Shown: positions 1 to 64,000 of the stretch, piece by piece
How the letters are laid out: every line of letters starts with the position of its first letter
How positions within the stretch are numbered: the stretch's first letter is position 1
Source: Candidatus Omnitrophota bacterium
GTDB lineage: Bacteria > Omnitrophota > Gorgyraeia > Zapsychrales > Fredricksoniimonadaceae
Reading direction: 5' to 3'
Assembly (NCBI GenBank): GCA_903901225.1
Contig: CAIUQE010000019.1
Location: 1,146 to 65,145 of the forward strand
DNA: 64,000 nucleotides
Position numbers and translations under genes: made by a program
Notes under the pieces: generated by a model
Seen by the model: the letters and a program-made list of their open reading frames with translations, nothing else
What the model was told of the DNA's origin: nothing
The model's database searches: none

Positions 1-612
1 ATACGCCCCGGCGCTGACGCGTTCGAAGAGGTGCACCTGGTTGGCCATCCGGTCATAGATGCCCTTGAAGTTAGGGCCATTGCCCATGGGCCAGTTGGCG
101 GGAAAGGCGTGGATCCCCAGGACTTTTTCGAGCTGGTCGATGAGCTCCAGCGGCGCCATGGAAGGCCGGTCGAGCTTGTTCATGAACGTGAAGATGGGGA
201 TGTTGCGCTTGCGGCAGATCTCGAAAAGCTTGCGCGTCTGGCCCTCAATACCCTTGCCGGCGTCGATCACCATGATGACCGCGTCAACCGCCATGAGCAC
301 GCGGTAGGTGTCTTCCGAAAAATCCTTGTGGCCGGGCGTGTCGAGCAGGTTCAGGCGGTAATTGTCGTAATCAAATTGCAGGACCGTCGATGAGATGGAT
401 ATGCCGCGTTTTTTCTCGAGCTCCATCCAGTCCGAGGCCGTGTCGCGTTGTTTCTTCTTCGATGTGACGGAACCGGCCAGGTCCAAGGCGCCCCCGTAGA
501 GCAGGAGCTTTTCCGTGAGCGTGGTCTTCCCCGCGTCGGGATGCGAAATGATCGCGAAGGTCCTGCGCCGGGCGGCTTCGTTTCTTATCTGTTCGCTGGT
601 ATCCAAGGCCAT
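1..612 (-). CDS. prfC: Peptide chain release factor 3 (RF3), N-terminal part; gene continues beyond window start
   Basis: Minus-strand reading from the ATG at 612-610 gives [43 protein letters not shown]...DTPGHKDF...FMNKLDR, which is the RF3 GTPase signature ([18 protein letters not shown]). It is absent from the ORF track because no stop lies inside the window. The + ORF 31..393 is its antisense shadow. Confidence 0.85.
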
Positions 613-711
613 GGCCTGTTCTCAGGGTTCGGGGTAAAACATCCTTGGAACTATATAGCATGAAGGCGATCTGTCAAGCGATCGCTTGCGGAGAGGTTTT
701 CTTGTGATATC

Positions 712-1203
712 ATGAAAAAAACAGGAGAAAATCGTATGCGCCGGATGTTGGGTATTCTGATAGCTATGGTCATGGTGTCGTTCAATTGTTTTGCCGCGCA
801 TGAGGCGGATATCGCGGGCGTGTGGACGGTGACGGATGGGAAATCGCGCATCGAGATCCAAAAAACGGATAAGGGCACCTTCGAGGGCAGGATCGTATGG
901 TTGAAAGATCCGGCTTACCTTGCCGGTGACGCCGAGGCGGGCGTCTTGAGGCATGACCGCAAGAACCCGGATGCGTCCCTGCGCGGCCGCGCGATCATGG
1001 GCCTTGTGATCATGAAGGGGTTCAAATTCGACGGCCGGCAGAAATGGTCCGGCGGCACGATCTATGACCCGAAGCAGGGCAAGACTTACAAAGGGACCAT
1101 GTCGTTGGCGGACGCCCAGACGCTGGACATGCGCGGTTTCATCGGCGTGTCCCTGCTGGGAAGGACCGAGAAGTGGAAACGTTACGCAGAGCCGGCTAAA
1201 TAG
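712..1203 (+). CDS. DUF2147-family secreted protein
   Basis: Signal-peptide-like N-terminus (LGILIAMVMVSFNCFAA). The GVW...G.IEI...G.F.G.I.W...P....GKTYKG pattern is typical of DUF2147. AT-rich upstream region. Confidence 0.55.
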   Translation: MKKTGENRMRRMLGILIAMVMVSFNCFAAHEADIAGVWTVTDGKSRIEIQKTDKGTFEGRIVWLKDPAYLAGDAEAGVLRHDRKNPDASLRGRAIMGLVIMKGFKFDGRQKWSGGTIYDPKQGKTYKGTMSLADAQTLDMRGFIGVSLLGRTEKWKRYAEPAK

Positions 1204-1475
1204 CCGGGGAAAAAGGCACTTCTTTTATTGAACATGTTTAGCGGGGAGAAGCCCATAATCCCGCCCGCGTTGTTACATCAAATTCACTCCCCCGACATAT
1301 TCCCTTCACACACCTCCATTATACTTTGCGTAAAAAGGAGGCCCTATGTGTGTTAGCAGGATGAAAAAGAGCAGGCTTAACAGGTTTTTCGACCGCTGTG
1401 ACCTGACCGTTGCGCCAAGGATCAGCCCGGATCTTCTGATCGAGGCGAGTTCCCGCAAGAAGCGCGTCCGTGTTT

Positions 1476-1676
1476 ATGAAAAGAACCAAAGCTGAAATGT
1501 TAAGAAATCCCGCTGTTCGCAAAGAGATCCAGCGCTACAAGTGGATCGAAAGCGAGATGGCGGGCTACGATATCGGCATGGAAAGGGCCAGCCGTGACTG
1601 GATGGAACGCCACGCCGCCGCCTGGCTCAAGGCGCACCGGAATTTCAGGATGTCAGGCCTCAAGCAGGCCTGGTGA
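1476..1676 (+). CDS. Small conserved hypothetical protein (KWIESE-AGYDIG motif)
   Basis: 68-aa ORF in the track (1470 GTG). The ATG at 1476 gives MKRTKAEML...EIQRYKWIESEMAGYDIGMERASRDWMERHAAAWL, a motif resembling a widespread small uncharacterised family. The start is uncertain. Confidence 0.3.
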   Translation: MKRTKAEMLRNPAVRKEIQRYKWIESEMAGYDIGMERASRDWMERHAAAWLKAHRNFRMSGLKQAW

Positions 1677-1820
1677 AACAAAATAGAATGGGGACATGTA
1701 TCAAATTCGTCCATTGAATTTGGTACGTCTCCCCGGTCTTGCTGCCGTTTTTTTGTTTGTTCCCAGAAGAGTTATCTGTTATATTCCGATTAAATAGTTT
1801 ATTGCGTTGGAGAGAGGCCC

Positions 1821-2081
1821 ATGCCCGAAATAGCCCGTTTTTATGGAATTATTATTTCGATGTTTTATGACGATCATAATCCGCCGCATTTTCACGCGCG
1901 CTATGGGGATGAGAGCGTTGTTATTCGTATTGATACATTAAGTGTTTTGGAAGGGAATGTTTCAGTTAGAGCGCAAGGGCTTATTGTTGAGTGGGCTTCT
2001 CAGCATAAAGAGGAATTGATTGAAGACTGGAACCTGGCTAAGCAGAATCAGGCCCCCAAGAAAGTCGCTCCCTTAAAGTGA
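1821..2081 (+). CDS. DUF4160 domain protein
   Basis: FYGIIISMFYDDHNPPHFHARYGDE is the DUF4160 signature. Low-GC region. Immediately followed by a DUF2442 gene, the usual pairing. Confidence 0.7.
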   Translation: MPEIARFYGIIISMFYDDHNPPHFHARYGDESVVIRIDTLSVLEGNVSVRAQGLIVEWASQHKEELIEDWNLAKQNQAPKKVAPLK

Positions 2082-2091
2082 GGACATTAAA

Positions 2092-2358
2092 ATGTACTAT
2101 GATGTGAAATCCGCACAATATTGTGATGGTTATAAAATACGGCTTTCCTTTGAAGACGGTAAAGGCGGCGTTGTTGATTTTCAGCCTTATCTTCACAAAG
2201 GCGGCGTTTTCGAAAAGTTTCGAGATATAAACTTCTTTAAGAAATTTAGTATTAATCAGGAGGTCGGGGTTTTGAGCTGGGAAGGTGATATAGACATCGC
2301 ACCTGAAACGATCTATTCCGCCGCGACAAAATTGCCAATGCCAAGATGGGCTGTATAG
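2092..2358 (+). CDS. DUF2442 domain protein
   Basis: 88 aa, an 11-bp gap after the DUF4160 gene, low GC. This is the typical DUF4160/DUF2442 two-gene cassette. Confidence 0.6.
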   Translation: MYYDVKSAQYCDGYKIRLSFEDGKGGVVDFQPYLHKGGVFEKFRDINFFKKFSINQEVGVLSWEGDIDIAPETIYSAATKLPMPRWAV

Positions 2359-3170
2359 TGAACCACGCCACGCCACGCCACGCCACGCCACGCCACGCCA
2401 TTTTTTTATTACTGTTTTTAGTTATTTTTTCTAATGCCAATGCCAAAGCTGCCGATATCGTCACCGGACTGGTGGGACACTGGAAACTTGACGGCAATGC
2501 CAAAGATTACAGCGGCAAGGGGGTTGATGGCACGATATATGGCGCAACAGCGACGACGGACAGGTTTGGCACGGCGAATGGGGCGATGGGTTTTGATGGG
2601 AGCAGCAATTTTATTAATCTCCAGGCTCCTTCGATTTTGAAATTTCAGAAAATTAATAATTTTTCAGTAGCTGCGTGGTTTAAGACCAGTTCTGCAACAG
2701 AACAATATATCTTCAGTTTTTTTTCGCATACGGTAAATGCTGGATGCGCGCCTGCGAGTCATGGGTATCTTTTTGGTATTCAAAGTTCAGGAATAGTTTT
2801 TATTACTTTTGATGACGGTAGCTCTCATTCAATATTCAGCGCATTAAATTATAACAATAATTTATGGCATCATGTTGTTGGTGTTTGGAATGGCACAAAT
2901 TTAAATCTATATGTTGATGGGGCATCGGTTGCCACACCAGTGGCGGGGCCGACTGCTGCGATCACATATAGTTCGCCACTACATGCCAATATTGGTGAAT
3001 CTAATTGTTATACTGGTTTAACGCCAGGGGGGCAATTTAATGGCAGTGTCGACGACGTCCGCGTCTACAAACGTGCTTTAACCCAGGCCGATGTCACCGC
3101 GCTCTACAATATGGGCCAGGCAAGGACAATGCTGAACAGGGCCATCCTGCGTAGCGGGGTGATAAGGTAG
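2346..3170 (+). CDS. Secreted LamG/concanavalin-A-like lectin domain protein
   Basis: The ATG at 2346 overlaps the DUF2442 stop. Signal peptide IFLLLFLVIFSNANA|KAADIV. The body has LamG_3-type motifs (WFK, NLYVDG, DDVRVYKRAL). About 40% GC versus about 60% for the genome. Confidence 0.7.
   Translation: MGCIVNHATPRHATPRHAIFLLLFLVIFSNANAKAADIVTGLVGHWKLDGNAKDYSGKGVDGTIYGATATTDRFGTANGAMGFDGSSNFINLQAPSILKFQKINNFSVAAWFKTSSATEQYIFSFFSHTVNAGCAPASHGYLFGIQSSGIVFITFDDGSSHSIFSALNYNNNLWHHVVGVWNGTNLNLYVDGASVATPVAGPTAAITYSSPLHANIGESNCYTGLTPGGQFNGSVDDVRVYKRALTQADVTALYNMGQARTMLNRAILRSGVIR
2364..2400 (+). repeat. Pentanucleotide SSR (CACGC)x7 inside the 5' coding region of the LamG gene
   Basis: Sequence aac(cacgc)x7ca directly followed by a T7 run. 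It is translated as HATPRHATPRHA between the start codon and the signal-peptide h-region. Confidence 0.9.
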
Positions 3171-3177
3171 TTGATCT

Positions 3178-3321
3178 TTAAGTTTTCTTCCTGAGGCACA
3201 TCACGGCCTTGAAACACCGCAGGGCGATGAACGCGCCCAGGGTCAGGAGGAAAATGACGGGCCAGAGCAGGACGGCCCAGGCGCGCGTGAGGATTGCTTT
3301 GCAGGGGCAGGTGGTTGTCAT
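3178..3321 (-). CDS. Small Cys-containing membrane peptide (47 aa), translationally coupled to upstream radical SAM gene
   Basis: [47 protein letters not shown]. Its ATG overlaps the TGA of the radical SAM gene (ATGA). It is below the length cut-off of the ORF track. Confidence 0.3.
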
Positions 3322-4865
3322 GATATGGTCAGTTCGCTGTTGTAGAAAAGTTCATGGCGGATCTTGCGGATGAGCTTCAGTTCCGGCGCGAAATGGTACA
3401 TCCGGTTCCTTAATTTCATCGCGTAATAATAACTCACGAAACGGGCCACGCCCTGCGCCAGCGCGCGCGTCGGGCGGTGGCGCAGGCTCCCCATCACGTT
3501 GACGATCGCGTTCGACAGGATGCTCATGTAGGAAATGTTGCCCAGAGCGTCGCGTGCCGCGGCGTCGAACCAGGGGCTGCGCCGCCCCTGGGCGTCATAA
3601 TCGTCAAAGATCCAGTCCGCCCATTCTTCCAGGCTTTCCGGTGGTCGCAGGCCGTGCTCCAGGGCCAGCTTGAAATCGGGCGTCCCCGGCAAAGGCGTGT
3701 AGATCGCCATGGTCTCCATCTGCGCGCAGGGGTTCTCCGCCCGCAACTGGAAGGCAAGGGCGATCGTCTGGTCGATGTCCGCGAATGTTTCCGTCGGGTA
3801 ACCGATCATGAGGCTGAACGCGGGGATGATGCCGTGTTTCTTGCAGCGCTGGTTGGCGGCCAGGGTTTGCTCGAGGGTGATGCCCTTGTTCATGAGATCG
3901 AGCGTCTTCTGCGACCCGGATTCCGCGCCGAATTTGAGCGTGTAGGCCCCGGCCCGCTTGAGCGTGCGGATCTCGTCATCCGTCGCTTTCCCGAAGACAT
4001 CGACCCGCGTGCCGGATGTGTAAAATGAGATGTTCAGGTCCTGTTTGATCATGCCCTCGCAGATGGCGTTCGCGCGGGCGCGGTCGATATAAAATTCATC
4101 GTCCCTCAGCCAGATGCCGTTAAGCTTGAGCCGTTTGACCGTATCGACGATCATGCCGACGCTTTTTGCCACGGACATCGCGCGCCAGCGCCGCTGTCGG
4201 ATCGAGGAGCTGCTGCAGAAGCCGCACGCGAAGGGGCATCCGCGGCTGGTCTGGCCGATGTCCAGCACGCGGGTGCTTTCCTTGAGGTACATGTCCGGAT
4301 GGATGTATTTCTCGACGTCAACGAGTTCCCAGGGGGTTGGCAGGAGCCCTTCGACATCCAGGAGGGGCCTGTCCGGCGTGCGGATGACCTTTCCCTGTTC
4401 CTTGAAAAGGATCCCTTTAATATCATGCCAGCGCCGCTTCGCGGCCATGGCTTGCACCAGTTCGAGGAAACTTTCATCGCCTTCGCCCATGACCACAACA
4501 TCCACGTTGGGATGGCGCAGGGTCTGTTCGGGCAGGACCGAGGGGTGACAACCTCCCCAGACGAGCGGTGTTGTGCCGCCGGTAAGTTCCCGGCACAGCG
4601 CGCTCAGGTGCAAGGCATGGCGGATCTGCGTCCCCGTCATGGTCGATATCCCGATGCACAAGAGGTCGGAAGAAATATAGCGGCTGAGGGTTTCCCGTGT
4701 TATGCTTTCGGCCCGCTGGTCAAGCAGGGTGACCTTAAGACCGGCTTTAAGCAAAGGGGCCGCGATGGATAACAGCGCGTGGGGCGGAGCGATGGTCGAG
4801 CCAAAGTCCATGCCTGTCTTGGGGTACAACAAAAGGATGTGGGGGCGCGGTTCGTGTGAATGCAT
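3318..4865 (-). CDS. B12-binding domain radical SAM protein
   Basis: N-terminal B12-binding-like region ([17 protein letters not shown]). CPFACGFC is a CxxxCxxC radical SAM cluster motif. Followed by a TIM-barrel-like core. Confidence 0.8.
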
Positions 4866-4943
4866 TGAGAGTTTAGAAAGTTCTTTGAATAGCTGTCAGC
4901 ATACTATATAAATAGTCAGTTAAAGTCTAGTTGAAACCCAATA

Positions 4944-6593
4944 ATGCGCGGGGTGGGTGTGGCTCTGGAATCTGTCCTGAAGTTTCAGAAGAAGATATTC
5001 TTTCTGTTGGCTTTTTTGACGGGCATGGTGGTCTTATCGAATTACAGCGATTTTCAGGTGGCGGTCGCGCAGGGAGATCATGGCCGGGACCTTTACGCGT
5101 TCAAGCGGGTCCTCGAAGGCGCTGTCCCGTACCGTGACTTTTCCTGGCTTTTCGGCCCGCTCATGGCGTATTATTACGCGTTCTTTTTCAAATTGTGCGG
5201 CGTCAGCATCCAATCGGCACTGCTGGGACAGAACATCCTGATCCTGCTGACAGGGATGGTCATGTACCTGGCGTGTGCCCGGCTCCTGACGCCGACGTGG
5301 GGTTTTCTGTGCGCGTTGATGTACTGGGCGCTGCGGGGGAGCGAATTTTTCTACACCTACAACCATTCGGGCGGGATTCTGTGCATCGTTCTCGTCGCCT
5401 ATGCGTTCTTCAGGTATGTGCAAGACGCTTCCCTGCGGCACGTCGCTTTGGGCTTCGGGGTAATGTTTTTGTTCATGCTGATCCGCCTTAATATGGCCTG
5501 CGCCCTGTTGGCCGTATGGGCAGGTGCGTTGATCTGCCTGGATATTTTGCGCAAGGACCCGCGGCTGGGCCTGAAGGTGCGGGTGTATGTTTACGGGGGG
5601 GCGGCCTGCCTGGCCCTGGCTGTTTTTGTGTACTGGCTTTATTTTCGCGGCCAGCCGTTATATGTACTTTGGGAGAGTTTTCCGCTTTCGAAAGCCCAGC
5701 GCACCGATGAGGCCGGGGTCATGGCTTCCCTGCACTATCTGATCATTGTGCTGTACCGGCTGATGACCAGTTCATTTATGTGGGCCGGAATTATGGTCTG
5801 TCTGTTCGGGGGAGTGATGAAGCTTCTTCTCACGTTGACGCGCAAAGATCTTTTTCCGGAGAGGGAGCGGATCGGCATGGGGGTCACGCTCCTGTTCCTT
5901 GCCGGTACGGTTGCGGCCACACTGCATGAGTTCCTTCTCAGTGGCATTGACTACCGGCTTTATTGGGCTTTTCCGTCCACGGTGCTGCTCATGATCTTTG
6001 TGCTTGGCCATGCCGTAGCGGGGCCGCGTTATCGGGTTGTCCGGGGTGTCCTTTACGCCACGGTCTTCTGGATAGCCGTGTTGACTCTGCAGGGGGCCTT
6101 GGCGCAGGCCAGGTCTTCGAGAACTCCGGCGCATCTTTTGCAGCGCGGGCAGAACCGGGTTTATACCACGCAAGAGGCGGTTTGGTACGTGACCGTGGGG
6201 CAGGCCTGCGATTTTATCGCCAAGAATGTTCCGGCGGGCGAGAAGCTTTTCACCATGCCGTTCGATACGTTGTATAATTACTTAACAGGCAGGGATCAGC
6301 CGACACGTCAATGGGTTTATTTCCAGCACATGATCATCCCTGAAGAACAGGAGCGGCAGGTCATTCAGGACCTGGAGCGGGAGAAGGTTAATTGGGTCCT
6401 CGTGTCCAACAGGGCGATCTCGATCGAGGGCGGGCTTGGCCTGCTGGGCCGCGATTATTGCACTGTGCTCTGGAAATATATCGACAAGAACTACCAGCCC
6501 GCCGCCCGCTTCGGGCAGTGGTCTTCTTCGCCCAGCTGGGCTTGGAACCACGGGGTCATCATATTTAAAAGAAAAGTGCCATTCGCGCACTGA
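4944..6593 (+). CDS. Polytopic membrane protein, putative GT-C-type glycosyltransferase (ArnT/PMT-like)
   Basis: True ATG at 4944. Roughly 11-13 predicted TM helices in the first two-thirds, then a soluble C-terminal domain. Divergent from the radical SAM gene. Family assignment is tentative. Confidence 0.4.
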   Translation: MRGVGVALESVLKFQKKIFFLLAFLTGMVVLSNYSDFQVAVAQGDHGRDLYAFKRVLEGAVPYRDFSWLFGPLMAYYYAFFFKLCGVSIQSALLGQNILILLTGMVMYLACARLLTPTWGFLCALMYWALRGSEFFYTYNHSGGILCIVLVAYAFFRYVQDASLRHVALGFGVMFLFMLIRLNMACALLAVWAGALICLDILRKDPRLGLKVRVYVYGGAACLALAVFVYWLYFRGQPLYVLWESFPLSKAQRTDEAGVMASLHYLIIVLYRLMTSSFMWAGIMVCLFGGVMKLLLTLTRKDLFPERERIGMGVTLLFLAGTVAATLHEFLLSGIDYRLYWAFPSTVLLMIFVLGHAVAGPRYRVVRGVLYATVFWIAVLTLQGALAQARSSRTPAHLLQRGQNRVYTTQEAVWYVTVGQACDFIAKNVPAGEKLFTMPFDTLYNYLTGRDQPTRQWVYFQHMIIPEEQERQVIQDLEREKVNWVLVSNRAISIEGGLGLLGRDYCTVLWKYIDKNYQPAARFGQWSSSPSWAWNHGVIIFKRKVPFAH

Positions 6594-6610
6594 ACCAACA
6601 AGGAGAACGT

Positions 6611-7030
6611 ATGACAGAGCAGATCAAGGATCCGGCCAATGTTCCGGCTGTCCCACCGGCGAGCGTTGTGAGCAACGCGAGCGCAGCGAGCGCAGCGAGT
6701 GCCGAGAGCGTGATGACCATCGACGATTTCAAGAAATTCAAATTCATCGTCGCGCAGATCAAGGAAGCCGCCATTCATCCGAACGCGGACAAGTTGTTCG
6801 TGGTCAAGGTCGACACCGGCACGGAGGAGCGTCAGCTGGTCGCGGGCATCCGCCGTTCTTACACGCCGGAACAGCTGGTGGGTCGGCGCGTGGTCATTGT
6901 CGCGAACCTGGCGCCCGCTGTCATCCGGGGTGTCGCCTCGCAGGGGATGATCCTCGCCGCTTCAGACGACCAGGGTATCTCGATCCTCGCGCCGGATCGT
7001 GATGTGGCCCTTGGCAGTACGGTGAAATAA
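6611..7030 (+). CDS. tRNA-binding domain protein (CsaA/Trbp111-like OB fold)
   Basis: FKKFKFIVAQIKEAAIHPNADKLFVVKVDTG...RRVVIVANLAP matches the EMAP/MetRS-C-terminal type tRNA-binding domain. A low-complexity Ser/Ala linker lies at the N-terminus. Confidence 0.65.
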   Translation: MTEQIKDPANVPAVPPASVVSNASAASAASAESVMTIDDFKKFKFIVAQIKEAAIHPNADKLFVVKVDTGTEERQLVAGIRRSYTPEQLVGRRVVIVANLAPAVIRGVASQGMILAASDDQGISILAPDRDVALGSTVK

Positions 7031-7037
7031 TTCCGGC

Positions 7038-8423
7038 ATGGACATCCCCCTGGCCGTAACGTCCCAGGAGTGCCTGGCGTGCCGCGGGTGCTGCCGGTTC
7101 CACGCGCCCGATGATGCCTGGTCACCCCGCCTTACGGCGGAGGATGCCGCCTTGCTCCTGAAAGCGCAGCCCGACGGCGGCTGGCAGGGTGGCGGTGGCC
7201 GCCTTGCGCTCAAAGCCTGTCAAAGCGGGCATGCCTGCCCCTTTCTTGAGGAAGGTTCCGGAAAGTGCGGCGTTTACGACGATCGGCCTTTCGAATGCCG
7301 CCTGTATCCTTTTCTTTTGTCACGCGAGGACACGGGGTTTCGGGTGTACGCGCACACAAGCTGCCCGGCCATTCAAAGGGATGGCGCGTCGTCGCACGCG
7401 CAGGGGATCAGGGAACTTTTCCGGCAGGATGCGGCGCAGCGATTCGCCCAGGAGAACGCGGCAAACTTTGCCGATTATTCTTCTTTCCGGGATGAGGTTG
7501 AGGAAGTTTACGCCTTTGATCCCGGGGCGGGCTTATGGGCGCAGCGGCAGTTGATCGAAGAGGCCCTTTCCAGGAACACACGAACGCTGTCCTCATTGTC
7601 CTTTGTGAATTTATTTGCCTGGCAGGGGTTCTTTCGTTTTGATGTCGAGGCCATTGACGGGGCTGTGTGTGTTTTTGCCGCGCAGCCTGCCGGGATTTTC
7701 CTCTACTGGCCGCCGCTCGGAGAAAATATCCCCGCGTCGGCGGTCGCGACGTGTTTTGAGAAGATGCGCGCGGTCAACCGCGGCGGCAGCCTGACGCGCG
7801 TCGAGAACGTGGCCGCGGATGAATTGCGTTTTTTCGACGAGCGGCTTTACCGGTTTGAGCCGCGCGGCCATGAGTATGTCTACGACCGCGCGCGGGTCGC
7901 CCTGTTGCGCGGCCAGGGTTACAAGTCCCGGCGCGGGGACGCGAATATGTTCAGGCGCCGTTATGCCGGGATGTGCAACTTCCGGCCATACGCGCCGTCC
8001 GACTTCAATGCTTGCGCGCTGCTTTTTGACCGATGGCTTGACGGGCGGCTGGGGAAATACGACAATGATGTGTACGGCCACATGCTGCGTGAGAACCGTT
8101 CGGTGCACCGGCTGGTCCTGGCGTACGCCCCCCAGCTCGGGCTGGTCGGCCGGGTCGTTGCGGTCAACGGGAAGCTCGTGGCGTATACGTTCGGCTATGA
8201 GCTTGGCCCGGACACGTTCTGTGTCCTGTTCGAGATCGCGGACCTTGAGGTAAAAGGCCTCGCGGCGTTCGTATTCCGGGCGTTGTGCGCGGACCCGGCG
8301 CTGGAAAATTTCACGCGGATCAATGCCATGGATGATTTCGCGGCAGAGCAGCTCGGGCGGACCAAAATGTCGTGGAGGCCACAGCGGCTTGAGCCGGTTT
8401 ACGCGGTGCTACCAAGGGAGTGA
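7038..8423 (+). CDS. Fusion protein: N-terminal YkgJ-type CxxCxxCC cysteine cluster domain plus C-terminal DUF2156-like domain
   Basis: CLACRGCCRF...CPFLEEGSGKCGVYDDRPFECRLYPF matches the YkgJ/UPF0153 cysteine cluster. The C-terminal half resembles the DUF2156 domain (aminoacyl-phosphatidylglycerol-synthase-like). Confidence 0.5.
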   Translation: MDIPLAVTSQECLACRGCCRFHAPDDAWSPRLTAEDAALLLKAQPDGGWQGGGGRLALKACQSGHACPFLEEGSGKCGVYDDRPFECRLYPFLLSREDTGFRVYAHTSCPAIQRDGASSHAQGIRELFRQDAAQRFAQENAANFADYSSFRDEVEEVYAFDPGAGLWAQRQLIEEALSRNTRTLSSLSFVNLFAWQGFFRFDVEAIDGAVCVFAAQPAGIFLYWPPLGENIPASAVATCFEKMRAVNRGGSLTRVENVAADELRFFDERLYRFEPRGHEYVYDRARVALLRGQGYKSRRGDANMFRRRYAGMCNFRPYAPSDFNACALLFDRWLDGRLGKYDNDVYGHMLRENRSVHRLVLAYAPQLGLVGRVVAVNGKLVAYTFGYELGPDTFCVLFEIADLEVKGLAAFVFRALCADPALENFTRINAMDDFAAEQLGRTKMSWRPQRLEPVYAVLPRE

Positions 8424-8426
8424 CGG

Positions 8427-9047
8427 ATGCAGCTTCAGGACATGGAATATGTGGTGTTCGACGTTGAAACGACGGGGCTTTCGCCGCTCGACGGGGACCG
8501 TATCATCGAGCTTTCCGCGGCGCGCGTGCGCCGGGGGGTTGTCGTCGACCGTTATGACACGTTCGTTGACCCGCGAAGGCCGCTGAACCTTGAGGCGCAG
8601 AAGCTTAACAAGATCACGGACGCGATGATCAAGGGGGCGCCTACATCGGCGCAGGTATTGCCGGAGTTCATGGAATTCGCGGGAGGCGCCTGCCTTGCCG
8701 CGCACAACGCCTCTTTTGACATCAAGTTCGTCAGTTATGAACTGTCGCTCGCGGGGCGCAGGCTTCACGGGGCGACGCCTGTGCTTGACACCATGAAGAT
8801 GTCCAGAAGTTTCCTGCCGCACCTGACGAGCCAGCGGCTGAGCTACATCGCGCATTCGCTCGGGGTTAAGGTTGGTGACACGCACCGCGCGACGGCGGAT
8901 GTGGAGATCCTGGTGGGGGTGCTCGGCCGGCTTTTTGCCCTGGCGTCGGATTACAACATCCGCACGTTCCAGGAACTTATCGCGCAATTCGGCGTGGAGA
9001 AGCCGAATTTCAGGTTCCGGACCGATGAGCAGCCTTCTTTGTTCTAG
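8427..9047 (+). CDS. dnaQ: DnaQ-like 3'-5' exonuclease (DNA polymerase III epsilon family)
   Basis: VVFDVETTGLSP (Exo I), AAHNASFDIKFV (Exo II), HRATADVEIL (Exo III). Confidence 0.85.
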   Translation: MQLQDMEYVVFDVETTGLSPLDGDRIIELSAARVRRGVVVDRYDTFVDPRRPLNLEAQKLNKITDAMIKGAPTSAQVLPEFMEFAGGACLAAHNASFDIKFVSYELSLAGRRLHGATPVLDTMKMSRSFLPHLTSQRLSYIAHSLGVKVGDTHRATADVEILVGVLGRLFALASDYNIRTFQELIAQFGVEKPNFRFRTDEQPSLF

Positions 9048-9115
9048 CTGGGACAGTTGCATTTGCGTGAAGACTTTCTTGCGAAGCGGCGAACCTGCCG
9101 TTATAATGGGAGCCA

Positions 9116-10234
9116 ATGTTTAGAAATATACTATATTTCATTATTGGAATATTTTTCATTTTAACGCGCGGGCCATCCCTGGCCTGCGCGGCCGGTGGCA
9201 ATGTGACCGCGGTTGACGCGGCCTTGACCGCTTACGAGAACAGCCAGGCGCAAATATCGTCCTTTTCCCGGCCCGTGATGATGCCGGCGGGCCGCGCGCA
9301 GGCCGGTGGTGTGCCGCAATGGAAATCCTCGCTCGGCGAGATCCAGGAAACGTCGGCGGCCATGCTCGAGACCAATGCCAGGCTGACGGCGGAGGAGAAT
9401 CAGCTTAAAACCGATTTCGACGACCTGACCGCGCGCACGGAAGCCCTGGCGATGAAGAATGCACAGCAGGCCGGCGAGCTTGCACGCATGGAGAAGCTCG
9501 GCGGCACCGATGAAATGTTGCGGCTCAAGGAAGTCCTCGAGGACCGCGACCGAGCCCTCCGGGAGCAGCAGGCCGCTCTGGGTCCCATGCGGATTCGGCA
9601 GAAAAGTTACCAGAACAAGCTGGCGCTGGCGCGTTTGCGCGTCGCTGAGCTTGAGATCGACAGGAAGTCCGCCGAAATTGACGGGAAGGTGCGTGAAGAC
9701 GGGGCGCTCGCGGCCCTGCGCGCGGACAAGGCCAGGATCAGGGCTGGCGTTTCAAAGGTGCGCGAGCAGGCCGGCCTGCTGCGCGAGAAGATCGTCGAGC
9801 TCAAGCGGGTTGACGGCCGCGACCTGCCGCAATTGCACGAGTTGAAAGTCCGTAATGCCGGGCTGAGGGACCGTTTGAGAACGTTGCAGGCGGATGATGA
9901 CGCCGCTCGGGCAAAGCTGAACACGCTTGACGACAAGAAAACAAAAGCCTGTTCGGAGCCTAATATTGCCCGGGTCAGGGAGCTTGCGGCGCGGCGTGAG
10001 GCGCTGGCCGGGCAGTTGCAGGATAATAGCATCAAACTGATGGCACTGAAGAAAGATAACGCGGCCGATGGCCAGGATGATTTATCCGCCACAAAGGCTG
10101 ATATCGAGAAGCTGGACCGCCAGAACGTCGCCATGGACCAGGAGATCGGCGACCTGCGCGAGAATATTGCCCTTCTGGAGTATAAGATCAACACGTTGCA
10201 GCGTTACACGGACCGCAACAAGCCCGGGCATTAA
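9116..10234 (+). CDS. Secreted coiled-coil protein
   Basis: Hydrophobic N-terminus (YFIIGIFFILT...LACAAG), then about 300 aa of heptad-rich Q/E/R/L/A sequence. No enzymatic motif. Confidence 0.5.
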   Translation: MFRNILYFIIGIFFILTRGPSLACAAGGNVTAVDAALTAYENSQAQISSFSRPVMMPAGRAQAGGVPQWKSSLGEIQETSAAMLETNARLTAEENQLKTDFDDLTARTEALAMKNAQQAGELARMEKLGGTDEMLRLKEVLEDRDRALREQQAALGPMRIRQKSYQNKLALARLRVAELEIDRKSAEIDGKVREDGALAALRADKARIRAGVSKVREQAGLLREKIVELKRVDGRDLPQLHELKVRNAGLRDRLRTLQADDDAARAKLNTLDDKKTKACSEPNIARVRELAARREALAGQLQDNSIKLMALKKDNAADGQDDLSATKADIEKLDRQNVAMDQEIGDLRENIALLEYKINTLQRYTDRNKPGH

Positions 10235-10252
10235 CGGGATAAAGGAGTTGTC

Positions 10253-10738
10253 ATGAAAGATATTCTTGAGATCCTCGTTAACGACGCGCGCACGACGCCG
10301 GAGGAGATCGCGAAGTTGACCGGCCAGAAGGCGGCGGATGTTAAAAAGCAGATCAAGAAATACGAGGATGGCGGGACGATCGTCCAGTACAAGGCCATCA
10401 TCAATCCCGAGATGATCGAGGGCAACCAGAACCTTGTCCGCGCGCTTATCGAGGTCAGCATCACGCCGCAGAAGGACGTCGGCTTCGACCATATCGCGGC
10501 GCGCATCTATAATTTTTCCGAGGTCAAGAGCTGCTATCTGGTGTCGGGCAGTTACGACCTCCTGCTGGTCGTTGAAGGCAACAGCATCCAGACCGTGGCG
10601 GAATTCGTTTCCTCGAAATTGTCGTCCATGGAGAACGTGCGCCAGACCTCGACGCATTTCCTGCTGAAGAAGTACAAGGAGGACGGGAAAGTTTTCAAGA
10701 GCGCGCCCCGTCAAAAAAGGCTGAACATCACCTATTAG
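10253..10738 (+). CDS. Lrp/AsnC family transcriptional regulator
   Basis: N-terminal HTH (ILEILVNDARTTPEEIAKLTG) and C-terminal RAM domain (CYLVSGSYDLLLVV). Confidence 0.85.
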   Translation: MKDILEILVNDARTTPEEIAKLTGQKAADVKKQIKKYEDGGTIVQYKAIINPEMIEGNQNLVRALIEVSITPQKDVGFDHIAARIYNFSEVKSCYLVSGSYDLLLVVEGNSIQTVAEFVSSKLSSMENVRQTSTHFLLKKYKEDGKVFKSAPRQKRLNITY

Positions 10739-10760
10739 AGACTGCCCTTTCGAGGCCATC

Positions 10761-11924
10761 ATGCAAGTAGCTAAACTCGTAGAAGAACTCCCCCCGTCGG
10801 GAATCCGTGCTTTTTTTGATCTCGTGCTCGGGATGAAGGACGTGATCTCGCTCGGCGTCGGTGAGCCGGATTTCGTCACGCCGTGGAATGTCCGGGAGCA
10901 CGCCATTTATTCCCTTGAACAGGGGTACACGTCCTACACGTCCAACAAGGGGCTGCCGGAGTTGCGCAAGGACATCGCGAAGTTCCTGAAATGGCGCCGC
11001 GGCCTGGAGTATGACTGGGACAACGAGATGCTGATCACCGTCGGTGTCAGTGAGGCGATGGACCTTGTTTTTCGCGCGATCCTCAATCCCGGCGAGAAAG
11101 TCCTGGTGCACGAGCCCTGCTTCGTTGCCTACGCGCCGCTGGTGAAGCTGGCAGGCGGAGAGCCGGTGGCGGTTATCACGACCGCGGAGGAGCATTTCAA
11201 GGTCACACCCCGCAAGCTGGAGCAGGCGTACACGAAGGGCGTCAAGGCCATGATCCTGAATTATCCGTGCAATCCGACGGGGACGTCCTACACGCGTCAG
11301 GAACTTTTGGGCATTGCCCGGTTCGCGAAGAAGCACGACCTTTTGGTCATTTCCGACGAAGTTTACGACGAGCTCAGTTATGATTTCGAGCATACGCCCC
11401 TGGCCTCGTTGCCCGGGATGAAGGAGCGCGTCATTTATCTCAACGGCTTTTCCAAGGCCTACGCGATGACGGGGTTCCGCCTCGGCTGGGCCGCTGGGCC
11501 CGCGAAGATACTGGCAGCCATGACCAAGATCCACCAGTACACGATCATGTGCGCGCCCATCACGAGCCAGATGGCCGCCCGTGAGGCGATGCGCAACGGC
11601 GCGAAGGATGTCCAGGCCATGGTGCGCGAGTACAACCGGCGGCGCAATTTTATCGTCGCGTCGCTCAACGAGCTGGGGTTGACGTGCCATATGCCCCAGG
11701 GCGCGTTCTACGCTTTTCCGTCGATCAAAGGCCTGGGGATAAGTTCGCTGGATTTCGCGAAGGAACTCCTGGAGAGAGAAAAAGTGGCGCTGGTGCCGGG
11801 CAACGCGTTCGGTTCACAGTGCAGTGACCATATCCGCATCTCATACGCTTCAAGCTATGACAACCTGCGCGAAGCTGTGGCGCGGATCAAAAAATACATG
11901 GAGTGGCGCCGTGGCAAAAAATAA
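10761..11924 (+). CDS. Pyridoxal-phosphate-dependent aminotransferase, class I (aspartate aminotransferase-like)
   Basis: 387 aa. NPTGTSY, SFSKAYAMTGFRLGW (the PLP lysine region) and the KGLPELR substrate-binding motif. Confidence 0.85.
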   Translation: MQVAKLVEELPPSGIRAFFDLVLGMKDVISLGVGEPDFVTPWNVREHAIYSLEQGYTSYTSNKGLPELRKDIAKFLKWRRGLEYDWDNEMLITVGVSEAMDLVFRAILNPGEKVLVHEPCFVAYAPLVKLAGGEPVAVITTAEEHFKVTPRKLEQAYTKGVKAMILNYPCNPTGTSYTRQELLGIARFAKKHDLLVISDEVYDELSYDFEHTPLASLPGMKERVIYLNGFSKAYAMTGFRLGWAAGPAKILAAMTKIHQYTIMCAPITSQMAAREAMRNGAKDVQAMVREYNRRRNFIVASLNELGLTCHMPQGAFYAFPSIKGLGISSLDFAKELLEREKVALVPGNAFGSQCSDHIRISYASSYDNLREAVARIKKYMEWRRGKK

Positions 11925-12303
11925 GACAACGGCCGGCGATCCGCAGTTCGAGGTCGCTTTTTTTGAGAATGTGCTTAAACACAGCCCTGATTTTGTCGAG
12001 GCGCTCGCGGCCCTCGCGGAGCTTTACACGAAGCAGGGGCTTTATGAGAAGGGCCTTGAGCTTGACCGGCGCCTGGCGCGTTTGCGGCCCGATGAGCCGG
12101 TGGTTCTTTATAATCTTGCCTGCAGCCTGTCGCTGGTGGGTGATATCGCGGGGGCTTTCGCGGCGGTCAAGGCGGCCTTCCAGTCCGGGTACGAGGATTT
12201 TGCCCATCTGGAGAAAGACCGCGACCTGTTGAATTTGTTCGGCGATACCGCGTTCCAGGAGTATTACCGCGGCGTGAAGCCCGGTAAAGGCGCGGGAAAA
12301 TAA
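11911..12303 (+). CDS. TPR repeat protein
   Basis: The GTG at 11911 overlaps the aminotransferase stop by 14 bp. The track ORF extends to 11824, which would overlap 100 bp. TPR-like helices (ALAALAELYTKQGLYEKGLEL, YNLACSLSLVGD). Confidence 0.5.
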   Translation: MAKNKTTAGDPQFEVAFFENVLKHSPDFVEALAALAELYTKQGLYEKGLELDRRLARLRPDEPVVLYNLACSLSLVGDIAGAFAAVKAAFQSGYEDFAHLEKDRDLLNLFGDTAFQEYYRGVKPGKGAGK

Positions 12304-12315
12304 GAAAGGGAAAAT

Positions 12316-13230
12316 ATGGGCTTGCTTGTTTTGGGAACAGTAGCGCTCGATGATGTGAAGACGCCTTCGGGTGTGAAGAAGAATATGCTGGGAGGTTCTG
12401 CCGCCCACTTCTCCATGAGCGCGCGTCTTTTCGACGACGTGCATGTGGTGGGTGTCGTGGGTAAGGATTTTCCCAAGGTCCACCTTGATTTCCTCAAGCG
12501 CAAGGGGATGAACATCGCATCCCTGACCGTTGCCCCGGGAGAAACGTTCCGTTGGTCCGGTGAATATAAGGTCGAAGACCTTAACAGCGCGATCACGCAC
12601 GCGACACAGCTGGGCGTCCTCGCGGATTACGCGCCCCAGCTGACGGAACAACAGAAGAGCATGGGCCACGTTTTTCTGGCGAACCTCGCGCCGGCGGTGC
12701 AGGAGAAGCTGCTGAAGATGGTGCGTCAGCCCCGCCTGGTGGGGCTGGACACGATGAACTTGTGGATCAACACGGCGGTCAAGGACCTCAAGCGCTTGAT
12801 GAAGAACGTTGACGTGATGGTCCTTAATGACGGCGAGGCAAGGCTTCTCACGGGTGAGCGCAACGCGGTCATGGCCGCGAAGTGCCTGCGCGCGATGGGG
12901 CCGAAGGTCGTTGTCATTAAGAAAGGCGAGCATGGCGTTTACGTGTTCGGAGGGAGCTTTCGTTTCGGGTATCCCGCGTATCCCGTTGAGCGCGTGGTCG
13001 ACCCGACCGGCGCCGGTGACACCTTCGCGGGCGGGCTTTTTGGGTACTTGTCGCGCCTGAAGAAACTGGATGAAAAGGGCCTGCGCCGGGCTGTCGTTTA
13101 CGGCACGGTCCTGGCATCGTTCAATGTCGAAGGTTTTGGCATGGGGCGGACCGCGCCGCTGACCATGAAAGATGTCGAGAAGCGCCTGAAGGATTACCAG
13201 CATTTTTGCGCGTTCGCGCCCGGCGCATGA
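12316..13230 (+). CDS. PfkB-family carbohydrate kinase
   Basis: The C-terminal DPTGAGDTFAGG is the PfkB signature 2. Ribokinase-like fold length (304 aa). Confidence 0.75.
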   Translation: MGLLVLGTVALDDVKTPSGVKKNMLGGSAAHFSMSARLFDDVHVVGVVGKDFPKVHLDFLKRKGMNIASLTVAPGETFRWSGEYKVEDLNSAITHATQLGVLADYAPQLTEQQKSMGHVFLANLAPAVQEKLLKMVRQPRLVGLDTMNLWINTAVKDLKRLMKNVDVMVLNDGEARLLTGERNAVMAAKCLRAMGPKVVVIKKGEHGVYVFGGSFRFGYPAYPVERVVDPTGAGDTFAGGLFGYLSRLKKLDEKGLRRAVVYGTVLASFNVEGFGMGRTAPLTMKDVEKRLKDYQHFCAFAPGA

Positions 13231-13505
13231 AGGGAATATCGTTTGAATTCATCGCTCTGGTCGCGTCGGTTGTGATGCCATTGTGGAATATTCCGCTCAT
13301 TGTCAAGGTCATCCAGCGCCGTTCGTCGAACGACATGTCGCTGGCCTGGGCCTGGGGCGTGTGGCTGTGCATGGCGCTGATGCTGCCGTGGGCGGTGCTC
13401 ACGCGGGATAATGTCCTGAGGGTTTTCAGTTTCGTTAATTTCACCCTGTTCTCGGGTGTGCTGATCGCCGTAGTCAAATATTACCGGGGAGCCAAGGATG
13501 CCTGA
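13227..13505 (+). CDS. Small 3-TM membrane protein
   Basis: The ATG at 13227 overlaps the kinase TGA (ATGA). MKGISFEFIALVASVVMPLWNIPLIVKV..., about 92 aa, three hydrophobic segments. Confidence 0.4.
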   Translation: MKGISFEFIALVASVVMPLWNIPLIVKVIQRRSSNDMSLAWAWGVWLCMALMLPWAVLTRDNVLRVFSFVNFTLFSGVLIAVVKYYRGAKDA

Positions 13506-14430
13506 ACTTCAACCGAAACAACACGCCTTGAAATGCGGGTTTGTGTCGATCGTCGGGCGGCCGAACACGGGCAAGTCGACACTCCTCAATTACCTCGTGG
13601 GTGAAAAGGTCGCGATCGTTTCGCCCGTCCCCCAGACCACGCGGACGGCGGTACGGGGCATCTTCACCGACAAGCGCGGGCAGATCGTGTTCGTGGATAC
13701 GCCGGGCTGGCACGCGGGCCGCGACGGGCTTGACCGCTTCATGAATAAATCCTGCCAGAACAGCCTCGAAGGCGTTGATGCCGTTGTTTATGTGGTGGAT
13801 ACCTCGCGGACGGTGGGTGTCGAGGAGCATCAGATCGCGCGGCGCCTGAAGTCCGTCAAGGTGCCGGTGGTGATGGCCCTCAACAAGATCGACCTCAAAG
13901 GCGATCGTATCGGGCAGTACATCGAGCTTTGGGAAGAGGTCAAGGGCCAGAAGATCGATGAGATAACGAATTTCGTGATGATCCCGGTATCCGGGCGCGC
14001 CGGGACCCAGACGGACAAGCTGCTGGATATTCTTTTTGAATTCCTTCCGACGGGCCCTTTCTTTTACGAGGAAGATGTTGTTTCCGACATGCCCCAGAAA
14101 CAGCTGGTCAGCGACATCATCCGTGAAAAACTGTTTTTGCTGACGCGCGAGGAACTGCCGCATTCGATCGCGGTCGTTGTCGAGGAGATGCGCCCCGTCA
14201 AGGGCAAGACCACGCATATCCGCGCGGTGATCTTCGTGGAGCGCGATTCCCAGAAAGAGATCATCATTGGCGCCAAAGGCCAGATGGTCAAGAAGGTCGG
14301 CACCCTGGCCCGCGAGGAACTTGAGGTCCTGCTGGGTAACAAAGTTTTTCTGGAGTTGCACGTCAAGGCGCAGAAGAACTGGCGCGATGACCACGGCATG
14401 CTCGCCGACATGGGCTATATTTTTGAATGA
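13498..14430 (+). CDS. era: GTPase Era
   Basis: G1 GRPNTGKST, G3 DTPG, G4 NKID, and a C-terminal KH domain (VIFVERDSQKEIIIGAKGQMVKKVG). Confidence 0.9.
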   Translation: MPELQPKQHALKCGFVSIVGRPNTGKSTLLNYLVGEKVAIVSPVPQTTRTAVRGIFTDKRGQIVFVDTPGWHAGRDGLDRFMNKSCQNSLEGVDAVVYVVDTSRTVGVEEHQIARRLKSVKVPVVMALNKIDLKGDRIGQYIELWEEVKGQKIDEITNFVMIPVSGRAGTQTDKLLDILFEFLPTGPFFYEEDVVSDMPQKQLVSDIIREKLFLLTREELPHSIAVVVEEMRPVKGKTTHIRAVIFVERDSQKEIIIGAKGQMVKKVGTLAREELEVLLGNKVFLELHVKAQKNWRDDHGMLADMGYIFE

Positions 14431-14499
14431 TGCACGCCTTAACGCCGTCAACCTGATGGCCGGCCTTATCCCTCTGCGAACGATTCCTTCTTCCTGAAT

Positions 14500-15519
14500 T
14501 TACGTGTTCTCGATCCTGCGCCAGTCGGTGAAGACCGGGTCGATGCCGTGGGCTTTGAGGTATGCGATGGTGTCGGCCGCGCTGCGGTCGTCGGCAATAT
14601 CGAACTGGGGATCGGCGGCCGTCGTGTCATTGTAGCCGCCGACGGTTGTCCTTGATCCGATGGATACTTTTGTCACGCACAAGCCCATGAGGCGGTTGCG
14701 CATCGTCGGAGTTTCGCGCGTTGAGAGGTTGATGCCGGTGTGGGGGAACAGGGCGCGCGTCAGGCATAATATTTTGACGAACGTCGCGTCATCGACATCG
14801 TTCGGCGCGAGGGCTTTTGCCTTGATGGTGCGCAGGCGGGGGAACGAGAGGCTGTATTCCACGCCCGGGAATTTCTTCTCAAGCCCGCGCAGGTGGTTGT
14901 AAAGCGCGGACAGGTCTTGAGCCAAAGGTCCGAGACCGAGCAGGATGCCCAGCGAGATCTGGCGCATGCCGGCTTTGGCGATGCGCTCCGGCGCGCCGTA
15001 GCGAAAAGCATAGTCCCTTTTTTGACCCGCCAGATGAACCTCGCTGTAACGGCTACGATCATAAGTCTCCTGATAGACCGTAACTCCGTCGGCACCGGCA
15101 AGATAAAGCGTGCGGTAGTCATTCTCAGTCATGGGGAAGACTTCGAGTGAAATTCCCTGAAAATATTTTTTGGCCAGCGTTACGGCATCCTTCAGATAGC
15201 CGACGGGCGTGGCCTGCGGCGATTCCCCGGTCAATAACAGGATGTTCTGCACGCCCGTGCGCGCGATGGCCCGCATTTCCGCGTCCATCTGCGCCGGTGT
15301 GAGCTTGACGCGCGTGATCTTGCGGCGGTTGTGGAACCCGCAGTAGGTGCAATGGCTCGTGCAATAATTGGACAGATAGAGCGGGGTGTAAAGCCCGATG
15401 GCTTTCCCGAAATGCCCAAGGGTCAGGCGCCGGGCGTCCTGGGCCAGGGCTTCAAGCTTGACGGGATCGGGGTCATGGAGAACAGCGTTGATGGCTTCGG
15501 GCGTGATATTGGGGCGCAT
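14500..15519 (-). CDS. thiH: 2-iminoacetate synthase ThiH (radical SAM tyrosine lyase)
   Basis: CTSHCTYC is a CxxxCxxC motif. About 340 aa. Immediately downstream of thiS-thiG on the same strand. Confidence 0.8.
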   Translation of the reverse strand: MRPNITPEAINAVLHDPDPVKLEALAQDARRLTLGHFGKAIGLYTPLYLSNYCTSHCTYCGFHNRRKITRVKLTPAQMDAEMRAIARTGVQNILLLTGESPQATPVGYLKDAVTLAKKYFQGISLEVFPMTENDYRTLYLAGADGVTVYQETYDRSRYSEVHLAGQKRDYAFRYGAPERIAKAGMRQISLGILLGLGPLAQDLSALYNHLRGLEKKFPGVEYSLSFPRLRTIKAKALAPNDVDDATFVKILCLTRALFPHTGINLSTRETPTMRNRLMGLCVTKVSIGSRTTVGGYNDTTAADPQFDIADDRSAADTIAYLKAHGIDPVFTDWRRIENT

Positions 15520-15538
15520 GGCGTTGATAACAAAACCT

Positions 15539-16513
15539 TTATTCGAACAGGAAGCCGGTCAGCGGTGAAGACGCTTCTCCCATAGGACGCTTTGCCGGCA
15601 GTCCGCTAAGATAAGCGGTGCGTCCGGCCTCGACGGCCTGCGCGAAGGCTTTGGCCATGGCGGCAGGGTTGTCGGCGATGGCCACAGCAGTATTTACCAG
15701 CACCGCGCTGGCCCCGAGTTCCATGGCCTCGCAGGCATGGGACGGCGCGCCGATGCCGGCATCCACGATGACGGGAATGTCGATCTCCTCGATCAGGACC
15801 TTGATGAAATCGCGCGCGCGCAAACCCTGGTTCGAACCGATGAAAGATCCCAGCGGCATGATGGCCGCGGCACCTGCTTCGACGAGCCGGCGCGCCACAT
15901 AAAGGTCTGCCGAAACATAAGGCAGGACCACGAAGCCTTCTGCCGCGAGAATTTTTGTCGCCGTGATGGTGGCTTCATTGTCGGGCAGGAGGTATTTCGA
16001 ATCATTGATGACCTCGACCTTGATCCAGTGGCCCTGGCCCGAGGCTTTCGCCAGGTGCGCAAGGCGCACGGCCTCATCGGCGGTGCGCGCACCCGAGGTG
16101 TTGGTCAACAACGTGACGTTGTTGGGAAGGTATTGCAAAATATTATCTTCATGCTGTTCAAGGTCGATGCGCCGCAGGGCCACGGTGACGATCTCGGCGC
16201 CCGAAGCGAGGATGCTCTCTTTCACGTCCGCCTTGTTCTTGAATTTTCCGGTGCCCAGAAGGAAACGCGACTTGAACTCCTTGTCCGCCAAAATAAAAGG
16301 GTCTGGCTTTGGACTGCCGCCGCCCATGAAGGTGACAAGCTCCAGCGTGTCGTTGGCGGCAATAGGCGTGGCGGCCCAGCGGGCGCGGTCGATGATCTGC
16401 CCGTTCAGTTCAGTGACAACAAGGTTCGGGTCCTTGCAAAGCTGTGCCACGGCGTTCTGCAGCGACGCTTCCCCCGTGATCTCCCGCGTTTTTCCGTTGA
16501 TGGTCAATGTCAT
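15539..16513 (-). CDS. thiG: ThiS-ThiG fusion (sulfur carrier plus thiazole synthase)
   Basis: An internal ATG gives MTLTINGKTREI...LELVTFMGGG (ThiS, ubiquitin-like, GG end). This is fused to ThiG (FKSRFLLGTGKF...VNTAVA). The track ORF extends to 16555 with an alternative TTG start. Confidence 0.8.
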   Translation of the reverse strand: MTLTINGKTREITGEASLQNAVAQLCKDPNLVVTELNGQIIDRARWAATPIAANDTLELVTFMGGGSPKPDPFILADKEFKSRFLLGTGKFKNKADVKESILASGAEIVTVALRRIDLEQHEDNILQYLPNNVTLLTNTSGARTADEAVRLAHLAKASGQGHWIKVEVINDSKYLLPDNEATITATKILAAEGFVVLPYVSADLYVARRLVEAGAAAIMPLGSFIGSNQGLRARDFIKVLIEEIDIPVIVDAGIGAPSHACEAMELGASAVLVNTAVAIADNPAAMAKAFAQAVEAGRTAYLSGLPAKRPMGEASSPLTGFLFE

Positions 16514-16571
16514 GGGCGTTATTTTAGGGCATGTGCCCTCAAAAAGCAAAAACAAAACAACTGATCCTTGG

Positions 16572-19500
16572 TTATTCCAGGAATTGCGCGGCGGATACGA
16601 GTGGGGTGAGGGAAGTTATGACCGGGGTCAGCCCTTTGATCTTGCCGGGGGCCATGCGGCTGTCAGCCGGGGCCATGGGGACGGCCTGTCCCGTGGTGTC
16701 CAGTTTCAGCAGGTCAGGATTCATGTCGATACCGCCGGGTGTTGCGGCTTTGTCCGCAGTCGCGGGCATGGCGTGATCGGGGGTCATGTCCACGACTTTT
16801 AATGACAGTTCCTTCTCAAAATAATCCGCGATATCATCAAAGGCTTTTTCGGCCTTTTCTTTGCCTGCAGGAGTGTTTGGGATTATTTTTCTGTCTATGG
16901 CGTGTTCTATAAAAGCGGCGTAGTTTTCCGGGGTCATGCGTAGCTCATACTGTGGCGCGAACACCTGACTGATGAACTGGATCATCGGAATATAGCCGGG
17001 GTGATTTTCTTTCAAATAATCGAACAACGATTTTCCGATCTCGGGCTTGAGGATCGCGCGCCTTTCCTGAAAGTCCTTGTTGGCCAGAAGTTGGAATATC
17101 CCGGAAGTTTGAAGGTCGGCGTTGGTAAATGTATCGGCAGCATTGACCGTGAATGTCTGGACGTCAAGCATGTCGTATGATTCTTTATCAACAGGGATAT
17201 GTTCTACGTTAGGAGCCGCATCAAAATAGGTTCTTTCAATGATCGTCTCGGGTCGATGTAACTGAATAGTTCCTGTTGTGCCGTGGGACATGCGGATCTT
17301 CTTTAATTCATGATCATTCATAAAGAAATTATAAGCGGCTGATCCGGGAGTCAGCATGATGCGGCCGTCTTTGGGAAGATATCTTGAAAGTTCCGCGATC
17401 GCGGCGGCAAAGGCGGGTTCCATGTCGTAGGCCGAACCGGTGTAGATGGGGTCAATATAAGCGCCTTCATCGCCAAGGGCCACATGCGCGGTGGCCAGTT
17501 GCCGTCCGTCCTGGTCATGGACAATGATGAAGCCGGCGGTGGCCTGCAGGGCGGTTTCCAACGGGGTTATTTTCTGGACCCCCTCTGATGAAAAACAACC
17601 CTGCCCCGCCCCTTGTCCGACTGAAGCTTCCTCCAGCAGGTCTTTTCTGAAGGTGATCTTTACGTTCTGTTTTCCATTTTGGCTGGTGATGGCTTTTTCC
17701 AGGGCGTCGATCTCGTTGATCTTGGATTGGAGCTCGCTCAGGGTGTTCTTGTGATCCTGGTTGTTATTGAGTTCAGGCGCGGTGTTGAATTTTATGAAGG
17801 CACCCCGGAATTCTTCAGCATCTTTGGTTGTCTGGATCAGTTTAACGGTATTACTAACGGAAACCGGCATGTCCCTGAATTTAAATTCGCGCCATTCAAG
17901 TTTCTTGACGGAGGCTTCCACCGACTCGACCATGGCGGTCGCTGAATGTCGGATCTGTTCCCTGATCTGGACATCGCTCATGCCCTTGGACAAGGACAAG
18001 TCCAGTTCGATCCCTTCTTCCCAGAGCCGGGGATCCCAGCCATTGCCTACCAGACGCGCAACAGCTTCTTTGTTCCCGAATACCAGATCTTTGAATTCAC
18101 GCTGCATTTCCAAATCAGGGTGTATTTTAAAAGAATCTTTTCCGATCGCCATTAGCTTAGTCCGTAAAGCCCTGCTGGCGGCAGATACACCGGCGTTTTT
18201 GTGGTAAGCATTGAGAAACTCTTTGATCGCATATCTGTATAACGACCAGAGGCGGCTTTCTTCGCCCGATTTTGTAAAAACAGACATGATGGTTCCGATC
18301 TGATTGATGAAAGAAGTGTTCTCAAAGAGAGGCGTAGCATTTTCAGGAACAGGCTCCTGGATCAAACTTTCCAGCAAGGTGGCGCGTAATACGGGCATCT
18401 GGCGCGATATTTGGGCCAATGCCTTGCGCGTGTCGGCGTTCCTTGATGTGGCGGATGTTTGAAGAATTTTATGCCACAGGCGGATCAAGGTCACGCTAGC
18501 GGCTTCAATGGCGCGGCCTGCTTTGAGGTCCGGTGGAAGTTGCGGGTCATGGGGCGAAGCTTTGAAAATTATTTTTGACCGGTCGTTATAACTACCATAG
18601 GCTTCTTTCATCAGCATCACTTCAGTGACAAAGGGAAGGGCGTCCATCTTGTAGCGCAGGTCAATGGATGGGTCATCCAAAAGGGCCAGGGTTTTCTCAC
18701 TAAGCAGTTCGGTTGTTCGATAGCCCCAACTGTGAAGACGATCGATGAATTGCTGCAATCTTTGCATATAGAGCGGCTTGCCGCTTAAAATCGTATCTCG
18801 AACGGCGGATTCAATGCGGCGTTGGTCATTGATATGCTGGTAATTTTTTCTTAAATCGGGTTTATTTCTCTGCGAGGCGGTTTGCAGTAATTCTTTTATC
18901 GGACGCACCTGTTGATCAATGTATATCGCGTAAGTTGCAAGCGTGTGCCCGGCGGCATGCTGGGCAAGGTTTAAAAATATTTTCTGAAAAAGGTTTCTAT
19001 TGTCGTCGTTAACGATCATATAGTTGTTAAGTGCTTTCCCCAGGGTAAGAATGTTCGATGCGATATTGGTGACATTTTTATAAAACTCATCTGCAGGATC
19101 ATCGGTCAGCATTGTTCCCAAGTTTGCAGGCAAAGGGGCTTTAAGGATGTTTTCAATAATAGATCGACGCAGCCCAGGCATTAAGGCGTCAACGGCCTCG
19201 GGTGTTCCCGCGTTAACGGGTTGTGCCAGAATACGGTCGGTAGCGACAAAGACAGCATCAAAAGCGGGGCGCTCGTCCTGAAGTGAACCTTGCATCAGGT
19301 TTGCCAGATACGCAATAGCTCCCACGCTGTGCATGATCTTGAAGCGCATATCAGCCGCTATCGTTTGGTCCATGATGACAGGCATGATGTTGGGGGTTTT
19401 TGGTAAAAGAATTTGACGAAATTTTTTATGTGTGAGTAGTTGTGTGAGATCTTTAATGGGTTGAACATCGCCATCAAGGCAAACTTCCGTGATAAGTTCC

Positions 19501-21665
19501 GGCAGGCCGTTTAACTTATTGATCTCAAGGCCTTTCGTCGCATCAAAAAGATGTTTAATATTATTGGTATCTTCATCCATGCGCGTGAGGAATTCTGGCA
19601 TCGTGTGTGTGGCAGAAAATCGCACCCACTTGTCAAGAATGAGGGGCGTAAACAGACGCGCATCCTCTGGAGAAAAAACACCTGCGTCAACCGCCGCGTC
19701 TGCCAGATCCCAAAGTTTATTTTTTATCCTGGTGAAAAAACGGGGTGGATTGGAGTTGTTCGCCATCAGGGATGTTTTAAGATTTAAGGCAATAGTCAGG
19801 AATCCGGTATAAAACTCCTCCGGCATGGCCGAGGAAATCCCTTGAATGATCCGGAAATAAGACTCCCCCAGCGGATCTAGCGCATCAAGGATGACTTCAA
19901 ATAATTTTTTCAAATTCGCGTCAACAGGGATGGTATGCTTCAGCTGATGCAATTGCCAGGCATCAACTTTGAAAAATAAAGAATTGTGGTCTTGCATCAT
20001 GGCAACAAAAACCTTTACGAATTTCAGCCACAGGCGATCAAAATCCTGGCCAAGGATATTTTTCAGGACAAACAATGATAACTTGGGGTATCGTGACTTA
20101 GGATCATCATAATCTGTGATGTTTTTCTCATTGTACTTAATAAAATCGATCAGAGACCCCTTGCCCGCAAGCCCCATCTTATAAAGGCCCGGCCATAATT
20201 TTTCAAATTCTTTTTGCCGCGATACCTGGTCTGTTCCAAGGTGGTCATACATGTTATTTATGATCTTGAGGGCTTCATAACTTCCATAGGTGTCACCCCC
20301 TTCTTGCCCGCTGACAGTTTTTAACAACAGCACCAATTCTTCTTCATGTACTTGAAGCCACGGTTTATCTAGTTTTAAAAGCAATGGAAAGCCGTGGGTA
20401 GTCAGCACGTAAGTGGTTAGTAAATTAGTGTTAGCGATTTTCTCTGAAAGTGACAAGAAATACGCCGCATCTTTTTGCCCGCTGAATATAGCCGTAACTT
20501 GATCCTTGACATCATTCCATCGGTAATGTTCTTCCGCCATATCGCATGCCGCAAGGAGCATGGGGCGGCCCGTGAGCGCGGCTTTTACTGGAGCGGGGTC
20601 ATTATCTTCCACGAGGGTGAGTCCTGCGGCATCCACGCCACCCGTAAAATATTTTCTTGGCAGGACTTCGCCGGTCGCGGGATCGGGTTCTTCCCGGATC
20701 ATATTGATGACACCCTTGCGGTACGCCGCGATGTATTGCTGGTAGATCTGTTCATTACCATCCTTACCGGGCTGTTCCACGCCTGAGGTCGCGCTTTGGT
20801 CGACGTAGGCTTTCCCCAGAAGGCTCTGCCTGAGATGATCCTTGAACCATTTGGCCAGGATCATGGCGTGGAAGACCTGGCGCAGGAGAGCGAAGTTCTT
20901 GCCGGTGTTGATCTCCGCTTCGATCTTCGGCAGGAGCACCTCGCGCATGGCCGTGGTCGTGAGGTCGCTGGCAGGAGCTGAGGACTCTGCGATGCCCCTC
21001 TGATGAGACATGGCTATGTAATCTTCTTCCAACATTACTTTCAGATGACTTTCCAGGATCACCACCGTGGTGCCGTTGGCGTAAACCCGGGCGCGGTCGG
21101 GCGTGATCCAGATCTTGTGGAAGGTGTCGAGCGGGACATCGGTGGTGCCAAAGCGTTCAGCCAACGTTTTATAAAGGAGGTCCCAGTAAGTCCGGCCCAG
21201 CGCGGTATCCGGGTTCATCAGGGAACTTGTCAGCTGTTTGAGAAGGTAATCCTGCGCCAATAGATCGCGTGCCATGGTTGTCGGGCCGAAAGCCTTGGGT
21301 GTGATCCGGTCAGGCTCAAGGGGTGAGAGGTTGACCCAAAGGTCGCTCTGGGGAACGGTCAAAGCGGTCAGAAAGTATTTGACGAGGTCCTGGGTGGTGT
21401 CTTTTAGAACAGGTTGATCACCGGGTCCTTGCCCGGGATCGACCAGGAAATCGAAATGAAACGGATGGCGCGGGTCGATCTTAAGGCCCTTGAGACAGGC
21501 GGGTTGGAACGCCGGTGACATGGTAACGGGCGCGCCCGGTGGTGGCAGGGGCACGGCCATCTGGGCCAAGGCCGGGCCGGGAAGCACACTGGTTCCCAGA
21601 AAGGCGGCCAATAGGACGCCGCGCAGAACATGAAAGATCCTGTGGGTGCGCAAATAATACATCAT
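16572..21665 (-). CDS. Giant paralog-family protein P1 (1697 aa): signal peptide, conserved N-domain, long unique middle, conserved C-tail
   Basis: Signal peptide ...PALAQ|MAVPLPPPG. N-domain motifs (CLKGLKIDPRHPFHFDFLVD, DLWVNLSP, FGTTDVPLDTFHKIWI, PRKYFTGG) are shared with the ORFs at 27256, 30461 and 60960. C-tail GGIDMNP...GLTPVITSL...AAQFLE. The middle of the gene has lower GC. Confidence 0.8.
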   Translation of the reverse strand: MMYYLRTHRIFHVLRGVLLAAFLGTSVLPGPALAQMAVPLPPPGAPVTMSPAFQPACLKGLKIDPRHPFHFDFLVDPGQGPGDQPVLKDTTQDLVKYFLTALTVPQSDLWVNLSPLEPDRITPKAFGPTTMARDLLAQDYLLKQLTSSLMNPDTALGRTYWDLLYKTLAERFGTTDVPLDTFHKIWITPDRARVYANGTTVVILESHLKVMLEEDYIAMSHQRGIAESSAPASDLTTTAMREVLLPKIEAEINTGKNFALLRQVFHAMILAKWFKDHLRQSLLGKAYVDQSATSGVEQPGKDGNEQIYQQYIAAYRKGVINMIREEPDPATGEVLPRKYFTGGVDAAGLTLVEDNDPAPVKAALTGRPMLLAACDMAEEHYRWNDVKDQVTAIFSGQKDAAYFLSLSEKIANTNLLTTYVLTTHGFPLLLKLDKPWLQVHEEELVLLLKTVSGQEGGDTYGSYEALKIINNMYDHLGTDQVSRQKEFEKLWPGLYKMGLAGKGSLIDFIKYNEKNITDYDDPKSRYPKLSLFVLKNILGQDFDRLWLKFVKVFVAMMQDHNSLFFKVDAWQLHQLKHTIPVDANLKKLFEVILDALDPLGESYFRIIQGISSAMPEEFYTGFLTIALNLKTSLMANNSNPPRFFTRIKNKLWDLADAAVDAGVFSPEDARLFTPLILDKWVRFSATHTMPEFLTRMDEDTNNIKHLFDATKGLEINKLNGLPELITEVCLDGDVQPIKDLTQLLTHKKFRQILLPKTPNIMPVIMDQTIAADMRFKIMHSVGAIAYLANLMQGSLQDERPAFDAVFVATDRILAQPVNAGTPEAVDALMPGLRRSIIENILKAPLPANLGTMLTDDPADEFYKNVTNIASNILTLGKALNNYMIVNDDNRNLFQKIFLNLAQHAAGHTLATYAIYIDQQVRPIKELLQTASQRNKPDLRKNYQHINDQRRIESAVRDTILSGKPLYMQRLQQFIDRLHSWGYRTTELLSEKTLALLDDPSIDLRYKMDALPFVTEVMLMKEAYGSYNDRSKIIFKASPHDPQLPPDLKAGRAIEAASVTLIRLWHKILQTSATSRNADTRKALAQISRQMPVLRATLLESLIQEPVPENATPLFENTSFINQIGTIMSVFTKSGEESRLWSLYRYAIKEFLNAYHKNAGVSAASRALRTKLMAIGKDSFKIHPDLEMQREFKDLVFGNKEAVARLVGNGWDPRLWEEGIELDLSLSKGMSDVQIREQIRHSATAMVESVEASVKKLEWREFKFRDMPVSVSNTVKLIQTTKDAEEFRGAFIKFNTAPELNNNQDHKNTLSELQSKINEIDALEKAITSQNGKQNVKITFRKDLLEEASVGQGAGQGCFSSEGVQKITPLETALQATAGFIIVHDQDGRQLATAHVALGDEGAYIDPIYTGSAYDMEPAFAAAIAELSRYLPKDGRIMLTPGSAAYNFFMNDHELKKIRMSHGTTGTIQLHRPETIIERTYFDAAPNVEHIPVDKESYDMLDVQTFTVNAADTFTNADLQTSGIFQLLANKDFQERRAILKPEIGKSLFDYLKENHPGYIPMIQFISQVFAPQYELRMTPENYAAFIEHAIDRKIIPNTPAGKEKAEKAFDDIADYFEKELSLKVVDMTPDHAMPATADKAATPGGIDMNPDLLKLDTTGQAVPMAPADSRMAPGKIKGLTPVITSLTPLVSAAQFLE

Positions 21666-21791
21666 CTTATGTTTGTAACGTATCTCCCTTCCTAAATATA
21701 AATTATAAAAATGCGGAAAACAAGGGCATGAGGTTCAGCCTGCGTTGCGGCAGTTGTGCAGGGCGGGGGGTTTGTGATAATATAGCGCCTC

Positions 21792-21986
21792 ATGAGTGCG
21801 ATCATTTGCCCCCATTGCAAGAATCCGATCTATGACGAGGACGCCCTGTTATGCCATTATTGCGGCAACAGCCTGGCGCGCGTGAGCAGCGGTGCTGTGG
21901 GCAAGATGCGCGCGGCGGGGATGAAATGGGTGTTGGTCGCGCTGGGCGTCATCACGCTGGTGATAACGATCATCATGTTCCAATAA
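21792..21986 (+). CDS. Small zinc-ribbon membrane protein
   Basis: CPHCKN...CHYCGN (4 Cys) followed by one TM helix (WVLVALGVITLVITIIMF). Divergent from P1 across a 126-bp AT-rich region. Confidence 0.45.
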   Translation: MSAIICPHCKNPIYDEDALLCHYCGNSLARVSSGAVGKMRAAGMKWVLVALGVITLVITIIMFQ

Positions 21987-21998
21987 ACCGAGGGAAAT

Positions 21999-24473
21999 AT
22001 GCCGTATACGGGGAATGATATCAGGCGGGTCGAGGAAAAGTGGCAGGCCATCTGGGCCCAGAAGAAAACGTTCAAGGCGTCAGTGGACAGCCACAAGAAG
22101 AAATATTATGTCCTGGAGATGTTCCCGTATCCGTCGGGAAAGATCCACATGGGCCATGTCCGCAATTACACCATCGCGGACGTGATCGCGCGTTATAAGA
22201 TGATGCGCGGGTTCAATGTTTTGCACCCGATGGGCTATGACGCCTTCGGCCAGCCCGCGGAGAACGCGGCCATCAAGCGCGGGGTTTCGCCGTCGGAGTG
22301 GACCTACCGCTGCATCGACGACATGCGCGCCGGGCTGAAGAAGATGGGTTTTTCCTACGACTGGGACCGGGAGCTCGCGACCTGTGACGCGTCGTATTAC
22401 CGCTGGAACCAGTGGATATTCTTAAAGATGCAGGAGAAGGGGCTGGTTTACAAGAAGGGTTCACCGGTCAACTGGTGCCCGTCGTGTGCCACGACCCTCG
22501 CCAATGAGGAAGTTAGCAACGGTGCGTGCTGGCGCTGTAAAAATGAGGTCGTGCAGAAAGACCTCGAACAGTGGTACCTGAAGATCACGCATTACGCGGA
22601 ACCCTTGCTGGAAGATTTGAGAACATTGAACAACTGGCCGTCGCGCGTGGTGGCCATGCAGGAGAACTGGATCGGCAGGAGTTTTGGGACGGACATTTAT
22701 TTCAGGATCAAGGGGGCGGATGATGTCATCACGGTCTTTACGACCCGGCCTGATACCATTTTTGGCGCGACCTATGTGACCCTGGCGCCGGAACATCCGC
22801 TGGCTCGCAAATTGTCCCGCGGCACACCCCAGGAAGTGGCGGTGGCGGCGTTCATCGAAAAGTCCGCGCATATTTCCAAATCATTGCGCATGTCGGGTGA
22901 CGCGCGCAAGGAGGGTATCTTTACCGGCGGGTATGCCGTCAATCCTGTCAACGGTGAAGAAGTACCGGTGTGGATCGGCGATTATGTGCTCATGGAGTAC
23001 GGCACCGGCGCGATCATGGCGGTCCCGACGCATGACCAGCGCGATTTCGAGTTCGCGCGCACGCATAATTTGCCCATGCGTGTTGTCATCCAGGACCCGG
23101 CACATCCTTCTGTTACGCCCCAGCAGATGTCCAAGGCGTATGAGGAGAGCGGGGTGCTTGTCAATTCCAGGCAATTTGACGGCGTCTCCAATGAGGATGC
23201 CAAGAAGAATATTTCGGAATGGATCGCGGCACAGAAGATGGGCCGTTTGACCATCAATTGGCGCCTGCGCGACTGGCTCATTTCCCGTCAGCGCTATTGG
23301 GGCACGCCGATCCCCATGGTCTACTGCGAGGCATGCGGCATTGTGCCCGTGCCCTATGACCAGTTGCCGGTTAAATTGCCTGAGAACGCGCCGATCACCG
23401 GTTCGGGCGGCAGCCCTTTGGCCAAGGTCAAAGAATTCGTGGATGTGCAATGTCCGAAATGCGGGTGTGAAGCGCGCCGCGAGACCGACACCATGGCCAC
23501 GTTCTTCGATTCGTCGTGGTATTTCCTGAGGTATTGCTCCGCCCACAATGACAAAGAGATCTTTGACGCCAAGGAGGCCGCGTATTGGATGCCTGTCGAC
23601 CAGTATATCGGCGGTATTGAACACGCGATCCTGCATCTGCTTTACGCGCGTTTCTTTACGAAGTTCCTCCATGACATCGGCCTCGTCGTTGTCGACGAAC
23701 CTTTTGATCGCTTGTTGACCCAGGGCATGGTCCTTAAAGAGGGCGAGGTCATGTCCAAGTCGCGCGGGAATGTGGTCGATCCCGACGAGGTCATTGCCAC
23801 GTTTGGCGCGGATACGTTGCGCGTGTTCATCCTGTTCGCGGCGCCGCCTGAGGACCAGCTGGAATGGAGCCCGGCCGGGCTGGAGGGGAACTGGCGATTC
23901 ATCAACAGGATATGGAATGTGGTGGAGAACCGCTATAGGCCAGTTGCGGCAGGGAACGGCATGCCCGACGCGGATGACAAGAAGCTTGAGTTTGAACGCA
24001 ATGCCGCGATCAAGAAAGTGACGGACAGCATGGAAGGCGGGTTCAAGTTCAACACCGCCATTTCCGCGGTCATGGTCCTGATGAACGCGGTCGATAAATT
24101 CCAGGTGCCGGATGGGGCTCCCGCGAAGCAGGCGGCGCTGAACAAGGCGGTTGAAACAGCCGTGTTGCTCATGGCGCCGTTCATCCCGCACGCGGCGGAA
24201 GAATTGTGGCAGATGATGGGCAAGAATGACGCGTCGGTCGCCTTTGTAGCCTGGCCGACGTATTCTGATGACGCCCTTAAGACCGACACGGTCCGCATGG
24301 CCGTTCAGGTGAATGGCAAGGTGCGCGGGGAATTCGAGGTGGCGCGCGATGCTGACGAAGCTGTGTTGCGGCCGATCGTTCTTGCCGATGAAGGCGTGCA
24401 GCGCCACATCGCGGGCAAGGACATCAAAAAATTCATTGTGATCAAGAACAAGCTTGTGAGCATTGTGGTGTGA
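21999..24473 (+). CDS. leuS: Leucyl-tRNA synthetase
   Basis: 824 aa. HMGH (class I HIGH motif), KMSKS (VMSKSRGN), an editing domain and a C-terminal anticodon-binding region. Confidence 0.95.
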   Translation: MPYTGNDIRRVEEKWQAIWAQKKTFKASVDSHKKKYYVLEMFPYPSGKIHMGHVRNYTIADVIARYKMMRGFNVLHPMGYDAFGQPAENAAIKRGVSPSEWTYRCIDDMRAGLKKMGFSYDWDRELATCDASYYRWNQWIFLKMQEKGLVYKKGSPVNWCPSCATTLANEEVSNGACWRCKNEVVQKDLEQWYLKITHYAEPLLEDLRTLNNWPSRVVAMQENWIGRSFGTDIYFRIKGADDVITVFTTRPDTIFGATYVTLAPEHPLARKLSRGTPQEVAVAAFIEKSAHISKSLRMSGDARKEGIFTGGYAVNPVNGEEVPVWIGDYVLMEYGTGAIMAVPTHDQRDFEFARTHNLPMRVVIQDPAHPSVTPQQMSKAYEESGVLVNSRQFDGVSNEDAKKNISEWIAAQKMGRLTINWRLRDWLISRQRYWGTPIPMVYCEACGIVPVPYDQLPVKLPENAPITGSGGSPLAKVKEFVDVQCPKCGCEARRETDTMATFFDSSWYFLRYCSAHNDKEIFDAKEAAYWMPVDQYIGGIEHAILHLLYARFFTKFLHDIGLVVVDEPFDRLLTQGMVLKEGEVMSKSRGNVVDPDEVIATFGADTLRVFILFAAPPEDQLEWSPAGLEGNWRFINRIWNVVENRYRPVAAGNGMPDADDKKLEFERNAAIKKVTDSMEGGFKFNTAISAVMVLMNAVDKFQVPDGAPAKQAALNKAVETAVLLMAPFIPHAAEELWQMMGKNDASVAFVAWPTYSDDALKTDTVRMAVQVNGKVRGEFEVARDADEAVLRPIVLADEGVQRHIAGKDIKKFIVIKNKLVSIVV

Positions 24474-24480
24474 GGTTGTG

Positions 24481-25194
24481 ATGACACAGCGTGAAATTGC
24501 CCGGCTGATCGACCATTCTTTGCTTCATCCGGCTTTGACCGATATCGAGATCCGTCAAGGCTGTGAGCTTGCGCGCCGCTGCGAAGTCAAGGCGGTGTGC
24601 GTCAAGCCCTACGCGATCTCCGTGGCGAAGGATATCCTCAAAGGTTCTCCCGTCGCGATCTGTTCCGTGGTCGGGTTCCCGCACGGCAATAGCATCACCA
24701 TGGTCAAGTTGCGCGAGACGCAGGAGGCTTTGGCCGCCGGGGCGCACGAGATCGACGTGGTCATCAATATCGGCAAGGCCAAAAGCGGTGAATTGGAGTA
24801 CGTGAAGGAAGAGCTGCGCGCCATCAACCGCGCTTGCCAGCGCACGGCGGCCCCCCTCAAGGTTATTTTTGAGACTGATTTTCTGACGGATGCCGAAGTT
24901 GTCGCGCTGTGCCAGGTGGCCACGGATGTGAATGTCGCGTATGTGAAAACTTCGACGGGATTCGGCTTTGTGAAACAGCCTGGCGGCAATCACAGCTGCA
25001 ACGGGGCCACGGAACATCACGTGAAGCTGATGCGTCAGCATTGCGCCTCGCATATCCGCATCAAGGCTTCGGGCGGCATACGTACGCTTGATGATGTGCT
25101 CAAATTCCATGCGTTGGGCTGTTCGCGCGTCGGCACAAGCGCGACGGAAGCCATCCTTGACGAAGCGAAGCGGCGCGGGGACAAAGAAAAATAA
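24481..25194 (+). CDS. deoC: Deoxyribose-phosphate aldolase
   Basis: An ATG at 24481 gives MTQREIARLIDHSLL. VCVKPY, VVGFPHG, DVVINIG and KTSTGF match the DeoC class I aldolase pattern. The track ORF start at 24463 overlaps the leuS stop. Confidence 0.8.
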   Translation: MTQREIARLIDHSLLHPALTDIEIRQGCELARRCEVKAVCVKPYAISVAKDILKGSPVAICSVVGFPHGNSITMVKLRETQEALAAGAHEIDVVINIGKAKSGELEYVKEELRAINRACQRTAAPLKVIFETDFLTDAEVVALCQVATDVNVAYVKTSTGFGFVKQPGGNHSCNGATEHHVKLMRQHCASHIRIKASGGIRTLDDVLKFHALGCSRVGTSATEAILDEAKRRGDKEK

Positions 25195-25286
25195 CGCGCC
25201 CCGAAAATTTTTGCTATTATTAGTTCGCACCCCAGGTCTTTCCTTTCCTCCCCCCGGAGAATGGCGTCCTTGCCCAAGGACGCGCG

Positions 25287-25631
25287 ATGTTATTCTTCAC
25301 ACCCCATGAACGCAGGGCGCTGATCTTTCTGGGAGCGGCTTTTTTTTGCGGCATCTGTCTGGACATTGCCTTCAAACTTTATCCGCCGGGTTATCAAGCG
25401 CTGCAGGTTCTTGACAAGGCGCCGGAGCACGCCCAGATCGACATCAATCGTGCTTCCTATGAGGACCTGATCGCGGTCGCAGGGATCGGGCCGTCGACAG
25501 CGGCGAGGATCATTTACGCCAGGGAAAAGGCGGGACGGTTCGCGTCACTTGAAGAAATCAGGGGCATCAAGGGGTTCTCCAAGAAAAGTTTTGCCAGGGC
25601 TGCGGCGCGGCTGACTGTAGGGCCGCCATGA
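25287..25631 (+). CDS. comEA: ComEA-like helix-hairpin-helix DNA-binding protein
   Basis: INRASYEDLIAVAGIGPSTAARIIYAREKAGRFASLEEI is a tandem HhH motif. Preceded by a TM/signal segment. Overlaps comEC by 4 bp. Confidence 0.8.
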   Translation: MLFFTPHERRALIFLGAAFFCGICLDIAFKLYPPGYQALQVLDKAPEHAQIDINRASYEDLIAVAGIGPSTAARIIYAREKAGRFASLEEIRGIKGFSKKSFARAAARLTVGPP

Positions 25632-27163
25632 CCCGTCGTCCCGCGGTGATATTGGCACTGGCGTTTGTCGCCGGGATATGCGGCGAGAATATTTTTGGCC
25701 CGCTGCCTTTTCTGTTCATTGCGGTGGGACTCTTCGCTGGCGTTGTCATTGTCGTTCGTTGTGGAAGGTTAGGATCGGGGGCGCTGCTGGTCGCGCTGGC
25801 GTTCCTGTGCGGCGCATTTGCCGCGTGGGACCGCAGTGTTATCCCCGCGGACCATATTCGAGCGCAGTTGGACCGGCTGAAAGGCCGCGCCGTGGATGTG
25901 GTGTGCCTGGTCGCGGCGCCACCTGAAAAAAAGACCAATGGTCTGGCGCCCAAAAGTGTGTTCATCGGCGATCTTGAGCAGGTCAGTGGTTGCCGCTTGA
26001 GTGGTAGAGTGATCGTGAACCTTTACGGCGCGGGGGATTTCCGTTACGGCGATCGTGTTCACGTGAACGGAAAATTCTCCAGGCCCTTCAATTTCTCTCC
26101 CGGTGGAAAACTATCTTATCGTGACTATCTTGCGCGGCAGGGTATTTACGCCGTGCTGCATGTGCGCACGCAAGCGCCGCGGAGGTGCCTTGAGGCGCGG
26201 CGATCATGGAGCTGGGAAGCCATGACCTTGGCCGCGCGCCTGCGCTTGCAGGAAGTTTTTCGGCAAAGCCTTTCTCCCGGCGAGGCAGGGCTTATGAACG
26301 CGATGCTTCTGGGGCCGCGCAACGACATCCCGCCGCATGTGTATGACATTTTTCGTAAGACCGGTACGGCGCATATCATCGCCATCAGCGGGATGAACAT
26401 GACGCTGACCTCGGCCGGCGTTATTTTTATTTTGGGATTGTTCCGTATCCCGCGCCTGCCGCGCGCGTTGCTGGCCGTGGTGATCCTCGCGTTCTATTCC
26501 TGCATGGCGGGCAACAGCGCGCCGGTGGCACGCTCAGCGCTCATGGCCGCGGTGTTCATCCTGAGTTTTGTTATCGAACGCGAGACCGACGCGGCCAACA
26601 GCCTGGCGCTGGCCGCTTTGCTCCTGCTGGCGGCAGATCCCGGGCAGTTGAATGACATCGGGTTCCAGTTGTCGTTCGCTTGTGTTGCCGCGTTACTTTT
26701 ATTGGCGCCATTGATCCTGGCACCGTTCGAAGGCGCGCCTTGTCAGGAGAACAAGGTTGCCTGGGGCCTGATCGAAGGCGCGGGCGTCACCCTGGCCGCG
26801 TTCATCGGGTCCGCGGGTATCCTGGCGTATGATTTCGGATACATGACACCGGTCGGGCTCATTGTGAATCTTCCGGTTATTCCGCTGATGGCGCTGGTCA
26901 CGGCGCTGGGGGCCGCGGTGGCGTTCACCGGGCTTGCGCTGCCATTTTTGGTAACACCTTTCGCGCTGGGCCTGAAGGTTGTATTGAACATTTCTGTCTG
27001 GATACTGGCCCAGGCCGCGCGCATGCCCGTCGTGCCCTGCGCCGGGGTATCCGGGTGGGTGGCTGGCGCGTATTACGGCATCTTATTGTCTGTGACCGCG
27101 TATTTTCATATGACAGCGAGAAAAAACAGGTTCAGCCAGCCCAGGCCGCCCCTGATCCATTAA
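25628..27163 (+). CDS. comEC: ComEC/Rec2 competence channel protein, short form without metallo-beta-lactamase domain
   Basis: An N-terminal DUF4131-like region and the competence-domain TM bundle (TGTAHIIAISGMNMT). 511 aa. No MBL domain follows. Confidence 0.75.
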   Translation: MTRRPAVILALAFVAGICGENIFGPLPFLFIAVGLFAGVVIVVRCGRLGSGALLVALAFLCGAFAAWDRSVIPADHIRAQLDRLKGRAVDVVCLVAAPPEKKTNGLAPKSVFIGDLEQVSGCRLSGRVIVNLYGAGDFRYGDRVHVNGKFSRPFNFSPGGKLSYRDYLARQGIYAVLHVRTQAPRRCLEARRSWSWEAMTLAARLRLQEVFRQSLSPGEAGLMNAMLLGPRNDIPPHVYDIFRKTGTAHIIAISGMNMTLTSAGVIFILGLFRIPRLPRALLAVVILAFYSCMAGNSAPVARSALMAAVFILSFVIERETDAANSLALAALLLLAADPGQLNDIGFQLSFACVAALLLLAPLILAPFEGAPCQENKVAWGLIEGAGVTLAAFIGSAGILAYDFGYMTPVGLIVNLPVIPLMALVTALGAAVAFTGLALPFLVTPFALGLKVVLNISVWILAQAARMPVVPCAGVSGWVAGAYYGILLSVTAYFHMTARKNRFSQPRPPLIH

Positions 27164-27255
27164 TTTTCGCCCCTTTTGCCCTCTTTTTGGCACGATCAAT
27201 CAATATATGTTATCTTTTAACTAAGTTTGGCGGTGTGTCTTACCCAAAGGCGGAG

Positions 27256-30200
27256 ATGAAATTGGACGTGAAGCGAATTCTACATGGAATTCTTGCGGGC
27301 ATTTTGATCCTGGCATTCATTGTGCCGGATCTGCGGGTCTATGCGCAGGGAGTTATTTCTTTGCCGGAACCGGGCGTTGGATTCGCGCTGAGCCCGGCAT
27401 TTTCACCCGTGCTCCTTAAGGGCATCAAGGTCCGCTTGAACGACCCTTTCCGTTTTGATTTCATCCTGGACAAAGGCGATGGCACGGCCACGGCGGCGCA
27501 GATCAAGGCCGACGCCACCCGCCTGATCAAATACTTTCTCGCCTCCCTGACGATCCCGGAAAGCGACCTCTGGGTCAACCTTTCACCCTATGAAAAAGAC
27601 CGTATCATCCCCGACGCTTTTGGCCAGACGGGGATGGGGCGCGACCTGCTTGTCCTGGATTATCTCCTCAAAAAAACAATGGCCATGCTCCTGCACCCGG
27701 ATGGTGCGGTGGGAAAGAAATTCTGGGAGAAACTCTACGCCCGGGCCTACGAGGTCTACGGGACCACCGACATTCCCATTGACACCTTCAATAAGGTCTG
27801 GATCACCACGGACAGCGCCGAGATCTACGCGCGGTCGAAAGATGAAGGCACGCCGGTCCAGGCCGCCGTGGCTTTCGTGACCGCAACCCATCTGAAGGTC
27901 ATGCTGGAGAGTGATTACGTAGCCCTGTCCCATCAGAGGGACAGGGCGGATTCCTCTGCTCCTGCCGAGGACGTAGCCCTGTCCCGTACAACCCAAGGTG
28001 CTGACGCCATGAGCGTAGGGGAGGACTTTATGTCCTCCCGCCATGATCTCGAAAAGAATGTTCTTCGCGAGATCATCATCCCCGTCCTCGAAAAGGAAGT
28101 GAACGAGGGCCGGGATTTCAGCCAGCTGCGGCAGATCTATACCAGCCTTGTGCTGGCGACATGGTACAAGAAGGAGTTGACGAACGCCCTTGTGACCAGG
28201 GTCTACGCGGACCAGGGCAAGGTGGCCGGGATCACGCACCATGATCCCGGGATGCAGCAAAGAATATGGGACAGCTATGCCGAAACCTTCCGCAAAGGGG
28301 TGTATAACCTGATCCGGGAAGAGGTCGATCCGGCTTCTGGGGAAACCATTCCCCGGAAATATTTCTCCGGCGGGGTGGTCCTGCATGGCGATTATGCAAC
28401 GACACAAGAAAGGCCTTCGGCGGAAGGTCCTGGAGATTACGCGGCAATGACAGTGGACCTGGCGCAGGACACTACAGGGGAAGCAACGACACTCAATGAT
28501 ATCCTTGGCCCTTCCGCTGAACAGGCGGTCATGGCAAAATATTTCAGCCGGGGGAAACTTCCCAGTCATGTCAGGAAATTCTTGTCCGGCAGGAATGAGC
28601 TGGTCCGGGACAATAATACGAAAGAATTTGTCCGACGGTTGATGGATATCATGGAGACCGTTGGGCCCGATGTCGGGAACATGATCATAGACTTCATGCG
28701 GGGAGAGCTCGGCGGGAAATTTCTTCTCAAGGATTTGGTTGACCCGGGAGTTCTGTCGGTGTTGTTTCGCGGGGATAAGGATACGCAGGCGTTGCTGGAG
28801 ATGGCTGTGGAGGAGAATGACCCGCGTTACATTGGTTCAGCGCTGGCGGATTTTTTTAAGAAAGAGTTTGATCAGGAAGATGACTTTCAGACTGTCACCA
28901 GGGCGGCGCTCCTGTTGCGTTGCCTTTATGGTTTTCCCCAGGAACGGGTCCCGTTGGTATACCTTACGGCCCTTGAAACTTCCGGGATCCTTGAGCTGTT
29001 CCGGTATGTTCACCGTAATCCGGCATTAAAAGGACAGTATTCATTTCTTACTCCGGGGAATCCGATTGTTACGGCGATCCTGGAGAATAACGGGCCGGAG
29101 CTTGTGCGTTTGATCAATGAGATCCCCTGCCCGCCGGCAAAAAAAGCGGGGCTGTTGTTGCCGATAAAAAAGATGCTCGCGCACTACGGTTATCCTCTCG
29201 TTGCCATTGACGTCGGGAGCGCCGCGGATAACACGCTGCCGGCGTCTGACCCCCTTCCCATAAACATTTCCCTTCACGGTCAATTGTCCGCGATGGAGGA
29301 CATATTATCGGATACGGGCGCCGACCAGGCGTTGGTTTTGAAAGCAGTATTAAAGATCCTGGAAGATGTTAAGGAAACCCTGTCCCATGATCCGCATATT
29401 TATAAGGAATTGGTTGCCAGCTTCCAGGATGAATTGGTCAAAGCCCGAAGCAGTTACCTCCAGCAGCTAGCCATACAACACAAGGATAATGAGGATGCCC
29501 TTTTCGTTGCCGTGACGCAGGCAGAAACAGCCATGTTGCTGGGCTTTGATGAGACCGACATCGTTATTTTGAAAGCGTTCCATTTCTTGAAAAGGAATAA
29601 AACGAATCCGACCATGGAAAGGATCATCAAACACCTCAAAGAGGCGTCATCTGAGATCGATACAGCGACCCTGGAAAAGATATCTATCTTGAAGGATTTT
29701 TTCACCGGGATGATCGCTCTTGATCTTCAGGAAGAACATGTCATTTATGCCAAAGAGGCCAGGACGCTCAGGGATTTTGATATCGACCAGTTTTACCGGA
29801 ACAACATCGAGCATGGCTTTCAGGACCTGGTGATCGCCATGATGGAAGAAACAGGTGCTGACAAAGAGAGTGTGCAGAATTATTTGACAAGTAAAAAGAT
29901 ATTTCCCAACGGGCAGATGGCATTGCTTAATGTTAATGAGTATCCTGTTTTGAGAATAAATAGCAGCTTTGTCAATGAGAGGCTTTTGAAAATAATGACT
30001 CGGGATGTCAAGGATGCAATCAGGAAGATCCTGGATGGCGTGGCTGATGGCAATCAACATATCCCTTTTATTTATCGAACCACACTGGGTAACCAAAAGA
30101 ATTTTTCCATTTATGTCAGGATCAATGGAGTGATCGGGAACAATGAGTTAAGACATGCGGGGCTGGCTGACATTGAAATTAAAGACTTGTTGAATGCTTT

Positions 30201-30585
30201 GGCTAATAAAGAAAACAGCCTGATCTCGGCATTGAATACACAGGCCAGGTACACATTTCGGTCAGGAGATATAACAAAATTCTCCACCGTTATAAAAAAG
30301 ATCATACCTCTGCCGCAGGTTCAAGAAAATGTAATAAATCTCATTAAAACATCCCTGCATAACAGGGAGGTTGTTATCGTTGCCTTTGGAGCAAGGGCCA
30401 AGTTCAAAATGCGATCAGACACCAACTCAATGTTGCACGACTTTGAGCAGCATTTGAATAATGTTTCCACAGGTACTATTGAGCCTCTTCCTGTTTATGC
30501 CGATCAGGCCATGTCTCTTGAGAAAGATCTCGGCGGTATTGACCTTGATCCCGCCGCTGCTCAAAGGCATCAAGGTTTATCGTAA
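27256..30585 (+). CDS. Giant paralog-family protein P2 (about 1110 aa from ATG 27256), C-tail truncated at fusion junction
   Basis: RBS aaggcggag precedes ATG 27256. Signal peptide ...RVYAQ|GVISLPEPG. N-domain LLKGIKVRLNDPFRFDFILDKGDG...DLWVNLSPYEKDRI...PRKYFSGG. Ends GGIDLDPAAAQRHQGLS*, where the tail motif GGIDL-P runs into nucleotides encoding the next paralog's N-domain. The track ORF starts at 27055 inside comEC. Confidence 0.75.
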   Translation: MKLDVKRILHGILAGILILAFIVPDLRVYAQGVISLPEPGVGFALSPAFSPVLLKGIKVRLNDPFRFDFILDKGDGTATAAQIKADATRLIKYFLASLTIPESDLWVNLSPYEKDRIIPDAFGQTGMGRDLLVLDYLLKKTMAMLLHPDGAVGKKFWEKLYARAYEVYGTTDIPIDTFNKVWITTDSAEIYARSKDEGTPVQAAVAFVTATHLKVMLESDYVALSHQRDRADSSAPAEDVALSRTTQGADAMSVGEDFMSSRHDLEKNVLREIIIPVLEKEVNEGRDFSQLRQIYTSLVLATWYKKELTNALVTRVYADQGKVAGITHHDPGMQQRIWDSYAETFRKGVYNLIREEVDPASGETIPRKYFSGGVVLHGDYATTQERPSAEGPGDYAAMTVDLAQDTTGEATTLNDILGPSAEQAVMAKYFSRGKLPSHVRKFLSGRNELVRDNNTKEFVRRLMDIMETVGPDVGNMIIDFMRGELGGKFLLKDLVDPGVLSVLFRGDKDTQALLEMAVEENDPRYIGSALADFFKKEFDQEDDFQTVTRAALLLRCLYGFPQERVPLVYLTALETSGILELFRYVHRNPALKGQYSFLTPGNPIVTAILENNGPELVRLINEIPCPPAKKAGLLLPIKKMLAHYGYPLVAIDVGSAADNTLPASDPLPINISLHGQLSAMEDILSDTGADQALVLKAVLKILEDVKETLSHDPHIYKELVASFQDELVKARSSYLQQLAIQHKDNEDALFVAVTQAETAMLLGFDETDIVILKAFHFLKRNKTNPTMERIIKHLKEASSEIDTATLEKISILKDFFTGMIALDLQEEHVIYAKEARTLRDFDIDQFYRNNIEHGFQDLVIAMMEETGADKESVQNYLTSKKIFPNGQMALLNVNEYPVLRINSSFVNERLLKIMTRDVKDAIRKILDGVADGNQHIPFIYRTTLGNQKNFSIYVRINGVIGNNELRHAGLADIEIKDLLNALANKENSLISALNTQARYTFRSGDITKFSTVIKKIIPLPQVQENVINLIKTSLHNREVVIVAFGARAKFKMRSDTNSMLHDFEQHLNNVSTGTIEPLPVYADQAMSLEKDLGGIDLDPAAAQRHQGLS

Positions 30586-33500
30586 TGACCCGTTCCGGTT
30601 TGATTTCATCCTCGACAAAGGTGATGGCAAGGCCGTGGAGGCGCAGACAAAAACGGATGCCACCCGGTTGATCAAATATTTCCTTGCGTCGCTGACGGTT
30701 CCCGAGAAAGACCTGTGGGTCAACCTCTCGCCCTATGAAAAAGACCGCATCGTGCCCGAAGCCTTCGGGAAGACCGAGATGGGCCGTGATCTTCTCGCGC
30801 AGGATTACATCCTCAAGCAAATAACAGCATCGCTCATTTACCCCGATGAAAAGACCGGCAAGGAATTCTGGGCCAAAGTTTACGCCGAAGCACAGCGTCG
30901 TTACGGCACAACGGACATCCCGGTCGACACCTTCAACAAGGTCTGGATCATCCCCGAAAAAGCCACCGTCTACGAACACAAAGACGCCGTATATGTGGTT
31001 GAGAGCCGATTGAAAGTCATGTTGGAAACGGATTATATTGCGATGACGCGGGCGGACACAAGGTCCGCCCCTACAACGCAAGGTGTTGACTTCGTGAGCG
31101 TAGGGGAGGACCTTGTGTCCTCCCGCCATGAGCTCGCCAAGAATGTTCTGCGCGAGATCATCATCCCCGCCCTTGAAAAAGAAGTCAACGAAGGCCAAAA
31201 CTTCGCCACGCTGCGCCAGGTCTACAATTCCCTGATTCTAGCCACCTGGTACAAGCGCAAGGTCAAGGCCGGCATCCTTGGCCAGGCGTATGTCGACAAA
31301 AAGAAGACGGGCGGCATCGACATCAAGGACAAGAACGAAAAGGAAAAGATCTGGGCCCAGTACGTCGAGGCGTTCAGGAGGGGGGCGTATAACCTTATCA
31401 GGGAAGAATACGACTCGACGACCAGATCCACTACTCCGAGAAAATATTTCGCGGGAGGATTGGCCTTGAGTGTGGACGCCGCGATGGATATTACGTCAGA
31501 TGCGGCAAGCGTGGCAAGTATGCCTGGTGATAGATTTGAAATCATCATTTCGTCTCTTTTATCGGTCGACAGGGCGATGTCTGAGAGGGATAGTCACGTG
31601 CCGCCTACTGTTGAAATGGTAAACCGGATAAATAATCTTGTTGAAGCGCTTGGCAGTCCAGACGGGCTGGTGCGTGCGCATGCGGCTAAAGAGCTTCTTA
31701 AGATGGATGAAAAGGGAGTGAGGCAGTCGTTATTTGAAAATGGTTACTGGTCTGAAAAAGAGTCAATGTCAGGCAAGTTCAGAGCGTTGATCTTGAAAAA
31801 AGTACCGGCATGGAAGTTGGTGCTGGAGGCGTTCAACACACTGAATGTTTTTGATGGTTATGAAAAGATAGACATGCGTAATAATCCTGCAAGATATCTG
31901 GCCCTGGGCATGGAGGTCATGTTTTGGCCAAAAAGGTATTCATTTTATTCTTGGTGGAATTTTTCAACATATCTTTTAGCGATGAAGGATTATGACCAGT
32001 TTATCGATTATGTGGCTTTTAGTCCGGCCAAAGTGTTCAGCACGGAGTCGATCTTATCAGAAGTCAGAAGCACCCAAAGTTATTCGCAAAAGAAGTTCTT
32101 CCTGGATGTTTTGATCCGCCGGAAAGAGCCGAAAGCAGTTGAACTGTCTTGGGCATGGATCGGAAGAAAGGGGACTGTTAATGATTTTCACAGCGCTTTG
32201 CAGGATTCAATTGAAGGATATTTGAAGGACGCGGACCCAAAATTTGTTTCAGCAGCATTTTTCTCCCGTGAGGCCAGGAAAGGTCCTGGCAAGCTGGCGA
32301 TAGATTATTTGAATATTTTCCCGACGGCTTCGGCGCTTAAAGATGATGTGAGCATCATGTCGACATCCAGCTGCCCTTTCAACTGCAGGATGTGCGTTGC
32401 CAAGAAAATCCGCAGGGAGCGCAACCCTGATGTCCCTAAAGCAGAATTGTTCAGGCGGATCGATCAGGTCAGGGGCGCCTCGAGGATCCGGTTCGTTGGA
32501 CCCGGTGAAACGACAGCTTATGGAAAACAGGATTTATCGGAACCTGGATTTTCCAGGGACTTTATTGATGTGCTCAAGTATGCGTCCGAAGCTGCTGATG
32601 AGATCTATGTTGTGACCAACGGCCTTTTAATCCCCGCCGACATGGATCAAGCCAGAAGTCTGCTGGGAAATCTTCCCAATAACATTGTTTGGATCCTTTC
32701 AGTTGATGAGCAACACGCGGCAGAAATGGCAAGAGTTCAGGACGGCAAGAAACTTACAGATCTGGTGATGGTGTTCGAAGGATTGCATAATGAGGATCAT
32801 ATTAAGGCAGGATATTTTGTGGCGGCCACCTTTTCCGACCAATCGAAAGTTACAAGACAGTTTGGATTGAGGGATGCCGAGAAAGAGCACCGGGTTACAG
32901 CTTTTCCGATCATAGAACAAGGTGTCGCCGCAGAAGCGATGAAGGGTGAAGTTTCGTACAGGGACCCTGGCCATTACAATGATCACTCAAAGGAGGAGGG
33001 CAGGACAGACCTGTACATTGATATGGATGGCTTCGTTGTGGGTTCAAACCATGTCGCTTTCATGACTTCCGGGGAAAGAAAGACTATTCGCACGTTCAAT
33101 ATTTTTGGGAATGTTCAGGAGCAGCCCTTATCCGATTTTATGCTTATAAAATACAAGACAAGGGCGATATGGAACGACTATGGCAGTGAAAAAGAATTTT
33201 TTGAATGCTGTAAATATCTTCTCAAGGCGATCGCGTTGTATTTAGATGGTAATGAAAAAGAACTGCAAGGACAATTGACCATCATAAGGGCCATGCCAAT
33301 GAATTTGAGAAAGAAGGTTGTCGAAAAGTTACATGGGAATTTTGAATGGATAGATCTGAGGGAACGTGTATTACTTGGTATTTGGTTTAGCCGCTATTTA
33401 CCGGATTGGTGGGAGCTTATCCTAAAGAAAGACAAGGTCCATTACTTTGGCAACTTGACGCAGCTTTTTTCTTCCAAAGGTACTCAGACGGGAGATAATG

Positions 33501-33697
33501 CCGAGGTTGCACAAAACGGCGGTATCGACCTCAACCCCTCTAAAATTGACATGGCCACGAAGAACAGCGGCGCGCCGATCGATCTCAACCTCGACCCCGC
33601 GATGCTCTGGCGTATGCAGGATGCTTCCGGCGTCACACCTGTCATTGTCGGCATCCATGCTCTTGGAAGCCTGCGGCAGTTCCTCGAAATTCCGTAG
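30461..33697 (+). CDS. Giant paralog-family protein P3 (N-domain, radical-SAM-like payload, C-tail), lacking its own start and signal peptide; possible pseudogene or frameshift fusion with P2
   Basis: From about 30557 the frame encodes IPPLLKGIKVYRNDPFRFDFILDKGDG...DLWVNLSPYEKDRI...PRKYFAGG, about 80% nucleotide identity to P2 27414 onward. Payload has CPFNCRMC, FVGPGETTAYG, VVTNG and ILSVDEQ (radical SAM core). C-tail GGIDLNP...LDPAML...GVTPVIVGI...FLEIP. The frame is +1 relative to P2. The 5' part of the track ORF reads through the P2 3' end. Confidence 0.6.
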   Translation: MFPQVLLSLFLFMPIRPCLLRKISAVLTLIPPLLKGIKVYRNDPFRFDFILDKGDGKAVEAQTKTDATRLIKYFLASLTVPEKDLWVNLSPYEKDRIVPEAFGKTEMGRDLLAQDYILKQITASLIYPDEKTGKEFWAKVYAEAQRRYGTTDIPVDTFNKVWIIPEKATVYEHKDAVYVVESRLKVMLETDYIAMTRADTRSAPTTQGVDFVSVGEDLVSSRHELAKNVLREIIIPALEKEVNEGQNFATLRQVYNSLILATWYKRKVKAGILGQAYVDKKKTGGIDIKDKNEKEKIWAQYVEAFRRGAYNLIREEYDSTTRSTTPRKYFAGGLALSVDAAMDITSDAASVASMPGDRFEIIISSLLSVDRAMSERDSHVPPTVEMVNRINNLVEALGSPDGLVRAHAAKELLKMDEKGVRQSLFENGYWSEKESMSGKFRALILKKVPAWKLVLEAFNTLNVFDGYEKIDMRNNPARYLALGMEVMFWPKRYSFYSWWNFSTYLLAMKDYDQFIDYVAFSPAKVFSTESILSEVRSTQSYSQKKFFLDVLIRRKEPKAVELSWAWIGRKGTVNDFHSALQDSIEGYLKDADPKFVSAAFFSREARKGPGKLAIDYLNIFPTASALKDDVSIMSTSSCPFNCRMCVAKKIRRERNPDVPKAELFRRIDQVRGASRIRFVGPGETTAYGKQDLSEPGFSRDFIDVLKYASEAADEIYVVTNGLLIPADMDQARSLLGNLPNNIVWILSVDEQHAAEMARVQDGKKLTDLVMVFEGLHNEDHIKAGYFVAATFSDQSKVTRQFGLRDAEKEHRVTAFPIIEQGVAAEAMKGEVSYRDPGHYNDHSKEEGRTDLYIDMDGFVVGSNHVAFMTSGERKTIRTFNIFGNVQEQPLSDFMLIKYKTRAIWNDYGSEKEFFECCKYLLKAIALYLDGNEKELQGQLTIIRAMPMNLRKKVVEKLHGNFEWIDLRERVLLGIWFSRYLPDWWELILKKDKVHYFGNLTQLFSSKGTQTGDNAEVAQNGGIDLNPSKIDMATKNSGAPIDLNLDPAMLWRMQDASGVTPVIVGIHALGSLRQFLEIP

Positions 33698-33739
33698 TGA
33701 GATATCTCAAGACAGAGTATTTTCGATCCTCCGCCTTCA

Positions 33740-33768
33740 TTGACAAACATTTCCCCCTGTGATACATT
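33740..33768 (+). promoter_or_regulatory. Sigma70-like promoter (TTGACA-17-TACATT) upstream of the BamD-like gene
   Basis: TTGACA at 33740-45, a 17-nt spacer, then TACATT at 33763-68. It sits about 19 nt upstream of the start codon. Confidence 0.4.
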
Positions 33769-33786
33769 GGGCGCACTGTGTTTTAT

Positions 33787-34749
33787 ATGAAAATCAGGCC
33801 TACTCTTATAGCTCTTGTTGTCGTCGCCTCCGCCATGGCCATGGCCGCGCCGGCCCATGCCTTCTGGATCTGGACGCCGGAAAGTGGCAAGTGGGTCAAT
33901 CCCAAATACTCCGTTAAGCCTTCGCCGCAGGAACAGCTGGCCTACGCCGATACTTTTTTTCAGGCGGGCAAGTACCCGGAGGCGATGCGCGAATACAAGA
34001 AACTTTTGAAGCATTATCCCAAGGCCCGCGAGGCCGCTGAGGCGCAGTTCAATATGGGCCGCGCCTGGGAGGACCTGAAGAAATTCTGGCGCGCCGTTGA
34101 AGAATACCAGAAGGTCGTGGATCGTTATCCTTTCAGCGACCTTGGCCCCAAGGTCGTGGAGCGGCAGTACGCCATCGCGGACCTTTTTCTCGAGGGTAAG
34201 GCCAAGGACCATGAGTTCGCCCAGTCATTGCTGGGGACGGATTATCAGGTCCCCGAGGTTTTCCTGAAAGTCATCAAGAACGACCCTTATGGTCCGCTCG
34301 CGCCTGTGTCCCAATACAAGATCGGTCTTTTTTACCTGGCCAAGCGTGATTACCAGCAGGCCCGTGACGCTTTTGAGAAGACGGTCAACGATTATCCGGA
34401 TTCCAAGTGGGCGGAAGCGGCGCGTTACCAGATCGCGGTCGCGGACGCCAAGCGCTCAGTCGGGGCCCAGTATGACCAAAAAACAACGAATATCGCCGTC
34501 CAGGGGTTTGAGGATTACGTGAAGCTGAACCCTGAATCCGACCTTTCCGCCTCCGCCAAGGAACAGATCAACAAATTACGGGAGAAGGAAGCGGAAAATA
34601 ATTTTGTGGTCGGTGAGTATTACGCGAAAATGAAGAGGTACAATTCCGCCAGGATATACTGGCAGACCGTCGTCGACAAGTATGCTGACACGCCCTGGGC
34701 CGCCAAAGCCTCCGCGCAGCTCAAGGCCATTGCGGGTAAAGCTTCATGA
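33787..34749 (+). CDS. TPR-repeat outer membrane assembly protein, BamD/YfiO-like
   Basis: Signal peptide MKIRPTLIALVVVASAMAMAAPAHA. Multiple TPR-like helices. C-terminal YYAKMKRYNSARIYWQTVVDKY. Followed by lptE. The track start at 33778 is a GTG. Confidence 0.5.
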   Translation: MKIRPTLIALVVVASAMAMAAPAHAFWIWTPESGKWVNPKYSVKPSPQEQLAYADTFFQAGKYPEAMREYKKLLKHYPKAREAAEAQFNMGRAWEDLKKFWRAVEEYQKVVDRYPFSDLGPKVVERQYAIADLFLEGKAKDHEFAQSLLGTDYQVPEVFLKVIKNDPYGPLAPVSQYKIGLFYLAKRDYQQARDAFEKTVNDYPDSKWAEAARYQIAVADAKRSVGAQYDQKTTNIAVQGFEDYVKLNPESDLSASAKEQINKLREKEAENNFVVGEYYAKMKRYNSARIYWQTVVDKYADTPWAAKASAQLKAIAGKAS

Positions 34750-35264
34750 AGAAAGCGGTCCTTCTAGTCCTGGTCCTGTTGCTGGCCGGCTGCGGTTATA
34801 GCACCAGATCCCTCCTGCCGAGCCGTTTCCGCACGATCTATATCGAGCCTTTTGAGAACAAGGTCGATTACATGAACACCACCGAGCGCAAACTTTATAT
34901 TCCCGGCATGGAAACGCGCGTGCGCGAGGCCGTGGTGGACCGCTACCTCTTCGATGGCAACCTGCGCATCGGCAACAAGGATACGGCGGACCTTGTGCTC
35001 AAGGGGCAGTTGCTGAGCTTTGAGCGCGAGCAGCTCAGCCTCCAGCCGAACGAATCTGTCCAGGAATACCGGCTTCGCGTGACCGTTGCGCTTGAGCTTG
35101 TTGATTCTGTTGAAAAGCAGCCGATGTGGAAAGAAACTGCTTTCGCGGGTGAGGCCACATATTATACGGTTGGTCCTTTGGCCAAACCTGAAGCCCAGGC
35201 GATCGACGAAGCCATCAAAGACCTGGCCTTGCGCGTGGTCGCCCGTACCGTTGAAGCCTGGTAA
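34746..35264 (+). CDS. lptE: LPS-assembly lipoprotein LptE-like
   Basis: Lipobox LLLAGC|GY. IYIEPFENK... matches the LptE/RlpB pattern. Overlaps the upstream gene by 4 bp. Confidence 0.6.
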   Translation: MKKAVLLVLVLLLAGCGYSTRSLLPSRFRTIYIEPFENKVDYMNTTERKLYIPGMETRVREAVVDRYLFDGNLRIGNKDTADLVLKGQLLSFEREQLSLQPNESVQEYRLRVTVALELVDSVEKQPMWKETAFAGEATYYTVGPLAKPEAQAIDEAIKDLALRVVARTVEAW

Positions 35265-35300
35265 GGCCAGCTTCTCCCAACCCCGGCCTGATATTGAAAC

Positions 35301-35954
35301 ATGCCCCTGCATCAGCTCATCCTTGGTCCTGATGTCCCCTTGCGCGACAAAGCCCTTCGCGTCCTGAAAGCCCGTTTTCTTAAAACTCCCGAGGCCTTGA
35401 AGTTCGACCTGAATTATCTCGACGCGCAGGACCTTGCGTTCCAGGACCTCAAGGCCGCTTTGTTGACACTGCCGGCGGTGGCGGAGAGGCGGGTCGTTTT
35501 TGTCAGCCGCGCGGAGAAGCTTGACGAACAGCAGCTTGAACTCATCGAGCAGGTGATCGACCGTGACGCTTTGGGCTGCGTCATCGTGCTTGAGGCGGCG
35601 CAATGGGACAAGAGGGTCCCGGCGCGCAAGCGCCTCGCGGCCAAGCTGGAGGTTTCCGGTGGTGAACCAAAGCTCACGGCCTTTGACTTGTTTCGGGACT
35701 TGCCCCGTGACCGCGCGGGCATGCTCGCGCGGCTTGGGGAACTTTTAGAGGATGAGGCGGTGGAGAATATTTTGGGCGCCTTGCGGTGGTGGTGGTGCCA
35801 TGAGATGAAAAGGTCGATCGCGGCGGTAAAATATAAAAAAGGCCTCCTGGTCATCCAGGAGGCCGATCAGAGGATCAAGTTAAGCGGCCTGCTCTCGCGG
35901 GAGCAGTCGATCGAAGTGGCTCTGGTCAAGCTTTCTTCGTTGATAAAAGCTTAG
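35301..35954 (+). CDS. holA: DNA polymerase III delta subunit-like (HolA), short
   Basis: LILGPDVPLRDKALRVLKARFL...AERRVVFVSRAEKLDEQQLELIEQVI resembles HolA but is only 217 aa. Followed convergently by rpsT, as in many genomes. Confidence 0.5.
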   Translation: MPLHQLILGPDVPLRDKALRVLKARFLKTPEALKFDLNYLDAQDLAFQDLKAALLTLPAVAERRVVFVSRAEKLDEQQLELIEQVIDRDALGCVIVLEAAQWDKRVPARKRLAAKLEVSGGEPKLTAFDLFRDLPRDRAGMLARLGELLEDEAVENILGALRWWWCHEMKRSIAAVKYKKGLLVIQEADQRIKLSGLLSREQSIEVALVKLSSLIKA

Positions 35955-36189
35955 CGAAGCGGGCCTTGCGGCGGGCAGCTGTCTTCTTGTGCATGATATT
36001 GCGTTTGGCCGCTTTATCGATCTTCTTGTAGACCAAAGGCAGGAGCTCCTTGGCTTTCTTTTCATCGACAGCGACGGAAGCCACGTAAGCTTTGATGGTT
36101 TTTCTGAGTTCGGATTTGATATCCAGATTGTGCATCTGGCGCGCGCGGTTCTTCTTGAGGTCTTTAACGGCGGTTTTACGTTGAGGCAC
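35926..36189 (-). CDS. rpsT: 30S ribosomal protein S20
   Basis: AAGGAG RBS, an 8-nt spacer, then a GTG start. VPQRKTAVKDLKKNRARQMHNLDIKSELRKTIKAY...HKKTAARRKARFAKLL, 87 aa. The track ORF 35926..36678 is a spurious upstream extension. Confidence 0.85.
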   Translation of the reverse strand: MPQRKTAVKDLKKNRARQMHNLDIKSELRKTIKAYVASVAVDEKKAKELLPLVYKKIDKAAKRNIMHKKTAARRKARFAKLLSTKKA

Positions 36190-36244
36190 GAGTTTTACTC
36201 CTTGTTGTTTGTTAGGTTCGAAAGTATAACAAACGGGTTTTTTT

Positions 36245-37816
36245 ATGTCAACTGATAAAAATGAGCACGACCATTCGCTCCGGGGCATATTGCGCTCCAC
36301 CTCCGTGATGTCGCTGGGAACCCTGGCCAGCCGCGCGCTGGGGTTTGTGCGGGACATCATTTTCGCGCATTTTTTCGGAACGGCCGCGGGGGCGGACGCG
36401 TTCGTCGTGGCGTTCCGCCTGCCGAACCTTTTCCGGGACCTGGTGGGCGAGGGGGCGGCCAATTCCTCCTTTGTCCCGGTCATGACCGAATACAAGGAAA
36501 GGAAGCCGGAGGAACTGGCCGGGTTTCTTAACGCGATCCTGGTCTGGGCGTTCATCGTGCTGTGCGCCATCACCCTGGCGTGCATTGTCCTCGCGCCCCT
36601 GGTGGTCAGGCTCATCGCGCCTGGCTTCGCGGAGGAACCTGGCAAGCTCGGGATGGCCGTGACGTTGACCCGCATCATGTTCCCCTATCTCGTCCTGATC
36701 GGGCTGACGGCGTTATTTTCCGCCATCCAGTTCGCCTATGGCGCTTTTGTCATGCCGGCGTTCGGGCCATGCCTGCTCAATATCGCGCTTATTGCGTCGA
36801 CCCTTGCCGCCGTGGCCTGGATGAAGACGCCGGTCTACGGGCTGGCCTGGGGCGTTCTCGCGGGCGGGTTCCTGCAACTGTATTTCCAGTGGCGCACCCT
36901 GGCCGGGCATGGGGTTGTTTTCCGCTGGCCGTTAACGCTGTTCCATCCGGGCGCGCGCCAGATCGGGCGGCTCCTTTTGCCGCGCCTGGTCGGGTCCGCG
37001 GTCTATCAGCTCAATGTTTTTGTCGATACGATCTGCGCCTCGCTCACGGCCATTGTCGGGGCCGGCGGAATTTCGGCCATTTATTACGCGAACCGGATCG
37101 TGCTTTTCCCGATGGGGGTTTTTGGCGTCGCGCTCGCCGCGGCGACCCTGCCGGCGTTCGCGCGGCACGTGGTGGCGGATGACAAGGAAGAGTTGCGCCG
37201 GACCATTGTTTTCGCCCTGGAGAATATCTTTTTCGTGATGATGCCGACGACCATCTTTTTGTGCCTTCTGGCGGAGCCGCTGACGCGGGTCGTTTTCCAG
37301 CGCGGGGTGTTCGACGCGTATTCCACGACGGTCACGGCGTCGGTCCTCTTTTTCTTCAGCCTGGGCCTCATGGGTTATGGCGGGGTGAAGATACTCGCCT
37401 CCGCCTTTCATGCCATGCAGGACACCCGCACGCCGGTGAAGGTCGCCTTGCTGTGCCTCGTCGTGAACGCGGCGCTTAATCTTATCCTGATGTTCCCCAT
37501 GAAGCTTTCCGGCATCGCCCTGGCGAGCGCGATCGCGTCTTTGGTCAATGTCGGGACGCTGTTCATGATCCTGGAGCGGCGGCTTGCCGGCTTGAAAGGC
37601 GCCTTTGGCGCTTATTTCGCGCGGCTGTTCGCGGCCGGTATTGTGATGGGAGCCCTCATCTGGGGGCTGTGGCACGGCCTCAGCGGGATCCCGGAGCTGG
37701 CACGGCTTTTCGTGGCCGCGCTCCTGGGCGGGGCAGGTTATCTTGCGGCGGCGTTCGTGTTCGGGCTGGAGCAGGCGCGCCAGCTTGTCAGGAAGCTCAT
37801 ACGCCTGCCGTCCTGA
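36245..37816 (+). CDS. murJ: Lipid II flippase MurJ (MviN)
   Basis: 523 aa, 14-TM topology. Conserved MSLGTLASRALGFVRDIIFAHFFG and FPMGVFGVALAAATLP. Confidence 0.9.
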   Translation: MSTDKNEHDHSLRGILRSTSVMSLGTLASRALGFVRDIIFAHFFGTAAGADAFVVAFRLPNLFRDLVGEGAANSSFVPVMTEYKERKPEELAGFLNAILVWAFIVLCAITLACIVLAPLVVRLIAPGFAEEPGKLGMAVTLTRIMFPYLVLIGLTALFSAIQFAYGAFVMPAFGPCLLNIALIASTLAAVAWMKTPVYGLAWGVLAGGFLQLYFQWRTLAGHGVVFRWPLTLFHPGARQIGRLLLPRLVGSAVYQLNVFVDTICASLTAIVGAGGISAIYYANRIVLFPMGVFGVALAAATLPAFARHVVADDKEELRRTIVFALENIFFVMMPTTIFLCLLAEPLTRVVFQRGVFDAYSTTVTASVLFFFSLGLMGYGGVKILASAFHAMQDTRTPVKVALLCLVVNAALNLILMFPMKLSGIALASAIASLVNVGTLFMILERRLAGLKGAFGAYFARLFAAGIVMGALIWGLWHGLSGIPELARLFVAALLGGAGYLAAAFVFGLEQARQLVRKLIRLPS

Positions 37817-37832
37817 AAAGGGATGGTCCTTC

Positions 37833-39500
37833 GTGAATCTTCATCTGTTGAATATCGCGTTGTGGTTCCTCCCTTATGCCCAGGTCACCGGCCTCGGCCT
37901 GTTGCTGCTGAAATTGCTGCGCTTCGAGTTCAAACGCCCGCGTGACGTGTTGCGCGCGTTCTGGGCGGGATTCGCGGGCCTCATTGCCTGCCTGCAGCTG
38001 ACTCATTTCTTTTGGCCCGTGAACTTTCCGGTGGTCTTGTCGTTAATGTTCCTGAGCGCGTTGGGTTTTATCATGGCTGGCCGCGACGGCGTGAGGCTGC
38101 TGACGAACCTGAAGTTCAAAGATCTCCTGTTCATCATTGTTGCCGCCGGGATCGTGCATGCCTGGGTCCTCAGCCAGAAAGCTGTCGTGCCTGTGCGTTA
38201 TGATACCGGCTTGTATCATATCCAGCAGATCGACTGGCTGATGCGGCATCCGACGGTGGTAGGGCTGGGGAATCTTTTCACGAACCTGGCGTTCCCCCAG
38301 GTGTATTTCTTTTTTGCCGCTTTCCTGGAACGGGCTTACGCGGGCATGGGCGGATGTTATATGGCCAGCTATATCCTGGCTGCCGCCGTCCTGTTCGAAT
38401 GCGCGCTCGGGGCGCGCGCCATTATCGTCAAGGCCGACCTGCGGGTACAAAATTTCTTTCGCGTTCTTCTATTTCTGCCGTTCATTTTCTACGCCTGTTA
38501 TGATAGCCGCGTTGTCACGGCGTCACCCGATGCGGCGGTGTTCCTCATCGAACTGGCGATGACCGCGCTGTTGTTCGACGTGCTGGAAGATCTGCCGGGA
38601 TGTCCGCTGGCTTTCTTCGTTTATATTTTTATGACATTTATCGGTATCGCGCTCAAGCCTTCTTACGCGATCTTTGGTGCTGCCGGGCTTGTGCTGGCCG
38701 GATGGAGGGGGCGCGGGCGTCTTCGTGGATGGTGGTTTGTCCTCATCGGGGCGTGCGTCCTTGTCCCGTTCTTTATCCGCAACATCATGCTGAGCGGGTA
38801 TCTTTTTTTTCCGTCATCTTTCATGCCTTTTCCCGTGGACTGGAGGATCCCCGCGTTCATCCAGGACGGGAATCTCGCGTGTACGTTGAGTTACGCCAAG
38901 GCGGGGGATTGCCAGGCGCGGGCGTTGGGCGATCTGGGCTGGCTCGGGTTCTGGTTAAAGGACGGGATCAGGGGCGCGAGCGGGTTTTTTAACGTTCCTT
39001 TGGGATTGATCTTTTTTGGGTGCCTCTTTGGTGTCAGGAAGGTCTTTAAAGCACCTGTTATCGCTGTTCTTTTGCCGCCGGTCATTTCGTTTACGGTTAT
39101 TTTTTTTACCGCGCCGGATTGCCGCTTCTTTGGCAGCAGCGTCTGGATCATCGGGCTGGTACTCGCGGCGGCGGTTTTCGCCGGAGAAGGGGTCCTGTTG
39201 AAGTTCCTGCCCGTGAAAGGACTGGTCCTTGTGCTCGTTGTTTTATTCGGGCTGATGAGCGCGCGGGGTGCCTGGAGTGCGGTGGCTTTGAAGAGATACA
39301 TTCCCGTTGATCGCGGGCATTACAAGGTGTTCCGCCTGAGCGACGCGGTCAGCGTCCTTCAGTTACAGGGCGATGACCGCTGCTGGGGCACGTCTTTGCC
39401 GTGCACGCCGCATCGTATCGGCGCTTTGAAGTTGCGCGATCCGCGGCACATCGAGGCGGGTTTCACGCGCCAGGGTGACCGGGAGGATATGACGCCATGA
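37833..39500 (+). CDS. Polytopic membrane protein of unknown function (possibly GT-C-like)
   Basis: The in-frame GTG at 37833 follows the murJ stop; the track start at 37743 would overlap murJ by 74 bp. At least 12 hydrophobic helices. Cys-rich C-terminal segment (RCWGTSLPCTPH). Confidence 0.45.
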   Translation: MNLHLLNIALWFLPYAQVTGLGLLLLKLLRFEFKRPRDVLRAFWAGFAGLIACLQLTHFFWPVNFPVVLSLMFLSALGFIMAGRDGVRLLTNLKFKDLLFIIVAAGIVHAWVLSQKAVVPVRYDTGLYHIQQIDWLMRHPTVVGLGNLFTNLAFPQVYFFFAAFLERAYAGMGGCYMASYILAAAVLFECALGARAIIVKADLRVQNFFRVLLFLPFIFYACYDSRVVTASPDAAVFLIELAMTALLFDVLEDLPGCPLAFFVYIFMTFIGIALKPSYAIFGAAGLVLAGWRGRGRLRGWWFVLIGACVLVPFFIRNIMLSGYLFFPSSFMPFPVDWRIPAFIQDGNLACTLSYAKAGDCQARALGDLGWLGFWLKDGIRGASGFFNVPLGLIFFGCLFGVRKVFKAPVIAVLLPPVISFTVIFFTAPDCRFFGSSVWIIGLVLAAAVFAGEGVLLKFLPVKGLVLVLVVLFGLMSARGAWSAVALKRYIPVDRGHYKVFRLSDAVSVLQLQGDDRCWGTSLPCTPHRIGALKLRDPRHIEAGFTRQGDREDMTP

Positions 39501-40762
39501 ACAGTCCGTTGCGGGCCAGGATAGCGGCGCTCCCTGTTTCCAGTGGTGTTTATCTCATGAAGGACGGCGCCGGGGCCATTATTTACGTCGGCAAGGCCGT
39601 GAACCTGCGCCGGCGTGTCCAGTCATATTTCAGGGGCAAGGCGCAAGATCCAAAGACGGGCCTCCTTGTCGCGCAGATCGCGGATATCGACGTGGTCCAG
39701 ACCCACAGCGAGGCCGCGGCGCTCATCCTTGAAGCCGCGCTGGTGAAAGAGCATTTTCCAAGGTTCAACATCGACCTCAAGGATGGCAAATCTTATCCGT
39801 ATATCGAACTGACCCAAGAGGAGTTCCCCCTGGTCTCCCTGGTGCGTCTGGCTGGCGTTGACGGCAAAAAGCCCGGGGCGCGGTATTTCGGGCCTTATGT
39901 CGACGCGCCGCTTGTGCGTGAAGCGCTGGGCCTGGTCCGCAAGATATTTCCTTTTCGCAGTTGCCTCACCATGCCGAAGAAGCCCTGCCTTTACAACGAT
40001 ATCGGCTTGTGCGACGCGCCCTGCGCGGGGCAGATCTCCGTTGAGGATTACCGCCGCAAGATCAACAATATCCGCTGTGTCCTTGACGGGCGCAAGGATG
40101 AGCTTTACCGCAACCTCAGGCAGGACATGGAACGCCTGGCGCAGGCGCGGGATTTTGAACGCGCGGCGGAAGCGCGCGACCAGTTGCGGGCGGTCGGGGC
40201 GCTTTACGCCTCAAGCCCGGATGCCAATTATTTCAAGGAAGCCGAACAGCTCCAGCGGGCTTTTGGCTTGCCGCGCCGCCCGGAGCGCGTGGAGTGCATT
40301 GACATTTCGACCACCATGGGGGCGAATTCCGTCGGGTCCGTTGTCACCTTTCTTGATGGCAGGCCCGATAAGAGCAATTACCGGCGTTTCCGCATCAGGG
40401 AGGTCGAGGGCATGGATGATTTTAAAATGGTCGCCGAGGTCGTGCGCCGGCGTTACGGGCGCCTGAAACGCGCGGGCGCGGCCTATCCCGACCTGGTCAT
40501 TATCGACGGCGGCAAAGGCCAGCTTGCCGCGGCCGAGGCGGAGCTCAGGGCGCTTGACGCGGCCATCCCGCTGATCTCGCTGGCCAAGAGGGAAGAGGAG
40601 GTTTTTCTTCCAGGCCGGCGGGGGCCCGTTATCCTGGACAGGTCATCGCTCGCCTTGAGGTTTTTGCAGCGCGTGCGCGATGAGGCACACCGTTTTGCCC
40701 TGGCGTATCACAGGATATTGCGCGGGAAGAAGTTTGTCGAGTTGGAGCGTAACACTAAGTGA
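39497..40762 (+). CDS. uvrC: Excinuclease ABC subunit C, short form lacking C-terminal (HhH)2 domain
   Basis: GIY-YIG (GVYLMKDGAGAIIYVGKAVNLRRRV), a UVR domain (ARDFERAAEARDQL) and the RNaseH-like endonuclease region. Ends at 421 aa versus about 600 for canonical UvrC. Confidence 0.8.
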   Translation: MNSPLRARIAALPVSSGVYLMKDGAGAIIYVGKAVNLRRRVQSYFRGKAQDPKTGLLVAQIADIDVVQTHSEAAALILEAALVKEHFPRFNIDLKDGKSYPYIELTQEEFPLVSLVRLAGVDGKKPGARYFGPYVDAPLVREALGLVRKIFPFRSCLTMPKKPCLYNDIGLCDAPCAGQISVEDYRRKINNIRCVLDGRKDELYRNLRQDMERLAQARDFERAAEARDQLRAVGALYASSPDANYFKEAEQLQRAFGLPRRPERVECIDISTTMGANSVGSVVTFLDGRPDKSNYRRFRIREVEGMDDFKMVAEVVRRRYGRLKRAGAAYPDLVIIDGGKGQLAAAEAELRALDAAIPLISLAKREEEVFLPGRRGPVILDRSSLALRFLQRVRDEAHRFALAYHRILRGKKFVELERNTK

Positions 40763-40816
40763 AATATGATGTTATAAAACGCTGGTAACAAGGCACGCAG
40801 CGGGTATATAATACGC

Positions 40817-43800
40817 ATGGTACGCGCCCGATCCGTAAATGGCACCGGTCGTGCCATCCAACTTATGAGAATATCTTTTTTTAATAAAGATCTCTTTAAA
40901 GACCTGAACCGCAGCCTGAACCGGTCCGGGCGCCGGCCACGGCGTTATTTTATCCTTCTCACTGTGGTCTTTTTTTCCGTGTTCGTATTTTCAGCGCTGA
41001 CGTTCAATTACCTCGTCCTGCGCGGCGCGCTCATCAATGCCAATATCACGCGCAAGCAGGTCATCGTGGATCTGACGAAGGAACTTATTTTTCAGAAACT
41101 GGACGGCTTCGAACAGTTCGGGATCTCGCTGGCGGGGAACCAGGATTTTTTGCAAAAGGTCGCCGTCGGCGACTGGCAGGGCGCGATCGCAACGCTGGGT
41201 GATGTCCCGGGCAAGGCGGAATTCATCGACAGGATATTCCTGGCGGACGCGCGGGGGACTGTCCTTGCCGACCTGCCGCGCCTTGAGGGCGCGGTGGGAC
41301 AGAACCAGGCGCTGACGGACTGGTATCAGGGGGTCAGCCAGAAGTGGGCGCCTTATGTCAGCGAGGTTTACCAGCGGTCCGTCGAGCCGCGCGTCAATGT
41401 TGTCAACATCGCGGTACCGATCGCCACCGGCGCGTACCCGTCCCGGCAGATCATGGGGGTCCTTGTCCTTCAGATCAGGGTGGAGAGTTTTTCGTTATGG
41501 GTCCAGGACCTCAAGCTGGCCTCTGGTGAATACCTGTTCATTGTTGACCACAAAGGCCAGAGCGTTTATCATCCCAAATTTCCCGCTCAGGGTGGCATCA
41601 CCGCGTTCTCTTCCGTCCCCGTTGTCCGCAGAATATTGGACGGCAAGGAAGGCTCGGATTTTACCAATAATCCTTTTGAAAAGGAAAAAAGGTTCGAGAC
41701 CTACGGCCGGATCGAGAATTTCGGCTGGGGGGTTGTCTTGACCCAGCCGGCGCACACGGCTTACGCCGAACACAACAAGGCTCTGGTCACGGTCCTGTTG
41801 ATGTACGGGCTGTTCTTCATTTCCATCGCCGGCCTTGTGGCCACTGTGCTGTGGTTTTTCCGTAAGAATAAGGAACACGCGCTTATCCTGGAAAATACCC
41901 AGCAGGACCTGAGGCTCATCCTTGATTCCACCGCGGAGGCGATCTACGGCGTTGACATTGACGGCAGGTGCACCTTCTGCAATCCCGCGTGCCTGCGCTT
42001 GCTTGGCTACAGCGATGCCCGCGCTCTGCTGGGAGAAGACATGCACCGCAAGGTCCATCATAGCCAGCCGGACGGGGCGCTGATCCCGGTCGGGGAGTGC
42101 CGCATATCCAAAGCGGCCAGGAGCGGCACGGAAGAACATTTTGAAGGGCATGTTTTCTGGCGGGCGGACGGGACGAGCTTTCCTGTTGAAGTGTGGTCCT
42201 ACCCGCAGCGCCGCGACGGAAGGCTTGTCGGAACGGTCGTCACGTTCATCGACATCACCGAGCGCGAGCGCGCCGAAGAAGTGCTGCGCGAGAGCGAAGA
42301 GAAACACCGCGTCCTTTTTGAAAGTTCCCATGACGCCTTGATGACGATTTCGCCTCCTTTGTGGAAGTTCACCGAGGCTAACCCCGTTACGCTGCAGTTG
42401 TTTGGGGTTGCGACCAAGCAGGAATTCCTGGCCATCGGGCCGTGGGACGTTGCCCCCCAGAAGCAGCCTGACGGGCGCGATTCCGGCGAGAAGGCGAAGG
42501 CCATGATCGAGACGGCCGTGCGCGAAGGGTCGCATTTTTTTGAATGGACGCACAAACGTATCGACGGGAAGGAGTTCCCCGCCACGATCCTGCTCACGCG
42601 GATGCAGTATGGCGGCCAGATGATGCTGCAGGCCACGGTGCGTGATATCAGCGAGCAGAAGCGCCGCGCGGAAGAGTTGCAACGCTCGGCCTCTTTTCTG
42701 ATGATGTCGCACGATCTTGCGGAAATCGGGTCGTGGGAATATGACCTCGCGACCCAGACGACGGTCTGGTCCGAGAAGATGTTCGCGATCCACGGCATCG
42801 CGCCGCAGGCCGGGGCCCCGGCGTTCGCCAGGATCGCGGAGATGGTCCATCCGGATGACCGCGACCGCTGGGGGCGGATGATCGAGGATGTGGTCAGGAC
42901 CAAAATGTCGCAGGAGATCGAGTTTAGGATCATCAGGCCTGATGGCGAATGCCGCTGGCTGCACGCGCGCGAGGCGGCGTATAACCGCGTTCAGGAGGAC
43001 CGGACGTATTTTTACGGGGTCATCCGGGATATCACGGCACGCAGGCGCACCGAGGAAGAGATCGCCTTCAAGAACATCATCCTTTCTTTCCAGGCGGAGA
43101 CGTCGATCGACGGCATCCTCACCGTCGACGAACAGGGCCGGGTCATCCTGGCCAACCGGCGTTTCGCGTTCATGTGGAACGTTCCCAACGAGATCATGGA
43201 GTCAAGATCTGACGAAAAGCTCCAGCGGCACATGGGGTCGTTCCTGGCCGCGCCCGAGGCCTTTTTCAAGAGGATCCAGTTTCTTTACGCGAACCGCCAT
43301 GAGAAGAGCACTGACGAGCTTACGTTCACCGGCGGGAAGGTGTTCGAACGTTATACCTCGCCCATGTTCGACAGCGACGGGAAGTATTACGGCAGGGTTT
43401 GGTACTTCCGCGACATCACCGCGCCCCGCAAGATGGGCGAGAGCATCCGCCGTTCGGAGAACCAGAAAAGAGCGCTCCTCGACAACATTCCGGACCTGGC
43501 CTGGCTCAAGGATAAGGAAGGGAAGTATATCGCGGCCAATGAATCTTTTTCCAGGGCTTGTGGCGTGGATGTCATCACGGTCCTGGGAAAGACCGACGCG
43601 GATATTTGGCCGCCGGATGTGGCCGGGAAATACGCCGTGGATGACCAGGAGGTCATGGCGGCAGGCCAGGGCAAGACGCTCATCGAACCGGTGACGGATA
43701 AAGAGGGGAAGACCCAGTGGTTCCAGACCACCAGGACGCCCATTCACAATGAGAAAGGCGAGATCATCGGCACGGCCGGGATCGCCCGTGATATCACCGT

Positions 43801-44686
43801 CCAGAAGAACGACGCGGAGGAATTGCGCCGGGCGTATGAACATCTCAACGCGGCCAAAGACCAGCTCGTGCAGTCCGAGAAACTGGCCGCCATCGGCCAA
43901 CTGGCCGCGGGCGTGGCGCATGAGATCAACAATCCCATGGGGTTTGTCGCCAGCAACCTGGAGATGCTCGAAGAGTACGTTGCCGGATTTTTGAAGATGA
44001 TCGACTTTACGCGCCGGCTCAAGGTCGCCGTTGAGAAGAAGGATGCGGCCGCGGCGTTCGCGGTCATGGTCGAGATGCGCGAGTTCGAGTCTTCCGTCAA
44101 CATGCCTTACATTATCAGTGACAGCGAGAACCTGGTGCGCCAGTCGCGCGACGGCGTCAGCCGCATCAAGAAGATCGTGGCGGACCTCTCGAACTTTTCG
44201 CGCGATGAGGTCGAATGGACCGAGGAGCTCATCAAGATCGAGGATGTCGTCGGGATGGCGCTCAGCGTCGCTTTCAATGAACTGAAATACCGCATCGAGC
44301 TGCGCCGGGAATACGGCCCCACGCCCCCGGTATTGTGCAACACCCAGAAGTTGGCCCAGGTTTTCCTGAATCTCCTGATGAACGCCGCCCAGTCGATCGC
44401 CGACAAGGGCGTGGTCGAGATCCGGACTTACGTGAAGGATGGTTATCTCGGCGTTGATATCATGGACAGCGGTTGCGGGATACCTGAGGAGAATCTGAAC
44501 AAGATCTTTGACCCGTTCTTCACGACAAAGCCCGCCGGCAAGGGGACGGGGCTTGGCCTGAGCATCAGCTACGAGCTTGTCAAGAAGCAGGGCGGCGAGA
44601 TCACGGTCCGTTCGACGGTCGGCAAGGGCAGTGTTTTTTCGGTGATGTTGCCGCTTTCTTCTAAAAAACCCGTGCCCCGGGCATGA
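40817..44686 (+). CDS. Multi-sensor histidine kinase (Cache-like periplasmic domain, TM, multiple PAS, HisKA, HATPase_c)
   Basis: TM at about residue 45. A periplasmic Cache-like region. A second TM. At least four PAS/PAC units. H-box [10 protein letters not shown]1/G2 boxes ([26 protein letters not shown]). TATAAT lies at 40806-11, just upstream of the ATG, so the transcript may be leaderless or start at ATG 40865. Confidence 0.85.
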
Positions 44687-44747
44687 CCCGTGATCTTTTT
44701 TTACCTTTTCCTGGTGTATACTTGTTGCGTACGGGGGGAGGTATCGT

Positions 44748-46841
44748 ATGCGCGCGTTTTTGCTGAAAGTCCTGATGGCGGCGCTGGGCGTGGTCCTTTT
44801 GTCCTGCCGTCCTTCCTTATCCCAGCCTTTGGATATCCACACACTGGCTTCGGGCATCGGCGCCGCGGCTGGCGGTCCCGGAGGTATTTCTTTGTCACGA
44901 AAGCCGGCCATGCCCGTTGAGCTGACGGATCCTCTCCGTCAGGAGATGAGCCTGAAGATCGCCGCGGGGCTGGTGTCGCTTGCCGACGCGGCAACGCATG
45001 TGGCGCCGAGCCATGTCGGCCATCCCGGTTTTCACGACGCGGCGTTCGTGTATGACAAGGCCGTGGACGCGCTCGTCTTGCGCGCCGCCGGCGCGGACCA
45101 TGAAGCGCGCGCCGTCCTTGATTATTTCGCGCAGCGCCTGCGCATCCCCCTGGGTGAGGTCAAAAAGAACGCGGATGCCAACGGCATTTACGGGATGCTG
45201 AAACTGGTCCCGTCCATTGACGATCCTCGCGGCGTCGGGCTTGTCAATGCCGTGGATTGCCGTTCGACGGAGGTTGAGGGGCGCGGCCAGGTCGAGTACT
45301 GGACAACGCCGGGGCCCGTGGCGTTCATGGTCATGGCGTTGCTGAAAGTGGACCGCAAGAAATATCTGCCGGAGGCTCTGACCTTGGGGCGTGCCCTGCG
45401 GCTGATGCAGCGGGCTGACGGCGCTGTCACGGACGGCGACCGGGGCGCGGGGAACGTGTGGACGGAACCGCACATGGATTCCTATTCGGCGTTCCTGATG
45501 CTTTTTGAAGCGACGGGTGACGGGGCCTGGAAAGAGGCGGCGGACAAGGCGTGGGAGTGGTTCGCGGGCAATGTTTACAAGCCCGGCGACGGCGTGATCC
45601 ACCAGGGGATGCGCCCCGGCGGGCCGACGGCTGTGTTCGCGACCGATGCCTATTCATGGACCATGGCGGGGCGGGGCGGGGAACGGCTGCCGCTCGACGT
45701 GCTGGAGAAATTGACCGACCGGATGCTGCGCAGCACCGTCGCGCGGGTGACGCTGGAACTTCCCGACGGGGATACCCGGACCGTGACCCTGGTGGATTTT
45801 ACCGACGCGCGGGATGAGCGCATCAAGGCTGATCGCGGCGGCTTCCATCCCATGGGGTCCGTCGAGTGGATCGGCGGGGTGATCCTGGCCCTGCAGAAGA
45901 ACGCGGTGCGTTTCTGGAACGAAGGCAGTTTCGCGTCGCAGGAAAAAGCGGGGTATTACAAGGCGCTCGCCGAGTTCTTCAACCGCCAGGCGATGGATAC
46001 CTTCTACGCGCTTGACGGCGTTAAAGGCCTGGTGTCGTTCTACGCGACCTCCCAGTGGCTGGCGACGGGGCATGGCTGGAAAACGCCGTATTTTTACGTG
46101 AAGGACCCCGCGGGCAAGCCGTCGGTCAAGGGCGGCAGCACCATTGGCGCCTGGGTCGTCCTGCCGCTGTTGCGCGATGACCCTTTCAAGCTGGATGATG
46201 ATTACGGCCGGGTGTATGACGCCATCCCCCTGGATGAACCGGCTACCCGTAAAGCAGAGGCGTATATCGCGGATATCGTCCAGGCGCGGACGTTCACGGA
46301 ACCTGTCCCGACGGAGATGGCATCGGACGTGGGCGATATCCCCGAGATGTGGCGTTACAACGTGCAGATGTTCAACGCGTTCAACGCGGGCAATTATTAC
46401 GCGGCGATCCTCTGGGCCGAGAAGGTCGTGGGCAACAGCGAATGGCGCCGGCTCGCCGTCGACCAGCAGCGCCGCAAGGCGCGTGACGTGAAGGGCCTTG
46501 TGGACTACCCCTGGGGCACGCCCGTGGCCGAGGTGAAGGAAAAGCAAAGGACCATCCAGAAATACCCGCTGCTTAATGAAATGGGCGCGGCCATGTGGGG
46601 GCTCGCGGTATCGCAGTACAGGCTGGGTAATTTGAGCGAGGCGAAGAGCTGGGTCAAGACCATCATCGCAACGGTCCCTTATCACCAGATCTTCGCGCCG
46701 TCAGGGCCGGGTTACTGGAACGCGCTGGTGTCCTGGGAGACGAATCCGGGCGGCAGTGCCCTTGATGCCGCCATGGGCGAGATCTACCGCGAGGTCCTGC
46801 GCGACATGGGCAGCGCGTCCGCCATGCCGCCGTCTTTTTAA
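44748..46841 (+). CDS. Secreted/lipoprotein of unknown function (697 aa)
   Basis: RBS ggggggagg. Lipobox-like VVLLSC. No recognised catalytic motif. Possibly an alpha-helical toroid-type fold. Confidence 0.45.
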   Translation: MRAFLLKVLMAALGVVLLSCRPSLSQPLDIHTLASGIGAAAGGPGGISLSRKPAMPVELTDPLRQEMSLKIAAGLVSLADAATHVAPSHVGHPGFHDAAFVYDKAVDALVLRAAGADHEARAVLDYFAQRLRIPLGEVKKNADANGIYGMLKLVPSIDDPRGVGLVNAVDCRSTEVEGRGQVEYWTTPGPVAFMVMALLKVDRKKYLPEALTLGRALRLMQRADGAVTDGDRGAGNVWTEPHMDSYSAFLMLFEATGDGAWKEAADKAWEWFAGNVYKPGDGVIHQGMRPGGPTAVFATDAYSWTMAGRGGERLPLDVLEKLTDRMLRSTVARVTLELPDGDTRTVTLVDFTDARDERIKADRGGFHPMGSVEWIGGVILALQKNAVRFWNEGSFASQEKAGYYKALAEFFNRQAMDTFYALDGVKGLVSFYATSQWLATGHGWKTPYFYVKDPAGKPSVKGGSTIGAWVVLPLLRDDPFKLDDDYGRVYDAIPLDEPATRKAEAYIADIVQARTFTEPVPTEMASDVGDIPEMWRYNVQMFNAFNAGNYYAAILWAEKVVGNSEWRRLAVDQQRRKARDVKGLVDYPWGTPVAEVKEKQRTIQKYPLLNEMGAAMWGLAVSQYRLGNLSEAKSWVKTIIATVPYHQIFAPSGPGYWNALVSWETNPGGSALDAAMGEIYREVLRDMGSASAMPPSF

Positions 46842-47218
46842 GCTTTAATCGCCGGGAAGAATTTTACGCCGGGCAGGTTTTTGAAGTCAGCGTCCTGGGT
46901 CCAGACAGTCCCGCGCATCAAGCGCGCTGTGGCGAGGACAATGCTGTCCGCCATGGGGAGTTTAAGTTCAGCGCTGATCTTGGCCGCGTTCAATGACAAA
47001 GGCGCGTCCAGAGGGATGATCAGCCCCTGGTTCATGAGGCCGATGGCCTGCAGGGCATTATTTTCATCGCGCTCCTGGAGGATCTTTTTGAAGACCTCGT
47101 AGAGGCAGATGACAGGGACAACGAGCTTGCCGGTGTTCTCAATGGGCGCGGCGAAATGTTTCGCGTTGGCGCCGTCACTGAAATATTCCAGCCAGGCCGA
47201 AGAGTCCACGATGTTCAT
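46838..47218 (-). CDS. vapC: PIN-domain toxin VapC
   Basis: MNIVDSSAWLEYF...D, 126 aa, PIN acidic residues. ATGA overlap with the upstream antitoxin. Confidence 0.8.
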   Translation of the reverse strand: MNIVDSSAWLEYFSDGANAKHFAAPIENTGKLVVPVICLYEVFKKILQERDENNALQAIGLMNQGLIIPLDAPLSLNAAKISAELKLPMADSIVLATARLMRGTVWTQDADFKNLPGVKFFPAIKA

Positions 47219-47454
47219 ACGCGGTCACTCTCCCGTTCGATCGACGTACTTATCCCCTTAAGAAACCCGCGCATGGTCTTCATTTTCTTGACCGGCAGCA
47301 GTTCAATGCGGTCCTGGAAGTGGAACACCTGGAGCTTCTCTCCGGGACCAATGGGAAATTCCTTGCGCATCAGCGCGGGGATGACGATCTGGTATTTGGG
47401 CGAGACGGTCACGGTTGTCATACGTTTCTCCGATCGATAAGATATTTGTAGCAC
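47215..47454 (-). CDS. vapB: AbrB/MazE/SpoVT-type antitoxin VapB
   Basis: 79 aa, ...TVTVSPKYQIVIPALMRKEF is a swapped-hairpin motif. Overlaps vapC by 4 bp. Confidence 0.7.
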   Translation of the reverse strand: MLQISYRSEKRMTTVTVSPKYQIVIPALMRKEFPIGPGEKLQVFHFQDRIELLPVKKMKTMRGFLKGISTSIERESDRV

Positions 47455-47746
47455 ATCCCAACTATAGCAGGCCTTTGCAGATGGTCAAGAGATCCTGCAT
47501 GTCGTGTATGGAGGGGTTTTGACAAGAAAATATATGGTGACTACAATGAACAATGATTTTCATGAAAAATCCGGGTTAAATAAGAAGAAATGTTTTGGAA
47601 GCAGGTGGAATTCGTTTTTTGTCGCACTATGAGTTACAATTCGCGGTCCATGAACGCTCCAGATAAAAACCATCGACAGATAGGCCTTCGGGCAGTAATA
47701 TATACAATCTTTAAGTTATATTAATATCGATTCAACAAGGAATTCC

Positions 47747-48820
47747 ATGGAAATAGGTATCGTCGGGCTTCCCAACGTCGGGAAGTCAACATTGTTCAAC
47801 GCGTTGACCGGGGCCGCCGCGGCCGCGTCGAATTTCCCTTTCACGACCATTGAGCCGAATGTGGGGGTCGTGCCGATCCCTGATGATCGGCTGTCGCGGC
47901 TGTCGGACGAGTGGCATTCGGCCAAGATCACGCCGGCGGGCATCCGTTTCGTGGATATCGCGGGGCTCGTCAAGGGCGCGAGCAAGGGCGAGGGGCTGGG
48001 CAACCAGTTTTTGGGCAACATCCGCTCCGTGGACGCGGTGGCGCACGTGGTGCGGTGTTTCAGGGATGACAATGTCATTAATGTCATGAACGACTTGAAT
48101 CCGACGGATGCCGCGGACATCATCGAGATGGAATTGATGCTTTCTGACATGCAGCAGGCGCAGAAAGCTTACGACAAATGGATGCGCCCGGCCAAGTGCG
48201 GCGACAAGGACGCGAAGATCAAATGCGACGTGCTCGAAGCGGTCCTCAAGGGATTGGATGAAGGTATTCCGGTGCGCCGTCAGACCATCGACCAGGCGGT
48301 CGCGAGGGAATTCCAGTTCATCACCAACAAGCCGGTCATGTATGTGGCGAACACCGGCGAGAACGGGCCGGATGAGGCGCTCATGGCCCCGCTGGTCGAG
48401 CGCGCGGCGAAAGAAGGCGCGGCCCTGATCCCGTTGTGCACGAAATTCGAGGCCGAGGTGGTCCAGCTTTCGCCCGAGGAGCGCAAGGAATATTATGACG
48501 CGGCGGGCATCGGGACCCCCGGGTTGGCCCGTCTGGCCCAGGCCGGGAAAGACCTGCTGCGTCAGGTGTGTTTTTTCACGGCCGGCGAGCAGGAGACGCG
48601 CGCGTGGCTTATTCCTCAAGAGACGCGGGCCGTGAAGGCCGCGGGCAAGATCCATACCGATATCGAACGCGGGTTCATCCGCGCCGAGATCTACCGTTAC
48701 AAGGACCTTGTGGCGCTGGGGTCTTACAAGGCCGTGCAGGAAGCTAAAAAGATCACTCTTGAAGGCAAAGATTACCTTATGCAAGAGGGTGATGTCGTCT
48801 ATTTTAGATTCAGCGTGTAA
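47747..48820 (+). CDS. ychF: Ribosome-binding ATPase YchF
   Basis: GIVGLPNVGKSTLFNAL, a TGS domain at the C-terminus, 357 aa. Confidence 0.9.
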   Translation: MEIGIVGLPNVGKSTLFNALTGAAAAASNFPFTTIEPNVGVVPIPDDRLSRLSDEWHSAKITPAGIRFVDIAGLVKGASKGEGLGNQFLGNIRSVDAVAHVVRCFRDDNVINVMNDLNPTDAADIIEMELMLSDMQQAQKAYDKWMRPAKCGDKDAKIKCDVLEAVLKGLDEGIPVRRQTIDQAVAREFQFITNKPVMYVANTGENGPDEALMAPLVERAAKEGAALIPLCTKFEAEVVQLSPEERKEYYDAAGIGTPGLARLAQAGKDLLRQVCFFTAGEQETRAWLIPQETRAVKAAGKIHTDIERGFIRAEIYRYKDLVALGSYKAVQEAKKITLEGKDYLMQEGDVVYFRFSV

Positions 48821-48841
48821 CTATCGGAAGCCGGTTGACCC

Positions 48842-49940
48842 ATGAATGAAATGTTATCCAGAAAAATAAGAGAGCTTGACCAGAAGATCTCCGACCTTCG
48901 GGGGTTTCTTTGACCTGCCCAGACTTGTTGAACGTATCCATGTGACCGAAGCGCGTATGGCGGCCCCTGATTTCTGGAACAACCAGGACGAGGCCAACAA
49001 GCTTATCAAGGAATTGAAGGGCCTTAAGGGGGCGGTCGACCCTCTGACGCAGGCCGAGAAGCTGATCACGGACGCGCGCGAACTGCTGGAGCTCGCCGAA
49101 GGCGACGCCGCGATGGAGAGCCAGATCGAGGCGGATGTCCAGTCACTCATCCCCATCGTGGGCAAACTTGAGATCCAGACGCTGCTGGCCGGGCCGTATG
49201 ATAATTGCAATGCCATCGTGAGCCTCAATTCGGGCGCCGGTGGCACGGAGTCGTGCGACTGGACCGGTATGCTGTTTCGCATGTACACGCGCTGGGCCGA
49301 GAGCAAGGGCTGCAAGGTCGAAGTCTTTGATATCCTGCCCGGTGAAGAGGCCGGCATCAAGAATGTTTCGTTCCGCGTGGAAGGCGACAAGGTGTATGGG
49401 TTCCTCAAGGCGGAAAAGGGCGTGCACCGCCTGGTGCGCATTTCCCCGTTCGATTCGAACAAGCGCCGCCACACGTCCTTCGCCTCTTTCGACGTGATCC
49501 CCGAGATCGAGGATGACACAGAGGTGGAGATCAACCCCGACGACCTGAAGGTCGACGTTTTTCGTTCCTCCGGTCCCGGCGGGCAGAGCGTGAACACCGC
49601 GGATTCGGCGGTGCGCATCACCCACATACCGACGGGTTTTATCACCCAGAGCCAGGTCGAGCGTTCGCAGCTGCAGAACAAGGCCCGCTGTATGAAGGTG
49701 TTGAAGGCGAAATTATTTGAATTGAAGCAGCAGGAAATGGATAATAAACTGGCCGCGGAAGCGGGCCAGAAACAGAAGATCGAGTGGGGGAGCCAGATCC
49801 GTTCCTACGTCATGCAGCCTTACCAGATGGTCAAGGACCACCGCACGGACGCCGAAACGGGCAATATCCAGAAGGTCATGGACGGGGACATTGACATGTT
49901 CATCGAGGCTTTCCTCAAGATGAAGCCGCACGACAAATAG
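48842..49940 (+). CDS. prfB: Peptide chain release factor 2 with programmed +1 frameshift
   Basis: Frame 0: MNEMLSRKIRELDQKISDLRGFL then TGA. Site AGGGGG TTT CTT TGA C at 48899-48914 (SD-like element plus CUU UGA C). The +1 frame continues DLPRLVERIH... with SPF and GGQ (GPGGQSVNT) motifs. The track lists only the downstream ORF from 48876. Confidence 0.9.
48899..48914 (+). promoter_or_regulatory. RF2 autoregulatory +1 frameshift site (SD-like AGGGGG plus CUU UGA C)
   Basis: Direct reading of the sequence. This is the canonical prfB recoding signal. Confidence 0.85.
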
Positions 49941-49949
49941 GAAAAAACC

Positions 49950-52945
<2,996 letters not shown>

Positions 52946-52949
<4 letters not shown>

Positions 52950-54460
52950 TCCGCGCGGCTGGCGGCATCCTCACGGCGGTCCTGCTGTCATTGTGTTTTC
53001 CATCGGGAAACATGGCGTGGTGCGCGTGGTTCGCCCTCATTCCGCTCATCCTGGCGGCCGCAGGCACCCGTCCTTCGCGCGCCCTGGGGCATGGTTATGC
53101 CGCCGGGTTCGTTTTTTTTATTCTGACCCTTTTCTGGATCCATCACGTCACGGCCCTTGGGCTGATCCTCCTGTCGGCTTATCTTGCCGTTTACTGGGGG
53201 ATATTCGCCGCGGGTGCGGCCTGGAGCGCGTCGTGGACCCTGGCCCGTCGCGCGATTTTCCTTCCCGCGCTGTGGACCGCCCTGGAGTATGCGCGGGCGC
53301 GCGCGTTTACGGGCTTCGGCTGGTCGTCGCTGGCGCATACCCAAAGCGCGAATATCTTCTTCATCCAGATCGCGGACATCACCGGCACTTACGGTGTTTC
53401 CTTCATCATGGTGGCGGTGGCGGTCATTGTCGGTGATGTTCTGCGCGCGGCCTATCGCGAGGGCAGGATCGGCCGGGAGGTTCGCGGCCCGCTCTTTGGT
53501 CTTGTGCTGGTGCTGGGTCTGGTGTTGTGTTACGGGTTATGGCGCGTCAGCGGCCTGGAGAAGTCGTCCTCTTCCCGGACAATCCGCGTGGCCCTTGTCC
53601 AGCCGAATATTTCCCTGGCGGATGACTGGGACCCTTTGCTCAGGTCCAATGTCGTCGACAGGCATCTGGCCCTGAGCCGTGCCGCCATGGCCCTCAAACC
53701 CGATCTTGTCGTATGGCCGGAAACAGCGTTCCCCGCGTTCATCTGGGAACAGCCTGATCTTTTTGAGAAGCTCCGGGCGTTCACGCGTGAGAACAGGGTC
53801 AGGCTTCTTTTCGGCGCCGTGACCCGTTCTGGCCAGGCCTATTTCAATTCCGCCATTCTCGTTGATGAAACAGGGCGCCCCGGTGGCCGTTACGATAAGC
53901 AGCACCTGGTGCTTTTTGGCGAGTATATCCCGTTGCGCCGGGAGCTGCCGTTCCTGGCCAGCATCGTGCCCATCGATGATTTCACGCCCGGAAAAAGCAA
54001 CACAGTTTTTCCGCTGGGACGGGGGTTGTTCTTTTCGGCGCTTGTCTGTTTCGAAGACACGCTTCCCGAATTGACCCGCCGGGCCGCGGCGGACGGTGCG
54101 GAATTCCTGGTCAATATTACCAATGACGCGTGGTTCGGGCCGTCACGCCAGCCGTGGATGCATCTGGATAATGCCGTTTTTAGGGCGGTTGAATCTCGCC
54201 TTCCATTATTACGCGCTACCAAGACCGGGGTGAGTTGCGCGGTGATGCCGGATGGTCGCGTCACCGGCTGTGTGGCGGATGACAGGGGCCGGTCCGTGAT
54301 GGTGGAAGGCGTCAAGGTCGTGGAGTTTCCCGTGATGGCGCCGCCGCCTACCTTTTACACAAAGTACGGAGATATTTTTGCAATGCTCGTTTTTATCGCT
54401 ATACTAGGGGTTGTATTGGTAAAAAATCCAGGAGCGGAGGCTAGCAATGTCCGATCATGA
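52946..54460 (+). CDS. lnt: Apolipoprotein N-acyltransferase
   Basis: N-terminal TM bundle plus a CN-hydrolase domain (RVALVQPNISL...). Overlaps secA by 4 bp. Confidence 0.85.
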
Positions 54461-54830
54461 CCGTATTTTTAAAGTGTTGATCATTGATGACGATAAAGGT
54501 TTGCAGAGGATGCTCCAGATCGTGCTGGGCACTCACGGGTTTGATATTGTATCCGCGTTCACGGGTGAAGAAGGGCTTTCACTGGCCAAAGCGGAGAAGC
54601 CGGATGCCATCGTCCTGGACGTCATGATGCCGGGGATCAAGGGGCGGGATGTGTGCCGCACCCTCAAGGCGGATGCCGCCACGCGGGATATTCCCGTGCT
54701 TATCCTGAGCGCGAAAGATTCGGATGATGATATCGCCGCGGAGCTTGCCGCCGGCGCGGTCGCCCATCTTACGAAGCCCGTCAATTCCACGTCGCTTGTC
54801 CGGAAGGTTAAGCAGATCCTGGGGGCCTGA
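54447..54830 (+). CDS. Single-domain response regulator (CheY-like receiver)
   Basis: 127 aa. DD...D57-equivalent (LDVMMPG), LSAKD, and the conserved K (LTKP). Confidence 0.8.
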   Translation: MSDHDRIFKVLIIDDDKGLQRMLQIVLGTHGFDIVSAFTGEEGLSLAKAEKPDAIVLDVMMPGIKGRDVCRTLKADAATRDIPVLILSAKDSDDDIAAELAAGAVAHLTKPVNSTSLVRKVKQILGA

Positions 54831-55714
54831 TGTCCCGGTTTTTGTTCAACCTGCTTTACGGCGTTATCCGTTCCCTCCCGTACTGGCTTTATCACGCTTT
54901 GGCCTTGCTTGGGGCGTGGGTCATTTACAGCGTGTCCGCCCGCCTGCGGCGCAATGCCCTCGAAAGCCTTGCGATCGCGTTCGGCGATACGATCTCGCCG
55001 CGTTCCAAAGATGTTATCGCGCGGGAATCTTTCCTGAGCCTTACGCTGGGTATCGCGGACCTTGCTTTTTATATTGCCCGTCCCGGCCGCGCGGCCGATG
55101 TTTTTTCTTTGGAGGGGGGCGCGTATCTCCAGGAGGCGCGGCAGAAGGGTGCCGGCGCGGTCGTGGCCGTCGCGCATCTGGGGCCTTTCGCGGCCATGCT
55201 TTTTAAATTTCTTTATGAAGGCCACAAGGTGTGGGTGGTGATGCGCCCGCCTCGCAGCGAGGCCCTGCGCAAGGACCTTATCAGCCGCCGGGACACGTTC
55301 GCGCCCCAGCCCATCTACAGCACGCCGATCCGTGAATGCGTCGTCGCTTGTTCCCAGGTGTTGCGGCGCAATGAGGTCCTGGTCATGCCCGTGGACCAGA
55401 ATTACGGAGGGCCAGGGCGGGTTTTTGTTGATTTCTTCGGGCGCAAGGCGGCAACGGCCGCAGGTCCCGCGGCTTACGCGGCCAAGACGGGGGCGGCGCT
55501 CCTGACGGCGTTCGCCAGGCCTAACGGGCGGGGGCGCTGGAAGATCACGGTCGCGCCCGTGGCGATCGACCGGACGGTTCCTGAACAGGAGGCCATCCTG
55601 AAAGCGACGCAGGAGATCACGGCGCGCGTCGAGGCCGAGGCCCGCGCGAACCCCGGAGAATGGTCGTGGATGCATCGCCGCTGGAAAGCGGTCCCCAGGG
55701 AAGGAGAGGTTTAG
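54830..55714 (+). CDS. Lysophospholipid/lipid A biosynthesis acyltransferase (LpxL/HtrB family)
   Basis: An N-terminal TM segment. An HX4D-like region (AVAHLGPF). 294 aa, typical of lauroyl/myristoyl acyltransferases. Confidence 0.6.
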   Translation: MSRFLFNLLYGVIRSLPYWLYHALALLGAWVIYSVSARLRRNALESLAIAFGDTISPRSKDVIARESFLSLTLGIADLAFYIARPGRAADVFSLEGGAYLQEARQKGAGAVVAVAHLGPFAAMLFKFLYEGHKVWVVMRPPRSEALRKDLISRRDTFAPQPIYSTPIRECVVACSQVLRRNEVLVMPVDQNYGGPGRVFVDFFGRKAATAAGPAAYAAKTGAALLTAFARPNGRGRWKITVAPVAIDRTVPEQEAILKATQEITARVEAEARANPGEWSWMHRRWKAVPREGEV

Positions 55715-55715
55715 C

Positions 55716-55880
55716 ATGTTGAAAAAAACACTATTCTTTATTATCGGGTTCGCGCTGGTCATTGCCGGCATCACCCTGACGCTGCGCGACTGGTTTTTCC
55801 TGGTCATGGTCTTTCGCGGGGTTATCGGCCCGCTCATGGCCGTTATCGGGCTGGTCGTCCTGACGCTGATCAAAGATTGA
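55716..55880 (+). CDS. Small hydrophobic membrane protein (54 aa)
   Basis: RBS AAGGAGAGG precedes the ATG at 55716. MLKKTLFFIIGFALVIAGITLTLRDWFFLVMVFRGVIGPLMAVIGLVVLTLIKD. Below the cut-off of the ORF track. Confidence 0.3.
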   Translation: MLKKTLFFIIGFALVIAGITLTLRDWFFLVMVFRGVIGPLMAVIGLVVLTLIKD

Positions 55881-55943
55881 TTTGGACAGAACGCCGCGGC
55901 TCGGCTATATTAGGTTGTCATTTCCCCTAACAGGAGAATCATT

Positions 55944-56567
55944 ATGTTCCAGTTGTTCCCCCACGAAGTGAATTTTTTTGACCTTTTCGAGAAACAGTCC
56001 GCGTGCCTGCTGGATGCGGCGGCGGCGCTGAAGTCCGCGGTCGCCAAGGGCACCGTCGACATTGACGCGCTCCAGAGGGTCCACCAGATCGAGGAAGAAG
56101 CGGACAAGGCTTCCTTCGCGGTCATTTCGCAGCTCAACAAGTCCTTCATTACGCCGTTCGACCGTGAAGACATCCACGCGCTGACGAAAGCGCTCGACGA
56201 TGTTGTCGACATGATGAACACGATCGCCAACCGCATGTCCGTCTACAAGATCAATGAGGTCCGCCAGAACCTCATCGCCTTCGCGCTCGTCATAGAAGAG
56301 TCCGTCCGGGCCCTCAATGAGGCGGTCCGCAAGATGCGCGACATGAAGCATTACCAGCTGGTCATGAACGCCTGCATCGAGGTCAGCCGCCTCGAGAACA
56401 TCTCCGATTCCATGCGGGATACCGCGCTGGCCGGGCTGTTCGAGACGGAGAAGGACCCCATCATCGTCATCAAGTGGAAAGAGCTTTATGAGGACGCGGA
56501 AATGGTGCTGGACATCTGTGAGGACGCGGCCCATGTCGTTGAATCCATCATGCTCAAGCAGGCGTAA
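55944..56567 (+). CDS. DUF47 (PhoU-like) phosphate transport regulator
   Basis: 207 aa helical protein, MFQLFPHEVNFFDLFEKQ... Immediately upstream of pitA, the conserved DUF47-PitA pairing. Confidence 0.75.
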   Translation: MFQLFPHEVNFFDLFEKQSACLLDAAAALKSAVAKGTVDIDALQRVHQIEEEADKASFAVISQLNKSFITPFDREDIHALTKALDDVVDMMNTIANRMSVYKINEVRQNLIAFALVIEESVRALNEAVRKMRDMKHYQLVMNACIEVSRLENISDSMRDTALAGLFETEKDPIIVIKWKELYEDAEMVLDICEDAAHVVESIMLKQA

Positions 56568-56573
56568 GGCATC

Positions 56574-57575
56574 ATGACCCTGGAAATATTTTTTCTTGTT
56601 TTTCTCGCTTTGGTGTTCGATTTTTTGAACGGGTTCCACGACTCCGCCAACGCGATCGCCACCATCGTGTCGACGCGCGTCCTGACACCGCGCCAGGCGG
56701 TGCTGTGGGCCGGTTGTTTCGAGTTCCTTTCCCTTGTCATTTTCTTCTTTATCGGGCTGCACGTGGCGAACACGGTCGGTAAGGGCATCATCGATATCCA
56801 TATCGTGAACAATGAGGTCATTTTTGGCGCGCTGATGGGGGCGTGCAGCTGGAACATCATCACCTGGTATTTCGGCATCCCGACCAGTTCTTCGCACGCG
56901 TTGATCGGCGGCATGATCGGTTCGGCGCTGGTCAAGGCCGGCCCCAAGGCCCTGGTCGCGGCGGGGATCATTAAGACCGTGTCGTTCATTTTCATATCGC
57001 CGCTCGTGGGGCTTGTGCTGGGTGTCATCTTGGGGCGGCTGGTGTACTGGCTTTTCCGGCATTCCTCGCCTTACAAGGTGGATTTCTTCTTCCGCAAGGG
57101 GCAATTGTTCTCGGCCGCGCTTTACAGCATGGGGCACGGCGGCAATGACGCGCAAAAGACCATGGGCATCATCGCCAGCCTGCTTTTTTCGGCCGGCCTC
57201 CTGGGCGAGAAATTCTATGTCCCGGTGTGGGTCATGGTCGCGTGTTTCGCCGCGATATCGTGCGGCATCATGTTCGGCGGCTGGCGCATTGTCAAGACCA
57301 TGGGGCAGAAGATCGCCAAGCTCAAGCCTGTGGACGGGTTCTGCGCCGAGACGGGCGCCGCGATGATGCTGTTCACCGCGACGTTCTTCGGCGTGCCGGT
57401 ATCCACGACGCAGACGATCACCGGGTCCATTATGGGCGTTGGTTCGCGCCGGCGCCTGAGCGCGGTGAAATGGGGCGTGGCGGGCAATATTGTTGTGGCC
57501 TGGATCATCACGATCCCGTGTTCCGCCGCCATTGCCGCGCTGGCCTACGGGGTGGCGCACACGATCAGAGGATGA
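56574..57575 (+). CDS. pitA: Inorganic phosphate transporter (PiT/PHO4 family)
   Basis: GFHDSANAIAT and GHGGNDAQKTMGII signature repeats. 333 aa. Confidence 0.9.
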   Translation: MTLEIFFLVFLALVFDFLNGFHDSANAIATIVSTRVLTPRQAVLWAGCFEFLSLVIFFFIGLHVANTVGKGIIDIHIVNNEVIFGALMGACSWNIITWYFGIPTSSSHALIGGMIGSALVKAGPKALVAAGIIKTVSFIFISPLVGLVLGVILGRLVYWLFRHSSPYKVDFFFRKGQLFSAALYSMGHGGNDAQKTMGIIASLLFSAGLLGEKFYVPVWVMVACFAAISCGIMFGGWRIVKTMGQKIAKLKPVDGFCAETGAAMMLFTATFFGVPVSTTQTITGSIMGVGSRRRLSAVKWGVAGNIVVAWIITIPCSAAIAALAYGVAHTIRG

Positions 57576-57576
57576 C

Positions 57577-58215
57577 ATGCTCCTGCGTTTAAGAAAATAT
57601 TTCCTTTCCGGCCTTGCCGTTTTCCTGCCGCTGGTTTTTGCCATTTATGTTTTTATCTGGATCCTGAATTTCATGGAAAGCCTCCTGGGGCGGTACCTGA
57701 GGCCTTTCTTCATTGAGTATTACGATTTTTATTTCTGGGGCCTGGGGATATTGATCCTTCTACTGGTCGTTCTTTTCTGCGGCTTCTGCGTGACCCATTA
57801 TTTTGGCAAGGTGATCCACCGCGTCACGGAGCGCATTGTCCTGCGCATCCCGCTCTTGGGTAGCATTTATCCCGCTTTCCGTGAGATCGCGGGGTTCCTT
57901 TTCAGGGAACACGCTTCGAACATCCAACAGGTCGTGATGGTCGAGTGGCCCTGCAAGGGGATGTACATGATCGCGTTTCTGACCAACAAGACCGCTGAGC
58001 GCATCGCCGTGAAGGCCGGCAGGAAAATGTCGAATGTCATGATCCCGCATGTTCCCAATCCTCTCGTGGGTTTTGTCGTTATGGTGCCGGATGAAGATAT
58101 CGTTCCTTTACCCATCTCGATCGAGGAAGCGGTGAAGATCATTGTTTCCGGCGGCGTCATTAACGGCGAACCCCATCCCTATCTTCCCGGTCATGATGGC
58201 GTCACGAAAGCCTGA
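57577..58215 (+). CDS. DUF502 family membrane protein
   Basis: An ATG at 57577 gives MLLRLRKYFLSGLAVFLPLVFAIYVF... A conserved IPLLGSIY-type motif. The track start at 57490 overlaps pitA. Confidence 0.6.
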   Translation: MLLRLRKYFLSGLAVFLPLVFAIYVFIWILNFMESLLGRYLRPFFIEYYDFYFWGLGILILLLVVLFCGFCVTHYFGKVIHRVTERIVLRIPLLGSIYPAFREIAGFLFREHASNIQQVVMVEWPCKGMYMIAFLTNKTAERIAVKAGRKMSNVMIPHVPNPLVGFVVMVPDEDIVPLPISIEEAVKIIVSGGVINGEPHPYLPGHDGVTKA

Positions 58216-58861
58216 CCTCAGCGGCGTCAAACTTGTTGTTTTTGACATTGACGGCACCCTTGTGGACGCGTATCCCGCTATCACCGACAGCGTGAATCAT
58301 ATGCTCAAGCGCATGGGTTACCCGCCGCAGTCGCTGGCCACGGTCAAGCGTTCGGTCGGCTGGGGTGTGGACGGCCTGGTGCGCAAGTTCGTTCCCGAAG
58401 AGCAGGCTGCCGCGGCGCTGGCTATTTTTCGACGGCATCATGACGCGCGCCTGCGCCGGAATATCCGGGTGCTTCCGGGCGTGAAGGCCCTTTTGCCTTT
58501 CCTGAAGCGGCGCGGCTGTGTCCTTGCCATCGCGAGCAACCGTCCCGCGAAATTCTGCCGGATCATCCTCAAGACGCTGGGCATCGGCGGATATTTCAAA
58601 TATGTTGTCTGCGGGGATTCGGTCAAGCGCGCCAAACCTTATCCCGACATGCTCAAGTGCATCCTGAAAAAGAGCGGTATCCGGGCCGGCCAGGCGGTTT
58701 ACGTGGGTGATATGACGGTTGATATCGAGTGCGGCCGCGCGGCAGGCGTTCCCACGCTGGCTGTGCCCACCGGTTCCTGCACGCGCGCCGAGCTCAAGGC
58801 CGCCAGGCCTGGCGCGTTGATCCGGCGTATCAGTGATCTGCGGGCGTTTCTCAGGCCTTAA
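58193..58861 (+). CDS. HAD-family hydrolase (phosphoglycolate-phosphatase-like)
   Basis: FDIDGTLVD (motif I), ASNRP (motif II), and K...GDMTVDIECGRAAG (motifs III and IV). Confidence 0.75.
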   Translation: MMASRKPDLSGVKLVVFDIDGTLVDAYPAITDSVNHMLKRMGYPPQSLATVKRSVGWGVDGLVRKFVPEEQAAAALAIFRRHHDARLRRNIRVLPGVKALLPFLKRRGCVLAIASNRPAKFCRIILKTLGIGGYFKYVVCGDSVKRAKPYPDMLKCILKKSGIRAGQAVYVGDMTVDIECGRAAGVPTLAVPTGSCTRAELKAARPGALIRRISDLRAFLRP

Positions 58862-58936
58862 AAAAACATTTTTTTTGTTTTTGAAGAGTGCTGATGTGTT
58901 AAAATCATCACATTCAGGGACTTTTACGGGGAAATC

Positions 58937-59326
58937 ATGTTGAAAAAAAGTTTTTTGGCGATGATCCTGGCAGGCATATGCGCTTTTTCAGCGAGCGGTT
59001 GTATTTATTTGGCCGTCGGGGCTGCGGGTGTCGTTGGCGGTTATGTGGTAAGCCCTGATACGGTGGAAGGCAGTGTGGCCCACTCTTTTGAAGACACCTG
59101 GAACGCGGCCAAAGAGATCACGGGCATCATGGGCAAGATCGTCGAGGAGAACAGCTCCCAGGGTGTCCTTCTGGCTGACATCAATGCGGCCCGCGTGACG
59201 GTCACGCTGGTATCCGTCAACGGGACAACTACCAAGATATCCATCAAAGCGCGTAAATCCTTCATGCCCAAGGTTGACCTGGCCCAGGATGTCTACATCA
59301 AGATCGTCAACAGTTTTGAGCGTTGA
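58937..59326 (+). CDS. Small lipoprotein, DUF3568-like
   Basis: Lipobox SASGC|IYLAVGAAGVVGGYVVSPDTVEG, 129 aa. Confidence 0.5.
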   Translation: MLKKSFLAMILAGICAFSASGCIYLAVGAAGVVGGYVVSPDTVEGSVAHSFEDTWNAAKEITGIMGKIVEENSSQGVLLADINAARVTVTLVSVNGTTTKISIKARKSFMPKVDLAQDVYIKIVNSFER

Positions 59327-59389
59327 TCTCCCCACGACATTTTTGATTTGACAACAAGCGGCGGACGGATAGAATAGCTTTTCTATTTC

Positions 59390-59462
59390 GCCGAGATAGC
59401 TCAGTTGGTAGAGCGAAGGACTGAAAATCCTTGCGTCCCCAGTTCAATTCTGGGTCTCGGCA
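59390..59462 (+). tRNA. tRNA-Phe (anticodon GAA)
   Basis: GCCGAGATAGCTCAGTTGGTAGAGCGAAGGACTGAAAATCCTTGCGTCCCCAGTTCAATTCTGGGTCTCGGCA. D-loop GTTGGTAGAGC, anticodon loop CTGAAAA, T-arm GTTCAATTC. No encoded CCA. Confidence 0.9.
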
Positions 59463-59539
59463 CTTTTTTCTTCCGCAGCGCAAGAAACCCGCTTCCCGAA
59501 AGGGCGCGGGTTTCTTGCTTATTGGGGAAGAAAAAAGTG
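59461..59539. terminator. Nested long hairpin with T/A runs on both sides (bidirectional intrinsic terminator candidate)
   Basis: Outer stem CACTTTTTTCTTCC / GGAAGAAAAAAGTG. Inner 13-bp stem GCAAGAAACCCGC / GCGGGTTTCTTGC. Central CCC-GAAA-GGG tetraloop. It lies directly 3' of tRNA-Phe. Confidence 0.6.
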
Positions 59540-59673
59540 CCCTGGCGAGGCTCCGCCCGATCCGGGGCATATTCTTTCTATGAGGGGTTCGACTTTCGTC
59601 CTTTTTTTGCTTTTTTCTCTAAAGTCCGATAAAATAGGCTTCGTTCCGTAATGAAAAAATATTTCTCAGGGAG

Positions 59674-60393
59674 GTGCGTATGGTCAGGAAAATACTGTTG
59701 CTGGCGGTGGTCGTGGCGGGTGCGATGATGGCGGGGCTGGCGCGTGCCGAGCAGGTTCAGCCGCTGCAGGTGGCTCTTTTCACGCCGGTGCAGCTTGTCC
59801 CGCCGGGTGAGTTTATTCGGGGGCTTCGTCTTGACCTGATCTACGGCGAGAATGAAAACGTGAGCGGCATTGACCTTGGCCTGGCGAACAGGACGGACGC
59901 GAATTTTGAAGGGATCCAGTGGGGCGCGGTTAACCTCAACGGCGGCCACACCTTCGGCTGGCAGTCGGCTTTCGTGAATATTGATGGCACGCGGATGGTG
60001 GGCTTGCAGACGGGCCTTCTGAATACGGTCGACGGCGACACGACTGGTATCCAATGGGGTGTTGTCAATTGGAACGCGGGGTTCGTCCATGGCTGGCAGG
60101 AAGGGCTGTTCAATTATGTCGGGGGCGAATTCATTGGCTGGCAGGATGGCGGGTTAAACGTTGTCCAGGGCGGGGCCAAGGGCCTTCAGACCGGCCTTGT
60201 GAACCTTGTGGACGGCCCGTTCAGCGGGGTGCAGGTCGGGTTCATCTGGAATTACGCGCAGTCCGTGCATGGCGTGCAGATCGGCCTTGTGAATGCCACG
60301 AAGTCGCTCAATGGCCTGCAGGTCGGCATCGCCAATTACAATGGCAACAAACAGCCGTTCGAGTTTTTCCCTATCGTTAACTGGTCATTCTAA
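59674..60393 (+). CDS. Secreted tandem-repeat protein (about 11 copies of a 15-aa G-x-Q-x-G-x-x-N unit)
   Basis: Signal peptide AGAMMAGLARA|EQ. Periodic GIQWGAVNLNGGHTF / GWQSAFVNIDGTRMV / GLQTGLLNTVDGDTT ... units suggest a beta-solenoid. Confidence 0.55.
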   Translation: MRMVRKILLLAVVVAGAMMAGLARAEQVQPLQVALFTPVQLVPPGEFIRGLRLDLIYGENENVSGIDLGLANRTDANFEGIQWGAVNLNGGHTFGWQSAFVNIDGTRMVGLQTGLLNTVDGDTTGIQWGVVNWNAGFVHGWQEGLFNYVGGEFIGWQDGGLNVVQGGAKGLQTGLVNLVDGPFSGVQVGFIWNYAQSVHGVQIGLVNATKSLNGLQVGIANYNGNKQPFEFFPIVNWSF

Positions 60394-60411
60394 GGCAGGA
60401 GGAATCGCCTC

Positions 60412-60726
60412 ATGAAAAAGTGCCCTTTTTGCGCGGAAGAGATCCAGGATGCGGCCATCAAGTGCCGTCATTGCAATGAGTTCCTTGACCCGGGCCGCAA
60501 GCCGGTCAATGATACCCGGCCGTGGTATTTTCGCACGACGACGATCGTTACCGCGATCCTCTGCGTGATGGCACTGGCGCTTCCGCTGGTGTGGTTCAAT
60601 CCTTATTACAGCCGCCTGAAGAAGATCATCATTTCGGTGATCGTGATCGTGGCGACGTATTTCCTGTGGACCTGGACGTCGCAGGCGCTGCAGACGATCC
60701 AGGGGACGTACAAAATGGTTTTGTGA
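60412..60726 (+). CDS. Small zinc-ribbon membrane protein
   Basis: MKKCPFCAEEIQDAAIKCRHCNEF, then two TM helices. Same architecture as the ORF at 21792. Directly upstream of P4. Confidence 0.5.
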   Translation: MKKCPFCAEEIQDAAIKCRHCNEFLDPGRKPVNDTRPWYFRTTTIVTAILCVMALALPLVWFNPYYSRLKKIIISVIVIVATYFLWTWTSQALQTIQGTYKMVL

Positions 60727-60959
60727 GAATGCCGGGGACATATTGAGTTATTCCGGATCCTGGCCTTCTGTCAAGCCTTCTCATCAGGAATTATAAGTAT
60801 TTCGTATTAAAGCACACTATAAAGCCTCTATTCTTCAGCTACTTACAAGAAATAGTAGTAGCGTTTTCTCGCCGGACCGTTCGATCGCATACCCCATATA
60901 TATTTATAGACTATACTTACTTTAACGGCGTGGTGGCCGTCTGACCAAGGGGCGAGGGG

Positions 60960-63434
60960 ATGGTGAAGAAATTCGTTAAAAGATCGATCGCGTTATTGAC
61001 GCTTGTGACCTTCATGGCCATGAGCGTGCCGTCGTCTTATGCCCAGAGTGTTGTTCTGCCCAAACCCGGGACCATGGTGGCCCTGAGTGAAAGCTTCACG
61101 CCGCCGCTCTTAAAAGGCATTAAAGTTTATCCGGACAATCCATTCCGTCTTGATTTCATCCTTGATAAGGGCAATTCCAGCGATCCCGCTGATAAGTTAA
61201 AGGACGAGTCTTCCCGCCTGATCAAGTATTTCCTCGCGTCGGTCACGGTCCCTGAAAAAGATCTCTGGGTCAATCTCAGCCCTTATGAAAAAGACCGCAT
61301 TGTGCCGGAGGCGTTTGGCCAGACCGAGATGGGGCGTGACCTTTTGGCGCAGGATTATCTTTTGAAGCAGATCACAGCGTCGGTGATTTATCCCGAAGGC
61401 GAAGTCGGCAAGAAATTCTGGGCCAAGGTTTACGCCGAGGCGCAGAGCCGTTATGGCACAACCGATATCCCGGTCGACACCTTCAACAAGGTCTGGATCG
61501 TCCCGGAGAAGGCGGTCGTCTACGAGAACAAGGATGCCGCCTTTGTAGTTGAAAGCAAACTCAAGGTAATGCTGGAGTCAGATTATGTAGCCGCCACGCA
61601 AAATGAGGAGATGGTGCGTAGGGGCGGGTCTGTGACCCGCCCACATGAGCAAGATTCGCAAGAATTCGCCAAACCGATCCTGCGCGAAGTCGTCATTCCC
61701 ATTCTTGAGAAAGAGGTCAACGAAAGCCGGAATTTCGCCCAACTGCGGCAGGTCTATAATTCCCTCATTCTCGCCGTTTGGTTCAAGGACAAGGTCAAAG
61801 AAAGTATTTTCGGCAAGGCCTATGTCGACCGCGACAAGATCGCGGGGGTTGCTATCAACGATAAGGCGGAGAAGGAGAAGATCTGGGCGCGGTATGTGGA
61901 GTCGTTCAAGAAGGGTGTATATAACTATATCAAGGAAGAGAATGACCCCGGTACGCAAGATGTCATCCCGCGTAAATATTTCTCCGGCGGATTTAATATG
62001 AGGCTCGATCATGCGATGGTTGTGACCCATGACGCCGGGATGATCGCAGGGTTAAGGTCAGCTTTTAAGGTGATGGTTTTGTCGGTGGCGTTAACCATTG
62101 CAGGTGGTCAGACGCCTTTGGTCAATATGCCAGTAAAAATCCCGCCGGTTATCGCAGGTTCAGTAACAGATCGTTTGTTTAAATGGGTCGGTCATCAGTC
62201 ATGGATCACTTTTCAAATTTTTTCTATTGAAGGATGGAACGAGTACCTTATGTCAATTCGGCGACCTTTGAATACTGTAGGGGAAGCATCTTTTAATACT
62301 GGTACTGGATTGCAAATAATTCGTCTACCAATGCAGCCTAGAGAGGGAGGAGTTATAATACGTCCTCTTATTCATGAAATATCACATGCGATCATTAATC
62401 GAGAACATTTTCTAGGAAATCGAACATTTTTACTGCAAAAAGTCGAGGCTTTGGAAAAGGCGGTATTGGATAACGGGACACAGGAAGACATAAAGGCTTT
62501 TTACAAGATGTTTATGTTCTATAAATATCAATATAATTCACTATCACAATGGATCGTGGGTTATAAAAATGGTGAGATCGATGTTGATGAGTTATTGTCT
62601 CAGGTTAAGATCGTTAATCGTCAGGGAAGTGGATGGCGCGATGATTCTTATTTGAAGTCAGCGAAGATCGGGTTTGAAATGTTTTTGGAGCGAGGTAAGA
62701 TCCAATTGGGTGAGAAAGTCGTTTCGACAAGTACCTCGAATATTCCCTCTGGGCATCTCAGCGAGGATCGGGATTGGTGGGAAAAGATGAAGTCTGATCA
62801 GAAGTTGCAAGATTATATTGAGTCTTATTCTTGTCCGAACAGTGAGGCTTCCAATGAATTATTCGTTTATTTTGTTACGGCGTATACCAAGTGGCAGTAT
62901 TTCTATTATTTTGGTTCGACCCCTCAACCTCTTTCTGGCGCTCAAGAGGTGCATAAAAGTTTATCTGGTTTATCGCATAGTGGGAAGCTTGAGAAGACTG
63001 ATGATTCTAAGAAGCCAGAGCAGCATGAGAAGCCAGTAATGGCTGAAAAGTCTGGAGAAGCAGGACCTGCAATATTTGCTGTGGTGGAGCAATTCATAAT
63101 AGAAGCAGGGCTTCCGCCGGATATTGTTAGTTATGATAATTCAATGTCTTTCGCGTTGGCTCCTGAAAATATGTCTATACCTGATGAAAAGCCGTTACTG
63201 GGTGAGGGCAAACCTGTCAAGGCTGATAACGGTGGTATCGACCTAACCCGCGACAGGATGGGCCTTCAGGTTCACAGCGGCGGGCAAGGCGTTCAATTCA
63301 ACTTTGATCCTGCCATGATCCAGCAGTTACAGAATGCTCCCGGCCTGGCACCGGTGATCATCGACATCCAGCCGATGACTACCACTGTGCCGATGTTCCT
63401 GGGGCTTAAGGATGATGCGCCGGCGCAAGGCTGA
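60960..63434 (+). CDS. Giant paralog-family protein P4 (824 aa): signal peptide, conserved N-domain, low-GC HExxH-containing payload, conserved C-tail
   Basis: RBS ggcgagggg. Signal peptide ...PSSYAQ|SVVLPKPG. N-domain PPLLKGIKVYPDNPFRLDFILDKG...DLWVNLSPYEKDRIV...PRKYFSGG. HEISH at 62373-87. C-tail GGIDLTRD...FDPAMIQQLQNAPGLAPVIIDI. Confidence 0.8.
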   Translation: MVKKFVKRSIALLTLVTFMAMSVPSSYAQSVVLPKPGTMVALSESFTPPLLKGIKVYPDNPFRLDFILDKGNSSDPADKLKDESSRLIKYFLASVTVPEKDLWVNLSPYEKDRIVPEAFGQTEMGRDLLAQDYLLKQITASVIYPEGEVGKKFWAKVYAEAQSRYGTTDIPVDTFNKVWIVPEKAVVYENKDAAFVVESKLKVMLESDYVAATQNEEMVRRGGSVTRPHEQDSQEFAKPILREVVIPILEKEVNESRNFAQLRQVYNSLILAVWFKDKVKESIFGKAYVDRDKIAGVAINDKAEKEKIWARYVESFKKGVYNYIKEENDPGTQDVIPRKYFSGGFNMRLDHAMVVTHDAGMIAGLRSAFKVMVLSVALTIAGGQTPLVNMPVKIPPVIAGSVTDRLFKWVGHQSWITFQIFSIEGWNEYLMSIRRPLNTVGEASFNTGTGLQIIRLPMQPREGGVIIRPLIHEISHAIINREHFLGNRTFLLQKVEALEKAVLDNGTQEDIKAFYKMFMFYKYQYNSLSQWIVGYKNGEIDVDELLSQVKIVNRQGSGWRDDSYLKSAKIGFEMFLERGKIQLGEKVVSTSTSNIPSGHLSEDRDWWEKMKSDQKLQDYIESYSCPNSEASNELFVYFVTAYTKWQYFYYFGSTPQPLSGAQEVHKSLSGLSHSGKLEKTDDSKKPEQHEKPVMAEKSGEAGPAIFAVVEQFIIEAGLPPDIVSYDNSMSFALAPENMSIPDEKPLLGEGKPVKADNGGIDLTRDRMGLQVHSGGQGVQFNFDPAMIQQLQNAPGLAPVIIDIQPMTTTVPMFLGLKDDAPAQG

Positions 63435-63481
63435 CCGCCACGATTGACAGCAGGGGATAGAAATGGTATATTTTTTATACT

Positions 63482-63745
63482 ATGATCAACTTTGAATTTG
63501 ATCAGGCTAAAAGCCAGTCCAACTTGAAGAAACACGGCATAGATTTTGAAAAAGCCAAAACGATCTGGGAAGATCCTGATTTTATCGAAGTGCCGGCGCG
63601 CGTGCAAGATGAGCCAAGATCATTGGTTGTGGGGCGGTTAGAGGGTAAATTATGGTCGGCTGTCGTTACATATCGGAATGACAGGGTGAGAATTATTTCC
63701 GTGCGTCGCGCAAGGCCGGAGGAGGAGGCTGTTTATGAAAGCTAA
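63482..63745 (+). CDS. brnT: BrnT-type toxin (DUF497 ribonuclease)
   Basis: MINFEFDQAKSQSNLKKHGIDFEKAKTIWEDPDFIEV...VVTYRNDRVRIISVRRARPEE is the DUF497/BrnT pattern. Confidence 0.75.
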   Translation: MINFEFDQAKSQSNLKKHGIDFEKAKTIWEDPDFIEVPARVQDEPRSLVVGRLEGKLWSAVVTYRNDRVRIISVRRARPEEEAVYES

Positions 63746-63959
63746 AGAATTTGATGCTCATTTTGACGCCGGCGAGAACGTTACAAAACATTTGAATCTC
63801 GCCAAAACAAGACGCGGTGGGCAGGAGATCCGGCGTGTTAACGTGGATTTCCCCGTGTGGATGTTGAATTCGCTTGATAAAGAGGCTGGCCGCCTTGGCG
63901 TTTCGCGCCAAGCGGTTGTCAAGGTCCTGGTGGCCCAGCATTTTCATGTAGCTGCGTAG
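63735..63959 (+). CDS. brnA: BrnA-type antitoxin (CopG/RHH-like)
   Basis: Overlaps brnT by 11 bp. The C-terminal VNVDFPVWMLNSLDKEAGRLGVSRQAVVKVLV is a ribbon-helix-helix. Confidence 0.65.
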   Translation: MKAKEFDAHFDAGENVTKHLNLAKTRRGGQEIRRVNVDFPVWMLNSLDKEAGRLGVSRQAVVKVLVAQHFHVAA

Positions 63960-64000
63960 GCTGTATTTGAATGACGGATGTACCACAAGTGGTTTGGGCA

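Follow-up and report, generated by a model that had tools for sequence, protein, structure and literature searches.

MARTX toxins carry constant N- and C-terminal regions around exchangeable central effectors, which are released by inter-domain cleavage. They have glycine-rich repeats and a cysteine protease domain, leave the cell by type I secretion without a Sec signal, and act against eukaryotic cells. The C-terminal domain (CTD) of T9SS cargo is a beta-sandwich of 80-100 aa (TIGR04183/TIGR04131), and these proteins share no N-domain. Exported proteins that bear cofactors normally take the Tat route and not Sec. Omnitrophota are ultra-small bacteria, widespread and uncultured, and are believed to live by predation or parasitism. 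Such a predatory or parasitic lifestyle has been proposed for the phylum from published work (PMC10066038; PMC12583861), and very long Omnitrophota proteins have been reported, including a "multi-enzyme metabolic" class (bioRxiv 10.64898/2026.06.07.730766) and the giants of West-Roberts et al. (bioRxiv 10.1101/2023.11.21.568195). Chlamydia, of the PVC group, secretes housekeeping sugar enzymes, namely glycogen enzymes and PGM (PMC4829429, PMC9251005).

The stretch of DNA analysed here (the window) is 64 kb of an Omnitrophota genome. It includes four paralogous genes, P1-P4, at the coordinates reported in an earlier note, which the ORF positions bear out. Jointly the four make up ~22% of the window DNA, and they are members of a very large, undescribed, Omnitrophota-specific protein family. 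The frame common to the family is a Sec-type signal peptide (..A-x-A↓Q), an N-domain of ~310 aa ending in PRKYFSGG, a middle, and a tail of ~60 aa that begins at GGIDL.

P1 (16572-21665, minus strand) is a complete member of 1697 aa. Its signal peptide (residues 1-34, ..PALA↓Q; 21564-21665), read heuristically from the sequence, precedes an N-domain delimited by alignment (residues 35-343, ending PRKYFTGG; 20637-21563; GC3 0.70), an orphan middle, or payload, of 1300 aa and low GC (16737-20636; GC3 0.53), and a tail recognised by alignment and by the tail profile (GGIDMNP...GLTPVI...FLE; 16575-16736). A border motif, DHAM (16767-16778), lies 14 residues ahead of the tail. The other three genes are on the plus strand. 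P4 (60960-63434), also complete, encodes 824 aa with a signal peptide identified by inspection (60960-61043), an N-domain (61044-61991), a middle (61992-63230) and a tail (63231-63431) that contains DPAM (63306-63317). In the P4 middle, the border motif DHAM (62007-62018) is followed by a TM-like hydrophobic stretch, and the HExxH motif noticed earlier is present as HEISH (62373-62387), with no family match in Pfam or NCBIfam. P2 (27256-30585; 1109 aa, from translation and alignment) consists of a signal peptide, again by inspection (27256-27345), an N-domain (27346-28374) and a middle (28375-30531), in which DQAM (30502-30513) stands before a mere stub of the tail, GGIDLDP (30532-30552). From the DNA and the translations, this stub is the deletion junction with P3. 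P3 (30551-33697, start approximate) has an N-domain without the signal peptide and the first ~20 residues (30551-31459), a middle (31460-33517) and a complete tail (33518-33694) with an internal DPAM (33593-33604). Its middle has two copies of the border motif, DAAM (31475-31486) and DRAM (31568-31579), and the radical-SAM cluster motif CPFNCRMC (CxxxCxxC; 32372-32395).

Beyond GGIDLDP, the P2 reading frame leaves that of the tail and terminates at 30585. Homology of P3 to the other N-domains begins with PPLLKGIKV (30551), in a frame shifted by one base relative to P2, and a deletion has therefore fused the first part of the P2 tail to about residue 20 of the P3 N-domain. The two genes are thus joined by a frame-shifted deletion that also cost P3 its signal peptide. 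Three ENA assemblies supplied the loci, and the identical P2 product recurs on at least 16 contigs, so the junction is genuine and cannot be put down to an error in one assembly. In one other assembly P3 is split further, into 307 and 743 aa, and the gene is probably decaying. The signal peptide and tail had both been attributed to all four proteins. All four do have the N-domain, but P3 lacks the signal peptide, and a tail of 54-67 aa is found in P1, P3 and P4, whereas P2 keeps only seven residues of it.

The N-domains of P1-P4 are ~310-343 aa long, share 43-60% pairwise identity and have more than 90 invariant columns. Every N-domain motif quoted in the earlier note occurs in the alignment of the four paralogs, and low complexity does not account for the conservation, as the N-domain sequence is not low-complexity. 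The tails of P1, P3 and P4 follow the consensus GGID(L/M)..DPAM..G(L/V)(T/A)PVI..FL. BLASTP of the four proteins aligns N-domains and tails alone, so the payloads are mutually unrelated, as had been claimed. Their low GC also holds: GC3 is 0.40-0.55 in the middles, compared with 0.66-0.71 in the N-domains, 0.68-0.75 in the complete tails and 0.70-0.82 in housekeeping genes. None of the four middles has a firm Pfam match, and three of the four window proteins have orphan middles. P3 matches Pfam Radical_SAM (PF04055) below threshold (E 9e-5, 23.1 bits; gathering cut-off 29.5) and has weak NCBIfam rSAM matches. For the P1 middle, Pfam and NCBIfam scans gave no match, and a search of 5.8 billion proteins found only P1's own 99%-identical copy. 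The word "giant" suits relatives that exceed 3,700 aa, but not the window members, which are 824-1697 aa long.

A profile search of protein clusters with the N-domain returned at least 1,619 clusters, the listed matches at E 1e-144 or lower, and the source names of the matches listed are almost all Omnitrophota/Omnitrophica. Over 580 matches came from a scan of reference genomes; the top 80 of these loci are in MAGs labelled Omnitrophota/Omnitrophica, except for some "uncultured Planctomycetales" and one Elulimicrobium. The tail profile matched 5,456 clusters (50% identity), with the tail invariably C-terminal. A top tail match (P0163, with 23 stretches) was set aside as artefactual, being a tandem repeat in translation. 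Among 86 complete ORFs from 80 related loci, 77 have both modules, seven have the N-domain alone and two the tail alone. In all 77 two-module genes the N-domain and tail occupy the extreme ends, with 0-48 residues between the end of the tail and the stop. The N-domain is also carried by members above 3.7 kaa, and 21 of 81 loci have 2-4 family copies. Neither module belongs to a characterised family that we could identify, in agreement with the earlier note: Pfam and NCBIfam scans of the four proteins were empty for both, profile searches of PDB sequences with both gave only noise, and the frame of N-domain plus tail was not found described in a literature search.

Features of a signal peptide were detected in 72-74 of the 77 relatives by a heuristic of hydropathy, charge and motif. 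The h-region is ~12-15 residues long with positive charge N-terminal to it, and A-x-A↓Q is conserved in ~90% of members. By inspection, P1, P2 and P4 look like Sec-exported substrates of signal peptidase I, and P3 has no signal. A TM-like segment stands at the start of 16 of 121 middles, including that of P4, and 82 of the 121 have no TM-like segment anywhere. As so few middles start in this way, most should share the N-domain's side of the membrane.

The architecture deduced from the window, a constant entry module, a variable central cargo and a constant C-terminal tag, survived all tests, and the swapping itself was seen in relatives. In 111 pairs with N-domains 80-95% identical, mean tail identity is ~74% and no pair has related middles. 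The middle is therefore exchanged wholesale between otherwise near-identical frames. Middle lengths of 103-3,270 aa were recorded, with a range for the family of ~100 aa to over 3,300 aa, and most of this sequence is unmatched. Middle GC3 is below that of the N-domain in 62 of 77 genes (p about 1e-10) and below that of the tail in 58 of 77 (p about 1e-8). Rapid diversification, suggested earlier on the strength of copy number and of clustering, holds only in part, since the window paralogs are old: their N-domains share 64-81% DNA identity, which also rules out recent gene conversion among them. The region right after the N-domain was considered as a duplicated piece of the tail and rejected (one weak match in 128 middles), as was carriage of the family by phage, with only three loci among 2.9 million viral contigs.

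A Pfam census of relatives recognised cytoplasm-type enzymes and repeats in the middles. Enzymes that are consecutive in a pathway sometimes occur on one chain, for example PGK with enolase and PGI with PGM. Other modules include NDK, parts of PPDK, starch synthase, B12/radical SAM proteins, methyltransferases, HEAT and ankyrin, and there are occasional toxin-like modules (DRAT ADP-ribosyltransferase and PP2C). The enolase module shares 44% identity with a housekeeping enolase and retains the SHRSGETED, KxNQIG and GDD motifs, and on this basis the enolase-type cargo looks catalytically intact. How enzymes of cytoplasmic type come to follow an export signal is not accounted for by what is known of bacterial secretion.

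The border motif D-x-A-(M/Q) is a new observation here. In its fuller form, [G/P/A-rich]-D-x-A-(M/Q)-(L/V), it serves as a linker sequence between middle modules in many members. Enrichment of D-x-A-(M/Q) is ~12-fold over the 60 aa that open the middle and 7.5-fold over its closing 45 aa. The motif is ~40-fold enriched in the largest members: four that exceed 3,700 aa have 2.7-3.5 per 1000 aa, compared with 0.07 in neighbouring non-family ORFs. None of 23 occurrences falls inside a Pfam envelope (p = 0.004), and copies are placed exactly between PGK and enolase and between PGI and PGM. Some large members (L054, L071) have no D-x-A-M. We also considered the M of D-x-A-M as a captured or internal start codon. 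This was ruled out because D-x-A-Q is equally enriched; moreover, the motif lies 6-25 residues upstream of native enzyme starts, and the DNA upstream of it has no clear ribosome-binding pattern, although purines tend to be common in the middle codon.

The earlier note had suggested looking beside homologs for dedicated secretion or processing genes. No secretion, protease or immunity gene adjoining the family genes is conserved in the 81 loci, where the sole recurrent neighbour cluster is of generic response-regulator proteins. The window itself includes the diderm envelope genes SecA, Lnt, BamD and LptE.

The reading that we favour, with a probability of roughly 40%, is that the family comprises modular carrier polyproteins, exported by Sec, whose site of action is outside the producer's cytoplasm, probably in prey or host cells. 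To the architecture and the swapping, which were observed directly, it would add export, processing and a destination. The proteins would be exported unfolded via Sec, and the N-domain, the tail or both would direct a further step, which could be sorting, crossing of the outer membrane or entry into another cell. The D-x-A-M linkers would be junctions at which the modules may be cut apart. The likeliest site of action would be inside prey or host cells, in their cytoplasm, because the radical-SAM, PGK, NDK and PPDK modules depend on Fe-S clusters or nucleotides, which a periplasm is unable to provide. If the constant ends are indeed a delivery device, it would be a new one. Several points count against this reading. 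Members without a middle, such as P0005, make little sense with a pure sorting tag; it is not evident why a predator would deliver glycolytic enzymes; and D-x-A-M is absent from the large members named above, as are conserved neighbour genes from the loci. Most of the middle sequence also lacks any function that could be recognised.

The alternative that survives best, although we regard it as doubtful, agrees on export and differs on the role of the constant parts. The N-domain and tail would be halves of a split domain that fold together, or dock between molecules into chains, to form an envelope or surface protein, for example a building block of the outer veil. The middle would occupy a permissive loop that connects PRKYFSGG to GGIDL, as an insert that is displayed or just carried. 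The placement of the modules at the extreme ends of all 77 complete genes suits such a protein, and so does P0005, in which a linker of only 14 residues joins N-domain and tail with no middle. In the P0005 model the tail has a pLDDT of 70-86 and strand 378-382 is scored as paired, we infer with the N-domain. In addition, N-domain and tail identities co-vary (Spearman 0.48), whereas the middles do not. Given this co-variation and the fairly confident tail of P0005 with its paired strand, the two ends of the frame may simply fold together. However, shared ancestry can account for the co-variation, and in the AlphaFold model of P4 the tail reaches a pLDDT of only 46-70. The N-domain of that full-length model stands at 85-97 and is mixed alpha/beta, its helices being long; most of the middle is below 50, and the middle is uninterpretable. 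A split domain also leaves unexplained why cargo that depends on Fe-S clusters or nucleotides should be outside the cytoplasm.

It is quite unlikely, in our view, that the frame tethers enzymes in the producer's own periplasm-like compartment or at its surface, for example to process metabolites of lysed prey. The heuristically identified Sec signal, the diderm envelope and the succession of pathway steps on one chain would fit such extracytoplasmic metabolism. However, PGK, NDK and PPDK require a nucleotide pool, the frame has no lipobox, TM helix or sortase-type anchoring signal, and to our knowledge radical-SAM and B12 modules cannot gain their cofactors once exported via Sec. On the favourable side, a 2026 preprint reports "multi-enzyme metabolic" giant proteins with signal peptides in the phylum (bioRxiv 10.64898/2026.06.07.730766).

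We consider it very unlikely that the proteins are toxins or effectors of a known type for interbacterial competition, whether Rhs/CDI/MafB-like or MARTX-like with central effectors. The trafficking-like constant ends, the variable content, the many paralogs per genome (the multi-copy loci above), the occasional DRAT and PP2C modules and the HExxH of P4 are consistent with this, and MARTX cargo is central too. However, signatures of YD, RHS, DUF1020, RTX and CPD are absent from P1-P4 (Pfam and NCBIfam), entry is by Sec and not by T1SS, T5SS or T6SS, and the recognisable cargo consists of housekeeping enzymes, HEAT and ankyrin instead of nucleases, deaminases or pore-formers. The resemblance to polymorphic toxins or surface-variation systems proposed in the earlier note is a poor fit, because of this housekeeping-type and repeat cargo and because small adjacent immunity genes are not conserved in the 81 loci. 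Equally improbable is that there is no export and the N-terminal hydrophobic segment is an uncleaved anchor or non-functional, which would make the proteins cytoplasmic or membrane-tethered multi-enzyme scaffolds: the cytoplasmic-type, apparently intact cargo and the TM-like start of 16 of 121 middles, which would return the chain to the cytoplasm, agree with this, but the short h-region, N-side positive charge and A-x-A↓Q in ~90% of members are the pattern of a cleaved signal peptide, and no TM-like segment occurs in 82 of 121 middles.

The carrier-polyprotein reading could be extended to the whole phylum, which we think unlikely. The frame would then be a new delivery device that ships intact cytoplasmic enzymes, including those of consecutive glycolytic steps; after cutting at D-x-A-M, the modules would run or rewire the metabolism of prey or host, and the phylum's "multi-enzyme" giants would be much larger versions of this device. 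The family amounts to thousands of clusters, with several copies per locus. Its two profile-searchable modules and the candidate processing motif provide a handle on the cargo repertoire of any Omnitrophota genome, and the modules are also a basis for designing direct experiments.

Autotransporters, the T9SS CTD, Rhs/YD and MafB had been named as families to which the N-domain and tail might prove to belong, and none of them matched. Polymorphic toxins (Rhs/YD, CdiA, MafB) likewise combine a conserved trafficking part with a variable part, occur as many paralogs and exchange by recombination. In these toxins, however, the variable part is C-terminal with an immunity gene after it, and characteristic repeats or domains define them. 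The cassette family showed none of these features: P1-P4 have no Rhs/YD repeats (Pfam/NCBIfam) and no DUF1020 domain of MafB (Pfam), and the 81 loci have no conserved neighbouring immunity gene. Pfam gave no match to the beta-barrel of classical T5SS autotransporters (PF03797, >=250 aa), and C-terminal conservation spans only ~60 aa; nor was there a Pfam match to the 12-stranded barrel of inverse autotransporters (intimin/invasin; PF11924), and the N-domain is modelled as mixed alpha/beta. For LPXTG/PEP-CTERM-type sorting signals, NCBIfam gave no match and the tail alignment has no TM helix or basic cluster. T9SS cargo is similar in that proteins with nothing else in common have an N-terminal Sec signal and a conserved C-terminal module, but NCBIfam and Pfam scans of P1-P4 gave no match to TIGR04183/TIGR04131 (Por_Secre_tail) in the tail, which is 54-67 aa long.

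MARTX toxins and the cassette family are both mosaics with constant ends and an exchangeable middle. The glycine-rich A/B/C repeats, cysteine protease domain and T1SS signal of MARTX are absent from P1-P4 (Pfam/NCBIfam), and the cassette family has a Sec-type signal instead. Chlamydia provides a likeness within the PVC group, as housekeeping carbohydrate enzymes (glycogen synthase, PGM) are exported to act outside its own cytoplasm (PMC4829429, PMC9251005), but each is a lone enzyme bearing a type III secretion signal, and there is no common frame, polyprotein or Sec route.

The long Omnitrophota proteins come from the same phylum, have signal peptides as the cassette family does, and are likewise unexplained in function. 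Their classes are set by length (>=10 kaa or >=30 kaa) and Pfam content, and they often have many TM helices, a C39 peptidase, dockerin or SecA. By contrast, the window proteins are 0.8-1.7 kaa long without C39 peptidase, dockerin or SecA domains, and P1-P4 have none of the Pfams of the Archaeovorin/Dockerin-type giants (Dockerin, TSP3, C39 peptidase, C-terminal TM + SecA-like; >=30 kaa). The conserved N-domain, C-terminal tail and linker motif are absent from published descriptions of the long proteins, a comparison made by description only. Radical SAM, HEAT, HATPase_c, PPDK_N, AAA_5 and phosphoglucomutase are Pfams common to both, and NUDIX and HAD, known from the long proteins, also occur among the matches of the cassette-family N-domain profile. 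The N-domain and tail modules and the candidate processing motif could be used to test whether the phylum's unexplained giant proteins follow the same plan. In four relatives (L041, L022, L010 and L018), which are shorter than 10 kaa, but not in the four window proteins, many metabolic Pfams tile one chain, as they do in the "multi-enzyme metabolic" proteins.

The four family members in the window each combine a constant N-terminal domain and, where intact, a constant C-terminal tail (together, the frame) with a variable middle between them. ORF listing and translation confirm the paralogs of the earlier note, at 16572-21665 on the minus strand (P1, 1697 aa) and, on the plus strand, at 27256-30585 (P2, 1109 aa), about 30551 to 33697 (P3) and 60960-63434 (P4, 824 aa). 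Together they occupy ~14 kb of the 64 kb. Over the N-domains (~310-343 aa), identity is 43-60% and >90 columns are invariant, and every motif that had been quoted for them is present; as the N-domains are ordinary globular sequence, low complexity does not account for the conservation. Their DNA is 64-81% identical, indicating that the paralogs are not recent copies. BLASTP among the four aligned only N-domains and tails, so the middles are unrelated to one another. The low GC content described for the middles is also borne out: their GC3 is 0.40-0.55, versus 0.66-0.71 in the N-domains, 0.68-0.75 in complete tails and 0.70-0.82 in housekeeping genes, to which the values of N-domains and tails are close.

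Both a tail and a signal peptide had been assigned to all four proteins. A tail of 54-67 aa ends P1, P3 and P4, but P2 retains just the first seven residues (GGIDLDP, 30532-30552) and then runs out of frame until its stop (30585). Homology of P3 to the N-domain begins with PPLLKGIKV (30551), in a frame displaced by one base from that of P2; P3 thus has neither a signal peptide nor the first ~20 residues of the domain. This arrangement indicates a deletion between two tandem members, which joined the start of the P2 tail to residue ~20 of the P3 N-domain. The junction is real, because at least 16 contigs encode the identical P2 product and the locus sequences come from three ENA assemblies; the deletion is fixed in the population. 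One assembly has P3 split again (307 + 743 aa), and P3 is probably decaying. A CCC-GCC at the junction could in principle permit a +1 slip yielding a P2-P3 fusion of ~2,150 aa, but nothing supports such a slip.

Tail-like fragments were detected within long middles, at middle residues ~1002-1030 of the member at 7565-11617 of locus L010 (DRAQLSNPPGGIDKNEVNI..DSAM) and at residues ~654-675 of the related protein P0271 (GGIDLARDLMGLQV..DAAM). These internal fragments suggest that members with several modules originate when family genes fuse end to end, like P2 and P3. Complete tails also occur without an N-domain in short ORFs of 73-144 aa (L088 5795-6423; P0125, P0134 and P0138), one of which is on 13 contigs, including assemblies from the sampling project of the window. 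These ORFs look like relics of deleted members, or may be genuine stand-alone tail proteins.

Genes neighboring the paralogs have housekeeping and envelope functions (LeuRS, ComEC, BamD, MurJ, UvrC, YchF, SecA, Lnt and LptE, and ThiG/ThiH-like genes assigned by eye). No dedicated secretion or processing operon, a prospect raised in the earlier note, was found near P1-P4 in the window. Immediately 3′ of P4 is a gene for a BrnT-type toxin, which overlaps a small partner ORF (63482-63959; L001 12523-13000). Two long ORFs of 585 and 697 aa (37743-39500 and 44748-46841), among housekeeping genes, had no Pfam match. A 515-aa ORF (3318-4865, minus strand) has the CxxxCxxC motif GCPFACGFC and, judged by eye, resembles a B12-binding radical SAM enzyme encoded on its own; the same pair of domains recurs as family cargo.

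Stop-to-stop ORFs in the window and 80 loci with relatives were searched with local HMMs of the N-domain and tail. Of the complete ORFs, 77 combine a full N-domain with a tail, seven have only the N-domain (P2 and at least one clear frameshift, L076, are among them) and two have only the tail. Placement is strict: the upstream stop and the start of the N-domain are always 27-135 residues apart, and 0-48 residues separate the end of the tail from the stop codon. Both frame borders carry a double glycine (PRKYFSGG and GGIDL). Middles of complete genes span 103-3,270 aa (median 924), five more ORFs of >3,700 aa extend past the fetched DNA, and 21 of the 81 loci have two to four members within about 21 kb. 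By a heuristic that requires net positive charge, a hydrophobic core of ~12 residues and then small-x-small, typically (Y/F)AQ, a cleaved Sec signal precedes the N-domain in 72-74 of the 77 genes. As only 16 of 121 middles, that of P4 included, start with a TM-like segment (82 have none at all), in most members the middle should share its side of the membrane with the N-domain. The reading as a constant entry module, variable central cargo and constant C-terminal tag is essentially right. In one member (L031, 285-4254, reverse-complement strand), near-identical (V/G)TLRATSL(Q/H) sequences are inserted in frame in three different N-domain loops, a pattern resembling a short insertion element in several copies; the middle of this member has two copies of a methyltransferase-like module, with xNAM/xTAM ahead of each.

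The family is large. A profile of the four N-domains matched at least 1,619 clusters at 90% identity; the matches listed have E values of 1e-144 or lower and are almost all named as Omnitrophota/Omnitrophica hypothetical proteins. Scanning one genome per species gave >580 matches, and the best 80 of these loci are from MAGs labelled Omnitrophota/Omnitrophica, except for some MAGs bearing the label "uncultured Planctomycetales" and one that bears the label Elulimicrobium. The latter ("Candidatus Elulimicrobium sp.", DYOU01 contigs, L072 and L077) encodes typical members; NCBI taxonomy puts Elulimicrobium in the Patescibacteria group, and either this MAG is mislabelled or the family extends beyond Omnitrophota. 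The window itself is part of a metagenome scaffold in ENA. A profile of 25 tails searched against 1.84 billion representative proteins gave 5,456 matches at E ≤1e-3 and 1,910 at ≤1e-10, and all genuine matches among the 150 listed are at the C-terminal end. Only three loci were found in 2.9 million viral contigs (IMG/VR, L085-L087), on contigs that may be real phages or misclassified cellular DNA. Exceptions by MAG label aside, the frame is restricted to one phylum.

Neither module matched a described family, as the earlier note had supposed. Pfam (2025) and NCBIfam (2026) scans gave no match for N-domain or tail, and profile searches against all PDB sequences gave none below E 0.03. We modelled P0005, a natural member without a middle, from a 112-sequence alignment (pLDDT 78, pTM 0.74). 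The predicted N-domain is mixed alpha/beta and combines two beta-hairpins with several long helices; Foldseek with this model found nothing below E 0.26 in the PDB or 0.11 in BFVD. The two preprints on giant proteins from Omnitrophota, an overview of the phylum and a paper on its one enrichment culture do not mention the frame. The finding is of a real, large family for which we found no description and whose two modules have no recognised fold.

Middles are exchanged wholesale. We compared N-domain, middle and tail separately among 131 complete members, counting middles as related if ≥100 aa aligned at E ≤1e-5. None of the 111 pairs with 80-95% identical N-domains had related middles, and their tails average 74% identity; related middles make up ≤2.3% of pairs in every band of N-domain identity. 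P4 and P0005 have a 76% identical frame, yet P0005 lacks any middle. Base composition agrees with a mosaic history: middle GC3 is below that of the N-domain in 62 of 77 genes (Wilcoxon p about 2e-10) and below that of the tail in 58 of 77 (p about 9e-9). In several low-GC genomes (L012, L033, L049 and L075) the direction is opposite to that in the window, with N-domain and tail GC3 far higher than in the local background (e.g., 0.66 and 0.78 versus 0.45) and middle GC3 matching it. Frame and middle often differ in compositional history. Alternatively, N-domain and tail may be parts of a single domain with an insertion site, either folding onto each other or connecting molecules head-to-tail; this is supported by the members without a middle, by the co-variation of N-domain and tail identities (Spearman 0.48) and by the P0005 model, in which the tail is predicted fairly confidently and includes a paired strand.

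Most middle length has no Pfam match, and the 1,300-aa middle of P1 found only itself among 5.8 billion proteins, within the sensitivity limits of a word-seeded search. The domains recognised in a Pfam census of relatives are of cytoplasmic type. They include radical SAM with B12-binding, starch synthase, PEP-utilisers/PPDK, methyltransferases, enolase, phosphoglycerate kinase (PGK), phosphoglucose isomerase (PGI), phosphoglucomutase (PGM), glutamate and alanine dehydrogenases, Maf, PP2C, NDK, DRAT, GH116, glucan synthase, UDPGP, NUDIX and HAD, as well as HATPase_c, response regulator and AAA_5 domains and HEAT and ankyrin repeats. Middles are modular, as single chains carry PGK then enolase (L041), PGI then PGM (L022), a UDPGP-like domain then PGK (L018), or ARMT1-like phosphatase, Maf, NDK and HEAT (L010). 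The L041 enolase keeps its signature motifs and is 44% identical to a housekeeping enolase of the window's organism.

Inspection of the junctions revealed a recurring D-x-A-M motif that is absent from the earlier note. Within the first 60 aa of middles it exceeds compositional expectation ~60-fold. Relative to the middle interior, it is enriched ~12-fold in this stretch and 7.5-fold over the last 45 aa; D-x-A-Q is enriched likewise, and x-A-M without D is not. The tail itself contains the motif (FDPAM). Four members of >3,700 aa have 10-13 copies each (2.7-3.5 per 1000), with G/P/A-rich sequence before and L/V then A/V/G after, versus 17 in 255,267 aa of non-family ORFs from the same loci (0.07 per 1000). 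None of 23 copies falls inside a Pfam domain envelope (12 middles with mapped domains; binomial p = 0.004). The motif sits exactly between PGK and enolase in L041 and between PGI and PGM in L022, ahead of NDK in L010 and at the starts of repeated modules; in P1-P4 it is at borders only. The motif is one of the protein level. A role as start codon was rejected, given that Q replaces M and that the motif lies 6-25 residues ahead of native enzyme N-termini; no clear ribosome-binding pattern was found upstream. In six loci (L042, L060, L083, L008, L039 and L048) a second targeting-like signal follows D-x-A-M directly, in the first ~60 middle residues; twin-arginine-like (MSRRRFLGLG), lipobox-like (LVSAGC) and Sec-like signals were seen, and whole precursor proteins may have been incorporated.

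From the signal-peptide pattern, we infer that the proteins would be exported through Sec. The frame may then serve a step after Sec, since it is constant across unrelated cargo and sits at both termini. Sec moves chains unfolded, so radical-SAM modules cannot receive their Fe-S/B12 cofactors in a periplasm, and PGK, NDK and PPDK require nucleotides; both points would make another cell's cytoplasm the destination of functional cargo, with D-x-A-M linkers as candidate processing sites. We give this combined reading a probability of roughly 40%; its architectural part alone is very probably correct. A destination in another cell accords with the predatory or parasitic way of life that has been proposed for Omnitrophota (PMC10066038, PMC12583861). 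Export of housekeeping sugar enzymes is not absurd, as Chlamydia, which belongs to the PVC group too, secretes its phosphoglucomutase as well as glycogen enzymes (PMC4829429, PMC9251005). The enzymes may alternatively act in the producer's own envelope. The family could also be a conventional polymorphic toxin system, but the cargo types do not suit this and immunity genes are absent. That the hydrophobic N-terminus does not export at all is at odds with the cleavage-site pattern.

The family's design is similar to that of MARTX toxins, which have central exchangeable cargo and inter-domain cleavage, and to that of T9SS cargo, which combines a Sec signal with a C-terminal domain. The family has none of the defining features of either, nor those of autotransporters, Rhs, MafB or sortase-type signals. 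The nearest described proteins are the signal-peptide-bearing, unexplained "multi-enzyme metabolic" giants of Omnitrophota (bioRxiv 10.64898/2026.06.07.730766), which, compared by description, share phylum and cargo types, but for which no frame or linker was reported. The family may be the small-protein end of these multi-enzyme giants, and it pairs unexpected cargo with a candidate processing motif.

Follow-up and report, generated by a model that had tools for sequence, protein, structure and literature searches.

Sequence evidence for a short-repeat deletion that truncated two adjacent paralogs in an uncultured Omnitrophota bacterium

Results

The window, by which we mean the whole stretch of 64,000 nucleotides that was analysed, carries two neighbouring members of one protein family, P2 and P3. 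The features relevant to their junction are the following:

27256–30585, + strand: P2, a family paralog with signal peptide, N-domain and cargo, its tail ending at GGIDLDPAA, after which come 8 foreign codons and TAA (translation, orthologs)
27256–27850, + strand: 5' segment of P2, 89–99% identical to gene A of the sister lineage L007, the rest of P2 resembling gene B (sliding identity)
27985–28100, + strand: linker tract of P2, about 88% identical to 31070–31185 of P3 and unrelated to L007 A and B (sequence comparison)
30532–30549, + strand: first part of the P2 tail motif, still present as GGIDLD (translation, sister-locus alignment)
30550–30557, + strand: deletion junction, the single kept copy of the 8-nt direct repeat CCCGCCGC (sister-locus comparison)
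30558–30585, + strand: opening of the P3 N-domain, which P2 translates out of frame as (A)AQRHQGLS, with TAA at 30583–30585 (translation)
30550–33697, + strand: P3, a 5'-truncated family paralog with the N-domain from PPLLKG onwards and a complete C-tail (translation, family alignment)
31070–31185, + strand: P3 partner of the gene-conversion patch (sequence comparison)
31276–31281, + strand: site at which an allele from a different sample (ERZ1426545) lacks 1 nt, splitting P3 into products of 307 and 743 aa (protein alleles)
32360–32650, + strand: radical-SAM-like core of the P3 cargo with CxxxCxxC (CPFNCRMC); PF04055, E=9e-5, and TIGR04317, E=1.5e-7, both under the curated cut-offs
33518–33694, + strand: complete C-tail of P3 (GGIDLNPSKID...LDPAMLWRMQDASGVTPVIVGIHALGSLRQFLEIP), orthologous to the tail of L007 gene Y (92% amino acid identity, dN/dS 0.12)

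Members of this family consist of a signal peptide, an N-domain of about 330 residues, a variable cargo and a tail of about 60 residues (GGIDL...DPAM...PVI). The N-domains of P2 and P3, which match each other with an E-value of about 1e-127, align with those of P1, P4 and thousands of relatives. The family comprises more than 8000 clusters at 50% identity and is restricted to Omnitrophota; neither Pfam nor NCBIfam has a model for it, its fold is not recognisable, most of its NCBI/JGI entries are labelled 'hypothetical protein', and no description of it was found in the literature. In essentially all of the 186 members examined, the signal peptide and LPxPG..LSPxF precede the N-domain, which starts at a median residue of 33. 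Both elements are present in P2 and absent from P3, while the complete tail pattern (GGIDL ... DPAM ... GxTPVI ... FLG/E) is present in P3 and is represented in P2 by GGIDLDPAA only. The parts lost from the two genes are hallmarks of the family.

P2 lacks the last 57 tail residues borne by its orthologs P0185, P0126 and P0127 (1155, 1130 and 1158 aa, each with at least 57 further tail residues), and these three as well as the outgroup L006 are all full-tailed. Every P2 allele at 90% identity or more in the collection has the truncated form of 1107 or 1109 aa, and no full-tail P2 allele was found in a protein collection of about 15 billion sequences. The cargo of P2 has no Pfam match, and neither a single-sequence search with it nor an alignment search returned a match among the GTDB species-representative contigs. 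P2 is a protein without a tail and is probably impaired.

P3 has no start codon context, no signal peptide and no LPxPG..LSPAF. It starts at about residue 48 of the N-domain, directly behind P2, without the first ~20 N-domain residues, and the bases upstream of 30550 are P2 coding sequence in another frame. Gene callers place its start at TTG 30539 or TTG 30545, and that of P2 at ATG 27256 or close by. Called starts inside the N-domain also occur in P0082 and P0061; P0082 was considered as a recurrent N-terminal truncation and rejected, as its start is mis-called and a normal signal peptide lies upstream. A homolog search with the P3 cargo returned only P3 itself and one relative at 38% identity (P0188), with no close intact ortholog in the collection.

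At the junction, P2 ends with ...EKDLGGIDLDPAA followed by AQRHQGLS and the stop codon, and the +1 frame at the P2 end reads PPLLKGIKVYRNDPF..., a paralog N-domain that runs on as P3 to 33697. Positions 30532–30585 translate to GGIDLDPAAAQRHQGLS* in the P2 frame and to ...LTLIPPLLKGIKVYRNDPFRFDFILDKGDG in the +1 frame, which is open from 30458. When counted from ATG 30461, the P3 frame comprises 1078 codons and ends at 33697. The overlap of P2 tail and P3 N-domain in frames 0 and +1, and the otherwise intact P3 frame of that length, had been described in the first-pass annotation and are borne out by the sequence and its translations. A shared repeat, proposed there as cccgc(c/g), is also real but is longer than claimed: it is the octamer CCCGCCGC at 30550–30557, read as P-A-A (ccc gcc gc) in the P2 frame and as P-P-L (c ccg ccg c) in the P3 frame. 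Its left copy was wrongly assigned to the LDPAM motif, and lies instead in GGIDL-DPAA (gat ccc gcc gc), the first of the tail motifs. ctcgaccccgcgatgctc is located at 33590–33607 and ccgccgctcttaaaaggc in P4 near 61107.

The comparison with syntenic loci of relatives, which had been proposed as a check, included the sister lineage L007, whose genome is about 86% identical to that of the window strain at the nucleotide level. Here the boundary is intact, with a 57-residue tail remainder, a stop codon, a 37-nt spacer, a start codon, a signal peptide and LPxPG..LSPAF. This undeleted structure occurs twice in L007, at the boundaries between genes A and B (A|B) and between genes B and Y (B|Y). The octamer is present at 13223 and 13580 of L007, 357 nt apart, at both ends of the interval, and the window keeps one copy. 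In-silico removal of the 357-nt interval from L007 reproduces window positions 30490–30629 at 136 of 140 positions, compared with an identity of about 86% genome-wide. By chance, CCCGCCGC is expected to turn up about 2.4 times on each strand of a 64-kb stretch; its placement nevertheless exceeds chance, since the two ends of the segment that the window lacks, compared with L007, coincide precisely with this octamer.

The flanks are collinear as well. P2 is the positional ortholog of gene B up to window position 30557, where its homology to B stops, and the N-domain homology begins at 30549–30556. The second half of the P3 N-domain, its tail and the downstream genes match L007 gene Y and BamD/LptE. 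L007 thus directly supports the microhomology-mediated deletion suggested by the first-pass annotation, in which the rest of the P2 tail, the intergenic region and the start, signal peptide and first residues of P3 were removed. Gene Y carries an internal N-domain lesion of its own. A breakpoint common to this lesion and the P2–P3 junction was considered and rejected, given that in the alignment the degenerate, frameshifted remnant extends about 40 nt further and the breakpoints differ.

An assembly mis-join between tandem paralogs would have in its favour that the organism is known from metagenome assemblies alone and that its sister lineage is found in samples of the same series. However, the identical junction is found in more than 25 contigs from several samples, from at least three assembly series (ERZ186..., ERZ273..., ERZ1426...) and under two assembler naming styles. 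For P3, more than 16 contigs carried identical sequence, and for P2 there were 24; L002–L004 are 100% identical to the window sequence, and the same junction is present in L001, L005 and a contig of ERZ1426545. An 8-nt repeat is moreover far below any assembler k-mer, and the premise that the paralogs are near-identical was mistaken, as the N-domains of P2 and P3 are 58% identical in protein. The recurrence across contigs, samples and assemblers refutes the mis-join, which we regard as extremely improbable.

The overlapping frames could also be read as one gene of about 2150 aa, translated by programmed +1 frameshifting within the overlap, for example by a slip of tRNA-Pro on CCC-G at 30550. 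CCC-G is a slippage-prone context for tRNA-Pro, and any +1 shift from 30458, where the +1 frame opens, to TAA 30583 would enter P3. From such a fusion a junction-spanning peptide such as GGIDLDPPLLKGIKV is expected. Codon usage, RNA folding, conservation and domain architecture nevertheless all argue against this reading. CCC is followed by GCC, which at 39.7 per 1000 is used more than any other Ala codon, and AGG, at 9.1 per 1000, is not rare; the P2 stop context UCG UAA U permits no re-pairing; none of the candidate sites has a Shine-Dalgarno (SD) sequence 3 nt before it; and the fold of 30540–30680 (z = +0.36 against shuffles) reveals no unusual downstream structure. The overlap is missing in the sister lineage and in the outgroup, which have separate genes or a single gene, and the top 150 matches from 1.84 billion representatives (best 704 bits) all possess one N-terminal N-domain. 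The +1 offset was inherited from the original gene arrangement, since 357 is divisible by 3. A frameshift fusion is accordingly left without support and is, in our estimation, very improbable.

The locus also bears traces of recombination. The 5' segment of P2 has a dS of 0.11 to A versus 0.43 to B, which indicates an A/B chimera, or a conversion, inside the N-domain. The tract shared by 27985–28100 and 31070–31185 is a gene-conversion patch between the neighbouring paralogs. These traces speak for the proposal that P3 is a silent cassette, that is, a promoterless, 5'-truncated copy carrying an orphan cargo behind a full-length paralog, as in CDI/Rhs systems; recombination in the shared N-domain could then place the P3 cargo behind the start and signal peptide of P2. 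The arrangement itself fits, with a 5'-truncated P3 downstream of P2 and a shared constant region, and the 115-nt conversion tract (~88% identity) shows that the two have exchanged sequence in the past. The two L007 boundaries, A|B and B|Y, have been homogenised, P3 and Y share half of the N-domain and the tail and differ in cargo, and the cargos of the family are very diverse, including toxin-like Fic, Zeta and NUDIX. In spite of this, a single random short-repeat deletion fully explains the junction, and the same event cost P2 its tail, so that the 'expressed copy' is damaged too. The longest exact match between P2 and P3 is only 19 nt, and their N-domains, at ~60–80% nucleotide identity, would seem a poor substrate for homologous recombination. 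No immunity-like ORF is present, the BamD-like gene (33778) following the P3 stop (33697) after only 80 nt, and the family members fetched included no further case of true N-terminal truncation. The cassette proposal is weakly supported and appears improbable.

Regarding the state of P3, the codons shared with Y show a dN/dS of 0.215 at a dS of 0.37, which indicates that P3 was under purifying selection (dN/dS about 0.2) before the deletion. An unconstrained frame of 1050 codons is expected to stay open only for less than about 0.7–2% neutral divergence. Because the P3 frame of this length is still open, the deletion is dated as very recent, and we infer that it is fixed in the sampled population. 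The only SNP in ~6 kb is a nonsynonymous one in P3 (K212I). Together with the 1-nt deletion allele, which comes from the ERZ1426545 assembly only and could be an assembly error, it may be taken as a sign of early decay.

Given the lost hallmarks, the possible signs of decay and the estimate of recency, very recent pseudogenisation fits best of the four outcomes that had been put forward. It has to be weighed against the fact that P3 is a perfect 1050-codon frame with intact CxxxCxxC motif and tail, so continued selection is possible, and that candidate internal starts exist (ATG 30461, TTG 30539, TTG 30545) in a genome whose Shine-Dalgarno use is weak. P3 might accordingly be expressed from one of these starts, coupled to P2, as a cytoplasmic protein devoid of signal peptide; in that case the deletion would have changed the destination of a radical-SAM cargo protein instead of killing it. 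The intact frame with its catalytic cysteines would suit such a protein, gene callers accept TTG 30539 or 30545 in every assembly, the overlap of 41–47 nt with P2 could permit coupling, and many genes here do without a clear SD. However, no SD-like sequence precedes any of the candidate starts, and such a protein would be missing both the signal peptide and the near-invariant LPxPG/LSPxF that 183 of the 186 examined relatives keep. A frameshifted P3 allele exists, and no other family member examined truly begins here, the apparent case of P0082 included. SD inspection and promoter and terminator scans did not discriminate between the readings. On balance, we consider expression from an internal start unlikely, and P3 is most likely untranslated, or at best poorly translated into a protein that could not be exported.

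Discussion

This comparison indicates that a deletion between two 8-nt repeats joined P2 and P3 in an uncultured Omnitrophota bacterium. In the ancestor, two paralogs of this Omnitrophota-specific family lay side by side, each translated on its own. One copy of CCCGCCGC was located in the tail codons D-P-A-A of the upstream gene and the other in the N-domain codons (V)-P-P-L of the downstream gene, and a slipped-strand or illegitimate event between these short direct repeats excised 357 bp. The excised segment comprised the last 57 tail codons of the upstream gene (169 nt including the stop), the 37-nt spacer with its GGAG ribosome-binding site, and the first 50 codons of the downstream gene (151 nt), namely the start, the signal peptide and LPxPG..LSPAF. 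Since the two genes were previously offset by +1 and 357 is divisible by 3, they have remained out of frame, and P2 now stops after 8 nonsense-frame codons.

We therefore favour, as the probable history of the locus, a recent 357-bp short-repeat deletion that truncated both P2 and P3 and left P3 most likely a newborn pseudogene. The event is an ordinary, very recent gene-inactivating deletion in an uncharacterised family, a textbook case seen at a very early stage: truncation apart, each of the two ORFs is still perfect, and the parent boundary is preserved in a co-occurring sister lineage. In annotations, P2 and P3 should be flagged as truncated; they should be labelled neither an overlapping gene pair nor a frameshift gene. 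The wider value of the locus is that it points to a family with a constant signal peptide and N-domain, a constant C-tail and a highly variable enzymatic cargo, which at this locus visibly evolves through unequal crossover and gene conversion as well as through deletion and the replacement of cargo. There is a small chance that P3 is an orphan cargo module of a recombination-driven, cargo-switching tandem array. In that event the conserved N-domain and tail would serve as recombination handles, as in CDI/Rhs orphans but with an internal variable domain, and the family, a secreted one, could be effector-like in predatory or parasitic Omnitrophota.

Among known systems, programmed +1 frameshift genes (prfB and the Ty1/antizyme type) likewise have two long ORFs overlapping in frames 0 and +1. 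In contrast to these, the P2–P3 overlap offers neither a slow codon for the A site nor a stimulatory SD or structure, it is not conserved, and a fused product has no precedent in the family. The CdiA-CT and Rhs-CT orphans resemble the locus in that a start-less, 5'-truncated copy lies downstream of a full-length paralog with which it shares the constant region and not the variable domain, and in that recombination and conversion among copies occur at the P2/P3 locus. They differ in that the variable part of P3 is internal, between a constant N-domain and tail, rather than C-terminal; in addition, the P2/P3 locus has no immunity gene, a low nucleotide identity of the constant region, a damaged upstream copy and no recurrence seen in other family members. 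Within the Omnitrophota GGIDL-tail family, P2 and P3 are each incomplete members, the former tail-poor and the latter without a signal peptide. The short-direct-repeat deletions of bacteria, which arise by RecA-independent strand slippage, resemble the P2–P3 junction most fully: one of the 8-nt copies survives, its twin having gone together with everything between the two, a relative displays the arrangement of the parent, and neither gene has kept its full length. Nothing essential sets our case apart from them. Its special trait is that the repeats derive from the conserved motifs of one family, the tail DPAA and the N-domain PPL, which happen to share a single GC-rich octamer as their code, each in its own reading frame.

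The P2-P3 junction

The window carries four N-domain paralogs of one Omnitrophota family, whose members combine a signal peptide, an N-domain, a variable cargo and a C-tail. P2 and P3 adjoin.

Paralogs in the window
16572-21665, minus strand: P1, N-domain paralog
27256 (true ATG) to 30585, plus strand: P2, ending in ...AMSLEKDLGGIDLDPAA-AQRHQGLS and a stop
30550-33697: P3, N-domain paralog
60960-63434: P4, N-domain paralog

Intact paralogs begin with a signal peptide ending in YAQ, followed by LPxPG..LSPxF.PPLLKGIKV, and have a tail of the form GGIDL...(F/L)DPAM...G(L/V)TPVI... P2 keeps the first tail motif alone, and the first residues of P3 are PPLLKG. Over the end bases of P2, the +1 frame, which is open from 30458, reads ...LTLIPPLLKGIKVYRNDPFRFDFILDKGDG and runs on to 33697. 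Counted from ATG 30461 to 33697, the P3 frame comprises 1078 codons; in public annotations the protein is 1050 or 1052 aa long, with TTG 30545 or TTG 30539 as its start. The junction sequence described in the first-pass annotation matches the window and its translations in both frames. The 824-aa ORFs of P4 (60960-63434) and of leucyl-tRNA synthetase (21999-24473) are unrelated, their equal length being a coincidence.

Three ENA contigs of separate samples match window 27000-34000 at 100% identity, and a fourth does so at 99.98%; in a fifth, the only differences are an N-gap and 10 substitutions at 27164-27239, in the upstream leader of P2. The truncated P2 product was found in 24 or more contigs (NCBI, ENA, Logan) and the P3 product in at least 16, and the protein collection held no full-tail P2 allele at 90% identity or above. 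A mis-join between near-identical paralogs, which had been offered as one explanation, does not apply, since P2 and P3 share only 58% protein identity; moreover, the junction recurs across contigs and samples.

A deletion between short direct repeats

The sister lineage (loci L007 and L008, read as DNA) is separated from the window by a housekeeping dS of 0.5-0.7, at approximately 86% nucleotide identity. Its gene order is ComEC, A, B, Y, BamD, LptE, and that of the window is ComEC, P2, P3, BamD, LptE; a more distant relative, the outgroup locus L006, has one full-length gene between ComEC and BamD. P2 aligns with B over its whole length, to 30557. The second half of the P3 N-domain (31128-31422) aligns with Y at 92.5%, and 33515-38667, comprising the P3 tail and everything downstream, aligns with the tail of Y and the genes that follow it. 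P3 and Y are thus positional orthologs with different cargos.

In L007, the A-B and B-Y boundaries (13180-13640 and 16685-17160) are approximately 93% identical to each other. Each comprises a tail end, a stop, a 37-nt spacer with GGAG, a start, a signal peptide and LSPAF. The A-B boundary contains CCCGCCGC twice, exactly 357 nt apart.

Copies of the repeat in L007
13223: left copy, gat CCC GCC GCc atg (D-P-A-A-M)
13580: right copy, gtC CCG CCG Ctg ctg aaa (V-P-P-L-L-K)

When the 357-nt interval was removed in silico, 136 of 140 positions matched window 30490-30629, where a single repeat copy is retained at 30550-30557. The microhomology-mediated deletion proposed in the first-pass annotation is thus confirmed. 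Two details are refined: the repeat has a length of 8 nt, and the left one of its copies lies at GGIDLDPAA, not at LDPAM. Of the lost bases, 169 nt were tail and stop, 37 nt were the spacer and 151 nt belonged to the 5' end of the next gene. In all P2 orthologs, GGIDLDPAA is followed by ...MKLSVH...GLKPVIVNMTQH..LGSFLE (longer tails in P0185, 1155 aa; P0126, 1130 aa; P0186, 1132 aa; P0127, 1158 aa). Because the downstream gene was already +1 relative to the upstream one before the deletion, and 357 is divisible by 3, P2 and P3 have simply inherited their out-of-frame relation.

Gene Y (L007 16942-18429) retains a signal peptide and LSPAF, followed by a degenerate, frameshifted remnant of PPLLKGIKVYRN. 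It lacks N-domain residues of approximately 60-240, shares the second N-domain half and tail with P3, and carries a different, shorter cargo. The sister copy is therefore either also damaged or a variant architecture. Elsewhere, the window (about 25178-25211) lacks two genes of L007 (5314-7955), encoding an acyltransferase_3 and a UvrD-like helicase, which lie there between a DeoC-like gene and a ComEA-like HHH gene.

Recombination in the tandem array

P2 is a mosaic: 27256-27850 (about 600 nt) shares 89-100% identity with gene A, at a dS of 0.11, and the rest resembles gene B. An A-B pair may have collapsed to one gene, or there may have been conversion within the N-domain. An N-domain linker tract of approximately 115 nt (27985-28100 in P2, 31070-31185 in P3) is about 88% identical between the two paralogs, while the orthologous linker regions of A and B are unrelated to it, which indicates gene conversion between P2 and P3. 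The near identity of the two L007 boundaries indicates that the array has undergone unequal crossover or concerted evolution.

The recombination evident at the P2-P3 locus, including the A-like start and B-like remainder of P2, the conversion tract absent from A and B, and the common ends but different cargos of P3 and Y, suggested P3 as a silent or orphan cassette. However, the longest exact identity between the P2 and P3 N-domains is 19 nt, the locus has no immunity-like gene, P2 was hit by the same deletion, and none of the other fetched family members proved truly truncated.

The protein family

The family is very large and Omnitrophota-restricted, with a signal peptide, an N-domain of approximately 330 aa, an enzymatic or toxin-like cargo and a conserved C-tail of about 60 aa (GGIDL..DPAM..GxTPVI). 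Homolog searches returned thousands of proteins, the named ones almost all from Candidatus Omnitrophota/Omnitrophica, with a common N-terminal domain and very diverse cargos (methyltransferases, GNAT, Fic, NUDIX, Zeta toxin, PEP-utilisers, HATPase, radical SAM); P0002-P0240 were taken in as relatives. An N-domain profile matched 8250 clusters (50% identity) among 1.84 billion representatives at E <= 1e-3, and the domain was single and N-terminal in all 150 of the 150 best matches. Across 186 fetched members, the median start of the N-domain is residue 33, and the protein starts inside this domain only in the P3 copies, P0061 and P0082. P0082 was rejected as an N-truncated member, its start being mis-called. 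At least 138 of the 188 fetched proteins have the tail motifs; the exceptions mostly look like proteins cut at a contig end or tails that depart from the strict motif.

Neither N-domain nor tail matched a Pfam or NCBIfam model. The P3 cargo gave sub-threshold radical-SAM matches around a CPFNCRMC motif. The AlphaFold model of P4 (N-domain pLDDT 70-89) had no convincing match in the PDB, a sequence profile found no solved structure of a relative, and the literature searched held no description of the family. Besides P0002, the only detectable relatives of the P3 cargo are P0045 (583 aa) and P0188 (509 aa), adjacent products of one 6020-nt NCBI contig; the pair resembles a P3-like gene that has likewise been split.

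Timing of the deletion and fate of P3

The codons shared by P3 and Y give a dN/dS of 0.215 at a dS of 0.37, and the P2 cargo compared with B gives 0.29; for most of the time that they have existed, both genes were functional. Assuming no constraint on P3 after the deletion, a frame of 1050 codons would still be open with 95% probability only up to approximately 0.7-2% neutral divergence, which makes the event very recent compared with the split of the two lineages.

Continued expression of P3 could take two forms. Programmed +1 frameshifting would yield a P2-P3 fusion, but the codon after CCC is the commonest Ala codon, AGG is not rare, and the RNA downstream of the junction folds no better than shuffles. 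Furthermore, the overlap is missing in relatives, and no family member among the top matches has two N-domains. Internal initiation may yield P3 without a signal peptide; no SD-like sequence precedes its candidate starts, but SD use is weak genome-wide.

What little variation can be seen lies in P3: a nonsynonymous SNP (K212I) and, in another sample, an allele with a 1-nt deletion within 31276-31281 that splits P3 into products of 307 and 743 aa. This fits a newborn pseudogene, the variants being too few to prove relaxed selection. The 357-bp deletion between short direct repeats is real, fixed and very recent, and it truncates two adjacent paralogs of an uncharacterised Omnitrophota family. 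Such a deletion is an ordinary kind of finding; of greater interest, as a by-product, are the family and the dynamic tandem array that it forms here.

Follow-up and report, generated by a model that had tools for sequence, protein, structure and literature searches.

Radical SAM (AdoMet radical) enzymes are thought to be functional only in the reducing cytoplasm. In the phylum Omnitrophota, long and giant proteins pose a puzzle, since cytoplasm-type enzymes are found in them behind signal peptides or membrane helices (bioRxiv 10.64898/2026.06.07.730766; West-Roberts et al., 10.1101/2023.11.21.568195). The former lists the Pfam radical SAM family PF04055 among 90 Omnitrophota long proteins, and gives a signal peptide or transmembrane helix for 94% of the catalogued ones. 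On the enzyme side, the members EpeE/YydG (8ai1), SkfB (6efn), SuiB (5v1q), anSMEcpe (4k36), MoaA (1tv7) and BtrN (4m7s) of the twitch/SPASM-related branch have a CX3CX2C motif together with GGE, TNG and SxD motifs on a partial (beta/alpha)6 barrel. The gene described here, P3, is like these enzymes in all of these features, and it shares with the Omnitrophota long and giant proteins the phylum, the Pfam family and, for its relatives P0126 and P0129, the puzzle. Unlike the catalogued proteins, however, P3, P0126 and P0129 are only ~1100-1400 aa in size and belong to a family defined by its N-domain and C-tail, and P3 has lost its signal peptide.

P3 lies in a window of 64,000 nucleotides (the whole stretch of Candidatus Omnitrophota DNA that was analysed), which also contains the paralogs P1, P2 and P4. 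The features discussed below are the following, with the residues of P3 counted from the ATG at 30461:

16572 to 21665, minus strand: paralog P1, with intact signal peptide, N-domain, a different payload and C-tail
27256 to 30585, plus strand: P2, the paralog upstream of P3, with signal peptide, N-domain and an unrelated payload
30461 to 33697, plus strand: ORF of P3, 1078 aa counted from the ATG at 30461
30547 to 30562, no strand assigned: deletion junction between P2 and P3, where GGIDLDP of the P2 tail abuts PPLLKGIKV of the P3 N-domain with a frame offset of +1
30551 to 31459, plus strand: truncated family N-domain of P3 (residues 31-333, PPLLKGIKV to PRKYFAGG)
31460 to 32272, plus strand: middle region of P3 (residues 334-604), first part of the payload cassette, no database match
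32273 to 33340, plus strand: radical SAM domain of P3 (about residues 605-960)
32372 to 32395, plus strand: CPFNCRMC, the CX3CX2C motif (residues 638-645), with C638, C642 and C645 as predicted [4Fe-4S] ligands
32498 to 32527, plus strand: GPGETTAYGK, SAM-binding motif of the GGE type, where beta2 ends (residues 680-689)
32603 to 32635, plus strand: IYVVTNGLLIP, beta3 followed by TNG at 719-721 (residues 715-725)
32684 to 32719, plus strand: IVWILSVDEQHA, beta4 with the SxD motif S747-V-D749 (residues 742-753)
33008 to 33139, plus strand: hairpin DLYIDMDGFVVGSNHVAF...FNIFGNVQEQPLSDF (residues 850-893), free of Cys, resembling the start of a twitch/SPASM domain
33515 to 33694, plus strand: family C-terminal tail of P3 (residues 1019-1078), NGGIDLNP...DPAM...TPVIVGI...
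60960 to 63434, plus strand: paralog P4, with intact signal peptide, N-domain, a payload with HExxH and C-tail

The family to which these paralogs belong has more than 1300 members and follows one layout, i.e. a Sec signal peptide, an N-domain of ~320 aa (consensus LPxPG...LLKGIKV...PFRFDFILD...PRKYFSGG), a variable middle and a tail of ~60 aa (consensus GGIDLN...DPA...PVI). P3 has the C-tail and the N-domain, the latter with 69% identity to its counterparts in P4 and P0126, but no signal peptide. Other payloads of the family include a HAD hydrolase and a SAM-dependent methyltransferase, while the radical SAM domain seen in P3 occurs in only 3-4 members. At a G/C content of 0.39-0.48 the payload differs from the conserved ends, which have 0.54-0.57, and from core genes with 0.57-0.63. 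The payload of P0126 is 45% identical to that of P3; the tail of P0126 is 72% identical to that of P4 and 44% to that of P3. Comparison of these sequences shows the radical SAM domain of P3 with its flanks (residues ~370-1000) to be the variable cassette of the family. The middle region of P3 (G/C content 0.44) shares 33% identity with P0126 across 247 aa and 28% with P0128, and gives a weak match to HEAT_2; a search with residues 340-610 found no meaningful match in the PDB. No PDB sequence or Pfam match was obtained with the N-domain profile, and literature searches found nothing on 'GGIDL' motifs or on any conserved N-terminal domain of Omnitrophota proteins. Likewise, no description of the N-domain/C-tail family came up in these searches or in the searched passages of bioRxiv 10.64898/2026.06.07.730766 and 10.1101/2023.11.21.568195.

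Residues 605-960 of P3 are shown, as judged from motifs, profiles and model, to make up a complete radical SAM domain, in which the (beta/alpha)6 core is preceded by an N-terminal helix and followed by the Cys-less beta-hairpin and a C-terminal extension of four helices. An earlier note on this DNA had named the four motifs in the order given above and had read a radical SAM fold from them; all four are present in the ORF, each assigned to the correct element, and the fold is borne out, well beyond what chance would give, by the results below. The span it had proposed (32330-33010) covers the barrel core (residues 624-850), but the whole domain is longer. PF04055 matches the isolated domain with E = 1.6e-5 and 25.6 bits and the whole of P3 with 23.1 bits, either way below the gathering threshold of 29.5 bits. 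The same is true for P0126 with 23.0 bits and P0129 with 22.6 bits, both of them intact relatives; other relatives score 54.5 (P0133), 51.2 (P0132) and 42.7 bits (P0135), and 27 of 30 clade members match at E <= 0.01. The sub-threshold score thus belongs to the P3/P0126/P0129 subclade as a whole and is not peculiar to P3. The NCBIfam radical SAM models all match the same stretch of P3 (best TIGR04317, 6e-9), far below their cut-offs (best score 35 bits against a cut-off of 380). TIGR04317, a maturase model, is the most frequent NCBIfam match, the remaining matches being to non-maturase radical SAM models.

An exhaustive phmmer search returned 57 relatives of the P3 domain, with CX3CX2C in 54 of them; this search was needed because word-indexed homolog searches yielded only P3 itself with the payload as query and seven proteins with the family profile. 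An alignment of 30 sequences shows no variation at C638, C642, C645, G680, E683, T719, D749 and H752 and at least 90% conservation of N720; the profile made from it matches solved radical SAM enzymes in the PDB at 5e-10. None of the invariant residues is lost from P3, which also retains 33 of the 38 strongly conserved columns (87%; family range 63-100%), the five deviations all being conservative. The AlphaFold2 model of the domain (pLDDT 91.5, pTM 0.91; pLDDT 35 for residues 561-980 in single-sequence mode) shows alternating beta and alpha elements in a partial (beta/alpha)6 TIM barrel, with the three modelled cysteines positioned in the loop following strand 629-633 (beta1). The retained residues, together with a low Pfam score that is common to intact relatives, speak against the earlier suggestion of a decayed cassette. 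No matches to the P3 domain were found in phage and plasmid collections.

The P3 domain belongs to an unnamed clade near the twitch/SPASM enzymes. Its nearest folds are EpeE/YydG, SkfB, SuiB, ChlB, CteB and anSME, and also viperin. The beta-hairpin follows the barrel where twitch/SPASM domains begin; however, hairpin 850-893 contains no Cys in P3 and its relatives and hence no auxiliary-cluster cysteines, and the SPASM model PF13186 matches none of the 30 clade members. The clade instead has its own invariant motifs, D-x-x-H (D749, H752) and S-x-H-x-A-F in the hairpin, as well as the four-helix C-terminal extension, and differs from the twitch/SPASM enzymes in that the domain is embedded in proteins of 1000-7500 aa and does not stand alone. 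Indeed, the closer relatives are long multidomain proteins (among them proteins of 5052, 5475, 6938 and 7503 aa). A source name or record title is available for eight of them, all Candidatus Omnitrophota, with Planctomycetia as the label of one record. The more distant relatives, one of which comes from Margulisiibacteriota, are stand-alone proteins. Viperin and viperin-like enzymes (5vsl, 6b4c, 7n7i, 9dfn) are the best PDB profile matches to the P3 family (5e-10 to 3e-8) and resemble P3 in having just one cluster, with no auxiliary Fe-S site. However, this match is limited to the barrel core (~170-190 residues), with the C-terminal hairpin and four helices of P3 outside, and the viperin model NF038283 gives 18.7-21 bits against a cut-off of 180; a C-terminal extension that binds nucleotide belongs to the definition of the viperin family.

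At its 5' end P3 is a truncated copy without export signal. The C-tail of P2 ends abruptly just past GGIDLDP, and the first ~30 codons of P3 are out-of-frame P2 tail; in the P3 frame, a stop codon immediately precedes ATG 30461. The signal peptide and the ~25 first residues of the mature N-domain (LPxPG...SPxFxP) are missing, since the deletion fused the P2 tail out of frame to the P3 N-domain, and this copy is therefore not exported by that route. The junction is reproduced on all 16 contigs examined, including independent assemblies, on which the ORF is identical or near-identical. Gene callers in public assemblies place the start of P3 at TTG 30539 or 30545 (1052 or 1050 aa), and the overlap with P2 amounts to 41-125 nt. 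No P3 ortholog with an intact N-terminus was found in genome and metagenome locus scans, which with alignment A5 as query returned four genome loci and three metagenome loci, all corresponding to already-known proteins. The genes 3' of P3 are BamD/YfiO-like and LptE. Gene neighbourhoods of P3, P0126, P0129 and the stand-alone relative P0152 have nothing in common, and no conserved partner gene, be it for a precursor peptide, a reductase or immunity, lies beside P3, P0126 or P0129. The earlier note had placed the P3 domain behind a secretion-type N-domain: the N-domain is there, but without its signal peptide and first residues, and the export puzzle concerns the relatives of P3, not P3 itself.

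Taken together, P3 probably represents an intact radical SAM domain in the cassette of this family, from which a deletion has removed the signal and which is cytoplasmic if translated. Translation, if it occurs, would proceed from an internal start and leave the protein in the cytoplasm, where radical SAM chemistry can work. There, C638, C642 and C645 would bind a [4Fe-4S] cluster that, once reduced, would cleave SAM, and the resulting 5'-deoxyadenosyl radical would take a hydrogen atom from the substrate. As the nearest folds are peptide- and protein-modifying enzymes, the substrate would most likely be a peptide or protein, by analogy.

It seems rather unlikely that P3 is a recent pseudogene, with P2 and P3 both inactivated by the deletion and the motifs still intact for lack of decay time. 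Besides the truncated 5' end with its 'start' in out-of-frame P2 tail, one public assembly carries a further frameshift in the N-domain (P0005 + P0003), and at the sequence level the candidate start codons show no clear ribosome-binding site. Moreover, all known copies are near-identical (1 mismatch in 7736 nt), and the deletion event may therefore be young. The stop-free ORF of 1078 codons on 16 of 16 contigs and the intact catalytic motifs with 87% of conserved columns argue against inactivation, although both would be compatible with a young pseudogene, too.

For the relatives the situation is different. P0126 (1391 aa) and P0129 (1122 aa), which come from other Omnitrophota genomes, both carry the radical SAM domain between the N-domain and C-tail of the family and have an intact signal peptide as well; the earlier note had proposed to look in related genomes for this payload on the same N-domain. 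Signal peptides were recognized by eye in P0126 and P0129 as well as in P1, P2 and P4, in agreement with the earlier reading of the latter three, and a Sec-type signal of n/h/c layout with an AQA|Q-like cleavage site was seen, also by eye, in all 62 full-length N-termini of the family. The expectation that a radical SAM payload behind an export signal would be paradoxical does not apply to P3 but holds for P0126 and P0129, where the paradox appears to be real as far as sequence can tell. A hidden membrane helix between N-domain and payload, with which the payload would end up in the cytoplasm again, was rejected, as none is present in P0126, P0129 or P3. One weak candidate membrane helix was noted in P4. 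For Tat substrates, export of a folded Fe-S protein is possible; this route was rejected as well, because RR occurs in only 5 of 62 family N-termini without a consistent motif (Tat motif S/T-R-R-x-F-L-K in the n-region) and the h-regions are strongly hydrophobic.

The signals of P0126 and P0129 could be accounted for if intact members were exported effectors that leave the cell unfolded via Sec and pass into a prey or host cell, where the apo-enzyme would take the victim's Fe-S cluster, SAM and electrons and damage or reprogram the victim, with P3 as a copy of this kind of cassette, either disabled or stored; we regard this as unlikely. The uniform Sec-type signals, the lack of a membrane helix in front of the payload and the other payloads, which are also cytoplasm-type enzymes, would all fit. 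The same is true for the predatory or host-dependent lifestyle attributed to Omnitrophota (PMC10066038; bioRxiv 10.1101/2023.11.21.568195). Shuffled cassettes and low-GC payloads also resemble polymorphic toxin/effector loci (Zhang et al. 2012, PMC3482391), which share with the P3 family the conserved trafficking-type ends, swapped enzymatic cassettes of deviating base composition and several paralogs per genome. However, classical polymorphic toxins have their variable toxin domain at the extreme C-terminus and a cognate immunity gene, whereas the variable module is internal here and no immunity gene, secretion gene or other delivery machinery adjoins P3, P0126 or P0129. P3 itself, moreover, has no signal. 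No secreted effector of the radical SAM type is known to us; a literature search found neither secreted radical SAM enzymes nor effectors. That proteins of the P0126/P0129 type are Sec-exported carriers, whose apo radical SAM domain would be loaded inside prey or host with the victim's Fe-S cluster and SAM, has in our view only a small probability.

Separate radical SAM maturases are known to modify exported peptides. A cis-acting maturase, i.e. a domain acting in the producer cytoplasm before or during export on its own chain or on siblings and modifying N-domain, tail or payload (e.g. by epimerisation or cross-linking), is an improbable reading as well. The nearest folds are RiPP or protein maturases, and the frequent TIGR04317 matches point the same way, although the other NCBIfam matches are to non-maturase models. 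A precedent exists in the HXS system, in which a radical SAM enzyme matures a periplasmic effector (PMC13128918). A signal-less P3 beside three intact paralogs would fit a trans-acting role. On the other hand, a folded Fe-S domain is unable to cross SecYEG, and the domain of P0126 and P0129 would therefore have to be unfolded or cleaved off, with no known cleavage site; also, no conserved target motif was identified. As the domain is found in so few of the family members, it cannot serve all of them as a general maturase. A fusion of P2 and P3 by +1 ribosomal frameshifting at CCC-G (30550-30553) into a single exported protein of ~2150 aa with two payloads and one tail (junction peptide spanning GGIDLDPPLLKGIK) can be dismissed as highly improbable: the +1 offset of the frames, a Pro-codon slip that would give an unbroken ...GGIDLD-P-PLLKGIKV... 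and the very long modular proteins that Omnitrophota build would agree with it, but the site lacks a stimulatory element, a rare codon and a stop, and a comparable in-frame tail-to-N-domain junction occurs in 0 of 193 proteins examined, including the giant relatives.

For the P3 gene itself the answer is thus the more ordinary one of a truncated copy. Beyond this gene, a radical SAM module with all its motifs is found repeatedly behind Sec-type signals in a compact Omnitrophota family of ~1100-1400 aa, and not only in giants. The radical SAM clade without auxiliary cluster and with invariant D-x-x-H and S-x-H-x-A-F is absent from current databases, and so is the family of more than 1300 members with conserved N-domain and C-tail, for which the literature and passages searched hold no description. 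Proteins of the P0126/P0129 type offer a small and tractable test case for a question that recent surveys of the phylum have raised, namely whether signal-bearing cytoplasm-type enzymes are really exported, and why. If the carrier or delivery reading were true, it would make this the first effector of the radical SAM type, and the N-domain together with the GGIDLN tail would constitute a new Omnitrophota scaffold for cargo delivery with an internal cargo cassette.

The motifs from which the earlier note had read a radical SAM fold in P3, one of four paralogs (P1-P4) in the window, were all found there in the claimed order (residues numbered from the ATG at 30461; window 32330-33010 corresponds to residues 624-850):

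30461-33697, + strand: P3 open reading frame, 1078 aa
32372-32395, within P3: CPFNCRMC, residues 638-645
32498-32527, within P3: GPGETTAYGK, residues 680-689
32603-32635, within P3: IYVVTNGLLIP, residues 715-725
32684-32719, within P3: IVWILSVDEQHA, residues 742-753

P3 itself scored below the PF04055 gathering score of 29.5 (23.1 bits for the whole protein, 25.6 bits for the isolated domain); several independent radical SAM models of NCBIfam matched one and the same stretch (among them TIGR04317, at 6e-9, TIGR04311 and the viperin model). When 5.8 billion proteins were searched by word index, P3 alone came back; an exhaustive phmmer search against 1.84 billion cluster representatives yielded 57 relatives, 54 of them with CX3CX2C, at the matching position in 35 aligned ones. 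In A3, our alignment of 30 sequences of the P3 clade, the three cysteines, G680 and E683 (GGE), T719 (TNG), D749, H752 and one Gly of the C-terminal hairpin are invariant. PF04055 matches 27 of these sequences (best 2.5e-15), and among solved structures the A3 profile found viperin-like 9dfn (5e-10), then YydG, viperin, SkfB, MoaA, PqqE and BtrN. The AlphaFold2 model built from A3 (pLDDT 91.5, pTM 0.91) has six beta/alpha repeats, compatible with a radical SAM core; its top Foldseek matches are anSMEcpe, EpeE, SkfB, DesII, SuiB, MoaA and BtrN. Taken together, several independent lines concur, so that the claimed fold stands on profile matches, predicted structure and conserved cysteines alike, and we regard its assignment as solid.

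The suggestion that the cassette has decayed finds no support. Among 38 columns with at least 75% agreement in the other 29 A3 sequences, P3 agrees in 33 (other members: 63% to 100%), its five deviations being G/A, V/L, S/A, V/I and L/F. P0126 (23.0 bits) and P0129 (22.6 bits), full-length relatives encoded by intact genes in other Omnitrophota MAGs, score similarly low with Pfam:

Locus L009, 3340-7515: P0126, 1391 aa
Locus L008, 4042-7419: P0129, 1122 aa

In the P3 model a beta-hairpin (DLYIDMDGFVVGSNHVAF...FNIFGNVQEQPLSDF, residues 850-893) and then four helices come after the barrel, the hairpin occupying the site where twitch/SPASM domains start. No clade member has a hairpin cysteine, the SPASM model matches none of the 30 members searched, and no NCBIfam model comes close to its own cut-off on the clade, which we therefore leave unnamed. 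It is placed close to both the twitch/SPASM branch and that of viperin, with a single predicted cluster; two motifs of its own are D-x-x-H following beta4, which is invariant, and S-x-H-x-A-F, which is conserved. The closer relatives are parts of long multidomain proteins (1000-7503 aa); seven carry Candidatus Omnitrophota or Omnitrophica as source name or record title, and an eighth named one, P0137 (locus L010), is titled 'uncultured Planctomycetia'. The more distant relatives stand alone and are 370-640 aa long. Margulisiibacteriota contribute one that is annotated as a radical SAM protein; its gene lies between hrcA-grpE-dnaK-dnaJ and a HemN-like radical SAM gene, then lepA, and offers no functional clue. 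Phage and plasmid collections gave no match to the domain. In long proteins the module is accompanied by enzyme domains of various kinds: P0133 (2762 aa, Omnitrophota) has CX3CX2C twice (at residues 321 and 1929) along with an ARMT1-like phosphatase domain, and P0131 pairs the module with a GNAT domain.

Conventional radical SAM enzymes are encoded by this organism too, since the window contains ordinary cytoplasmic genes of the type:

3318-4865, - strand: B12-binding radical SAM gene, 77.7 bits
14500-16555, - strand: ThiH/BioB-like radical SAM gene (PF04055 + BATS, 45.8 bits) together with an adjoining ORF (15539-16555) that, by eye, resembles a thiS-thiG fusion

The paralogs of P3 are:

16572-21665, - strand: P1
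27256-30585, + strand: P2
60960-63434, + strand: P4

All four share a hydrophobic N-terminus, an N-domain of ~320 aa (LPxPG...LLKGIKV...PFRFDFILD...PRKYFSGG) and a tail of ~60 aa (GGIDLN...DPA...PVI) around unrelated middles. Neither N-domain nor tail has a match in Pfam, NCBIfam or PDB sequences, and our literature searches returned no description of the family. Relatives of the N-domain number more than 1300; among the 120 matches listed, most lack a source name, the named ones are nearly all hypothetical proteins of Candidatus Omnitrophica/Omnitrophota (a few bear other labels), and a few carry other enzyme domains, e.g. HAD hydrolase or SAM-dependent methyltransferase, or HEAT repeats. By eye, each of the 62 full-length N-termini inspected shows a charged n-region followed by a hydrophobic core (12-15 residues) and then an AQA|Q-type c-region, an arrangement that we read as a predicted Sec/signal peptidase I layout; a Tat route is unlikely, since only 5 of the 62 contain RR.

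Payload cassettes appear to be shuffled between family members. P0126 and P3 are 45% identical in the payload, and the P0126 tail is 72% identical to that of P4 and 44% to that of P3. The four genes form low-GC islands (0.47-0.51) among core genes of 0.57-0.63 (leuS, secA, murJ, histidine kinase), and within P3 the conserved ends (0.54 and 0.57) contrast with the payload (0.39-0.48), which suggests cassette exchange between conserved ends. P4 contains HEISH (HExxH; residues 472-476, window 62373-62387), a possible zinc-metallopeptidase motif with no Pfam match; such a payload would be sensible extracellularly. A gene at 59674-60393 (+ strand) encodes a protein of 239 aa whose N-terminus is signal-peptide-like and which has many G[LV]Q.G[LV].N-type repeats, with no Pfam match at E <= 1e-5.

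P2 ends in ...DLGGIDLDPAAAQRHQGLS*; when its DNA is read from one base further on, it encodes ...TLIPPLLKGIKVYRNDPF, the P3 N-domain:

30547-30562 (overlap 30461-30585): P2/P3 deletion junction, GGIDLDP of the P2 tail joined to PPLLKGIKV of the P3 N-domain, +1 frame offset

The deletion truncates both genes: P2, whose end shares this DNA with the P3 N-domain, lacks its tail beyond GGIDLDP, and P3 its signal peptide plus ~25 mature N-domain residues. In the P3 frame a stop codon directly precedes ATG 30461, and the hydrophobic 'N-terminus' with which the ORF begins, MFPQVLLSLFLF..., is the P2 tail out of frame, skipped by gene callers. The secretion-type N-domain claimed earlier thus fails for P3 and holds for P0126 and P0129. 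The junction is reproducible in independent assemblies and no assembly artefact: an independent ENA contig differs from window 27865-35600 by one mismatch, and a 1050-aa product with the identical truncated start, overlapped each time by the upstream gene, occurs in at least 16 contigs (26 index blocks of the collection), one assembly having an extra frameshift in the N-domain. Scans of genome and metagenome loci found no P3 ortholog with an intact N-terminus. All P3 copies are nearly identical, so that selection cannot be measured; that P3 is a young pseudogene we consider unlikely.

The fusion of payload and N-domain was also found in related genomes. P0126 and P0129 each have a signal peptide (by eye), N-domain, middle region (related to that of P3 in P0126, not detectably in P0129), radical SAM domain and tail. 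Hydropathy scans of both detected no hydrophobic segment besides the N-terminal one, hence no second helix that could bring the payload back into the cytoplasm, and the export paradox persists in them. A hydrophobic segment also opens many of the larger relatives. Directly 3' of P3 (33778-35264, + strand) are outer-membrane biogenesis genes (BamD/YfiO-like TPR lipoprotein, LptE), which indicate a diderm organism, where Sec alone would deposit a protein in the periplasm. An exported effector, loaded inside a victim cell, would suit both the intact relatives and what has been described of the phylum's lifestyle, but lacks direct support and seems quite improbable. Even less probable is a maturase acting in cis or trans before export: the neighbouring folds and a precedent, HXS (PMC13128918), agree with it, but of the family's more than 1300 members no more than 3-4 carry the domain. 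Pure speculation, with hardly any chance of being correct, is a P2-P3 fusion by +1 frameshifting: the junction falls on a CCC-G site where a slip would join the frames, but none of 193 proteins compared has a similar in-frame junction.

The sequence evidence establishes a motif-complete AdoMet radical domain as variable cassette of a Sec-signal family, with the signal lost in P3. In the reading we favour, P3, if translated, would stay cytoplasmic; C638, C642 and C645, the predicted ligands, would hold a [4Fe-4S] cluster, SAM would be bound via GPGE, TNG and SVD, and the domain would generate the 5'-deoxyadenosyl radical. The nearest folds (EpeE/YydG, SkfB, SuiB, ChlB, anSME) make a peptide or protein the most likely substrate, weakly so because viperin and BlsE score similarly. 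No conserved partner gene was found beside P3, P0126 or P0129, and the neighbours of the latter two are unrelated (metallophosphatase, AAA/DUF4143 and SPFH at one locus, sugar-nucleotide genes at the other).

The puzzle of P0126 and P0129 parallels signal-bearing long proteins recorded in two Omnitrophota surveys: one (bioRxiv 10.64898/2026.06.07.730766) reports PF04055 in 90 of 916 long proteins, 94% of the 916 bearing membrane helices or a signal peptide, and the other calls some predicted extracellular localisations highly unlikely (West-Roberts et al., 10.1101/2023.11.21.568195). Within the literature searched, these surveys in part, the general phenomenon is thus on record; the compact family and its radical SAM clade are not. 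Its importance would be high only with proof that the enzyme is exported or delivered; what is new is a clade of radical SAM domains that lacks a curated model, in an undescribed modular family of Omnitrophota.
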